Positions 1 to 44,207 of a stretch of DNA of 44,207 nucleotides are shown here, in pieces. This DNA comes from an uncultured Geobacteraceae bacterium. Its GTDB lineage: Bacteria > Desulfobacterota > Desulfuromonadia > Geobacterales > Pseudopelobacteraceae. The notes below the pieces were generated by a model that did not search any database, had not been told where the DNA came from, and saw nothing but the letters and a program-made list of their open reading frames with translations. The stretch spans positions 1 through 44,207 of the forward strand of contig CAIRND010000077.1 of the NCBI GenBank assembly GCA_903879825.1, read 5' to 3'. The translations under genes and the position numbers were made by a program. How positions within the stretch are numbered: position 1 is the first letter of the stretch; each line of letters begins with the position of its first letter.

Positions 1-2031
1 TCTCTGGGCAAAATCAGACCTGAAATGCAATTTTTTTGAATTTGAGGCAAAACGATAGCTGAAGGTTCCGACCTTTTTATTCTTGAAATACATCAGCAGA
101 TCAACAAGCATAAATAGCGTTTTCCAGATAACTATCGGTATGAATATGGGGACGACCTTATGAACACTCAGCTTATTATGTTCTTTTATAATATCGCGAA
201 CCGTCGGCTGCTCCGGATCCACTATCTGCACGATAGATCCACTGGTTAAATCCGCATCTCCGGCAAGTAGTACGGCCTGAGCCAAATTCTCCACGTAATT
301 AAGACCAAGTCCTCTCCTCCCCAACCCAAACACAAAGAGAAACCTGTCCAGCATTACTCCACAATTTTGAAGATTATTGTTGGAATCACACCCATAGACG
401 AGTCCCGGTCTCAGGATTATGACTTTCACCCCAGGGTTACCAGCAGCAAACTCAAGTACAAGTTTTTCAGCTTCCACCTTTGCCCTGGTATAGAATCCCC
501 GATCATCAGGCTTTGCTTCGACAGGAGCCGATTCATCAACATTACTGCCATTTTTAAGTTTGTTATAATCGAGAACCCCGAGCGAGCTTATATATATGAG
601 CTGTGTGACCGAGCTACCAGTAAGCGACGTCAGCAGATTTTTTGTACCCGCTACTGTTGACTCCTGGAATTCAGCCCAGTCGCCGCTCATTGCAGCAGCG
701 CAATGGACGACCGTTTTGACTCCGGCAAGTGAAGCGGCGATAGATACCGGGTTCCGCAAATCCCCAAAAACCAGCCCGACTGATGCAGGCAAACAATCTG
801 TATTACGAGAGGGTCTGCAGAACGCTCTGGTTGATTTGTGATCTGCAACAAGATGGCTGATGATTGCGCGCCCGATGAACCCGGTTGCTCCAAATACGAG
901 ATAATCAGCTGGCCCGGGCAACGGCTCCGGCTCTACATGCACTGTTTTTACGGTGGCCTCGTTATTCAGCGATATCTCCAGAATCTCGTCAATAAGTGAC
1001 GTTACTCTGCCTGCGTTTATCAGCGGCAATTCGTTATACTTTCCCGCATGTACTGCTTCATAAAAATCTCCGATTATTTTGTCCAGACCATCATATGTGT
1101 GAGCGTGACCCACAACAAGATTCACAACATTGACGGAAAAGTTTTTAAGAATTTGTACTGATTCGCTCAGAGCAATGACAACCCGGCCGACAATCCCGGG
1201 AAGTCGACGTTCATAATGGCAGACAGAAAACATATTCCTCAAATCAATGCGAATACTCCCCTTTTCCCCGTAAATACAGAAAATATTTTTGAGAGGCTTC
1301 TGGTTGAGAGAGAGGTGTATTCCAGCATCCATATTCCTGGATTGGAGCATGACCGCCAGTTCATCTATTACTTCACCCCGGATAGAATGTGACTGAACAT
1401 GCGTAATAAGCAGATCCTTGTCGAAACTTAAAAAGACAGAAAGCGGATGAGGCAGCAAATCTGTCAGAATCCCGCCCCGAACTTTTTCAAACCAGGCAGG
1501 CACGCCTCTCGCCCAGCGAAAGCCATTGGCAACGGAGTCCAGCTTCGTCAAACTCGGGTCATCATATGAATATTCCATTCGTACAATCCTGCCAATTTTT
1601 CCGGACTGAACTATGGTGCGCGCCTGAACAATCATCGGGTTATAAACGCGCGTATGATCTACTGAAACCAGCAACCTCTTTTCGGTAGCCAGTTGCATGA
1701 TATCCCGATACTCGACCAACGTTTGACAGAGTGGTTTTTCAACCAGCACGTGGCATCCTGCCGTCAATGACTTAATGATAAGTGCGTAATGAGTATGCGG
1801 GGGAGTAAGAATGTGGACTATATCGGGTTTCTCGTGTGAAAGGAGAGTATCGATGTCGGTAAACCGTTTGGAGATAGCATATTTATCGGCAAAAATATCG
1901 GCTCGCACCTGCGAAGCATCGCACACGGCTTCAACGGTATATCCTGCTTTACTTACAAAACGTTTATGCACATGAGCAATATTGCCACATCCGATAAAAG
2001 CGACCTTATTTGCAACGACGCTAGTATTCAT
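1..2031 (-). CDS. Fused Gfo/Idh/MocA-type oxidoreductase (N-terminal half) + NAD-dependent epimerase/dehydratase SDR (C-terminal half); partial, 3' end runs off the left window edge
   Basis: Absent from the ORF track because it has no in-window stop. Read by hand from ATG 2031..2029: MNTSVVANKVAFIGCGNIAHVHKRF...HILTPPHTHYALIIKSLTAGCHVLVEKP (Gfo/Idh/MocA Rossmann plus EKP motif). The same frame continues near 900..700 into PADYLVFGATGFIGRAIISHLV...VVHCAAAMSG (GxxGxxG) and later YTRAKVEAEK (YxxxK), and is still open at base 1. No other ORF of 60 aa or more is listed between 894 and 2027, consistent with one long edge-truncated ORF. I did not check every codon. Confidence 0.7.
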   Translation of the reverse strand, partial: MNTSVVANKVAFIGCGNIAHVHKRFVSKAGYTVEAVCDASQVRADIFADKYAISKRFTDIDTLLSHEKPDIVHILTPPHTHYALIIKSLTAGCHVLVEKPLCQTLVEYRDIMQLATEKRLLVSVDHTRVYNPMIVQARTIVQSGKIGRIVRMEYSYDDPSLTKLDSVANGFRWARGVPAWFEKVRGGILTDLLPHPLSVFLSFDKDLLITHVQSHSIRGEVIDELAVMLQSRNMDAGIHLSLNQKPLKNIFCIYGEKGSIRIDLRNMFSVCHYERRLPGIVGRVVIALSESVQILKNFSVNVVNLVVGHAHTYDGLDKIIGDFYEAVHAGKYNELPLINAGRVTSLIDEILEISLNNEATVKTVHVEPEPLPGPADYLVFGATGFIGRAIISHLVADHKSTRAFCRPSRNTDCLPASVGLVFGDLRNPVSIAASLAGVKTVVHCAAAMSGDWAEFQESTVAGTKNLLTSLTGSSVTQLIYISSLGVLDYNKLKNGSNVDESAPVEAKPDDRGFYTRAKVEAEKLVLEFAAGNPGVKVIILRPGLVYGCDSNNNLQNCGVMLDRFLFVFGLGRRGLGLNYVENLAQAVLLAGDADLTSGSIVQIVDPEQPTVRDIIKEHNKLSVHKVVPIFIPIVIWKTLFMLVDLLMYFKNKKVGTFSYRFASNSKKLHFRSDFAQR

Positions 2032-3188
2032 AAGTCAGCCTCACTATAAAATTGGTTAGTTACAATTCGTCGTATCTCCTTTACCCGATTATCCCACGAT
2101 TCCGCCTGCACCCTGACCGTTCTGAGCGCCGCCATTTCTGGCGAATCATTATCAAGATACCAGGTGATTTTTTCAGAAAAATCCTCATAGCCATCGGCAA
2201 TCGCTATAACATCCTGATACTTCTCAATCTCGGGGTAACGGGTTGAAACGGCAGGTTTTCCGGTTGCCAGATATTCCCTGAGTTTGATCGGATTACAGTG
2301 AAAAACGAATTCGTTCTGTTTGTATGGCAATATTGCCACATCGAATATCCGGGCAAATACCGGTAATTCCGTATAATTTTTCGGACCGAGAAATTGAACA
2401 TTATCCAGTTTTGCACATGGGTTTTCCTGAACGGCAACATGGCCGATCATAATTATAGTCCACTCGGGATTTCTGGTAGCAAGGTACTTGATTAATTCAA
2501 GATCAACCCTGTTCTCGATCAAGCCCCAAAAGCCGATAACAGGTTTCTTGAATAGGGCAATATCTTTCGGTACAGGCAGATGTGAAGAGGCGCTGCTGAA
2601 ATGTTCAAAATCAACACCGTGAGGACTGAGAAAGAGGTGCCGGGCACTTTGTTTTTTCTTGTCGTAAAGCGGCTCGGATGAAACAAACACTACATCCGCG
2701 ACGCGGGTCATTTCATCATCCATACTTTGAACGGCACGTTTGTCAACATTCGGCAAGGAGCTGTAGCTGTCGATGCAATAGTAGACAACACCTTTTGCCT
2801 GAAGCTTTCCAGGAACCATGAACAGGTGTGGAATATGGAACCATAAGAGTGGGTCAATAAAATCAAGCTTTGCTATGATCCGTTTTATCGCATACAGAAT
2901 CAGTTTTTCGTTCAGTTTTCTTATAAAGGAATATTTGTGAAGTGGTATTTGAAACAGGGTATAAATCCAGAAGTTGGAGTTGATCCGGCGAGGTGCCGAG
3001 AAACTTTTTATTATTTTGGAAATGATCTTTTTTACATCACGTTTGTTGCCTTGGGGCATGCGTAATCCAGGGCACTCAACATACAATACGGCATGATCTG
3101 CAGCTAAATATTCGGCAATATGATGACTGCTCGTCTTGTTTTCGCCAAACCAGTCGTTACCGAAATATATAATTGGTTTCTTTTCCAT
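2028..3188 (-). CDS. Glycosyltransferase, GT-B fold (family 1/4-like, TuaH-like)
   Basis: 386-aa ORF. The C-terminal half shows a GT-B pattern: VIGFWGLIENRVDLELI...FDVAILPY...NPIKLREYLATGKPAVST. Its stop overlaps the next start (ATGA at 2028..2031). Confidence 0.75.
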   Translation of the reverse strand: MEKKPIIYFGNDWFGENKTSSHHIAEYLAADHAVLYVECPGLRMPQGNKRDVKKIISKIIKSFSAPRRINSNFWIYTLFQIPLHKYSFIRKLNEKLILYAIKRIIAKLDFIDPLLWFHIPHLFMVPGKLQAKGVVYYCIDSYSSLPNVDKRAVQSMDDEMTRVADVVFVSSEPLYDKKKQSARHLFLSPHGVDFEHFSSASSHLPVPKDIALFKKPVIGFWGLIENRVDLELIKYLATRNPEWTIIMIGHVAVQENPCAKLDNVQFLGPKNYTELPVFARIFDVAILPYKQNEFVFHCNPIKLREYLATGKPAVSTRYPEIEKYQDVIAIADGYEDFSEKITWYLDNDSPEMAALRTVRVQAESWDNRVKEIRRIVTNQFYSEADL

Positions 3189-3249
3189 GTCAGTTACCTT
3201 CCAGAGTGTTATTTCGTATCAAAATATCCCGCTCTACTCCCTGTTCCGT

Positions 3250-4248
3250 CTATGTGAGATATTCAAAGTGCTTTGCTAACCCAAGATCAGTAGGCACTTT
3301 CATTGTCCAGCCCAATTGTTTTAACTTCATATTGGTAAATGTCTGGGGTTTCCACATGCTGGCAGATTTGTACCGTGTAAAAACATCCGGCAATTGCCCT
3401 TTTGAACGTACATGATATTTTTCACAGAGTACCGATAACAACCACATTAGTGGATAGGGCACCCTTATAAACCTTAAGCGCAGCACCTGTGCCCGGTATA
3501 AAGACAGAAATTTCCCGGCCGTTATCAAATCATCATCTACGATGTTATATGTTTCGCCTTCGAACGCTGCTTTTTCGGCTACGGTCAAAAAGGCTTCCGC
3601 ACAATTATCTATATATGTGAGGGGCAAAATATTTCGACCTCCAATGAACAGGAAAACGCCGAAAACACTCAAACCGACCCGGGTGGATATCGGCGTGCCG
3701 CCAGGTCCGTAGATAACTCCGGGCCTAAGAATGACCGTTGGAATGTTATATTTTTTATAATATTCCCTTATCAATTGCTCCTGGTGCCATTTTGAGAATG
3801 CATACAAATCTCTTTTTTCGGGGTGTCGTTCCAGTGGAGTATGTTCGTTGACCATCTCTCTTGATTTCAACTCTGCGACGCTATAGACAGAAAATGAGCT
3901 GCAATGCACTAACCTTATGGTTTTATTAGTGTTTACTATGGCATCAAGGAGGCATTTTGTTGTAACTGATGACCCGTGAAACATCTCGGCTGGCGCTCCG
4001 CTTTTGGCTGAGGCAAGGTGAAATACGATATCGACATTTTTTACTATATCAAGACAGATAGAATAGTTATGCAATGCACCATATTTGATCTCGCATCTGT
4101 CAGGAAAATCGGTCGCGGTTTTTTTCAGTTTTTCAATAGAACTTCCGGGCCGTACAATACAGCGCACCTGGTAATCGGTTTGTGATAACAGACCTGCGAC
4201 CAAAGATGATCCGAGAAAACCGTTTGCTCCGGTTACTAACGCAATCAT
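3250..4248 (-). CDS. NAD-dependent epimerase/dehydratase family protein (SDR)
   Basis: MIALVTGANGFLGSSLV (GxxGxxG), YAFSKWHQE (YxxxK), LRPGVIYGPG. I moved the start from track position 4296 to ATG 4248, which gives an ATGA overlap with the upstream stop at 4245..4247. Confidence 0.85.
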   Translation of the reverse strand: MIALVTGANGFLGSSLVAGLLSQTDYQVRCIVRPGSSIEKLKKTATDFPDRCEIKYGALHNYSICLDIVKNVDIVFHLASAKSGAPAEMFHGSSVTTKCLLDAIVNTNKTIRLVHCSSFSVYSVAELKSREMVNEHTPLERHPEKRDLYAFSKWHQEQLIREYYKKYNIPTVILRPGVIYGPGGTPISTRVGLSVFGVFLFIGGRNILPLTYIDNCAEAFLTVAEKAAFEGETYNIVDDDLITAGKFLSLYRAQVLRLRFIRVPYPLMWLLSVLCEKYHVRSKGQLPDVFTRYKSASMWKPQTFTNMKLKQLGWTMKVPTDLGLAKHFEYLT

Positions 4249-5333
4249 GACTGTTTCTCCCCCTGTATTTGAGAGATGATCGAATCCATTATCCATGCAA
4301 TTCTGACAATGTTTCTTGTCGAAACAGGTAACGGTGCATCATGCAAAATGCTGTCATAGAAATTTTTTATCAATAAGTTCATCCCACTGAAAAAATGAAA
4401 ATCATTTTGGTAGAAACGTTTCGAATTTTTTAATGCCGATTTTGTATATTGCCAGGCTTTATCATAGCCGGCGAGAAGTCGCCCAATAGCACTCGGATAT
4501 AGTGCCCCCCTGTCAACTGCGACACTCCGTGACGTATAATCCAGATCAATGATGCTCCTGGTCCCGTATACCCGGACATAATGCCCAACGGGCCTGACGC
4601 CCGACGAAAAGGTGCCATACGCAGAAACAGTTTTCCCGCGAATAACGGTCCTTAATTCATCATACAAATCGTCGCGTAGATCCCCAAAGTTCTGTGTAGT
4701 ATCTCTTTTCCATGCAAATGCATGTATTTCCGGGGTGTCATCATCCAAATATTCGGTAATCTTGTTGAGCATATGATTGATGTTATTATGAAACAGCTTA
4801 CCCGGAAGTTTATGTACCCAATGATCTGGTGAAGCCAGGATGGCTTTTCCAAACGACCCGCCCATGTTATATCCATACCAGCTCTCCACATGAACCGGGT
4901 CGCCTAGTGTACCGTTTTTTATATGATTTCTCATCTCAACGCTTGGCGGATCGAATTCACTATTATGGCCTATGGTTATTTTCCGGTGTGCATTCGTGAC
5001 ATATTGAACGAGCTCAACCGTTTCCAAATAATTCAGCGCGAGAGGTTTTTCCACATAGATATGGCATCCGGAATCAACAGCATCTTTTGCCAACGCAAGG
5101 TGGCTTTGAGGCGGTGTGCAGATATGAATAACGTCGAGCTGTTCCTTGTTAAGCATCTCTTTATGCGAGTGATACCATGTCTTTATGCCGAACCTGATGG
5201 CAAGTTGCTCTGCAATGATCGGTTCTGTATCGCAGACAGCGACAACCGTTGCATTACCAAGTTTCTGTATTTCCGATACATGGCCATCAGCAATCTGTCC
5301 GCAGCCAATTATGGCAACTCGTAATTTATCCAT
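4245..5333 (-). CDS. Gfo/Idh/MocA family oxidoreductase (sugar dehydrogenase/ketoreductase type)
   Basis: LRVAIIGCGQIADGHV Rossmann, HICTPPQSH, HIYVEKPLAL (EKP motif). 362 aa. Confidence 0.85.
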   Translation of the reverse strand: MDKLRVAIIGCGQIADGHVSEIQKLGNATVVAVCDTEPIIAEQLAIRFGIKTWYHSHKEMLNKEQLDVIHICTPPQSHLALAKDAVDSGCHIYVEKPLALNYLETVELVQYVTNAHRKITIGHNSEFDPPSVEMRNHIKNGTLGDPVHVESWYGYNMGGSFGKAILASPDHWVHKLPGKLFHNNINHMLNKITEYLDDDTPEIHAFAWKRDTTQNFGDLRDDLYDELRTVIRGKTVSAYGTFSSGVRPVGHYVRVYGTRSIIDLDYTSRSVAVDRGALYPSAIGRLLAGYDKAWQYTKSALKNSKRFYQNDFHFFSGMNLLIKNFYDSILHDAPLPVSTRNIVRIAWIMDSIISQIQGEKQS

Positions 5334-5376
5334 GAAGTGTCAATCTCCGGAGTTATTCAAGTAATACGTTATTTCG

Positions 5377-6546
5377 TTATGTCATTGAATATTCAGGGAC
5401 TTGTTCGAATATGTTTTTCAAACGGTCTGCATATTGTTCCCAGGAGTGTGTTGTTGTCTGTCCGATGTGACAGCTTTCTTTATCAAGCATTTCGATGAGA
5501 GCTTCTGATAATTCCTCAACTGTTCGAGGTGGAACAAGTTTAATATTACCTAATCCATCATCCAGATCTGGTATTCCCCCTACCGTTGTTGAAACTATCT
5601 TTGTTCGACAAGTCAATGCCTCGATAACAACATTTGGTTGCCCTTCCATATAACTTGGCAGACATAAGACATCACACGCGTTCATATACTGTGCAATTAT
5701 TTCAAGCGAACGTTCACCCAATATAACGGTAAAAGGTGCAATACCATGCTGTTGCAAACACTTCTTAAAAACAGGCATGTATCTACCACTGCCAATGACA
5801 ATCAATTTTATTCGCGAATATTTCTTGCTTTTGACAATATTTCCGAATGCATGGGCAAGTTCCCCAAGTCCCTTTTCTTTTTTAATGTTGCCAACATATA
5901 AGATTACTTTATCTGCTGTTTCCAGACCTAATCCGTTACGGGCACTATTTTTATCAACAGAATAAAATATCTTATGATCGACCCCATTTTGCAGATATAC
6001 CAGTTTCTTGGGATTGCATCCTAATTCGATTAATTTATCTCTTAACTGATTGCTGACACATATGATCCTATTGGCACAATCGGCCACATATAAAGATTTA
6101 GAGGACAAAAAAGTATTAGCTTTCAGCCTGTTGACATCAGATCCTAGAACATGTGCATAGAGTGGAATATCCAGACAGTTCGCCACTTTTGCGGCAACCC
6201 AGGCGTCTGGATACAGCCATGGAGAATAAATGAGGTCATACTTTTTTGTTTTCGTGAGTCTGGTTACTATGTCGAGGATTGAATAATAATAGAAATGGCC
6301 ATATAACGAGCGCAATACAAATGGAGTATAATAGTAAGTCGGGTAATAAATATGTATTCCGCTTAAACTGCTTGCATGCGGGATATTTCGGGAAAACACG
6401 CGATTCAGCCAGGATACGGGCACAATTGCATCAATGGTATAATGATCACTTAAAGCAACAAGTGTCTGCTTTATATACGTAGCGACATTGGGAGCATCCG
6501 CATTGGGAAAATATGCGGACAAAAATAACAAGTTTTTTTTATGCAT
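5377..6546 (-). CDS. Glycosyltransferase family 4 (GT-B, retaining type)
   Basis: 389 aa. C-terminal signature PSYMEGQPNVVIEALTCRTKIVSTTVGGIPDL (E-x7-E region). Confidence 0.85.
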   Translation of the reverse strand: MHKKNLLFLSAYFPNADAPNVATYIKQTLVALSDHYTIDAIVPVSWLNRVFSRNIPHASSLSGIHIYYPTYYYTPFVLRSLYGHFYYYSILDIVTRLTKTKKYDLIYSPWLYPDAWVAAKVANCLDIPLYAHVLGSDVNRLKANTFLSSKSLYVADCANRIICVSNQLRDKLIELGCNPKKLVYLQNGVDHKIFYSVDKNSARNGLGLETADKVILYVGNIKKEKGLGELAHAFGNIVKSKKYSRIKLIVIGSGRYMPVFKKCLQQHGIAPFTVILGERSLEIIAQYMNACDVLCLPSYMEGQPNVVIEALTCRTKIVSTTVGGIPDLDDGLGNIKLVPPRTVEELSEALIEMLDKESCHIGQTTTHSWEQYADRLKNIFEQVPEYSMT

Positions 6547-7642
6547 ATATATTCCCCATAACGTGTTGGTACAATTGTCTATACGTTTTCGCAGTCTGTA
6601 AAATACTGAAACATTTTATTATGCGTTCACGACCGGATTTACCCATTTTTATTCTTAAGTCATTGTCGTTAATCATTGCCAATATTTTAGTTGCTAATAG
6701 TTCCGGATGCCGGGCCGGCACAATAAATCCTGTCTCGCCATCAATAACAACCTCTGAATTTCCTCCCACATCTGTCGCCACGACGGGAAGGCTGCACGAC
6801 ATAGCTTCCAATAAAGTCAGAGATATTCCTTCGCTAATTGATGAGAGGACATATATATCCAGTTGCCGTAATATCGATGCTATGTCCTTCCGTACACCCA
6901 TGAATTCAACACACTCTCTCAGTCCCAACGTATCAACTTCATTTTCCAGCCGCGAACGTTCACAGCCGTCACCTACAATCAACAACTTAAAATTCACATC
7001 TGATTTCTTCAACTCATGACATGCCTTCAACAGATTGGAGTGATCCTTTACTTTTACCAACCGGGCAACAATTCCAATCATTATGCTGTTTCTGTTTATG
7101 TCATTATTTTTGTCTGTAATGGTACTTGCGAATCGCGGCGAAAAATGATCAATATCAACACCATTCAGTATTGTCAGTGCTTTAGGAAAAGATATTTTTT
7201 CCATTTTGATCAGCATGTTCGTAACATCTTCTGAAACCCCGACAATGGCCGTCGCCAGAAATGATGAAAATATGTTCATAAGCATTTTTTTTGACGAATT
7301 ATGCGCGTATCTTCCGTGCCGGGTATGAACGATTGGTAGCCCCGTCAAAACACCAGCCAGGGAACCATAAAAGTGTGCCGCTTCGTTATGTGTGTGTATT
7401 AGTTGGATTTTATTCGTTTTACATATTTGTATTATTTTGTAAATAGCCCATAACTTTAAACCTGGTTTTTCGTTCAGCGCGATAACAGTGGTTCCTTCAC
7501 TGTTTGCAGCCAAATCTCCGGCTTCCTCAAGACATACGACATACGCTACAACATCAGCAGAATATGTTCGCATCAACTCGATTACGAAACGTTCCAATCC
7601 GCCAGTATTCAGGCTCTGAACAATATGTAAAACGTTTACCAT
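6539..7642 (-). CDS. Glycosyltransferase family 4
   Basis: N-terminus VLHIVQSLNTGGLERF. C-terminus SSISEGISLTLLEAMSCSLPVVATDVGGNSEVV. 8-nt overlap with the downstream gene. Confidence 0.9.
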   Translation of the reverse strand: MVNVLHIVQSLNTGGLERFVIELMRTYSADVVAYVVCLEEAGDLAANSEGTTVIALNEKPGLKLWAIYKIIQICKTNKIQLIHTHNEAAHFYGSLAGVLTGLPIVHTRHGRYAHNSSKKMLMNIFSSFLATAIVGVSEDVTNMLIKMEKISFPKALTILNGVDIDHFSPRFASTITDKNNDINRNSIMIGIVARLVKVKDHSNLLKACHELKKSDVNFKLLIVGDGCERSRLENEVDTLGLRECVEFMGVRKDIASILRQLDIYVLSSISEGISLTLLEAMSCSLPVVATDVGGNSEVVIDGETGFIVPARHPELLATKILAMINDNDLRIKMGKSGRERIIKCFSILQTAKTYRQLYQHVMGNIYA

Positions 7643-7708
7643 TGTTGTGCTCCCTGACTGTCTTACTGGTAAAACATTCGATCCGCCTATCTTCCGACAG
7701 CAACGTAA

Positions 7709-8614
7709 TTAATGTATCAGCTGTGTCTTACGCTTCAAAAACATCAGAAAAAATTTCAGTCCATTCACAAATGTCCGGCTAACCGGAAGCACATCTTTGA
7801 ATGTTCCAATACATCTCAATGCTTTAAGTGAATAAACAATTCCCGCACGCCATTCATTCAGCCAATATTTTCCATTAGCGGCGCTGATATAGCTTGCAAT
7901 CAAACCTTTATTGCCCCTCCCATCCAGATGTTTTTTTGCAAATCGCTCCAGGACATACACATGATCATCATATGTTCTCGAAAGCATACTTAAACCTTCA
8001 TGGCCACTCATGCAGCAGGTAAGCGGTTCGGTGAGAAGACCGATTTTATATTTCCAGGCAATTCTCAAATGCAGATCAAGATCCTCGGCTGTCCTGATGT
8101 TTTCATCAAACAATCCCGTATCGTCAAGAACGTGCTTTCTGACCAAAACTGTCGACGGAATAAGGTATGGAGATTTAAATACATGCTCCGGTATATGACC
8201 ATCATGAGGTAGTTCAATACGTCTGAATGTCCTTGAAGTAATTTTCCGATTTGAATCAATAAAATTACAGTCACACAGAACCATGCCAAAATCAGGATTC
8301 GCACATAAAAATGATATTTGCTTTTCAATCTTTTCTGGTAACCATTCATCGTCAGAATCAAGAAACGCTATTAATTCCCCCGAACTTTTCTTAATTCCAT
8401 AGTTTCTTGCAGATGACACTCCACCATTATTTTTGAAGAAATATTGGATTTTACTTCCAAATTGCTCGACGAAATCCCCCGTCCCATCGGTGGAACCGTC
8501 ATCAACTACAATTATTTCAAGATTGCTGTACGTCTGGTTGATAACGCTGACAATTGCATTATTGAGCAGACTTACCCTGTTATATGTAGCGATTATCACA
8601 CTGACAAGTGGCAT
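7709..8614 (-). CDS. Glycosyltransferase family 2
   Basis: VSVIIATYNRVSLL...LEIIVVDDGSTDGT...FLDSDDEW (DxD). Confidence 0.9.
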   Translation of the reverse strand: MPLVSVIIATYNRVSLLNNAIVSVINQTYSNLEIIVVDDGSTDGTGDFVEQFGSKIQYFFKNNGGVSSARNYGIKKSSGELIAFLDSDDEWLPEKIEKQISFLCANPDFGMVLCDCNFIDSNRKITSRTFRRIELPHDGHIPEHVFKSPYLIPSTVLVRKHVLDDTGLFDENIRTAEDLDLHLRIAWKYKIGLLTEPLTCCMSGHEGLSMLSRTYDDHVYVLERFAKKHLDGRGNKGLIASYISAANGKYWLNEWRAGIVYSLKALRCIGTFKDVLPVSRTFVNGLKFFLMFLKRKTQLIH

Positions 8615-8636
8615 ATGTTCTTCTCTTTCAACGAGA

Positions 8637-9935
8637 CTAGATAATTAATTTAACAACCACGTTTATAAAAACAATCTGGAGAAACGTGATGAACAAGATG
8701 TTTTTAAAGTGATATCTGAAAGGCAACACATCACTGACAGGCACGCAACTGGCAGAAGTGGAAACCCGTATTGTTGCGGTTGATAGAGCTAAAAATATAA
8801 AGGGGATGAGTACGTAGGCACGGCTAAGAAAAAACATAGCGGCCATAAGCCCAAAGAGGCTACCAAAGACAGCGCACAACTGCCCGGAATCCGGCTTTGA
8901 CCAGGTGTTTTCTTTTGACAGGAATATATTTTTCCATATCCAGCTGAAGGAGTAATAGAACAGCCCGGAAAAGAAGATTGTTCCAGTTATTCCAAGTTCG
9001 GCCATAACAAGCACGAATGAATTATGAGCAGTAACAGGATGATACTCAGTAAACATACCTTGCCCAACGCCAAACATCGGGTGTGCCTTAAACATCTGAT
9101 ACCCTTGATACCACGCATCAACCCTGCCATGCGCCGACTCCTCGGAAGATGATAACTGTGCCATTCGGCTCGGTCCAAAGGCAAGCAGCACAGCTATCAA
9201 TATCAGACTGACCACTACAGCTTTTATGTTTCTATAGCGAATAACAAAATATGCCCCAATTGAGACCAAAGCAGCCAGTATACTACCTCTGGAATTAGTG
9301 AGGTAGGCGGCAATAGTAATAAGCGGAAGGCACATGACCGGTAACAGGTATTTTTTGTTTAACACCATGTTCAATAAAAATGGCAACACTATCACAAGAG
9401 CCAAGCCGAGGTCGTTTGGATCGTTAAACACTCCGTACCAACGGATACGAGGCACCTCTACCGTTACTCCTTCCGCATCGGTTTTTTGTTCGATATGTGC
9501 GTCCATACCACCATGAGCATACCCGGTTTTGTGCTGGAGCCAACCTTCACAGGCAAGAAATGTTGTTAACAACACCAGAACTACAATAAATGCATTAAGT
9601 TTTTTTTGGCTATCTATCGCAGTAACAACAAGAAAATAACCGACCATTACCGGCATAAAGTTTTTAATGGATTCTATGGCTCCACCAACATACGCGTGAC
9701 TCAGGTGTGAGCAGAGGATTGCTGCCGCAAGCCCCAGCATCATGAATTCCGGACCACTCTGTAATATTGGATTTTTTTTCGAAATACGTGTCAGACAGAG
9801 AATAAAGGTGCATATAACGCCGACTACCAGAAAAAGCGGTTCATTAAGTAATCCCGGCATCCAGTCAGTGGGGCGGACATAGTAGAGCGATGTATAAAGA
9901 CAGAGTAGAAAGAAGAGCATATTGTCACTCCACAT
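8637..9935 (-). CDS. Wzy_C / O-antigen ligase family polytopic membrane protein (polymerase, ligase or O-oligosaccharyltransferase; not distinguishable here)
   Basis: Multi-pass hydrophobic protein with the family-typical late region: TNSRGSILAAL...AHGRVDAWYQGYQMFKAHPMFGVGQGMFTEYHPVTAHNSFVLVMAELGITG. The track start at 9995 overlaps the upstream gene, so I chose the internal Met (MWSDNMLFF) at 9935. The Met at 9920 is also possible. Confidence 0.75.
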   Translation of the reverse strand: MWSDNMLFFLLCLYTSLYYVRPTDWMPGLLNEPLFLVVGVICTFILCLTRISKKNPILQSGPEFMMLGLAAAILCSHLSHAYVGGAIESIKNFMPVMVGYFLVVTAIDSQKKLNAFIVVLVLLTTFLACEGWLQHKTGYAHGGMDAHIEQKTDAEGVTVEVPRIRWYGVFNDPNDLGLALVIVLPFLLNMVLNKKYLLPVMCLPLITIAAYLTNSRGSILAALVSIGAYFVIRYRNIKAVVVSLILIAVLLAFGPSRMAQLSSSEESAHGRVDAWYQGYQMFKAHPMFGVGQGMFTEYHPVTAHNSFVLVMAELGITGTIFFSGLFYYSFSWIWKNIFLSKENTWSKPDSGQLCAVFGSLFGLMAAMFFLSRAYVLIPFIFLALSTATIRVSTSASCVPVSDVLPFRYHFKNILFITFLQIVFINVVVKLII

Positions 9936-9976
9936 ATGGATTAATTTATTAGTCAATACGACATTGATGTGTCTGT

Positions 9977-11098
9977 TTATCTGCAAAACATGCAATCGCG
10001 CATGTCGGTCACATTAATAGTGTTTGAGTTTTGTATAGCCAGAACCACATTTGTTAATTCTCGGGCGCTAACATAATGCAGGGTGCCCCCGTTCTCTTCA
10101 CTAAAGTCGTGCAATCCGCTGAACAGTTTCGATAAGTTGTTATCATCAAATAACATTTCCATAATTCCCTCTTGAGTCCCATGGGTATAAATTTTAACAA
10201 AAACATGTTCCCCTGCACCGTCGACACTAATTCCTGTATTTACCCAGGAATGAATTCTCTCTAAAGTTGGCGGATTATTTGCGAACAAGCCACCATTCTC
10301 GATCCCCGGCAAAAAGCCGGATTTCCGATGTTTCCAGGTAAGACACAAGGGACCTTGAACCATCAACAAGCCCTCCCCTTTTTTACCGACTTCTGCATTC
10401 ACACCCCAATCATGAGATTTAGGCTTTCCAGATTCATCGACCGCGTAATATATGCTGTTCACTTTCCGTGTCTGTGTTTCACTCGGTGCAGATGGCAGGG
10501 TAAAGTCTGCATAACATCCCGTTTCCTGAAGAATTGATATTTCATCATTCACCCCGCACCATCGACCGTCATGTCGAGAGTTGGCCAATGCCCAGTTTCC
10601 ATGAATAAACCCATAGGATATTTCTCCGCTGTGCCTGCTTTTCGACAATAATCCATGTTTTTCATAGAGGCGGTTTTTGTAATCGACAAGCGTACTACGC
10701 AGGTTTTTCGATGTATCGTTATCATGATGCAGGTGAATCTCCACCTCTCCGAAACCAGCCTGGCACAACTTTGCAAGTTCATTCATGTCTTCTTCCTGAT
10801 ACTCTTCCTCAGGATAGAAAAATGTGTAGTTCAATGACCGGCCATCGGAGTCGGGATATCTCTCCGCAATTTTCGGATATTCACACATCCAACGATGGAT
10901 ACGTTTTTTGGCTGTCACCCTGTCTGCCTTGTTCCAGTAGGGTTCAAAATGATCACAGATACAAAAATAGATATGTTTCGGGTTCACAGCCGGATCGCGG
11001 TAATTTCGATTAAATTCCCTGTGCAGGTAGTACGGAAGCCATTTCAGGGTATTGGTAATTTTTCTGATCATTCGGTATGTTCGATTGTTCTTCGTCAA
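9977..11098 (-). CDS. Hypothetical protein; possible metal-dependent polysaccharide deacetylase/hydrolase-like enzyme
   Basis: 373-aa ORF, tightly packed in the operon, with no signal peptide seen. His/Asp clusters: CICDHFEP, VEIHLHHDND, FIHGNWALAN, YTHGTQE. The function is inferred only from these motifs. Confidence 0.4.
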   Translation of the reverse strand: MTKNNRTYRMIRKITNTLKWLPYYLHREFNRNYRDPAVNPKHIYFCICDHFEPYWNKADRVTAKKRIHRWMCEYPKIAERYPDSDGRSLNYTFFYPEEEYQEEDMNELAKLCQAGFGEVEIHLHHDNDTSKNLRSTLVDYKNRLYEKHGLLSKSRHSGEISYGFIHGNWALANSRHDGRWCGVNDEISILQETGCYADFTLPSAPSETQTRKVNSIYYAVDESGKPKSHDWGVNAEVGKKGEGLLMVQGPLCLTWKHRKSGFLPGIENGGLFANNPPTLERIHSWVNTGISVDGAGEHVFVKIYTHGTQEGIMEMLFDDNNLSKLFSGLHDFSEENGGTLHYVSARELTNVVLAIQNSNTINVTDMRDCMFCR

Positions 11099-11107
11099 GC
11101 CAACAGG

Positions 11108-11911
11108 TTAGACTGCCGGCGAAGAAAACCATCCTCCATGCTTCCTGAAGTAATAGACAAGACCCCAAAAATGACTCAGGGATATTCTGGAAAAAGGCTT
11201 CTTGTGACTGATCTGCTGGGTGTGATGCAATACAGTGACGTCAGGAAAATACCTGATTTTTTTTCCTGCTTTGCGCACTCTCAAACAAAAATCAAGGTCT
11301 TCAGGAGAGTAGAAGATATTCTCATCAAAGTAACCGACAAGATCGACCAAATCTCTGCGAAAAAACCAGCAGGCTGATATTGCGGAATCAACGTCCATTT
11401 GGTGTGAAAAAGGGAAGACATCATAAAAATCGAGGTTGGACATGTTAATATTAAAAATGGCCTTCGGTAATTTAAGCAGTTTGTGGCAGAACGTTGGAAA
11501 TTTCTTTATAGATTCTTGTACAGCACCGTTATCTAATACTAACTTTGGCGCTACGATGCCAAGTTCACTGTCTGCTTCCAACGCAGTCAAAATCATTCTG
11601 ATGTCTCCTACAAGCATTTCAGTATCTGAATCAATAATACAGATATATGTTCCTTGAGCCCGTCGTAATCCCAGATTCCTTGGAAAAGTAGTTCCTTTAT
11701 TTGCATCCAGGTAAATAAAATGGAACATACCTGACTTCATAAAATCAAAGTATTCATACAATGGCTGTGGATTGTCTTTTGATCCGTTATCAATAACTAT
11801 AATTTCATAAGTGACATAATGCCTCTCACACATTGACATGATTGAATCAAAGCATTTGCCTATATACTTTTTGGAGTTCCAACTTAATATGACAAAAGAT
11901 ATATCGGGCAT
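11108..11911 (-). CDS. Glycosyltransferase family 2
   Basis: ISFVILSWNSKKYI...IIVIDNGSKDN...IIDSDTEM (DxD). Confidence 0.85.
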   Translation of the reverse strand: MPDISFVILSWNSKKYIGKCFDSIMSMCERHYVTYEIIVIDNGSKDNPQPLYEYFDFMKSGMFHFIYLDANKGTTFPRNLGLRRAQGTYICIIDSDTEMLVGDIRMILTALEADSELGIVAPKLVLDNGAVQESIKKFPTFCHKLLKLPKAIFNINMSNLDFYDVFPFSHQMDVDSAISACWFFRRDLVDLVGYFDENIFYSPEDLDFCLRVRKAGKKIRYFPDVTVLHHTQQISHKKPFSRISLSHFWGLVYYFRKHGGWFSSPAV

Positions 11912-11930
11912 TTCACCACTCCATAGCCAG

Positions 11931-13031
11931 TCAGGGCGTCACAAGTCCATCCATACGCAACACTTCAAAATTCGATCCTTTTACGCTCCTTAACTCGCTC
12001 AGCAATGCATCATTGTTCCAGCGTTCATCCGGCGCACCGCTGAGAAACCAGTTCGAGCCATTGTCGGCCACAAACATGCCATAGGTCTTAAGTGCCTGGA
12101 GAATTGCTTTTGTCTCATTGCTAAAACTGCCGGGAATTGTGTAACTGGCCTTTAGCCGCACCCGCATCCCCATGGGAGGACGATTTAGGCTTATATCGTT
12201 TGAAGCCCAGTGCGTGGCAGGAGGAAGATAGGCTTTACGGGTAGTATTTACTGTAAAGCGGAGGGCATGGCGAATTATGCCACTGGCAGCTTCCTCGTAG
12301 CGCACAAGACCTGGGAAAACCGGCAGACCTGCCGCATCACTGCTAGTCCAGCCGTTATTTCCGCCAGGTCGCACAATGTTGGAATCGAGATTGAACAAGG
12401 CTCCGCAGCTTGCCGCCCAGCTACCGTCCTTCTGCGGAAACGCACTGGCCATTTCATAAAGACGGTTTGCATCTTTATCAATTACCAGTACATGCCGATC
12501 TCCGCTGAAAGTTGAACCGTCCGCATGAAGACCCTCGATAGGAGCATTGGCAGGCACCGGATACGGCCCTGGATCGCTCTGGTCGCGGTAATCAAAAAAA
12601 ACGATCGGAACTTTTGGCTGGGTACCGGAAACGATAAAATACGGTATGCCGATAGGAGCACCTCCGTAAAGACCGGCACCAAAATCAGGATGAAGACCCG
12701 TGTTGATGCCAATATTCAATACAATCGCAACAGAGTTGGGATCCACCGGTGCCGTTGAAATATCAGTGTTCCATACATTGTCTTTCGGGAAGGAAATCGC
12801 GCCGTTCAGATTGGCACCACTCCCCGTATCTGCACCCTTCAGGTCGCCATATTTGGCCGTCGGCACACTGGTCGAAACGGTCGGCGAAGCTTGAGCCCCT
12901 CCTCCGCTGCAACTGCAAACGAACAGACTAACGACTGCTATAACAAAAACAGAACGAAGTCGAATTCGTTTCCCATTGTGAGATTCCACTTTATGTTGCT
13001 GAATTATTTGTGTGTTTTTCATGATAACCAC
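11931..13031 (-). CDS. Secreted (possibly lipo-)protein of unknown function
   Basis: N-terminal hydrophobic segment VFVIAVVSLFVCSCSGGG (signal peptide; the lipobox is ambiguous). Motifs that look conserved: GDRHVLVIDKDANRLYEM, GWTSSDAAGLPVFPGLVRYEE, IRHALRFTV, PPMGMRVRLKA. I cannot name the family. Confidence 0.5.
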   Translation of the reverse strand: MVIMKNTQIIQQHKVESHNGKRIRLRSVFVIAVVSLFVCSCSGGGAQASPTVSTSVPTAKYGDLKGADTGSGANLNGAISFPKDNVWNTDISTAPVDPNSVAIVLNIGINTGLHPDFGAGLYGGAPIGIPYFIVSGTQPKVPIVFFDYRDQSDPGPYPVPANAPIEGLHADGSTFSGDRHVLVIDKDANRLYEMASAFPQKDGSWAASCGALFNLDSNIVRPGGNNGWTSSDAAGLPVFPGLVRYEEAASGIIRHALRFTVNTTRKAYLPPATHWASNDISLNRPPMGMRVRLKASYTIPGSFSNETKAILQALKTYGMFVADNGSNWFLSGAPDERWNNDALLSELRSVKGSNFEVLRMDGLVTP

Positions 13032-13070
13032 CGTTCATCTCGATATCAGATCGGAAGATTAATTCGGTTG

Positions 13071-14276
13071 CTACATATGAACGTTTGACAATACAGTGTC
13101 CATGGACTCACTGAAATTGGTGAATGAATAATTATTTGTTATAACGTTTGATAGATTTTGTACGATGCGGGAGTAATGTTTTTTGTCATTGCTGAGTTTC
13201 TTGTATTTTTCAATGAAGCACTCTGGATCACTGAATATCATAACGTTTTTTTCATCAGTCAATCCTAGTCCGTACGCACCAATTTCAGTTGAAATCACCG
13301 GGCGTCCGGCAACCCCGGATTCAAGTATTTTCAGCCGAGTCCCGCCGCCTGCAAATAATGGGACTATGACAACACCGCATTTGTTGTAAAAAGGCACAAC
13401 ATCAGGAGAATCGGCATTTAACTCAACATTGGGAGTATTTTGTGTGAGATTTATTAATTCTGCGGGAGGACACTTTCCGACAATGACAAGACGCACGTCC
13501 TCGTATTCTTCGACCATGCGCGGAAAGACTTCTTTTATAAACCAGATAATTCCCTGCAGGTTCGGTTCATAAGCAAGCGATCCGACAAAAAGAATATTTC
13601 TGATATTTGAATGCCCGTCTTTGCAAAAATCATCTGGCAACTCCATTCGAGGAGACACATTAGGTACTACATAACATTTTGATACCAGGTTCGGATTACT
13701 AACTTTTATTTTATCCAGATGCGAAGAGAACAGAATAAACCCAAATCCAAAACAGCTCTTGTAATATTTCTGCAGAATATATCTGTCTATCAGTTTTTTA
13801 AGCGTACCAAAGCCATTGATGTTAGCAGTACTAGAATCATATAAGGTTTCTGTGACTATATCATCGACATCAAGGATGATTTTTTTCTTATTGTTGGTCG
13901 AACATTTAAGCAAAGGATATGCTGATTGAATGTATCGGCAGACAATATAGTCGTAATTTTCTGCCAGTATTATATCCCTTATTGCAATTTCTGTTTTAGG
14001 GACAAAGAAATTGGTCAGCCACGTTTTTTTATGTATGAGTTTATCATATATACTTTTAACGAATCCTTTTTTGCACGCTTTATCAGTCGGTTTAGTTATG
14101 AAATATTCTTGGGTGAAAGGGCTTTTAGATAGTGAAGAAGGCTTCTGGCTTGAAAGACAAAGAATGTCAACAGTACCATACTGTTTAAAATACCTGACGA
14201 AGTTCATTGACCGTATAGCGCTGCCATTATCTTCAGGCAGAGGGTATTTCGGTGATATTAAAAGTGTCTTTGTCAT
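13071..14276 (-). CDS. Glycosyltransferase family 4
   Basis: 401 aa. VPLFAGGGTRLKILESGVAGRPVISTEIGAYGL. Confidence 0.85.
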   Translation of the reverse strand: MTKTLLISPKYPLPEDNGSAIRSMNFVRYFKQYGTVDILCLSSQKPSSLSKSPFTQEYFITKPTDKACKKGFVKSIYDKLIHKKTWLTNFFVPKTEIAIRDIILAENYDYIVCRYIQSAYPLLKCSTNNKKKIILDVDDIVTETLYDSSTANINGFGTLKKLIDRYILQKYYKSCFGFGFILFSSHLDKIKVSNPNLVSKCYVVPNVSPRMELPDDFCKDGHSNIRNILFVGSLAYEPNLQGIIWFIKEVFPRMVEEYEDVRLVIVGKCPPAELINLTQNTPNVELNADSPDVVPFYNKCGVVIVPLFAGGGTRLKILESGVAGRPVISTEIGAYGLGLTDEKNVMIFSDPECFIEKYKKLSNDKKHYSRIVQNLSNVITNNYSFTNFSESMDTVLSNVHM

Positions 14277-14296
14277 GTATATTTCCCTGGTTACTT

Positions 14297-15178
14297 TTAT
14301 CTATTCAAACGCAATAGCCTGAAACTTATGTAATCCCTGCAATAAACGGTTGCAAAACAGCTTGTTCCAACGACGATATTTTTTAGAAGCCTCAAAACCG
14401 TTGTTATTTCCCAATACGCCAACTTTAATATGCCGACATCTCTGTTGAGAATATGCTTGCAATAGAAAGCCCCTTTGCCAATTTCATAGCCGTTTTTAAG
14501 TGCCCTGACTTGATGGTTTGTACGTCTTCCATGATTATGGTAAACACATACCGTCGGAGAGTAGATCATCTTGAAGCCATTTTTATACACTCTGTAAATG
14601 AAGTCCGTATCTTCAGCAGATTTAAAGAGAGTACCCGCACCAAACCTGCCGTCAAAGCAGCCTATCTGATCAAATACGTTGCGATAAAAAGCCATATTAC
14701 AGCCATGAATGCAGTCAAAAACGTGCTCGGCCGATGAAAACAGACTTCTCCTTTTAGAAGTTTTTATTGTAACGGGTTTGTCTCGCACATCGTAGAGCTC
14801 TACCCTTCCTCCAATTCCTGACAGTAACGGGTCTGAGCTAAATTCCTTAACAATGCAGGCCAACCAGTTCTGATCAACGAAGCAGTCGTCATCCGTGAAT
14901 GCGATTATTTCTCCATGTGCCGCTGCTATTCCGGCATTCCGAGCGTGCCCGAGCCCCGGTTTCTCTTCAAAAACATATTTCACATTCATTGCTGATTGCG
15001 TATCAAAATTCTGTATTACAGCCTTTGTGTCATCAGTTGAGTTATTATCAACAACAATCAATTCCAAGGAGACATCCGGTTGTACCTCCATAGTCTCAAA
15101 TGTACCCAGGCACTCCTCAAGCGCTCTGGCTCTATTTTTCGTACAGATTACAACTGAAATTGAATTAATATGTTTCAC
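14297..15178 (-). CDS. Glycosyltransferase family 2
   Basis: ISVVICTKNRARAL...LIVVDNNSTDDT...FTDDDCFV. Confidence 0.85.
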   Translation of the reverse strand: MKHINSISVVICTKNRARALEECLGTFETMEVQPDVSLELIVVDNNSTDDTKAVIQNFDTQSAMNVKYVFEEKPGLGHARNAGIAAAHGEIIAFTDDDCFVDQNWLACIVKEFSSDPLLSGIGGRVELYDVRDKPVTIKTSKRRSLFSSAEHVFDCIHGCNMAFYRNVFDQIGCFDGRFGAGTLFKSAEDTDFIYRVYKNGFKMIYSPTVCVYHNHGRRTNHQVRALKNGYEIGKGAFYCKHILNRDVGILKLAYWEITTVLRLLKNIVVGTSCFATVYCRDYISFRLLRLNR

Positions 15179-15249
15179 TGTTACAACTCCTGATATCCCG
15201 ATATAAATATTGTCTGCAAACTCTGTAGATATATTTTAGCCAATTGAAA

Positions 15250-16266
15250 CTAACAGCCTGCATTAAGCACGTTTGCATTACATTTTCGACCATACTGAAA
15301 ATAATTGATTATTGAACGTAAGGTTGGCCAAATCAGATGCAGCCTCTGTTTCCAAATTAAGCGAGACCATACTTTTTCATTATGCAATGTGGGCCACAGT
15401 TCACCTGCTAATGTCTGTAACTTTCGGCATTCCACCCAACTTCCGCATTCTGCAGCAGAATAAGCATCCCACAAAATTTTCTGAGCTAGGTTTTGGTACG
15501 CGAGAGTCCATAGCCTGGTACTGTCATCAATCATCCTTCCATATTCCGTAAAAAGCCTGTCAAATGCGGCCTTAAGCTGCTGGTGATCCATAACGCCAGG
15601 ATAATTCAACGACATATTGTCCGCGTGTTTTCGGTAATAAGCCTGGTAGTCATTTACAACACCCACCGAAGCATGTGCTCCAAAACGCAGCCACATCTCC
15701 ATGTCACACGCGTGCGGTATTTCCGTGCGATATCCCCCGAGTTTTTTCTGCATCTCAGTCCGAACGATTGCTGTTGGCGTTGGAACAAAGTTGCTGACCA
15801 GTTCGCAGGCTCGTTCGAGAAATTGCTGGCTCGTAATTACTTCCCAATTCTCCGGACTGGTGTTCAACGGCACTTCCGGCATCGGTTCTCCTGATTGGAA
15901 TCGAATTTCCTTGCCGTACGTCAACGACACCTCCGGATGGCAGTCCATAAAATCGGCTGCACGCTTTAGCGACCCTTCGATGAGTACGTCGTCGGCGGAT
16001 AACAGAAGCATATAGTCTCCACGAGCCCATTCGATACCTTCATTATATGTCCGAACATGCCCTAAATTCTGGCTGTGCCGCCGGAATTCCACCCGCAAAT
16101 CCTGCGCTGCCAGTTCTTTGCATATTTCGGGAGTATTATCAGATGATGTATCATCTATGATGAGCACTCTGGCATCCACACCGGCCTGCGATAAGACGCT
16201 TTCCACACAGGTGCGCAAAAAAAGGGCGTAGTTATAACTGGGAATGACGACATCTACCTGACTCAT
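15250..16266 (-). CDS. Glycosyltransferase family 2
   Basis: VDVVIPSYNYALFL...VLIIDDTSSDNT...LLSADDVL. SD GGTGGAG lies upstream of ATG 16266. Confidence 0.9.
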   Translation of the reverse strand: MSQVDVVIPSYNYALFLRTCVESVLSQAGVDARVLIIDDTSSDNTPEICKELAAQDLRVEFRRHSQNLGHVRTYNEGIEWARGDYMLLLSADDVLIEGSLKRAADFMDCHPEVSLTYGKEIRFQSGEPMPEVPLNTSPENWEVITSQQFLERACELVSNFVPTPTAIVRTEMQKKLGGYRTEIPHACDMEMWLRFGAHASVGVVNDYQAYYRKHADNMSLNYPGVMDHQQLKAAFDRLFTEYGRMIDDSTRLWTLAYQNLAQKILWDAYSAAECGSWVECRKLQTLAGELWPTLHNEKVWSRLIWKQRLHLIWPTLRSIINYFQYGRKCNANVLNAGC

Positions 16267-16433
16267 GATATCTCCACCGTAAATGAGAGTGAAACAACAC
16301 AGACGATGTCAATTCATAATCCATAAAACATGCCAAAGCGCGTTTACATGAATATGCAATTTGTTTCAGCTTGTTATAGGGGGAACGGTGAATGGATTTG
16401 ATTCAGAAGATGGCTGTGATTTGTAGAGATAGA

Positions 16434-16467
16434 GTTATATTGCAGCAGTAAACTGCTGCAATATAAC
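16434..16467 (-). terminator. Perfect 15-bp stem / 4-nt loop hairpin just downstream of the 1021-aa gene (terminator-like or RNA-stabilising)
   Basis: gttatattgcagcag-taaa-ctgctgcaatataac, starting 38 nt after the stop at 16505. The minus-strand tail is pyrimidine-rich but has no clean U-tract. Confidence 0.3.
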
Positions 16468-16504
16468 AATAAATATGGAGTGTTACTTTTTTTTCACGTG
16501 TTCA

Positions 16505-19500
16505 TCATTTATGTTTAAAAATTGCCCCGTTCTGAGCCCACCCATACCCTGTACTCAGATTAAAAATTGTTGATATTTGTTGATTGCCACTCAATATTTG
16601 ATATTCCATGGCAAGCGGTTGATGAGTGTTTGAATCTTCGGTCGGAATAGCAATCATAGTGAATCCGGGACCTGCACTTGTGACGGCATTACCATTATGG
16701 GTACCGGAACCGATGGCAAGATTTCCTGCTAAAGTCGGGGTCATATTTCCGGAAGTGGGCGTCGATCCCGAACCTGTCGCTCCAGCTGTCGCGTCAAGTG
16801 CCAATACCGCATCTATTCCGGAAAATTCAGCGACTGCCATTGATATCTGACCACCGGATTTGACGGTGTTGACGGTAACGGCAACCGCACCACCAATAAT
16901 GTTCGTTGTATAGTAGATTGCACTGTACGCTCCTTGAGAAACAAGCACAGTACCGGCGATTTTGTAGATATTACCCAAACTATCGGTAACGGCAGTTGCG
17001 GCAGGCAAATTTGGCCAACCCGAGACCGAAACAACAATAAAATTACCGGCAGTGGCATTTGAAGAAAGAGTTGCCGTCAGATTCTGTGCGCTGGCGGTTA
17101 TGCTGGAAGCTTTTTGAACTAAAGCGATGTTATTGGAAGTTGTGATGCTCACTGCGCTGCTCATAGTGCTATTACCGGCGGCGTCATACGCTTTAGCGGT
17201 AAGGAGGTGAGTGCCATTCGACGTGAGTCCACTGTTCCAGGACCAGACATAAGGACTCATGGTGTCTGTCGCCTGAAGAGCGCCATCAAGGTAAAATTCT
17301 ACTTTTGTCACACCAATAGTATCAGTGGCGTTTGCACTGACGGTAATTGCACCTGAGACCGTTGCCCCATTGCTTGGTGAAGTAATTGAGGCAGATGGCG
17401 GAGTAGTGTCTACTGTACCGGCTTCAGAGGCAATCTTCTGATAGAGGACCTTGGCGGCTTGATACCGTGCCTGCGCCGCAGTTCGCTCTGTCGGAAGGAA
17501 CGAACTCCAAGCGCCACCTGACGAAGTCTTCGCTATCAGATTATCCATCCACTGCACGTAAAACTGCGCATCAGCCGAACTGGCACGTACCGGCGCATTA
17601 TTTACCATCACAAACACTGCTGCGGTATGAACCATATGACCGTTGCTCCCCATCCTTCGCGCGGTCAGCCAACCACTCTTTGCGAAATTCACTGTTGCAC
17701 TCAGGCTTGCGGGAGTGCCCGAGCTAACTGACGCCTGCCTGCTGGCTATGACAACGCCGTTTTGCACCAACTCGATCGAGCCAGTCAGACTTTGCGTTGC
17801 CGTCCACTGAATATTCACCTGAACACTCCCTTGCCCCGTCAAGTTGATCTCATCTCCAGGGGTGGCAGTACCATTCACCGTCAAATTCAAAAATTCGTTA
17901 TGCCCGTTTCTCGACACAACAGTTCTTCCATTTGCAATTCCATTGATCCAGTTGCCATACGTCATCTGCCCACCGGCTACTTGTGAATAGGTCAAGAGAG
18001 AACCGACTGGATCGCCGCAATTACACGGATAGTCTGTTCCCCCCGCAAAACCGGGACGAAAACCGCAGTTAAGCAAGCGGTAATAGGCATTAATGAAACA
18101 GTCTGGACACAATGGAGCACTGACTCCAGGTGCCGCTGCCCCTCCACAGGTGGAATTGGAGTCATCAACGTCCTCCGAAATAAAGTCACTCGCCCCCAAA
18201 GCCACTTCGACGGGATACTCAATGGGGGTACAACACGTCAAACCATTCGGAATAGTGTTAGTGTCGTCCAGGTACTGCATATGGGCAAACCCTGCAATGC
18301 CGCTGCGCTGATGAACCCAGTTGAAAATGGGATAGGTATATTCATCCCACACCTGGAATGCCTGACTAAGACCCAATGCCACAATGTGCCCTCCCAGCGC
18401 CTGGTGAGGAAACTGAGGATACGTAGGATCCCAGTGCCACTCAGCATCCCAATGTACGATCCGCCCCGGCGTTGACGCAGAGGCATCTTGTCCATTAACA
18501 AGCGGCAGATCAGTTGTGGGGTTTTGAAGCTCGCCGTTACCCATATCGGCCAGCAGGGATATGACGGAGAGATTATTTGTGGCCATTTTTCCATACAAGC
18601 TTGACATCGTTTCCGGAGAGTTGCCACAGCTCCGATGTACATGCATATCTCCCGCATACCAGCCAGACGGCTCAGGTCCCGCTGTTTGCAATGTAATGGT
18701 AACGCTCGCATTTCTGCTCACCGACACATTGCCGGCGGCATCTTTTGCCCACGCGTAGAGAGTTTTGCTCCCTGATGATGCACAGGTGTACGTGGTGGGG
18801 GATGTTGCCGACCACCCGGTGAGCGTTGCGATTGGAGCGGTAGCCGATTCCGTGACCAGGTAACCGGTAACACCGACATTGTCGATAGCAGTAAAGCTAT
18901 TTATCAAAACGGACAGTGTCGTGGCGGTGGCCGGAGTAGTGAATGCTGTCACCGTTGGCGGAGTCGGATCGGCAGATGCAATAGAGCTGAACACGACATC
19001 CACCCAGTAATTTGAACTTTTCCAGTCCTGGGTGGGGAATTTGCTGGCCGAGCCATAAGCATACACGCCATTGAAACCGGATACTCCGGCCGCCAAGGCA
19101 TGAAGTGGAGGACTGTCAATGCCCTTACTTGCAAAATAGTTCTGGTCGTCGCTGTAGTGCCCCACATTAGTATGGTAGGAGGCCACGTAAATCGTGTTTG
19201 CGATGATGGCTACAGGAGTCGCAAAGTTCACCTGCTGCCAGCCGGAGGAAGTTTCACCGGCAAAGGTAGCCGTGGCAAGAAGTGCACCACTGCTCGTCCA
19301 AAGATTACCGATGTGGGTTCCGGTATTGGATTTCGCCTTATAGAAACGGATGCCGGATATGGAGCCGTTCGAATCGGCACGGAATTTCACCCCCACTTCG
19401 ATTGCACTGTCAGGGCCGTCGTCAGCCACTACGGGAGTCGCCGTGCCGGGCCAGATAGTGTAATTAGTTGCTGCGAAGATCGGCGTTATCGGAAACATGA

Positions 19501-19570
19501 TTAACACCATAGCCAGGACTAACAATTGAATTAGCTGTATTAAAGGCCTGTTACGCTGATTATTTTTCAT
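16505..19570 (-). CDS. Secreted modular protein: DUF4082-like domain, Ig-like domain, PHP/CehA-McbA-like metallohydrolase core, Ig-like domain, shared C-terminal module
   Basis: SD GGAGAGGGG lies 7 nt upstream of ATG 19570. Signal peptide MKNNQRNRPLIQLIQLLVLAMVLIMFPITPIFA. DUF4082-like motifs: GIRFYKAKSNTGTHIGNLW...SGWQQVNF...YVASYH. Core begins GWYAGDMHVHRSCG. Ends ...AQNGAIFKHK. Confidence 0.85.
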   Translation of the reverse strand: MKNNQRNRPLIQLIQLLVLAMVLIMFPITPIFAATNYTIWPGTATPVVADDGPDSAIEVGVKFRADSNGSISGIRFYKAKSNTGTHIGNLWTSSGALLATATFAGETSSGWQQVNFATPVAIIANTIYVASYHTNVGHYSDDQNYFASKGIDSPPLHALAAGVSGFNGVYAYGSASKFPTQDWKSSNYWVDVVFSSIASADPTPPTVTAFTTPATATTLSVLINSFTAIDNVGVTGYLVTESATAPIATLTGWSATSPTTYTCASSGSKTLYAWAKDAAGNVSVSRNASVTITLQTAGPEPSGWYAGDMHVHRSCGNSPETMSSLYGKMATNNLSVISLLADMGNGELQNPTTDLPLVNGQDASASTPGRIVHWDAEWHWDPTYPQFPHQALGGHIVALGLSQAFQVWDEYTYPIFNWVHQRSGIAGFAHMQYLDDTNTIPNGLTCCTPIEYPVEVALGASDFISEDVDDSNSTCGGAAAPGVSAPLCPDCFINAYYRLLNCGFRPGFAGGTDYPCNCGDPVGSLLTYSQVAGGQMTYGNWINGIANGRTVVSRNGHNEFLNLTVNGTATPGDEINLTGQGSVQVNIQWTATQSLTGSIELVQNGVVIASRQASVSSGTPASLSATVNFAKSGWLTARRMGSNGHMVHTAAVFVMVNNAPVRASSADAQFYVQWMDNLIAKTSSGGAWSSFLPTERTAAQARYQAAKVLYQKIASEAGTVDTTPPSASITSPSNGATVSGAITVSANATDTIGVTKVEFYLDGALQATDTMSPYVWSWNSGLTSNGTHLLTAKAYDAAGNSTMSSAVSITTSNNIALVQKASSITASAQNLTATLSSNATAGNFIVVSVSGWPNLPAATAVTDSLGNIYKIAGTVLVSQGAYSAIYYTTNIIGGAVAVTVNTVKSGGQISMAVAEFSGIDAVLALDATAGATGSGSTPTSGNMTPTLAGNLAIGSGTHNGNAVTSAGPGFTMIAIPTEDSNTHQPLAMEYQILSGNQQISTIFNLSTGYGWAQNGAIFKHK
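16508..17128 (-). other. Shared ~207-aa terminal module, copy A (family not recognised)
   Basis: IALVQKASSITASAQNL...ATAGNFIVVSVSGWPNLPAATAVTDSLGN...GAYSAIYY...GGQISMAVAEFSGI...LAGNLAIGSGTHNG...PTEDSNTHQPLAMEYQ...NGAIFKHK. Confidence 0.8.
17426..18673 (-). other. PHP-like / CehA-McbA-like metallohydrolase core (approximate limits)
   Basis: GDMHVH at the start of the core, followed by His-rich clusters HWDAEWHW, GGHIVALG, GFAHMQ, AGGTDYPC and HTAAVFV. Confidence 0.45.
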
Positions 19571-19610
19571 TTCCCCTCTCCTTTTTTATGTCTATTGAGA
19601 CTTCATGAAA

Positions 19611-22600
19611 TTATTTATGTTTGAAAACGGCTCCGTTCTGAGTCCACGTATAACCGGTGCTCAAACTGAAAGACGTCGATATCTGCTGATTTCCGCTCAT
19701 AACCTGATACTCCATTGCAAGCGGTTGATGAGTGTTTGAATCTTCGGTCGGGACGACGATCATCGTCAATCCTGACCCCGCACCTGTAACGGTAGTACCG
19801 TTGTGGGTACCGGAGCCAATTACAAGATTACCTGCTAAAGTCGGGGTCATATTCCCGGAAGAGGGTGAAGTTCCCGATCCTGTTGCTCCTGCAGTCGCAT
19901 CCAGAGGCGAAACGGGATCTATCCCTGAAAATTCAGCAACGGCCATTGATATCTGCCCACCGGATTTAGGGGTCGTTACGGTGACCGTATCCGCCCCACC
20001 TTTTACGTTCTTTGAATAATAGATGGCACTGTATGCACCTTGGGAAACGAGGACGGTACCGGCGATACTATAAGCATTTCCAAGGCTGTCGGTGACGGCG
20101 GTTGCAGTCGGCAGATTTGGCCAACCCGAGACGGAAACGACAATGAGATTACCAGCGGTAACATTAGCGGGCAGGGCGACAGCAAGCTTCTGGGCGCTGG
20201 ATGTAATATTGGACACTTTTTGAATGAGAGAGATACTATTGGAAACCGTGACAGGCACGATGCCGCCTGTACTGCTATTGCCGGCTGCGTCATACGCCAT
20301 GGCGGTAAGGGAGTGAGCTCCGTTAGAAACTTGTGTGCTGTTCCACGACCATACGTATGGACTCGTGTTGTCAGTGGCCTGAAGTGTACCGTCAAGATAA
20401 AATTCAACTCTGGTTACGCCGACATCATCGCTGGCGTTAACAGTAACGGAAACGGTGCCGGAAACTGTAGCTCCACTGAGAGGATTGGTAATTGAAACCA
20501 CCGGTGGAATAGAATTTGTTGAGTAATTAACCTGATAGGTACCGGTCGCAGCAAGGAAACGGGCATACCGGACACCTTTGATCGTTACCGTTGTATATGA
20601 GATTGAACTTCCGTTGGATGTTATGCCGGATACGGTTTGCCCATTTGCCACCGGCACCATTGCCACTAATCCGGTAGCACCCGATGCGACACTGATTGAG
20701 AAGCTGAGCATGTTTCCGTTCCAGGAAAACGAACTGAAGGTAGAACCGTTGCGGCCATCCAACCAGGTCAGCAATTGGCGTGAGGAGATCACCGGGATGC
20801 TATGGGCCACTGCAGAACCAATGATCGCATCGGAGCCGCTCGAACTGGGGACATCGGTATGCATGTTGGCCACAAAAGCGCCATAATAGCCGGTTGGTCC
20901 GGTCGCTCCGTCGAGCAAAGCATCTATCGTCGCCGGGAATGTCTGACCAGATTCGTCAGTCATTTGGGTGGTCGCCTGATACGTGTCGATCAGATTGCCG
21001 TTGATGTCGGTAAAGCGCATTGGCATGCCGGAACCGGTAAAGAAGCCGGGACGATCGGCGACCCAGTATGGGGGGTAATAGTAATACGATGTATCCAGTC
21101 GTATGCCATGCTTGAACTCTATCATCGGTACAGTGGACCAGTCGCTCCAAGAGATGCAGTGGTTCCGGTTCGTTGAAGAATTGGGAAGGCCCGGGAATTT
21201 TTGTTTGAATTTCGTGAGCTGGCTGGACACGGTGTTTTCGAACGACGCCGGAGTAAAGTTGGCGCAACCGGTATCATTATTGGAAGAGCCGTCCCCGGTA
21301 TTGACATGCAACGCAACTTCGAAACCGGAGGCAGTATAGGCGACCGCCTGGGCATCACTGAGAATTATTGCGGAGGTGGGCCAGACATACGAGGTGCTGC
21401 GGATGCACTCCCAGTTGACCACTGAACAACCGGGAGCACTTGCAGATTTGTAAGAATCGAACCGCCCTGCGGTCCCCGCTGTTCCCCAGCCATGGTCGTC
21501 GCCGGTCATGACGACTACCGCAGGCAGGCTGCGCGGGAAATACCAGAAGCGCGGCAGCGGTTTTTTATCCAGATTCATCTGGATGATCAGGTTTGCCAAC
21601 AGGCGCTGCTGCTCGTCAGCCTGGGGGATTGAAACCTTATTGAGGTTGATCCAGTCGGGCTTGGGATCCGAAGCGGCGTTTCCATAAAACAGGTCATCGG
21701 GGCGTACCGGGAAATAGCCGTCCCTCTCCTGCCCAGCCCAGACGGGATTTCCCTGGTGGGTGTAGACCACCGAACGGGCAAGATCAAAGGCAAATGCTGC
21801 CGCCTGACCACCCAGAGAGCCGACACTTTGCAGTGTGACAGCCGGATTGCTGGTAGCGGACGTGTCGGTGGCGTAGAGAGTAGCGATGCTGGCAGCGCCG
21901 CTGAGATTGTAGAGGTTTGCCGCGCCATGATATTGAATCGTCTGGTTAACGATCCCGACACCTGGTCCGGAAGCGGTATTTACCAGAAGATACGCATCTG
22001 AAATTGTTGCCGCCAGGTCGGTCAGTCCGAGCAGGCCGGCTATTTTGGGATCTGGATGCATCGCGATTAGATGCCCCCCGCTATTGACCCAGTTGGTCAG
22101 CGTCGTGACCTGGGCTGCCGTCAGCGGTATGTCGCCGAGGATGGCCACGTCATACGAGGTGAGCAGCGTGGACGTTACCGCCGAGATATCGATCATGGCA
22201 AATGCGTTAAACCCTTCTGCCCGGAGAATCTCGGCATAGTAGCTGCTGAAGGGGCTCGAAGCGGACGAGATGATCAGGATCGGTCCGCCTGAAGGGAGCG
22301 AAATGATAACTGAAGCGCTCCTGCTGGTCGACACGTTACCGGCGGCATCCCTGGCCCAGGCGTAGAGAGTCTTGCTCCCCGCGGTCGCGAAGTTATAAGA
22401 AGCCGGAGCTGTTAACGACCAACCGGCGGCGGTAGCAAGAGGAGCGGTGGACGATTCGGTGACCAGGTAGCCGGTCACCCCGGAGGTATCGGTTGCGGTG
22501 AAGCTGGTGATCGCCACGGCCAGCGACGTCGCGGTGGACGGAATGGTGAACGCGGTCACTGTCGGCGACGTTGTATCGGAAAGGGTAATGGTAACCGAAG

Positions 22601-23462
22601 CGCTCCTGCTGGTCGACACGTTACCGGAGGCATCCCTGGCCCAGGCGTAGAGAGTCTTGCTCCCCGCTGTCGCGAAGTTATAGGAAGCCGGAGCTGTTGC
22701 CGACCAACCGGCGGCGGTCGCAAGAGGAGCGGTGGACGATTCGGTGACCAGGTAGCCGGTCACCCCGGAGGTATCGGTTGCGGTGAAGCTGGTGATCGCC
22801 ACGGCCAGCGACGTCGCGGTGGACGGAATGGTGAACGCGGTCACTGTCGGCGACGTTATGTCGGGTGGTACCGTTGTACTGAATACCACATCCACCCAGT
22901 AGTTGGAGCTGAACCAGTCCTGATTAGGAAACGTGCCGGCAGGGCCGTAGGCGTAGACGCCATTAGCACCTGAAACCCCGGCTGCCAGTGCATGAAGCGG
23001 CGGAGTGTCCACTCCTTTACTGCTGAAATAATTCGGGTCGTCACTGTAACGCCCGACATTGGTGTGATAGGAAGCAACATAGGCCGTATTAGCGGTGACT
23101 GTCACCGGGATGGCGAAGTCCACCTGCTGCCACCCCGAGGCGGTCTCATTGGTAAAAGTTGCCGTGGCCAGAAGTATGCCGCTGTTCGACCAGAGATTGC
23201 CCACATGGGTACCGGTATTGGAACTCGCCTTGTAGAAGCGTATGCCGGTTATGGAGCCGTTTGAATCGGAACTGAACCTCACTCCGACCTCGATGGAAGA
23301 AGTGTCCGGGTCGGCTGTAACCACAGGTGTTGTGGTGGCAGGCCAGATGGTGAAACCGGTCGAAGCGCCGTCGGCCTTAGTCAGACAAAAGGTAAATAAC
23401 ACAATCAGGAAGGTTAAAAAAACTGGAAGAATAGAGAGCCTGCCACACTGAGGAACTTTCAT
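19611..23462 (-). CDS. Secreted modular protein: DUF4082-like domain, 2 near-identical Ig-like repeats, core of about 590 aa (amidotransferase-like + deacetylase-like), Ig-like domain, shared C-terminal module
   Basis: SD GGAGGTG upstream of the ATG. Signal peptide MKVPQCGRLSILPVFLTFLIVLFTFCLTKA. Core motifs: GGPILIISS...YYAEILRAEGFNAF...GGHLIAMHPDP...VVVMTGDDHGWG...GFEVALHVNTG. Ends TQNGAVFKHK. Confidence 0.85.
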   Translation of the reverse strand: MKVPQCGRLSILPVFLTFLIVLFTFCLTKADGASTGFTIWPATTTPVVTADPDTSSIEVGVRFSSDSNGSITGIRFYKASSNTGTHVGNLWSNSGILLATATFTNETASGWQQVDFAIPVTVTANTAYVASYHTNVGRYSDDPNYFSSKGVDTPPLHALAAGVSGANGVYAYGPAGTFPNQDWFSSNYWVDVVFSTTVPPDITSPTVTAFTIPSTATSLAVAITSFTATDTSGVTGYLVTESSTAPLATAAGWSATAPASYNFATAGSKTLYAWARDASGNVSTSRSASVTITLSDTTSPTVTAFTIPSTATSLAVAITSFTATDTSGVTGYLVTESSTAPLATAAGWSLTAPASYNFATAGSKTLYAWARDAAGNVSTSRSASVIISLPSGGPILIISSASSPFSSYYAEILRAEGFNAFAMIDISAVTSTLLTSYDVAILGDIPLTAAQVTTLTNWVNSGGHLIAMHPDPKIAGLLGLTDLAATISDAYLLVNTASGPGVGIVNQTIQYHGAANLYNLSGAASIATLYATDTSATSNPAVTLQSVGSLGGQAAAFAFDLARSVVYTHQGNPVWAGQERDGYFPVRPDDLFYGNAASDPKPDWINLNKVSIPQADEQQRLLANLIIQMNLDKKPLPRFWYFPRSLPAVVVMTGDDHGWGTAGTAGRFDSYKSASAPGCSVVNWECIRSTSYVWPTSAIILSDAQAVAYTASGFEVALHVNTGDGSSNNDTGCANFTPASFENTVSSQLTKFKQKFPGLPNSSTNRNHCISWSDWSTVPMIEFKHGIRLDTSYYYYPPYWVADRPGFFTGSGMPMRFTDINGNLIDTYQATTQMTDESGQTFPATIDALLDGATGPTGYYGAFVANMHTDVPSSSGSDAIIGSAVAHSIPVISSRQLLTWLDGRNGSTFSSFSWNGNMLSFSISVASGATGLVAMVPVANGQTVSGITSNGSSISYTTVTIKGVRYARFLAATGTYQVNYSTNSIPPVVSITNPLSGATVSGTVSVTVNASDDVGVTRVEFYLDGTLQATDNTSPYVWSWNSTQVSNGAHSLTAMAYDAAGNSSTGGIVPVTVSNSISLIQKVSNITSSAQKLAVALPANVTAGNLIVVSVSGWPNLPTATAVTDSLGNAYSIAGTVLVSQGAYSAIYYSKNVKGGADTVTVTTPKSGGQISMAVAEFSGIDPVSPLDATAGATGSGTSPSSGNMTPTLAGNLVIGSGTHNGTTVTGAGSGLTMIVVPTEDSNTHQPLAMEYQVMSGNQQISTSFSLSTGYTWTQNGAVFKHK
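19614..20234 (-). other. Shared ~207-aa terminal module, copy B
   Basis: Collinear with copy A over its full length and identical at most positions by eye. Ends NGAVFKHK. Confidence 0.8.
20511..22289 (-). other. ~590-aa enzyme-like core, copy 1 (amidotransferase/ThuA-like N-part + deacetylase-like barrel C-part; tentative)
   Basis: PILIISS...YDVAILGD...GGHLIAMHPD (alternating strand/helix pattern), then VVVMTGDDHGWG, ALHVNTG, NRNHCISWSDWS, GIRLDTSYYYYP, FVANMHTD. These resemble NodB/CE4-type motifs. Confidence 0.4.
22293..22862 (-). repeat. Near-identical 2 x 285-bp tandem duplication (two Ig-like repeats)
   Basis: The protein unit D(I/T)TSPTVTAFTIPSTATSLAVAITSFTATDTSGVTGYLVTESSTAPLATAAGWS... 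occurs twice with only a few substitutions. The DNA of the two copies is almost identical by eye. Confidence 0.9.
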
Positions 23463-23503
23463 CGGAACACCTCCCCCATCAAGTTCTAAAGATTTTTTCT
23501 GAA

Positions 23504-26500
23504 TTATTTATATTTGAAAATAGCCCCGTTCTGGGCCCAGGGATACCCGGCGCTTAAATTGAAAGTTGCCGCGGTCTGTTGGCCGTTTGATATTTTATAC
23601 TCCATGGCTAGTGGCTGATTCACGTGTGAATCTTCGGTTGGAATGGCAATCATCGTGAACCCTGTTCCAGCGGTCGTGACGGTAGTGGTATTATGGGTAC
23701 CGCATCCGATCACAAGATTTCCTGCAGCTCCCGGCGTCATGATTCCCGAGGAAGGGGTGGTTCCGTTACCTGTCGCTCCCGCAGTGGTATCAAGTGGTGA
23801 AACCGTGTTCACACCAGAAAATTCGGCAACTACCATCGATATCTGGCTATTGGTATTAACGGCATTAAAGGTAATCGCTGTCGCCCCGCCGATCACATTT
23901 CTTGCAAAGTAAATGGCACTGTATGCTCCTCCAACTGTCATAACGGCGCCGGCGCTGCTGTAGGTATTCCCCTGACTGTCGGTAACGGCCGGGGAAGCCG
24001 GCAAATTCGGCCATCCCGATACGGCTACCACGATAAAATTACCGGCAGTAACATTTTCAGGAAATTCGGAAGTTACGTTTTGATCACTGTCAGTGATGTT
24101 GGATGCGGCCTGGACCAATGAAATATTAGGTACTGAGATCGTTACCGAGGCGCTCATGCCGGCCGATACGTTTCCGGCAGCGTCCTTGGCCCATGAATAC
24201 AGAATCTTGCTCCCGTCCGTAGCAAACGTGAATGAACCCGGAACAGTAGCGGACCATCCGGTTGCCGTCGGCAAGGGAGCACTGCCGGATTCGTTGACCA
24301 GATAGCCAGTTACAGCAACGTTGTCGGTAGCGGTTATGCTGGTGATCGGCACAGTCAGTGCTGATGAAGCGGCTGGAATGGTGAAAGCGCTTATAACCGG
24401 CGGGCTCATATCGGTAAAATTGACCTGGTAGGATCCTGTCGCCGCCGGGAAGGTAATGTATCTTATGCCTTTGACCGTCAAGATAGTGGAGACTACCGCA
24501 GTCCCATTTTGCGTGACGTTCGACACCGTCTGACTTTCGGACAGCGGCACCATGGCCACCAGGCCATTGGCGCCCGCCGCTGCGGTGATGGAAAGGGTAA
24601 CAGAATTCAGGTTCCTTGAAAGCGAACTGTATGACGAACCATTCCGGCCATCCAGCCAGGTCAGCAACTGTCGAGAGGAGATCACCGGAATCGCATGGGA
24701 TTTTGCTGAACTGATGATTGCGTCGGATTCGCTCGATGAAGCTACGTCAGTATGCATGTTGGCCACAAAGGCTCCATAGTACCCCTTTGACCCGGCAGCA
24801 GCGTCGAGCAGTGCATTGATCGTCATCGGGTATGTCTGGCCTGATTCATCAGTCAACTGGGTGGCTGCCTGGTACGTGTCGATAAGATTACCGTTGATGT
24901 CAGTAAAGCGCATCGGCATGCCGGAACCGGTAAAGAAGCCGGGACGATCGGCAACCCAGTATGATGGGTAATAGTAATAGGATGTATCCAGTCGTATTCC
25001 GTGATTGAGCTCTACCAGAGGTACAGTGGACCAGTCGCTCCAGGCGATGCAGTGGTTCCGGTTCGTTGCCGGCTTGGGGAGACTCGGGAATTTCTGGCTG
25101 AAGGTAGTGAGTTGGGTGGACACGGTGTTTTCAAACGATGCCAGGGTAAAGTTGGCGCAGCCGGTAACGTTATTTGACGTGCCGTCCCCGGTGTTGACAT
25201 GCAGCGCAACTTCGAAACCGGAGGCATTATAGGCGGCAGCCTGGGCATCACTGAGAATGATAGCGGGGGTGGGCCAGACGTACGAGGTACTGCGGATGCA
25301 CTCCCAGTTGGCCACGGAACAGCCTGAAGTGCTGGCAGATATGTTTGAATCGAATCGCCCTGCGCTTCCGGCGGTTCCCCAGCCATGGTCGTCACCGGTC
25401 ATGACAATTACCGCCGGCAGGTTGCGCGGGAAATACCAGAAGCGCGGCAGAGGTTTTTTATCCAGATTCATCTGGATGATCAGGTTTGCCAGCAGGCGCT
25501 GCTGCTCATCAGCCTGGGGGATTGAAACCTTATTGAGGTTGATCCAGTCGGGCTTGGGATCCGAAGTGGCGTTTCCATAAAACAGGTCATCGGGGCGTAT
25601 CGGCGAATAGCCGTCCCGCTCCTGCCCCACCCAGGCGGGATTGCCCTGATGGGTATAGACCACCGAACGGGCAAGATCAAAGGCAAAAGCTGCCGCCTGA
25701 CCACCTTGGGAGCCGACGTTTTGCAGTGTGACAGCCGGATTGGAGGTAGAGTTCGTATCGGTGGCGTAGAGAGTTGCGATGCTGGCAGCGCCGCTGAGAT
25801 TGTAGAGGTTTGCCGCACCATGATATTGAATCGTCTGGTTAACGATCCCGGCACCTGGTCCGGAAGCGGTATTTACCAGAAGATACGCATCTGAAATCGT
25901 TGCCGCCAGATCGGTCAGTCCAAGCAGGCCGGCGAGTTTGGGATCCGGATGCATCGCTATCAAATGTCCCCCGCTATTGACCCAGCTAGTAAGCGTCGTG
26001 ACCTGGGCTGCCGTCAGCGAAATGTCGCCGAGGATGACCACGTCATACGAGGCGAGCAGCGAGGAAGTTACCGCCGATATGTCGCTCATGTTAAAAGCGT
26101 TAAACCCTTCTGCCCGGAGAATTTCGGCATAGTAACCGCTGAAGGGGCTCGAAACGGACGAGATGATCAGGATCGGTCCGCCTGAAGGGAGCGAAATAAC
26201 AACTGAATCGCTACTGCTGGTCGACACATTGCCGGCGGCATCCCTGGCCCAGGCATAGAGGGTCTTGTTTCCCGCCGTTTCAAAGCTGAAGGAAGCGAGG
26301 GGTCCTGACGACCATCCGGCGTCAGTTGCGAGAGGAGCGGTGTTCGATTCGGTAACCAGATATCCGGTCACTCCAATGTTGTCCGTCGCCGTGAAACTGC
26401 TGATCAGTACGGACAACGTGGTGGCGGTAGTCGGAATGGTAAACGCAGATACCGTCGGCCGGGTCGTATCAACTGTGACGGGAGCGCTTCTGCTCGCGGA

Positions 26501-29500
26501 TATGTAACCAACAGCATCCTTGGCCCAGGCATACAGGGTTTTGTTTCCTGTCGTTGAACAGGTGTAGGAAACAGGAGCAGTTGCACTCCATCCGGCAGCA
26601 GTTGCCAAAGGAACAGTAGCCGATTCGGTGACCAGGTAACCGGTCACCGCGACATTGTCCGTTGCGGTGAAAGTGGAGATGGATACAGTGAGGCTATTTG
26701 CCGCTGCCGGAATTGTAAATGCGGTCACTGACGGCGCAGTAGTATCATTAAAGGCAATGTTAACGGCGGCACTCCTGCTGGTCGACACATTGCCGGCAGC
26801 GTCTTTGGCCCAGGCAAAAAGAGTCTTGCTCCCTATCGACGTGAAGGTGTAGGAGGTCGGGACCGTTATGCTCCAACCGGCATCCGTTGCGAGAGGAGCG
26901 GTGGACGATTCGGTGGCCAGATAACCGGTTACCCCGATGTTGTCCGTCGCGCTGAAGCTGGTGATCGGTATGGAAAGTGTGGTGGCGGAAGCAGGTATGG
27001 TGAATGCTGTTACCGTCGGCGCGGCCGAATCCGTAACAGTAACTGCGGCACTGCGGCTTGTCGATACATTAGCGGCGGCGTCTTTGGCCCAGGCATAGAG
27101 CGTCTTGCTCCCTGGTGTTGTGAAGGTGTAGGAAGTCGGGGCTGTTACGCTCCACCCGGCTGCCGTTGCGAGAGGAGCGGTGGCGGTTTCATTGACAAGA
27201 AAGCCGGTCACCCCGATGTTATCCGTCGCGGTGAGGCTGCTGATCAATATCGAAAGTGTGGTGGCGGAAGCAGGAATCGTGAATGCGGTCACTGTCGGTG
27301 CAATTGGATCCGAAATGGTAACAACAGCACTCTTGCTTGTAGACACATAAGATGCAGCGTCCCTGGCCCAGGCATAGAGAGTTTTGCTCCCTGTCGAGGT
27401 AAAGGTGTAGAAAGCCGGGGCCGTTGCACTCCAGCCGGCAGCCGTTGTGAGAGGAGCGGAGGACGATTCATTTACCAGGTAGCCGGTCACCCCGATGTTG
27501 TCCGTCGCGATGAAGCTGCTGATCGATATGGTAAGTGTGGTGGCGGCAGCCGGAACAGTAAACGCGGTAACTGTCGGTCTGATCGTATCTGTGATGGAAA
27601 CTGCAGCACTCCTGCTTGTCGAGACGTTGCCGGCTGTGTCTCTGGCCCAGGCATATAGAGTTTTGCTCCCTGTTGACGTGAAGGTATAGGAAACCGGGGC
27701 TGGTGCGCTCCAACCGGTATCCGTTGCCAAAGGAGCGGTGGCCGATTCGGTGGCCAGGTAGCCGGTCACTCCGATATTGTCCGTCGCGGTGAAGCTGGTG
27801 ATCGACACGGACAACGTAGTAGCTGTTGCCGGAATTGCAAAGACAGTCACTGCCGGCTTGGTCGTATCGACCGTGACGGCGGCACTCCTGCTTGCGGATA
27901 CGACACCGGCAGCATCCTTGGCCCAGGCATACAGGGTCTTGCTGCCTGTCGATGCAAAGGTGTAGGTAGTCGGTGCCGTTGCGCTCCAGCCACCAGCCGT
28001 TGCCAAAGGAGCGGTGGCCGATTCGGTGACCAGGTAGCCGGTCACCCCGATGTTGTCCGTCGCGGTGAAACTGGTGATCGATACGGTGAGAGTATTTGCC
28101 GCTGCCGGAATCGTAAACGTGATCACTGCCGGTGCTGTCGTATCCGTGATGGAAACGACCGCGCTCCTGCTTGCCGACACATTACCGGCGGCATCCCTGC
28201 CCCAGGCATACAGGGTCTTACTTCCTGTCGATGCAAAGGTGTAGGTAGTCGGGGCAGTTGCGCTCCAGCCACCAGCCGTTGCCAAAGGAGCAGTGGCCGT
28301 TTCGGTAACCAGGTAGCCGGTCACCCCGGTGTCGTCAGTCGCGGTGAAGGTAGTAATTGAGACAGAAAGCGTGGTGACGGTAGCCGGAACGGTGAACGCG
28401 GTCACTGTCGGCGCAGTCGTATCCGTGACGGAAACGGCCGCGCTCCTGCTTACCGACACATTACCGGCGGCATCCCTGGCCCAGGCATACAGGGTCTTAC
28501 TCCCTGTCGAGGTAAAGGCATAGGAAGTCGGCGCCGTTGCGCTCCAGCCACCAGCCGTTGTCAAAGGAGCAGTGGCCGATTCGGTAATCAGGTAGCCGGT
28601 CACTCCGGTGTCGTCAGTCGCGGTCAAGGTAGTAATAGATACAGAAAGCGTGGCGACTGCAGCCGGAACGGTGAACGCGGTCACTGTCGGGGCCGTCGAA
28701 TCCATGATGGTGACGACGGCGTTCCTGCTTGCCGACACATTGCCGGCGGCGTCCCTGGCCCAGGCATACAGGGTCTTGCTCCCTGTCGAAATAAAAGTAT
28801 AGGTAGTCGGGGCCGTTGCGCTCCAGCCACCAGCCATTGCCAAAGGAGCAGTGGCCGATTCGTTAATCAGGTAGCCGGTCACTCCGGTGTCGTCAGTCGC
28901 GGTCAAGGTGGTAATCAATACGGAAAGTGTGGCAGAGGTAGACGGCACGGTAAAGGTGGTCACTGTCGGCGGCGTCGTATCAGGCAGCGTGATGGTCACG
29001 GCAGCGCTCCTGCCTGTCGATACGTTACCGGCAGAGTCCTTGCTCCATGCATAGAGGGTCTTACTTCCTGCTGTTGTAAAAACATAGAAAAGCGGGGCGG
29101 AAGTGCTCCAGCCGCCAGCCGTGGCGAGAGGAGCAGAGGCGGTTTCATTAACCAGATAGCCGGTCACCCCGATGTCGTCCGTCGCGGTCAAGCCGGTGAT
29201 CGATACAGAAAGTGCGGCAGAGGTAGACGGCACAGTAAAGGTGGTCACTGTCGGCGGCGTCGTGTCGGGTGGCGGGGTTGTGGTAAACACTACATCGACC
29301 CAGTAGTTGCTACTGTTCCAACTCTGACCGGGGAAAGTGCCGGCAGCGCCGTAGGCAAATACGCCATTCGTGTTGGAGACACTGTCGGCCGGTGCGTGGA
29401 GTGGCGTATTGTCCACGCCTGCGCCAGCAAAGTATCCCCGATTGACACTGAAATGGCCGGCACCGGAGTGGTAAGAGGCTATGTAGCCCGTATTTGCGCT

Positions 29501-31432
29501 GATGGCCACCGGGACTGAGAAGTTCACCTGCTGCCACCCGGAGGCGGTTTCATCGGCAAAGGTGGCCGACGCAAGTAATGTGCCGGTGGCCGTCCAGAGG
29601 TTGGCGACATGGGTGCCGGTGTTGGCACTCGCCTTGTAGAAACGGACGCCGGAGATGAAGCCGCTGACATCGGTCTGAAAGCGGAGTCCCAGCTCCACCG
29701 GACTGTCTGGACCGCCGTCCACTATTGCAGGTACTGTCGTATTTTGCCAGATTGTGACATTTGTCGTTGAATACGTAACGACAACGGCAGCACTCTTGCC
29801 AACCGAAACATTACCGGCGGCATCTCTGGCCCAGGCATACAGGATCTTGCTTCCTGCCGAAGTGAAAGTATATGAGGTCGGAGGCGTTGAGATCCAACCA
29901 ACAGCCGTTGCAAGAGGAGCTGAAGCAGATTCATTGACCAGATAGCCGGTCACCCGGGAATCATCCGTTGCGGTAAAACCGTTAATCGCTACGGATAGTG
30001 AGGCGGCAGCAGCCGGAATCGTAAACACTGTCACCACCGGCGGAATCGTATCTGGCGTTGAACTCGAGCTGAACACCACATCGACCCAGTAATTGCAACC
30101 GTTCCAACTCTGGCTGGGGAAGCTGCTGGTGGAGCCGTAAGCAAACACGCCGTTCGAACCGGACACGCCGTCAGCCGGAGCGTGGAGCGGGGCGTTATCC
30201 ACTCCTTTTCCGGAAAAATATCCCCGGTCAACACTAAAATGACCTGTACTGGCATGATAAGATGCTACGTAGGACGTATTGGCACTGATAGCCACCGGGG
30301 CAACGAAGTTCACCTGCTGCCATCCAGATGCGGTTTCGCCGGTAAAAGTTGCCGTGGCAAGCAGTGTACCGGTGCTCGACCAGAAGTTGGCGACATGGGT
30401 GCCGGTATTACTGCTCGCCTTATAGAATCGGATACCCGTAATGAAACCACTGACATCGGACTGGAAATTGACGCCCAATTCCAGCGCGCTGTCTGGACCG
30501 GAATCAACAATTCCGGGCACAGCCGTGTCGGCCCAGATGGTGATATTCGTTGTGGAAGGAGTGACCGTAACGGCGGCACTCCTGCTCGTTGACACATTAC
30601 CAGCGGCGTCCCTGACCCAGGCATAGAGATTCTTACTTCCTGCTGACGCGAAGGCATAAGCACTCTGTGGAGTCGCGCTCCAGCCACCAGACGCGGCGGG
30701 AGGAGCAACAGCCGATTCGGTGACCAGATAGCCGGTCACACCGACGTCGTCGGAAGCGGTGAAACTGGCTATAGCAACGGTCAGGGACGTCGCGGTAGGC
30801 GGAACGGTGAATGCGGTCACAACCGGTGGCGTTGTGTCCGGGGTGGCACTCGTACTGAACACCACATCGACCCAGTAATTGCAGCTGTTCCAGCTTTGAC
30901 CAGGGAAACTGCTGGTGGCACCATAGGCGTACACACCGTTTGAACCGGACACGGTGTCAGCAGGAACATGCAGCGGTGAGCGGTCCACACCTGTGTTTGT
31001 AAAATAACTCCTATCAACGCTGAAATGAGCAACGCTTGTGTGGTAGGAGGCGGTATAAATAGTATTGGCGGATATTGCCACCGGAGTAGAGAAATTCACC
31101 TGCTGCCATCCGGATGCGCTTTCACCGGTAAATGTGGCCGTGGCAAGAAGTGAGCCGGTAACCGACCAGAGGTTGCCGATATGAGTGCCGGTATTGGTGC
31201 TTGCCTTGTAAAAGCGGATGCCTGTGATATAGCCGTTTGTGTCAGACTGAAACCTTACCCCTAATTCCACAGCACTATCAGGGCCTGAGTCTACTGTTGA
31301 AGGTATCGTAGTTTCGGGCCATATTGTTACACTTGCGGCCTCACCGGTGATCGGCAATAGGAGTGATATTATTACAAGGACAGATAAGACAACCGGAAAC
31401 GTTATAAACTTATCAAAATAATTGCATTTCAT
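23504..31432 (-). CDS. Giant secreted modular protein (about 2642 aa): 3 DUF4082-like domains, 14 Ig-like repeats, the same ~590-aa core as the neighbouring gene, shared C-terminal module
   Basis: The track start at 31453 is a GTG. ATG 31432 is preceded by GGGGGTG 5 nt upstream and yields signal peptide MKCNYFDKFITFPVVLSVLVIISLLLPITGEA. One uninterrupted frame of nearly 8 kb. Ends AQNGAIFKYK. Confidence 0.85.
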   Translation of the reverse strand: MKCNYFDKFITFPVVLSVLVIISLLLPITGEAASVTIWPETTIPSTVDSGPDSAVELGVRFQSDTNGYITGIRFYKASTNTGTHIGNLWSVTGSLLATATFTGESASGWQQVNFSTPVAISANTIYTASYHTSVAHFSVDRSYFTNTGVDRSPLHVPADTVSGSNGVYAYGATSSFPGQSWNSCNYWVDVVFSTSATPDTTPPVVTAFTVPPTATSLTVAIASFTASDDVGVTGYLVTESAVAPPAASGGWSATPQSAYAFASAGSKNLYAWVRDAAGNVSTSRSAAVTVTPSTTNITIWADTAVPGIVDSGPDSALELGVNFQSDVSGFITGIRFYKASSNTGTHVANFWSSTGTLLATATFTGETASGWQQVNFVAPVAISANTSYVASYHASTGHFSVDRGYFSGKGVDNAPLHAPADGVSGSNGVFAYGSTSSFPSQSWNGCNYWVDVVFSSSSTPDTIPPVVTVFTIPAAAASLSVAINGFTATDDSRVTGYLVNESASAPLATAVGWISTPPTSYTFTSAGSKILYAWARDAAGNVSVGKSAAVVVTYSTTNVTIWQNTTVPAIVDGGPDSPVELGLRFQTDVSGFISGVRFYKASANTGTHVANLWTATGTLLASATFADETASGWQQVNFSVPVAISANTGYIASYHSGAGHFSVNRGYFAGAGVDNTPLHAPADSVSNTNGVFAYGAAGTFPGQSWNSSNYWVDVVFTTTPPPDTTPPTVTTFTVPSTSAALSVSITGLTATDDIGVTGYLVNETASAPLATAGGWSTSAPLFYVFTTAGSKTLYAWSKDSAGNVSTGRSAAVTITLPDTTPPTVTTFTVPSTSATLSVLITTLTATDDTGVTGYLINESATAPLAMAGGWSATAPTTYTFISTGSKTLYAWARDAAGNVSASRNAVVTIMDSTAPTVTAFTVPAAVATLSVSITTLTATDDTGVTGYLITESATAPLTTAGGWSATAPTSYAFTSTGSKTLYAWARDAAGNVSVSRSAAVSVTDTTAPTVTAFTVPATVTTLSVSITTFTATDDTGVTGYLVTETATAPLATAGGWSATAPTTYTFASTGSKTLYAWGRDAAGNVSASRSAVVSITDTTAPAVITFTIPAAANTLTVSITSFTATDNIGVTGYLVTESATAPLATAGGWSATAPTTYTFASTGSKTLYAWAKDAAGVVSASRSAAVTVDTTKPAVTVFAIPATATTLSVSITSFTATDNIGVTGYLATESATAPLATDTGWSAPAPVSYTFTSTGSKTLYAWARDTAGNVSTSRSAAVSITDTIRPTVTAFTVPAAATTLTISISSFIATDNIGVTGYLVNESSSAPLTTAAGWSATAPAFYTFTSTGSKTLYAWARDAASYVSTSKSAVVTISDPIAPTVTAFTIPASATTLSILISSLTATDNIGVTGFLVNETATAPLATAAGWSVTAPTSYTFTTPGSKTLYAWAKDAAANVSTSRSAAVTVTDSAAPTVTAFTIPASATTLSIPITSFSATDNIGVTGYLATESSTAPLATDAGWSITVPTSYTFTSIGSKTLFAWAKDAAGNVSTSRSAAVNIAFNDTTAPSVTAFTIPAAANSLTVSISTFTATDNVAVTGYLVTESATVPLATAAGWSATAPVSYTCSTTGNKTLYAWAKDAVGYISASRSAPVTVDTTRPTVSAFTIPTTATTLSVLISSFTATDNIGVTGYLVTESNTAPLATDAGWSSGPLASFSFETAGNKTLYAWARDAAGNVSTSSSDSVVISLPSGGPILIISSVSSPFSGYYAEILRAEGFNAFNMSDISAVTSSLLASYDVVILGDISLTAAQVTTLTSWVNSGGHLIAMHPDPKLAGLLGLTDLAATISDAYLLVNTASGPGAGIVNQTIQYHGAANLYNLSGAASIATLYATDTNSTSNPAVTLQNVGSQGGQAAAFAFDLARSVVYTHQGNPAWVGQERDGYSPIRPDDLFYGNATSDPKPDWINLNKVSIPQADEQQRLLANLIIQMNLDKKPLPRFWYFPRNLPAVIVMTGDDHGWGTAGSAGRFDSNISASTSGCSVANWECIRSTSYVWPTPAIILSDAQAAAYNASGFEVALHVNTGDGTSNNVTGCANFTLASFENTVSTQLTTFSQKFPSLPKPATNRNHCIAWSDWSTVPLVELNHGIRLDTSYYYYPSYWVADRPGFFTGSGMPMRFTDINGNLIDTYQAATQLTDESGQTYPMTINALLDAAAGSKGYYGAFVANMHTDVASSSESDAIISSAKSHAIPVISSRQLLTWLDGRNGSSYSSLSRNLNSVTLSITAAAGANGLVAMVPLSESQTVSNVTQNGTAVVSTILTVKGIRYITFPAATGSYQVNFTDMSPPVISAFTIPAASSALTVPITSITATDNVAVTGYLVNESGSAPLPTATGWSATVPGSFTFATDGSKILYSWAKDAAGNVSAGMSASVTISVPNISLVQAASNITDSDQNVTSEFPENVTAGNFIVVAVSGWPNLPASPAVTDSQGNTYSSAGAVMTVGGAYSAIYFARNVIGGATAITFNAVNTNSQISMVVAEFSGVNTVSPLDTTAGATGNGTTPSSGIMTPGAAGNLVIGCGTHNTTTVTTAGTGFTMIAIPTEDSHVNQPLAMEYKISNGQQTAATFNLSAGYPWAQNGAIFKYK
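23507..24124 (-). other. Shared terminal module, copy C (206 aa)
   Basis: ISLVQAASNITDSDQNV...VTAGNFIVVAVSGWPNLPASPAVTDSQGN...QISMVVAEFSGV...NGAIFKYK. Confidence 0.8.
24407..26185 (-). other. ~590-aa enzyme-like core, copy 2 (paralogue of 20511..22289)
   Basis: Collinear with copy 1, with long stretches of nucleotide identity. For example, the shadow ORFs 21587..21961 and 25480..25854 are near-identical. Confidence 0.4.
26189..29275 (-). repeat. Array of 11 contiguous Ig-like coding repeats, each about 93 aa (~279 bp)
   Basis: Consensus: TAPTVTAFTVPAxATTLSVSITSFTATDNIGVTGYLVTESATAPLATAGGWSATAPTSYTFTSTGSKTLYAWAKDAAGNVSxSRSAAV. The periodicity also shows in the plus-strand shadow ORFs at 27495, 27777, 28050, 28329 and 28608. 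Confidence 0.9.
28988..31333 (-). repeat. Triplicated unit of about 260 aa (~780 bp): DUF4082-like domain + Ig-like domain
   Basis: Each unit starts xVTIWxxTxVPxxVDSGPDSxxELGV and ends YAWxRDAAGNVSxxxSAAV. Units span roughly aa 41-300, 301-562 and 563-822 of the track ORF. Confidence 0.85.
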
Positions 31433-31493
31433 CTTTACACCCCCATGTCTCACACATCAGATACAGTCGATTATTTCTCTATTTATTTGACAT

Positions 31494-34400
31494 TTATTTG
31501 TGTTTAAAAAGCGCGCCATTCTGAGTCCAGGCTATGCTAGCTCCTAATCTAAAAGTAGCCGCCGTCTGTGGAGTTCCGGTTAGAACCTGGTATTCCATGG
31601 CAAGTGGCTGACGGTTATTAGAAGTTTCCGTGGCGATAGCAACCATTGTAAATCCGGTTCCCGCCGTCGTCACAGTCGTGCCGTTATGGGTACCGGAACC
31701 TATGGCAAGATCTCCAGCCAGACTAGGAGTCATGTTTCCGGAAGAAGGGGTACTCCCGGTACCTGTTGCTCCAGCCGTTCTGTCAAGCGGCGAAATCGTG
31801 TCTACCCCTGAAAATTCGGCCACTACCATTGAGATTTCTCCGCCGGATTTAACTGTTCTTACAGTAATCGTATCATTCCCACCGATTACATTTTTGGCGT
31901 AGTAGATGCCACTATAAGCTCCTTGAGAAGTCAGAACAGTGCCGGCGATACTATAGGTATTTCCCAAACTGTCGGTAACAGCGGTTGCAGCGGGAAGATT
32001 GGGCCAGCCCGACAGTGAAACGACGATAAGGTTACCTGCTGTTACTCTTGATGGCAGTGCTTTGGACAAATTTTGCGCACTGGAGGTTATGTTTGAAGTT
32101 TGTTGAACTAAGACGATATTTCCCGTTATTACCTGAGTAGTTGCTGAAGCTGCAGTTGATTGCGCTGAGTTGTTCCCGGCTGCGTCATAAGCCGAAACGA
32201 TGTACGTGTATGTCGTGGAAGGACTTAGGCCGGTGTTGTTATATGTCGTCCCGCTGACGGTGGTAATTTGTGTGCCGTTTCTGAAGATTTTATACCCCAC
32301 AACAGCAGTATTATCCGAGCTGGGACTCCACGAGAGATTGATCTGTGAGGTGGAAACGGCTGTGGCGGAAAGCCCGGTCGGGACAGTCGGAGCGGTGGTA
32401 TCCGTTGAAGATAGTGTTGTTGCTGAAGCTGCAGTTGATTGCGCTGAGTTGTTCCCGGCAGCGTCATAGGCTGAAACGATGTACGTGTATGTCGTAGAAG
32501 GGCTTAGGCCGGTGTTGTTATACGTCGTCCCGCTGACGGTAGTGATTTGTGTACCGTTTCTGAAGATTTTATACCCCGCAACAGCGTTATTATCCGTACT
32601 GGGACTCCATGAAAGGTTAATTTGTGAGGTGGAAACGGCTGTAGCGGAAAGCCCGGTCGGGACAGTCGGAGCGACCGTATCGTATGGAGAAACTCTAATA
32701 TAATCCAGCAATAACGTCTGTGGCAGTGTACTGTCGTTAATCGAGCCCCCGGAGCCCCCCATTGCAGTGTTTACCATAAGGAACATCGGAGTTGAAGGCA
32801 CTCCGGTCGTAACACGGCACGACATCACCCCGTCAATCAACCAGGTAAGGGATCCGGGTGCCCAGATGAGACCATATGTATGCCAGTTTTTGCTCGTATC
32901 GCTCGTACTCACGTTACAACCGAGGTTGTAACTGCCCGAGTGGATTCCCTGAAATATTTGCGTGGGATTGCTGTTCAGAATTTCTGTGACATCAATCTCG
33001 TCCGAACCAGGTTGAGGCCAGTTGCAGGGGGGGATATTGTCAGCGGAGTTCACGTTTGTCTGCTGGCAGTTGGAGCCAAGCATCCAAACTGCAGGCCAGG
33101 GGCCTTGTCCTCCGGCCATTCTTGCTTTGAATTCGATTGTTCCGTAAGTAAAGTTGAAGGACTTCCACTGTATCATTTCCGAGGTATACCGATAACCGGG
33201 CTTCGAGCTATCCAGCTTGCTTGTGATCGTCAGCAAGCCATCTGATACTGCAGCATTTGTCGGCAGATAATATTGCTGCTCATTATTGCTCGAATCACCC
33301 GGACGATTCATCGCAACCCACAGGGTTGAATCTAAAACGCTGCCATTAAATTCATCGACAAACGCGAAGCCCGGTGGCGGGTTACTGTCCGTTACTGGTG
33401 TGGTTTCATAGACTGGCGATGATTGAGCTGAGACATTTCCCGCACCGTCAAACGAGGCAACGGTATAGGAATACGTCGTCGATGCCTGAAGGCCGGTACT
33501 GGAATATGTGGTCGCAGTTGTAGACGCAATCTGAGTCCCGTCCCTGAATAGCTGATATCCAGCCACTCCCGTGGTAGTCTGTCCAATTATGGATGGGTCG
33601 ACAGACGCAGCCCAAGTGAGGTTGATTTGTGTTGTTGAATATGGCGTTGCGGTGAGCCCGGTCGGGACAACAGGCGGAGTGAGGTCCGGCCCTTGCGAAA
33701 CTCCCGGCTTGAACAGGACGCCGTTTTGCGACCAGTTAAAGCCAACGGCCAGGTTGAACGCAGCAACCGTTGTTTGCTGTGATGCGCTCAGAATCTGATA
33801 TTCCATAGCGAGCGGCTGGTGGCTATTTGAATCTTCGGTAGGCACGGCAATCATCGTGAACCCCGATCCAGGACTAGTCACCGTGTTGCCGTTATGCGTT
33901 CCGGAACCGATTACAAGATCTCCGTTCATGGTCGATGTCATGGACCCGGAAGATGGCGCAGTTCCTATTCCTGTAGTTCCGGCGACAGCATCGACAGGAG
34001 AATTTGGATCAACTCCGGCAAATTCGGCGACGACCATTGATATCTGTCCACCCGAAGCGACAGTCCTGAATGTCACCGTATCAGCCCCACCCTTTACATT
34101 CCTGGCATAATAGATGGCGCTATAGGCTCCCTGCGTTGTGAGCACCGTGCCTGCGATGTTGTAGGTATTTCCCAGACTATCGGTTACCGGGGTGGCCGCC
34201 GGCAGATTCGGCCAACCGGAAACGGAAACCACGATGAGATTCCCGGCGGTGATTGCGGCAGGAAACACGGTTGCAAGCGATAATGCGCTTGACGATATAT
34301 TTGACGCATTTTGAACAAGAGAAATCGTATTTTGAACAAGGTAGATGTCAGAAGCCTCAGCCTCAGCCTCAGCCTCAGCCTCAGCCTCAGCCTCAGCCTC

Positions 34401-34664
34401 AGCTTCGACCTCGACTTCAGAAAGCGCGGTTTCTACAGAATTAGCATTAAAGGCTAACCTGCCAATATTTTGTATTCCATCAGGATCATTGACGATACTA
34501 CTGGATACTGCGTAACTTGAAAAAAAAAGAGTTAAAATTAGCAACATACACATTAACGAAAAAAATCTAGCGAAGCAAAACTGGTGTACCTGCAATTTCT
34601 CTTTCAACATTATAATATAAAAAAAACCAGCGACTTTTTTAATATTTTTAATATAAACTGGCAT
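31494..34664 (-). CDS. Secreted GH16-family glycoside hydrolase with three FN3 domains, flanked by two copies of the shared module; (EA)n linker near the N-terminus
   Basis: SD AAGGAGA 5 nt upstream of ATG 34664. Hydrophobic segment FFSLMCMLLILTLFFSSYAVSS. GH16 catalytic signature GSDEIDVTEIL (ExDxxE), with VDEFNG and GPWPAVWMLG upstream of it. FN3 pattern: PTGLSATAVSTSQINLSWSPS...GYKIFRNG...TTYTYIVSAYDAAGN. Confidence 0.85.
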   Translation of the reverse strand: MPVYIKNIKKVAGFFYIIMLKEKLQVHQFCFARFFSLMCMLLILTLFFSSYAVSSSIVNDPDGIQNIGRLAFNANSVETALSEVEVEAEAEAEAEAEAEAEAEASDIYLVQNTISLVQNASNISSSALSLATVFPAAITAGNLIVVSVSGWPNLPAATPVTDSLGNTYNIAGTVLTTQGAYSAIYYARNVKGGADTVTFRTVASGGQISMVVAEFAGVDPNSPVDAVAGTTGIGTAPSSGSMTSTMNGDLVIGSGTHNGNTVTSPGSGFTMIAVPTEDSNSHQPLAMEYQILSASQQTTVAAFNLAVGFNWSQNGVLFKPGVSQGPDLTPPVVPTGLTATPYSTTQINLTWAASVDPSIIGQTTTGVAGYQLFRDGTQIASTTATTYSSTGLQASTTYSYTVASFDGAGNVSAQSSPVYETTPVTDSNPPPGFAFVDEFNGSVLDSTLWVAMNRPGDSSNNEQQYYLPTNAAVSDGLLTITSKLDSSKPGYRYTSEMIQWKSFNFTYGTIEFKARMAGGQGPWPAVWMLGSNCQQTNVNSADNIPPCNWPQPGSDEIDVTEILNSNPTQIFQGIHSGSYNLGCNVSTSDTSKNWHTYGLIWAPGSLTWLIDGVMSCRVTTGVPSTPMFLMVNTAMGGSGGSINDSTLPQTLLLDYIRVSPYDTVAPTVPTGLSATAVSTSQINLSWSPSTDNNAVAGYKIFRNGTQITTVSGTTYNNTGLSPSTTYTYIVSAYDAAGNNSAQSTAASATTLSSTDTTAPTVPTGLSATAVSTSQINLSWSPSSDNTAVVGYKIFRNGTQITTVSGTTYNNTGLSPSTTYTYIVSAYDAAGNNSAQSTAASATTQVITGNIVLVQQTSNITSSAQNLSKALPSRVTAGNLIVVSLSGWPNLPAATAVTDSLGNTYSIAGTVLTSQGAYSGIYYAKNVIGGNDTITVRTVKSGGEISMVVAEFSGVDTISPLDRTAGATGTGSTPSSGNMTPSLAGDLAIGSGTHNGTTVTTAGTGFTMVAIATETSNNRQPLAMEYQVLTGTPQTAATFRLGASIAWTQNGALFKHK
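31497..32117 (-). other. Shared terminal module, copy D (C-terminus of the GH16 protein)
   Basis: IVLVQQTSNITSSAQNL...VTAGNLIVVSLSGWPNLPAATAVTDSLGN...EISMVVAEFSGV...NGALFKHK. Confidence 0.8.
32124..32681 (-). repeat. Near-identical 2 x 279-bp tandem duplication (two FN3 domains)
   Basis: APTVPTGLSATAVSTSQINLSWSPS(T/S)DN(N/T)AV(A/V)GYKIFRNGTQITTVSGTTYNNTGLSPSTTYTYIVSAYDAAGNNSAQSTAASATT occurs twice. Shadow ORFs 32200 and 32479 start with identical peptides 279 nt apart. Confidence 0.9.
32685..33377 (-). other. GH16 catalytic domain (beta-jelly-roll glucanase type)
   Basis: FVDEFNGSVLDSTLW...GTIEFKARMAGGQGPWPAVWMLG...GSDEIDVTEIL...WHTYGLIWAPGSLTWLIDG...LLLDYIRV. The catalytic EIDVTE is encoded at 32982..32999. 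Confidence 0.8.
33702..34325 (-). other. Shared module, copy E (internal; N-terminal region of the GH16 protein, directly after the EA linker)
   Basis: ISLVQNASNISSSALSL...ITAGNLIVVSVSGWPNLPAATPVTDSLGN...QISMVVAEFAGV...NGVLFKPG, then continues into FN3. Confidence 0.8.
34353..34418 (-). repeat. Hexanucleotide microsatellite (agcctc on plus strand): 8 perfect units plus 3 degenerate, encoding EVEV(EA)9
   Basis: Direct reading of 34353..34400 shows perfect agcctc units, followed by agcttc, gacctc and gacttc. Confidence 0.95.
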
Positions 34665-34710
34665 TTTTATCTCCTTTCAAAATCCTCCGAGATGCAGCAG
34701 GAATCTTCAT

Positions 34711-35373
34711 TTACAAATGAAATTTGCCCCTCAAGAAACTGACAGCAGCCATGATCGATCCGAAGAGAATGAAAGTGGAAGGCTCTGGAGTGGGGGTAGG
34801 AGAGAGTGACTCCTTAACAAGAAAACTACCTAAATAGTGTTCCTGACTATTACTTGTCATGGCGACGCTCTGCACATATGCACCAATGTCACTGCTTGAT
34901 AAATATTGATTATTTTTTTTATCCGCATCCACGTACAGTGATGCGGCAACATAAATGTCAAATTCATTAACGGGACCTGTTCCGGTTATGCCAAACATGT
35001 TACTTTTATTTTCAAAACCCATTAAATCTAACAAAGCACGTCCAGCATCATAACGGGGTTTGTCGTTAATCGTAGTACCCACAACGGGAGTTATGCCGGC
35101 ATTAGTAAAGAGATTCCGAACTTCACCCTCAGACGCATAGCGCAATCCTGAATATCTTCCGCCCGTACCGGAATCAGCTTTAACGTCATTCATGGATTTG
35201 TTAAGCGTCAAAGACAAGTCCAACCACTGCAAACCAGTTTGAGTATCCTGCGTGAAAGATCCAGCACCGAAGGTAAGATCAGACAAAGATAAAAATGTTG
35301 CTCGCCCTTTAGCAGGTATGGTTAAGACTACAACGCATACAATAAAACCAGCCGCCAATAGATGTTTTTTCAT
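34711..35373 (-). CDS. PEP-CTERM sorting-domain protein (TGLxWLDL-type N-terminal domain)
   Basis: C-terminus PTPEPSTFILFGSIMAAVSFLRGKFHL, that is PEP motif + TM helix + basic tail. Signal peptide MKKHLLAAGFIVCVVVLTIPAKG. Start chosen at ATG 35373 (SD AGGAGA 6 nt upstream) rather than track position 35388. Confidence 0.85.
   Translation of the reverse strand: MKKHLLAAGFIVCVVVLTIPAKGRATFLSLSDLTFGAGSFTQDTQTGLQWLDLSLTLNKSMNDVKADSGTGGRYSGLRYASEGEVRNLFTNAGITPVVGTTINDKPRYDAGRALLDLMGFENKSNMFGITGTGPVNEFDIYVAASLYVDADKKNNQYLSSSDIGAYVQSVAMTSNSQEHYLGSFLVKESLSPTPTPEPSTFILFGSIMAAVSFLRGKFHL
34714..34794 (-). other. PEP-CTERM sorting signal
   Basis: PTPEPSTFILFGSIMAAVSFLRGKFHL at the extreme C-terminus. 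Confidence 0.85.
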
Positions 35374-35525
35374 AACGTTTCTCCTCATGATTTGATTTTG
35401 AATTCGGTGATTTGTCCCCCACTAAAAAAATGCCGGATAATTCAGGAACTGTTTTTTCCATTACCTGCAATCATTTGCCGTTAAACATTTTAATTTTGCA
35501 TAAGCGGAATTCCTGTCTATGAAAA

Positions 35526-35541
35526 AGCAATAAGCATACCG
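35526..35541 (-). promoter_or_regulatory. Candidate sigma-54 (-24/-12) promoter upstream of the PEP-CTERM/giant-protein block
   Basis: The minus strand reads CGGTATGCTTATTGCT, against the consensus TGGCAC-N5-TTGCW. The GG and GC dinucleotides have the correct spacing. About 150 nt upstream of the ATG. A single weak match, found by eye. Confidence 0.25.
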
Positions 35542-35807
35542 CTTAAAAACTTATTTAATTTCAGTACATTATCAATTGAGACGTGCATTAAATCAGATTA
35601 TTTGTAAGCACATCCGACAAGAATGAAAATGTATCCGACAGCAAAAAAGTGATAAAGCGTGCAGTTCTGTATAAAAAGGTTCTTTGGATTATGTGGGTAG
35701 GATATTTCAGAGGGAGGCTAAGACTTTATTACAAAAGACAGTGAAAGAGCTCGTCGTGTCGTAATAAGTCGGTAGTTTTTAGATGCAAGTGCGAACAGTT
35801 AGCAGGT

Positions 35808-36806
35808 TTAAGGGCAGGCAAGAGCGTGTATAATTTTTTCCAGTGCAAATATTCTGTTTACAAGATCAAATGTGTCAATTCCCAGGCAGTCCTTTACCGA
35901 GGTAATTACCTTCGAGGCAGCTTCTTCCCTCCCCTCGTGTTCAACTGAATAGATGCGCAAGATTCCACCGACGGTCAAAACATCAACAAACCCTTCGTTC
36001 TCGCTGATCGCCACTACTCTTCCCGGAATTCTGCCGGAGTAACGCGGCGGGTTCTGGAGCGGGAGCGCCTTCCTGATGATTATTTTTTTTCCCTTTAGAA
36101 AGGTAAAGGCACCGGGATAGGGGTGACATAAGGAACGGATCAGGTTAAATATCTCTATAGTTGGCCGGTTCCAGTCAATCATGCCATTTACTGGTGTTCT
36201 GCTACAGCCGAAACTTCCCGTAGTATAGTCCTGTTTTGTCCGGGCAGCCGTCTCTCCAGCCAGTTGTGGCCAGCATTCCAGCACCAGCTCCACCGTCGAT
36301 CGGCAGATCTTTACGTACAGTTCCGGTGCTGTTTCGTATGGCTCAATGAGAATGTGCTTCTGCCCCACTAAATCGCCGCCATCCATTACTTCATTGAGAT
36401 AAAAGAGCGTTACTCCCGTTTCTTTTTCACCGTTGATAAGAACCCAATTGAGCGGTGCAAATCCCCGATATTTTGGAAGGAGTGAATCGTGGACAGCCAG
36501 TGTACCGAGTGGCGGCAGTGTGTATATCGTATCCGGAATCATGATTCGACAGCCAACGACGAGTGCTATATCCGGTTTCATATCGTCACGAATAATGGCG
36601 GCATAGTCTCTGTCTTTCATCCAGCGGGTTTCAAGCAAAGGTATGCCGTAATCACCGGCTAACTGCCTTATCGGCTCTTCATAACGTTCCAATTCATGAC
36701 TATCCTGGATGAGGCTGATTATCCCGCAAATGGAATGTCCTGCCTCTAATAAAGCCTGCAAAGTCTGATAACCGCGCTTCGTGCCGCCAATAAATAAGGT
36801 CTTCAC
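35808..36806 (-). CDS. Formyltransferase (Fmt/ArnA-N-like; probable sugar N-formyltransferase)
   Basis: MKTLFIGGTKRG...LAVHDSLLPKYRGFAPLNWVLINGEKETGVTLFYLNEVMDGGDLVGQ (the HxSLLPxxRG and Asp motifs of formyltransferases). Confidence 0.8.
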   Translation of the reverse strand: MKTLFIGGTKRGYQTLQALLEAGHSICGIISLIQDSHELERYEEPIRQLAGDYGIPLLETRWMKDRDYAAIIRDDMKPDIALVVGCRIMIPDTIYTLPPLGTLAVHDSLLPKYRGFAPLNWVLINGEKETGVTLFYLNEVMDGGDLVGQKHILIEPYETAPELYVKICRSTVELVLECWPQLAGETAARTKQDYTTGSFGCSRTPVNGMIDWNRPTIEIFNLIRSLCHPYPGAFTFLKGKKIIIRKALPLQNPPRYSGRIPGRVVAISENEGFVDVLTVGGILRIYSVEHEGREEAASKVITSVKDCLGIDTFDLVNRIFALEKIIHALACP

Positions 36807-36828
36807 CGTTATCTCCTCTATTACGTCT

Positions 36829-38094
36829 TCAGTAGACAGAATTAACCAGCAGCCCTTTCACCACTTCATCAGCTTCCTCGTCTTTCATGTCGTTAAAAAT
36901 CGGGAGAAGTATCACAGAATCTCTCGCCTTTTCTGACTCTTGCAGATGAAGGTTCGAAGCGTACGGGGGTTCCTGGTGCGCATTCATAATTCCCCGGCGG
37001 GTGGAAATACCGCTGTCGAGCAGACGCTGCATAAGTTCATCTCGGCTTATCGGCGAACCGCCTCGCATCCTGACGGGATAACTCTGCCAATTCGTCCTGC
37101 ACTGCGCTGGTTCATGTGGAAGTTCAATGCAGGATACATCTTTCAGCTTTTTACGATAAATATCCGCTATTTTCCTGCGCCTCTCCAGAAAAACCGGCAG
37201 TTTATTTAATTGTTCAATACCAATTGCGGCCTGAACGTCAGTCATCCGATAATTGTATCCCGTGGTCACGTACTCTTCAAATAACACCTTGCTGGATCCA
37301 TGCCGCACAGTGTCAGGGATGCTCATAGCGTGCTGACGAAGCAGACGAAACTTTGCATCATATTCCGGATTGGCCGTTGTTATCATGCCACCGTCACCTG
37401 TCGCGACTATCTTGCGCGGATGAAACGAAAAGCAGGCGATGTCGCCATGGGGTGTGCCTATTTTCTCCACACTTCCGGCACTATATATTTCGCTCCCTAT
37501 CGCACAGGCAGCATCTTCGACTACCGGTAGACCGAACTCATGTGCCAGTGCAAGAATGGTCTTCATGTCACACGGCATGCCCATCTGATGAACCGGCATG
37601 ATTGCAGCCACTCGTCCCGTTAAACGCTGAGGTGCGGGTGACCCGGCGCCACTGAGATCACGCAGTGGTGACTCACCAATAGCGAGTCTGGATATATCGC
37701 GGTAATACAGACTTCCATCCCTCACTTCGCATTCCTCATACAGACATATCCTGAGACATTCCGGTGACATGTTGTAGGTACCCGGATCAATATCCACAAA
37801 AACCGGTTCAGCAAAACAATACCGTATCGAATTTGCTGTTGCGATGAAAGAGTGGCTCACCGTAATTACAACATCACCCGGTCGTACACCGACGGCAAGA
37901 AGCGCCAGGTGCAGAGCGGTTGTGCAACTGGAAACGGCACAGGCAAAAGGTGCGCCGACGTATGCGGCAAAGGCTTCTTCAAACTGTTTGACCTTTGGCC
38001 CCTGCGTGAGCCATCCCGAAAGAATTACTTCCCGAACGGCTTCTACCTCTTCATTTCCGAGACATGGTTTTCCTATTGGAATCATTTTTAGCAC
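36829..38094 (-). CDS. DegT/DnrJ/EryC1/StrS family sugar aminotransferase (PLP-dependent)
   Basis: IPIGKPCLGNEEVEAVREVILSGWLTQGPKVKQFEEAFAAYVG...FSFHPRKIVATGDGGMITT (PLP lysine context). Confidence 0.9.
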   Translation of the reverse strand: MLKMIPIGKPCLGNEEVEAVREVILSGWLTQGPKVKQFEEAFAAYVGAPFACAVSSCTTALHLALLAVGVRPGDVVITVSHSFIATANSIRYCFAEPVFVDIDPGTYNMSPECLRICLYEECEVRDGSLYYRDISRLAIGESPLRDLSGAGSPAPQRLTGRVAAIMPVHQMGMPCDMKTILALAHEFGLPVVEDAACAIGSEIYSAGSVEKIGTPHGDIACFSFHPRKIVATGDGGMITTANPEYDAKFRLLRQHAMSIPDTVRHGSSKVLFEEYVTTGYNYRMTDVQAAIGIEQLNKLPVFLERRRKIADIYRKKLKDVSCIELPHEPAQCRTNWQSYPVRMRGGSPISRDELMQRLLDSGISTRRGIMNAHQEPPYASNLHLQESEKARDSVILLPIFNDMKDEEADEVVKGLLVNSVY

Positions 38095-38107
38095 CTCACC
38101 ACTATGC

Positions 38108-39076
38108 CTATTGCTGTCTGGCGAGAACTTCCTGTCGCCACTGAATAAGTTGCCGTAATCCGTCCTCCACGCTCACCTTTGCTGCAAAGCCGAGCAGTTC
38201 CTTTGCTTTACGTGTGTCTGCAAGTCGCCGTGGTACCGGGTTCACCGTGCGCTCAGGCATAAATTCCGGTTGCAAACGAGATTTTGTGACTCTGAGTAGT
38301 GCTTGCAACAGCCCTAAGAGACTGGTCTCAGTTCCGCTCGCTACATTGAAAACTTCGTCAGTAATATCTGATTCCATTGCCAGGATATTGGCGTCGATGA
38401 CATCGTCAATGTAGACCATATCCATGGTTTGCAAACCATCACCGAAAATCAACGGAGTTTGTCCCGCCTCAATCCGGTCGATCCACCTGACCAGGACTTC
38501 CGTGTACTTGCCATCAATATCCATACGGGGTCCATAGACATTGAAGTAGCGCATGGCGACATACTGGAGGCCGTACATCTCTGCAAATGAACGAACCATC
38601 CCCTCCCCCGCTACCTTCGCAGCCCCGTAATAGGTCCGGTTATTATATGGATGGTGCGTCTCATTTGTGGGGAATACATCGGCAAGTCCATAAATTGAAG
38701 CTGACGAGGCATACAACAATCGGCCCACTTTCTGCTCTACTGCTGCCTGAAGCACATTATGTGTTCCGACCTGCATGACTTCCATGGCTTCGTGGGGATT
38801 ATCAGCACATGCCGTGATCCGGATAGCGGCCATATGGAATATGCCATCCATTCCGGCAGCCAGTTTCGCGAGCAGCTCCACGTTACGTATATCCCCCTGA
38901 ACCAGCTGAACTCGGGGGTCTTTCAGTTGCTCGTTAATATTGTGCATGCTGCCACGCACAAAATTATCCAGCAGAATTATCTTTGATGCCCCGCCGGCCA
39001 AAAGCCGGTCAGCTATATGAGAGCCCATCAGTCCGGCACCACCGGTTATCAAGAACTTATTACCATTTATTTTCAT
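38108..39076 (-). CDS. NAD-dependent epimerase/dehydratase (SDR; 4-epimerase, dehydratase or decarboxylase type)
   Basis: FLITGGAGLMGSHIADRLL, YYGAAKVAGE (YxxxK), GDGLQTMDMVYIDDV. Confidence 0.85.
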   Translation of the reverse strand: MKINGNKFLITGGAGLMGSHIADRLLAGGASKIILLDNFVRGSMHNINEQLKDPRVQLVQGDIRNVELLAKLAAGMDGIFHMAAIRITACADNPHEAMEVMQVGTHNVLQAAVEQKVGRLLYASSASIYGLADVFPTNETHHPYNNRTYYGAAKVAGEGMVRSFAEMYGLQYVAMRYFNVYGPRMDIDGKYTEVLVRWIDRIEAGQTPLIFGDGLQTMDMVYIDDVIDANILAMESDITDEVFNVASGTETSLLGLLQALLRVTKSRLQPEFMPERTVNPVPRRLADTRKAKELLGFAAKVSVEDGLRQLIQWRQEVLARQQ

Positions 39077-39095
39077 AGAGGGACCCCCACATAAT

Positions 39096-40784
39096 TTAAG
39101 CTAAACCTTCCATATCAGTCGTATAGAGTTCTTCCTCATGAACCGGGAATGAAAAAAATTCAGAGGAATCAGGAATTAACGTTTTGAAGACCTCATGCAC
39201 AGCCTTTGCTACTCTACCCTGCTGACTTTCTGTCAATTCAGCAAACATAGGTAAAGAAAGGACTTCATTAGCAGCCGATTCTGTCTGGGGAAAATCCCCG
39301 GCCGTATAGCCGAGATATGAGTACGCTGGCTGAAGATGAACCGGGATGGGGTAATGAATTCCGCTTTGGATTCCGTGCGCCGTTAATGCCTTCTGAAAAG
39401 CATCCCGTTCCGGGACACGAATGGCGTATATATGATATACATGCCGGTTAAAGGGGCTTTCGAAAGGTCTTTTGGCACCGGAACCGGCCAAAAGTTCATG
39501 ATAGAGATTGGCATGGTCTCGGCGCGCTTCGGTCCACTCTTCAAGATGCCGCAGTTTGACACCAAGAATTGCCCCCTGCATTCCCTCCATACGGTAATTA
39601 TACCCCTTGAGAATGTGGCAATATTTGCTCTCTGATCCCCAATCACGCAACATACGAATCGTATGATCATGCTTCTGGTCATTTGTAGTAACCATACCGC
39701 CTTCGCCGTATGCACCAAGATTCTTGCCTGGATAAAAGCTGAAGCAACCCATATCACCAATACTTCCGACCCGGCGACCCTTGTATTCGGCCCCATGCGC
39801 CTGACAGGCATCCTCAATAACGATCAGCCCATGCCGCCTGGCTATTTCCAGAATTGGGTCCATATCTGCCGACTGACCATGAAGGTGAACCGGCAAAATG
39901 GCCTTGGTGCGTGGTGTAATGGCTTTCTCTATCTGGCTTACGTCAATCGTTAACGAATTTGGATCGACATCAACAAAAACAGGCGTGGCACCGGTGTACA
40001 CAATCGCTGCCACCGTCGCAACAAAGGTAAAGGAAACCGTGATAACCTCATCTCCAGGTCCAATACCGGCAGAAAGCAACGCGAGATGAAGCGCACTGGT
40101 TCCGGTATTGACTGCAATCCCGTACCCGGCATGCTGATAGGCAGAAAAATCACGCTCAAATGCCGCGACCTCTTCACCCAGAATAAATGAACAGTTTTCC
40201 ATAACCCTGTTGACTGCGGGTTGGACTTCCGCTTTGATTGACTGGTACTGTGCCTTCAAGTCCAGATACGGCACAGGTTTCGGCCCTTCCTCTCTAACCA
40301 CGGCTTCACTTTCGATACTTCGGACAAAGCGGGCCGGAATTCCGGCGACAACGCTCTGTGCCGGAACATCTTTGGTAACAACACTTCCTGCACCAACGAT
40401 GGCGTTTTCACCAACGGTAACGCCGCACAGGATTGTTGAACTCGTGCCGATTGAAGCGCCCTTTTTCACCAGAGTCGGAACGCAGACCCAATCAGCTTCA
40501 GTCTGCGGCTGCCCGTTGGCCGTTGCACGGGGATACTTGTCGTTAATGAAGGAGACATTGTGTCCGACAAATACGTCATCTTCTATGGTAACGCCTTCAC
40601 AAATAAAAGTATGACTTGATACTTTGACGTTTTTGCCGATTTTGGCATTTTTCTGGATCTCTACAAAAGCACCGATTCTTGAGTTATCGCCAACCTCGCA
40701 TTCATAGAGATTGGCAAAATCTGATATCCTGGTGTTTTCGCCCAGCTTTACGTTCCTGATGCTCTGTTTTGAACTGTCACTCAT
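39096..40784 (-). CDS. Fusion protein: N-terminal hexapeptide-repeat (left-handed beta-helix) N-acetyltransferase (WbpD/WlbB-like) + C-terminal DegT-family aminotransferase (WbpE/WlbC-like)
   Basis: N-terminal hexapeptide repeats: [72 protein letters not shown]-terminal part: [16 protein letters not shown]...[20 protein letters not shown]. One continuous 562-aa frame. Confidence 0.85.
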
Positions 40785-41785
40785 AATTTAATCTCCTTTC
40801 CACGATGCTTGATAGACATCTCTGAAGCTTCCAGTATCTTTACGACATTCAAACCGCTCACACCGTCAGTCAATGAGGTACGTCCCGTCTGAATACAACC
40901 AGTGAATTCTCCAATCATGCGGCTTAACGCCTCGGTTTGATCCAGCCTGGGTGCCCACATATCCCCCATGCGATAGGACACCCGGACATCACGAACCCCT
41001 TCAGGAGAAGTAATATCCACCCCCCGATCGTAGACTTTCACCTTTTCGCTCACCTCCATATCATCATAATGAATCGTCTTTTTGCTGCCTCCAACCAGCA
41101 TAGTGCGAATCTTGACCGGTGAAAGCCAATTATTATGGAAGTGGGCAATCATCCCACTCGGGTAGTAAACAGTCAGATAGGCAACATTCTCGTGGCCGTT
41201 GCCAACATGGCAGGAACCGGTAGCACAAACGCTTGACGGTCTTTCCTTGACCAGATGTTCCAAAATGGCGATGTCATGAGGGGCGAGATCCCAAAGAACA
41301 TTAACGTCACGCTGGAACAGTCCCAGATTGATACGTACCGAATCGAAGTAATAGAGATCACCCAAGTCACCTTGGTCAACGATCTCTTTCATCTTGCGCA
41401 CTGCACCGGTATAGATGAAAGTATGGTCAACCATGTAGGTAACCTTGTGCCTTTCAGCAAGATCCAGAAGCTTTTCCGCCTCGGCCACCGATGTCGTGGC
41501 CGGCTTCTCAAGAAGCACATGTTTGCCATGTTCCATAGCCTTACGGGCAAAGTCAAAGTGAGTAGCAACTGGCGTCGAAATAGCGATTGCGTCCACCAAT
41601 GGATCGTTCAACAGGTCATCATAGTCAGTAGTTGTACCCACTGAAGGGTATTTGGCTTTGACCTGCGCAAGGCGATCTTCACTCGCATCGCAACACGACA
41701 CAACACACGCATCTTTCGAATCCTGAATATTCCTGACAAGATTCGGCCCCCAATAACCGTAGCCTGCAACTCCAATGTTAATCAT
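40781..41785 (-). CDS. Gfo/Idh/MocA oxidoreductase, WbpB/WlbA-like (nucleotide-sugar 3-dehydrogenase type)
   Basis: [19 protein letters not shown]...[14 protein letters not shown] overlaps with both neighbours (40781..40784 and 41782..41785). Confidence 0.8.
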
Positions 41786-43062
41786 GGCAATTGACCTCCT
41801 GTGAAATTACATGATTGATAACCAGCGGCCTCATTCGGCATAAACCACTCTCCCTGTTCGTGAAATACTCCGAAGTGAGTATTCAGCAGGTCGTGCCGGA
41901 CATGAAACGACTTCCCGACTTGAGCGCAATAGAGATGTTCAAATTTGGCATCTCTGACCAGTACGTAGATGCTGTATGATTCAGAGACTAAGTTGAGCGG
42001 CGGAGTTAACAATTCTATCGAGCCATCTGTTTCCAGTATGGGAACTGTGAAACCGTCCATCACGGTATTGTAGTTACAGCACGCAACTTCATCTGAGCGT
42101 ATAAATGATATGAGAAAATTTGGGTTCACAACTGTCCGACGAACACTGAATTTCAGTCGAATCCTCATCCTTTCACCATAGTTAAACATGCACAATTGCT
42201 GTCCATTTTCGTTATAAGTCTCTATATCCTCGACGTAAACATCCCATTGGGAAGGATCTGCTCCGATGGCGTTAAGCGCCCAAGGCATTGCACTGACTTT
42301 GCTCTCCTTCTCATACATTTCAATCGCATCTACAGGGGAGCCATCAAAGCTGATTTTTCCCTGTGACAAAAGAATGACCCTGCTGCACATAGACTTTACT
42401 GCGAACATGTTGTGCGAAACGAAAAGTATGGTTGAATTATTTTTCCGCAACTCCTCTGCGTACGCCATACACTTTCTCTGAAATTGCAGGTCACCAACGG
42501 AAAGAACCTCGTCTATCATGAGTATTTCCGGCTTTAAATGTGCGGAGACGGCAAAAGCTAAGCGTACGTACATACCGCTGGAGTAATGTTTAACCGGCGT
42601 ATCGATAAACTTATCGACCTCAGCAAAATCGACAATCGCATCAAACTTATGATTGATCTCCTCCCTGGTCATGCCAATAATGGCACCGTTGAGATAGATA
42701 TTTTCCCGCCCGGTGAGTTCCGGGTGAAATCCGGTTCCTACTTCGAGCAAAGAGCCAACTCTGCCAAAGATCTCTGCCCGACCTGACGTTGGTGCAGTTA
42801 TCTGAGAAAGTATCTTCAACAAGGTGCTCTTCCCCGCGCCGTTATGGCCTATGATGCCGACAATTTGTCCCTGATCGATTGAGAAGGAGATATCGTTCAG
42901 TGCCAAAAAAGATGTTTTTTCTTTGGAAGGTCTATCCTTTCGACGACAGATAAATTTAATAGTGTCTGTAAGTTGATCACAAAAGGTGTCATTGCGGCGT
43001 GTTGCCCCTGCGATCCAGTATTGTTTGGATAAATTTTCAACTCTGATTGCGGTGCTATCCAT
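41782..43062 (-). CDS. wzt: Polysaccharide ABC exporter ATP-binding protein with C-terminal extension (Wzt-like)
   Basis: Walker A GHNGAGKSTLLKIL, signature YSSGMYVRLAFA, Walker B ILMIDEVLSVGD. About 175 extra C-terminal residues, consistent with a Wzt carbohydrate-binding domain. Confidence 0.9.
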   Translation of the reverse strand: MDSTAIRVENLSKQYWIAGATRRNDTFCDQLTDTIKFICRRKDRPSKEKTSFLALNDISFSIDQGQIVGIIGHNGAGKSTLLKILSQITAPTSGRAEIFGRVGSLLEVGTGFHPELTGRENIYLNGAIIGMTREEINHKFDAIVDFAEVDKFIDTPVKHYSSGMYVRLAFAVSAHLKPEILMIDEVLSVGDLQFQRKCMAYAEELRKNNSTILFVSHNMFAVKSMCSRVILLSQGKISFDGSPVDAIEMYEKESKVSAMPWALNAIGADPSQWDVYVEDIETYNENGQQLCMFNYGERMRIRLKFSVRRTVVNPNFLISFIRSDEVACCNYNTVMDGFTVPILETDGSIELLTPPLNLVSESYSIYVLVRDAKFEHLYCAQVGKSFHVRHDLLNTHFGVFHEQGEWFMPNEAAGYQSCNFTGGQLP

Positions 43063-43103
43063 TTAAATCCCCTGTACGTCAATAAATATGAATTTACTTT
43101 TTT

Positions 43104-43952
43104 TCAAATGATGTCAGCAAACGTCTGCTCCATATTTTTGAAATAGACAAGACCACCTAACAACAACAGCATCATCGCGACAGAACTAACCGTCATTATC
43201 ATAAAATCTGGTCGCGCCGTTCCAAGTACCGCCCACCTGAAACCCTCTATTACCCCAACTATGGGATTAAGTCCGTACAACAGACGCCATTTTTCCGGAA
43301 CCATGTTCAATGAATACACAACGGGAGACCCATACATCCATATTTGAATCAGGAATGGTATAATATGCCCCACATCTCGATACTTCACATTGAGTGTCGT
43401 CAGCCAGAGACCAACAGACAGAGCCGTGACCAGCGAGAGCAAAATCAATGCCGGGAGCGCGAGCAGACCCCATGTCGGCACGACGCCATACCAGACCATC
43501 AAGAGAATCAGCATGATGAATGAAAATAAAAAATCGACTAAAGGAGCGAGCGAAGCTGCGAGCGGGATCAACAGCCGGGGGAAGTATATTTTGGTAATCA
43601 GATTAGCACTGCCAACCAGGCTATTTCCGCTACGAAGGAGGGCTTGGGAAAAATAAGTCCAAGGGAGCAATGCAGCAAATGAAAAAAGGGGATAGGGTTT
43701 TCCATCTGATGAAATATTGGCTAATCTGCTGAAGATGATTGTAAAAATCACCATAGTAATAAAAGGTTGCAGAACAGCCCAGCTCGCTCCGATAGCAGTC
43801 TGCTTGTAGCGAACCTTGATATCCCTCCAGACCAGAAAGTAGAGCAATTCACGATACTGCCAGAGAGAGAGAAGATCCAGTTGAAAAAGACCTTTATGTG
43901 GTTGAATAACAACGGATGGTTTCCGTAGTGTAGCAACGGGGAATGTATTCAT
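43104..43952 (-). CDS. wzm: ABC-2 type polysaccharide exporter permease (Wzm-like)
   Basis: 282 aa, with about 6 hydrophobic helices. Typical ABC-2 start: YRELLYFLVWRDIKVRYKQTAIGASWAVLQP. Confidence 0.9.
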   Translation of the reverse strand: MNTFPVATLRKPSVVIQPHKGLFQLDLLSLWQYRELLYFLVWRDIKVRYKQTAIGASWAVLQPFITMVIFTIIFSRLANISSDGKPYPLFSFAALLPWTYFSQALLRSGNSLVGSANLITKIYFPRLLIPLAASLAPLVDFLFSFIMLILLMVWYGVVPTWGLLALPALILLSLVTALSVGLWLTTLNVKYRDVGHIIPFLIQIWMYGSPVVYSLNMVPEKWRLLYGLNPIVGVIEGFRWAVLGTARPDFMIMTVSSVAMMLLLLGGLVYFKNMEQTFADII

Positions 43953-44013
43953 AGTGACATTTCCTTTAATAAGAGATTCACGACATCTGAGACTCTTTTA
44001 TGAACGAGCACTC

Positions 44014-44207
44014 TTAAAATACTTTCTTGATCTCGATCATCGCTCGATTAACGTGCCGGTTATCAGTTGCAATGCCCGGAGAGTAGTATCCTGTGTAAAT
44101 GTACGTGATTGAGGCTGTCAATTGCTTACCCACAAGATAACTAAGCCCGGAATCAACCTGGAACCGCCTGGTATAACTGCTCTGTTGTTCGTACTTTTCC
44201 ACAGTAA
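44014..44207 (-). CDS. C-terminal fragment of a probable outer-membrane beta-barrel protein (partial; 5' end lies beyond the right edge)
   Basis: The frame is open to the window edge; the track Met is a GTG and there is no stop upstream. Alternating pattern LTASITYIYTGYYS, ending in ...IEIKKVF (terminal Phe typical of OMPs). Confidence 0.45.
   Translation of the reverse strand, partial: TVEKYEQQSSYTRRFQVDSGLSYLVGKQLTASITYIYTGYYSPGIATDNRHVNRAMIEIKKVF

Follow-up and report, generated by a model that had tools for sequence, protein, structure and literature searches.

Shared by the four giant proteins encoded in the window (the whole 44,207-nucleotide stretch of contig CAIRND010000077.1, from an uncultured Geobacteraceae bacterium) is a module of about 207 residues, present five times, which we infer to be an extracellular all-β targeting or docking domain for a surface or matrix ligand (probability about 0.55). 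As a domain family it is new; the functional kind is a familiar one. Signal peptides aside, it is the only element common to the four proteins in Pfam scans, as the first-pass annotation had proposed, and the family of which it is part is very large, extending from bacterial surface proteins to phage virion proteins.

Four of the copies, all encoded on the minus strand, form the last residues of their proteins: copy 1 (16508..17128; residues 815–1021 of a 1,021-residue protein), copy 2 (19614..20234; the C-terminal 207 of 1,283 residues), copy 3 (23507..24124; the C-terminal 206 of 2,649 residues) and copy 4 (31497..32117; the C-terminal 207 residues of a 1,056-residue GH16 protein). Near the start of the same GH16 protein is copy 5 (33702..34325, minus strand; residues 114–321), which follows the signal peptide and an (EA)n linker (34353..34403, minus strand), encoded by a perfect 6-nt repeat of 8.5 copies detected with Tandem Repeats Finder and read in translation. 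Copy 5 comes after SEVEV(EA)10 and ends in NGVLFKPG; the next elements are a Pro-rich linker and fn3. The five intervals translate into segments of 206–208 residues that align end to end with one single-residue indel (alignment A1); identity to copy 1 is 66–78% (78% for copy 2, which scores 240 bits with the module HMM), and mean column identity is 81%. This similarity is far beyond chance. The alignment and translation recover the five copies and the long identical blocks noted beforehand, as well as the fifth copy behind its linker, and the module HMM also identifies copies 4 and 5.

The most divergent is copy 3, with 67% identity to copy 1 and 60–67% to every other copy of the subfamily. 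We considered and rejected concerted evolution among the five copies, as identity within the window (63–78%) is not above that to copies in other phyla (60–79%). The four giant proteins end in NGAIFKHK, NGAVFKHK, NGAIFKYK and NGALFKHK. An intramolecular isopeptide or ester cross-link domain was also rejected: by eye, a number of retrieved homologues have Arg or another residue in place of the C-terminal Lys.

All four proteins are encoded on the minus strand, and each begins with a signal peptide; their domains were assigned with Pfam. In giant protein 1 (16505..19570, 1,021 residues) the signal peptide is followed by DUF4082, an Ig-like domain, a CehA/McbA metallohydrolase (residues 303–654; NCBIfam NF038032, E = 3e-39), Big_7 (residues 725–792) and the module. 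Giant protein 2 (19611..23462, 1,283 residues) comprises DUF4082, two Ig-like repeats, an unannotated central domain of about 590 residues, Big_7 (residues 987–1054) and the module. The largest, giant protein 3 (23504..31453, 2,649 residues), carries three DUF4082 domains, a long run of Ig-like repeats of about 93 residues (a 279-nt tandem array at 26214–29263, with 10.9 copies detected), the central domain also present in protein 2, a further Ig-like domain and the module. Giant protein 4 (31494..34664, 1,056 residues) consists of the (EA)n linker, copy 5, fn3, GH16 (residues 483–637, also matched by NCBIfam models of β-glucanase type), two further fn3 domains and copy 4. Among these proteins DUF4082 is confined to proteins 1–3, Big_7 to proteins 1 and 2, and GH16 and fn3 to protein 4. 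By phmmer, neither the central domain of protein 1 nor that of protein 2 has a sequence match in the PDB, and a literature search returned no relevant paper on DUF4082.

That the module was unrecognisable is borne out by sequence searches. Neither the five copies nor 80 diverse family members have a significant match in Pfam or NCBIfam, the only ones being spurious and below threshold (Chloroplast_duf, GAP1-N2); no Pfam family covers the module in these sequences, and no CBM or lectin profile in Pfam matches them. For the same sets, PDB sequences gave only chance matches (an archaeal pilin, E = 0.18; ribosomal protein S11, E = 0.0055), and tblastn of three family members against GenBank phages found nothing.

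The AlphaFold2 model of copy 1 (pLDDT 96.3, pTM 0.93) is a compact all-β structure of 15 strands, and a divergent phage family member likewise gives a confident, compact β-domain model (pLDDT 92.1). All models are of monomers. They support the view of the module as a real, autonomously folding domain, in line with the earlier suggestion that it is a folded unit and not merely a terminal signal. Compared with the PDB using Foldseek, the two models have no match at E ≤ 1e-3 (TM-score ≤ 0.32, E ≥ 0.004, r.m.s.d. 10–24 Å), and no solved CBM or lectin fold is matched; judged from these models, the PDB contains no structure with the predicted fold. Neither profiles nor this structural comparison gave a confident match to a well-characterised domain. 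Recurring among the best weak matches of both models are viral double jelly-roll capsid proteins, bicupins and GH172, which are likewise all-β, jelly-roll-like sandwiches, but at TM-scores of 0.32 or less they provide no meaningful structural match. In view of the conserved Q5 and E101, an eqolisin (glutamic peptidase G1, a β-sandwich with a Q/E dyad) was considered and then discarded, as none occurs among the PDB sequence matches or the best 50 Foldseek PDB matches per model.

Far from being restricted to this locus, the family matches about 68,000 clusters at 50% identity (E ≤ 1e-3), and at least 40,000 such clusters at the stricter E ≤ 1e-10. The module is N-terminal in 86, internal in 245 and C-terminal in 54 of 385 instances, and multi-copy proteins carry two to seven modules at any position. 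The module is combined chiefly with Ig-like spacers (TIG, He_PIG, fn3, Big_2 and Big_7) and occasionally with GH16, galactose-oxidase-like or chitobiase-C domains. In bacterial standalone members the signal peptide ends right before the first strand. MAGs of Geobacteraceae, Nitrospirota and Methylococcaceae contain close relatives, 60–79% identical; in four loci of these relatives (L002, L004, L005 and L006) the module is internal, and homologous giant proteins in other genomes have other domains at the C terminus. The description of the module as always occupying the extreme C terminus therefore holds for four of the five window copies, but not for close relatives or the wider family, where it is often internal or N-terminal.

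These positions bear on one of the two roles first proposed for the module, that of a C-terminal secretion or sorting domain like the T9SS CTD, recognised by a translocon or sortase-like enzyme and perhaps then removed. A conserved C-terminal element in several secreted proteins of one locus is a trait shared with T9SS CTD, PEP-CTERM and SLH systems, and the four proteins need a route across the outer membrane; four window copies end the protein with the conserved NGAxFK[HY]K, and across the family a C-terminal module is seen fairly often (54 of 385 instances). We nevertheless regard a sorting role as very improbable, because the module occurs at any position and in up to seven copies, because phage standalone members lack a signal peptide, and because of its size. 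T9SS CTDs are obligatorily at the extreme C terminus and span about 70–100 residues, and the module, at 207 residues, is two to three times as large. No sorting-domain profile in Pfam or NCBIfam was matched, including, at E ≤ 10, the T9SS CTD (Por_Secre_tail / TIGR04183) for the five copies, and Pfam SLH matches neither the giant proteins nor the module copies. T9SS is not known in the Geobacteraceae, Nitrospirota or Methylococcaceae lineages.

What appears to be a sorting tag is visible elsewhere in the locus. In PEP-CTERM signals, a PEP motif near the C terminus is followed by a hydrophobic helix and, after it, by basic residues. Directly upstream of the giant genes, a 225-residue secreted protein (34711..35388, minus strand) carries a PEP-CTERM-like tail (PEPSTFILFGSIMAAVSFLRGKFHL), recognised by direct reading and a regular-expression scan but not confirmed with NCBIfam. 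Going by these residues, the tail shows an example of a probable sorting tag in this locus. The same reading and scan found no such tail in the giant proteins, which end in ...QNGAxFKHK without a hydrophobic helix.

The giant genes lie between two sets of glycan-related genes, all on the minus strand. Downstream of them (2028..16266) are glycan-assembly genes assigned with Pfam: GT1, GT2 and GT4 glycosyltransferases, a protein resembling Wzy_C/O-glycosylation ligases (with a TIGR03097-like match below its cutoff), an epimerase and an oxidoreductase. Upstream (35808..43952), Pfam and NCBIfam identify a Wzm/Wzt ABC exporter and a sugar-nucleotide modification set comprising a formyltransferase, two DegT aminotransferases (one fused to a hexapeptide-repeat domain), an epimerase and a GFO/IDH/MocA oxidoreductase. 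Such a context recurs in two relatives' loci (L002 and L006) and in an unrelated one (L012), where two adjoining module proteins are found among GT2, flippase, PIG-L, GtrA and PMT genes.

The closest structural relatives are viral. Against predicted viral structures, Foldseek gave 75 matches at E ≤ 1e-3 (TM-score 0.7–0.9), of which the best, to BFVD models, have a query TM-score of 0.81–0.90 and an r.m.s.d. of 2.4–3.0 Å over about 220 columns. They include ‘minor tail proteins’ of Mycobacterium and Gordonia phages, a largely positional annotation, and one phage protein annotated ‘Carbohydrate-binding, CenC-like’; named relatives come from Mycobacterium phages PP, Tweety, Gaia and Hawkeye and Gordonia phage GodonK, alongside uncharacterised proteins of uncultured Caudovirales. 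These actinobacteriophage and Caudovirales β-domains share the predicted fold (E down to 2e-15; TM-score 0.66–0.90 over about 210 residues) and are of similar size, standing alone or ending longer proteins, but have 10–25% sequence identity to the module and are themselves uncharacterised, without a solved structure; they belong to virions, whereas the module here resides in Sec-exported bacterial enzymes. In mycobacteriophages, baseplate accessory proteins bear CBM-like domains that presumably recognise glycans of the host (PMC13252515). Profile links are weak: family member P0015 matches phrog_553, ‘minor tail protein’ (E = 2e-4), and P0026 matches phrog_26064 (E = 4e-5), while the window module copy has no PHROG match.

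Scans with single proteins and with alignment A1 found relatives in 13 IMG/VR loci (L013–L025). On phage contigs, the standalone 237-residue members P0067 and P0078 are encoded between capsid and SU10_adaptor genes; a PHROGs search of the neighbours of phage standalone proteins was uninformative. This location in a structural block is a property of family members and not of the window copies. Phage-encoded standalone members have no signal peptide, and standalone forms have short conserved C-terminal tails (..LLGVG, ..MMGCGL).

The virion location and these tails, which resemble docking peptides, could suggest a protein–protein module that trimerises or docks in the manner of phage fibre heads, assembling the four giant proteins, whose only common element it is, into a surface layer or complex. 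We consider this unlikely. Tandem multi-copy arrays are atypical of trimerisation heads, and the strong conservation across phyla of surface loops bearing W, H, N, E, D and Q is more in keeping with a small conserved ligand than with a protein partner that co-evolves.

Across 485 instances, the conserved polar residues are kept in 81–97%, including every copy in multi-copy proteins. The acidic and amide residues Q5, D49, N53, N76, E101, D112 and E175 are near-invariant in a family otherwise about 25–30% identical, and the pattern suggests that they form a putative metal or ligand site. The near-invariant D/E/D(/E) set could instead be an active site. In that case the module would be catalytic and its family a new one, for example of glycan hydrolases, lyases or esterases, serving as a phage-tail depolymerase or in bacterial glycan processing, with D49, E101, D112 and E175 as active-site residues. 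Phage tail proteins often bear depolymerases, and the weak best PDB matches include jelly-roll glycosidases (GH172, exo-arabinofuranosidase), though at TM-scores of 0.3 or less. A catalytic role is nonetheless improbable in our view: catalytic domains seldom occur as two to seven tandem copies that all keep the motif, whereas binding modules typically do, the partner proteins already have dedicated enzymes, and PDB searches by sequence and by fold gave no significant similarity to an enzyme. Since the polar residues are retained in every repeated copy, a structural or ligand site that provides avidity fits better than a catalytic centre.

Of the two roles first proposed, indirect evidence thus favours the docking or lectin-like one, owing to the phage-tail structural relatives, the multiple copies among Ig-like spacers, the fusions to GH16 and other enzymes, and the repeated glycan loci. 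As a docking domain, the module would be an autonomous extracellular all-β unit from a very large unannotated family, present both in virion or tail proteins of phages and in giant surface proteins of bacteria, serving as the targeting element common to the four multidomain proteins of the locus. After Sec export, all four would bind one cell-surface or matrix ligand through it, most plausibly a polysaccharide and possibly the product of the flanking genes. Docking would concentrate the CehA-type metallohydrolase, the two copies of the ~590-residue domain and the GH16 glycanase on their substrate, with the subfamily-specific loops W38-PNLP, H144-N-G and P162-TEDS..QP171 probably setting specificity. 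CAZy CBMs, such as those on GH16 enzymes, are similar in architecture, as non-catalytic β-sandwiches joined to catalytic domains by linkers, Ig or fn3 domains, often duplicated, extracellular and in a glycan context; the module differs in matching none by profile or fold and, with 207 residues and about 15 strands, in being larger than most.

More speculatively, the module may define a new fold-level family for surface-glycan recognition that has passed between receptor-binding or virion proteins of phages and giant exoproteins of bacteria and bears a conserved acidic, possibly Ca2+-binding, site, with the four enzymes of a horizontally mobile array docked through a module of phage-RBP type on the polysaccharide made by the flanking genes; alternatively, the D/E/D/E site would be catalytic and the family a new one of glycan-active enzymes. 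We offer this extended proposal only tentatively.

That a family of this size lacks a model in Pfam and NCBIfam as well as a solved structure is a sizeable annotation gap; once named and characterised, it would provide an annotation for thousands of giant surface proteins of bacteria and for many tail or virion proteins of phages. If glycan binding is true, the module would constitute a new CBM-type family and give a handle on host recognition by actinophages and environmental phages, as well as a way to learn how Geobacter-like, Nitrospirota and methanotroph lineages tether secreted enzymes to EPS or O-antigen.

The giant genes also have a higher GC content. A foreign origin was set aside as the cause, and the Thr/Ala/Ser/Pro-rich composition of the encoded proteins is proposed as the better explanation.

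Consecutive on the minus strand of the window are four very large ORFs, encoding giant proteins 1 (16505-19570, 1021 aa), 2 (19611-23462, 1283 aa), 3 (23504-31453, 2649 aa) and 4, the GH16 protein (31494-34664, 1056 aa). A module of about 207 aa forms the last residues of each (16508-17128, 19614-20234, 23507-24124 and 31497-32117), with NGA[ILV]FK[HY]K endings read in translation as NGAIFKHK, NGAVFKHK, NGAIFKYK and NGALFKHK, and a fifth copy (33702-34325) is internal to protein 4. The five intervals translate into 206-208-aa segments that can be aligned over their full length with a single indel of one residue, 66-78% identity to copy 1 and a mean column identity of 81%, bearing out the five homologous copies described in the first-pass annotation. 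Copy 5 spans residues 114-321 of the GH16 protein, confirming its internal position after an (EA)n linker; on its N-terminal side are a signal-peptide-like N-terminus and this (EA)n repeat, encoded by a perfect hexanucleotide array (34353-34403, (GAGGCT)8.5), and on its C-terminal side are a Pro-rich linker and an fn3 domain. In another assembly of this locus (ERZ1426816) the gene at the repeat is called as 1149 aa, versus 1056 aa here; the start may have been called differently, or the length may be polymorphic. Pfam places DUF4082 in proteins 1-3, Big_7 immediately ahead of the module in proteins 1 and 2, and GH16 with three fn3 domains in protein 4; protein 1 carries a CehA/McbA-type metallohydrolase domain (NCBIfam, E 3e-39). 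No other Pfam domain is common to all four, leaving the module as their sole shared element, as had been proposed.

The module, at first not placed in any family, lies outside every curated family. Searches of the five copies against Pfam and NCBIfam at E ≤ 10 returned only noise, Pfam scans of 80 diverse family members covered only flanking Ig-type domains and left the module itself uncovered, and profiles of 5 and of 80 module sequences drew nothing but chance matches from PDB sequences. AlphaFold2, run with an 80-sequence alignment, predicts a compact all-β domain of about 15 strands (pLDDT 96.3, pTM 0.93), in agreement with the earlier view of a folded domain, and a standalone phage member 27% identical to it yields a model of the same type (pLDDT 92.1). 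Foldseek found no match to either model at E ≤ 1e-3 among PDB entries to April 2026, the top-ranked being double-jelly-roll capsid proteins, bicupins, GH172 and a lactococcal phage tripod chain (all TM ≤ 0.35); by this criterion, then, no solved structure represents the fold. Among predicted viral structures (BFVD) there are 75 matches at E ≤ 1e-3, the top ones with TM 0.81-0.90 and r.m.s.d. of 2.4-3.0 Å. They include uncultured Caudovirales proteins, a phage protein named 'Carbohydrate-binding, CenC-like' and numerous 'minor tail proteins' from phages of Mycobacterium and Gordonia, the actinophages Tweety and Gaia being two sources; these tail proteins share the module's predicted fold.

A word-indexed search retrieved 133 relatives, many of them standalone proteins of about 230 aa and others fused to He_PIG, TIG, fn3 or Big_2. 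An exhaustive HMM search over 1.84 billion cluster representatives yielded 67,959 proteins with the cutoff at E ≤ 1e-3, 40,465 with E ≤ 1e-10 and 6,806 with E ≤ 1e-30. Despite its very large size, the family lies outside curated families and has no solved structure. Top matches carry 2-7 module copies each, and the 385 full-length instances counted in the 150 top proteins are N-terminal (86), internal (245) or C-terminal (54). Partner domains, surveyed in 59 of these 150, are chiefly Ig-like spacers (TIG in 16, He_PIG in 10, fn3 in 10, and also HYDIN/ASH-type, Big_2 and Big_7), with GH16, galactose-oxidase-like, chitobiase-C, RHS and DMFA2_C domains occurring occasionally. In some bacterial standalone forms a signal peptide ends exactly at the first strand (AI.LVQ), and many other standalone forms begin with MAI.LVQ and have no signal peptide. 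One member (P0053, 349 aa) opens with a prepilin/pseudopilin-like N-terminus (MVERKQSGYIALMAVLVLGAAALAVAVGLLL), after which comes the module; judging from this arrangement, the domain may be displayed on a pilus-like fibre. Functionally, the module probably belongs to a familiar class, the accessory binding domains of surface enzymes and phage tails. What it offers in practice is annotation for a large 'dark' domain family, along with a connection, open to testing, between the tail proteins of phages and giant bacterial exoproteins whose genes lie in glycan loci.

Two standalone members lacking signal peptides lie on phage contigs, between major-capsid and SU10-type adaptor genes, and pattern scans of IMG/VR located 13 viral loci with module relatives. 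Links to PHROGs are weak (one member to phrog_553, 'minor tail protein', E 2e-4), and tblastn of three members against GenBank phages gave no match. After the domain, standalone phage members such as P0019, P0026, P0027 and P0078 have short conserved tails (..TLMMMGCGL, ..TMTMMGI, ..RSLLGVGL, ..LALLGVGA) that may serve as docking peptides onto another virion protein. On two phage contigs that encode a standalone module protein, a block of glycosyltransferase, methyltransferase, epimerase and hexapeptide-transferase genes (L007, 1121-7532; L008, 140-7532) lies immediately upstream of the structural gene set and looks like a phage-borne glycan-modification cassette.

Flanking the giant genes in the window is a polysaccharide locus comprising GT1/GT2/GT4 glycosyltransferases, a Wzy_C/O-glycosylation-ligase-like protein, epimerases, GFO/IDH/MocA oxidoreductases, a formyltransferase, Wzm/Wzt and two DegT aminotransferases, one with a fused hexapeptide-repeat domain. 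Among one genome per species, six loci (L001-L006) encode modules 68-73% identical to the query, in MAGs labelled Geobacteraceae (three), Nitrospirota, Methylococcaceae and Deltaproteobacteria; the module is C-terminal in some of their proteins and internal in others, and L002 has two copies that are 99% identical. In all six relatives' proteins scanned with Pfam, Big_7 precedes the module by a short distance (in two-copy proteins it precedes at least one of the copies), and DUF4082 accompanies it in four of the six. In three loci (L004, L005 and L006), too, three or four giant genes sharing this domain kit stand in tandem, and in L002 and L006 the arrays have homologues of the window's glycan genes on their flanks. 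An unrelated locus (L012) has two adjacent module proteins amid GT2, flippase, PIG-L, GtrA and PMT genes. The giant proteins of the recurring arrays are 60-69% identical to those of the window across differently assigned MAGs, implying horizontal spread or binning errors; the array is probably horizontally mobile. Window copies are 63-78% identical among themselves and 60-79% identical to copies from other phyla, and being no closer to each other they show no concerted evolution, which is thereby ruled out; the sequences indicate a tightly constrained subfamily. The Wzy_C protein (8637-9995, minus strand) resembles TIGR03097, 'putative O-glycosylation ligase, exosortase A system-associated', at 62.9 bits, below the 188-bit cutoff, a resemblance consistent with a PEP-CTERM/EPS-type locus.

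Directly upstream of the giant genes is a 225-aa ORF (34711-35388, minus strand) with a signal peptide and a PEP-CTERM-like C-terminus (TPTPEPSTFILFGSIMAAVSFLRGKFHL), a call made by motif reading, as the NCBIfam scan reported no PEP-CTERM model; the tail suggests that the source organism possesses a sorting system of the exosortase type. That the module is itself a sorting or secretion domain is very improbable, given its positional freedom, its phage members, its size and the restriction of sorting-like tags in the locus to this neighbouring ORF.

Across 485 instances, family-wide conserved positions are Q5 (87%), G28 (95%), D49 (97%), N53 (92%), N76 (82%), E101 (95%), G104 (96%), D112 (93%) and E175 (81%), together with Y55, Y73, W197 and F204, mostly at strand ends and adjoining loops; this set would form a structural, metal or ligand site. 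The close subfamily that includes the window copies has extra invariant positions, variable in the wider family and concentrated in the loops P39-N-L-P42 (after W38), H144-N-G and P162-T-E-D-S..Q-P171, which could be specificity determinants. Invariant acidic residues might instead mark a new catalytic domain, a function made unlikely by tandem multi-copy use. We favour, with a confidence of about 0.55, an extracellular binding module targeting the four secreted enzymes to a common ligand: the copy on each giant protein would bind one surface or matrix component, probably a glycan. Arguing for this are the phage structural relatives, the multi-copy, position-independent use between Ig-like spacers, the fusion to glycan-active enzymes, the recurring glycan-locus context and a conserved site that none of the tandem copies has lost. 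An oligomerisation or assembly role is a doubtful alternative. The proposed binding role would be analogous to that of CBMs and of the distal domains of phage tail proteins; in mycobacteriophage cryo-EM, CBM-like domains of baseplate accessory proteins are interpreted as host-glycan binders (PMC13252515), a precedent for the role and not for the fold.

A second unannotated domain within the module-bearing proteins is a central region of about 590 aa common to proteins 2 (residues ~400-985, 20600-22300) and 3 (~24400-26200) and to their homologues in L004, L005 and L006. It matches DUF4350 weakly and no PDB sequence, and its stretch 'VVMTGDDHG...FEVALHVN' suggests a hydrolase or deacetylase. 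The giant genes also contain long in-frame tandem repeats: a 279-nt Ig-like unit in protein 3 (26214-29263, 10.9 copies, 78% matches), and apparently recent duplications in protein 2 (22302-22864, 285 nt, 96% identical) and of fn3 in protein 4 (32140-32673, 279 nt, 92% identical). GC content is 52-59% over the giant genes (18000-32000), against 40-45% in the glycosyltransferase genes that flank them and are coded on the same strand, and plus-strand GC skew is positive over the former and negative over the latter; this contrast probably stems from the Thr/Ala/Ser/Pro-rich composition of the giant genes, a foreign origin also being conceivable.
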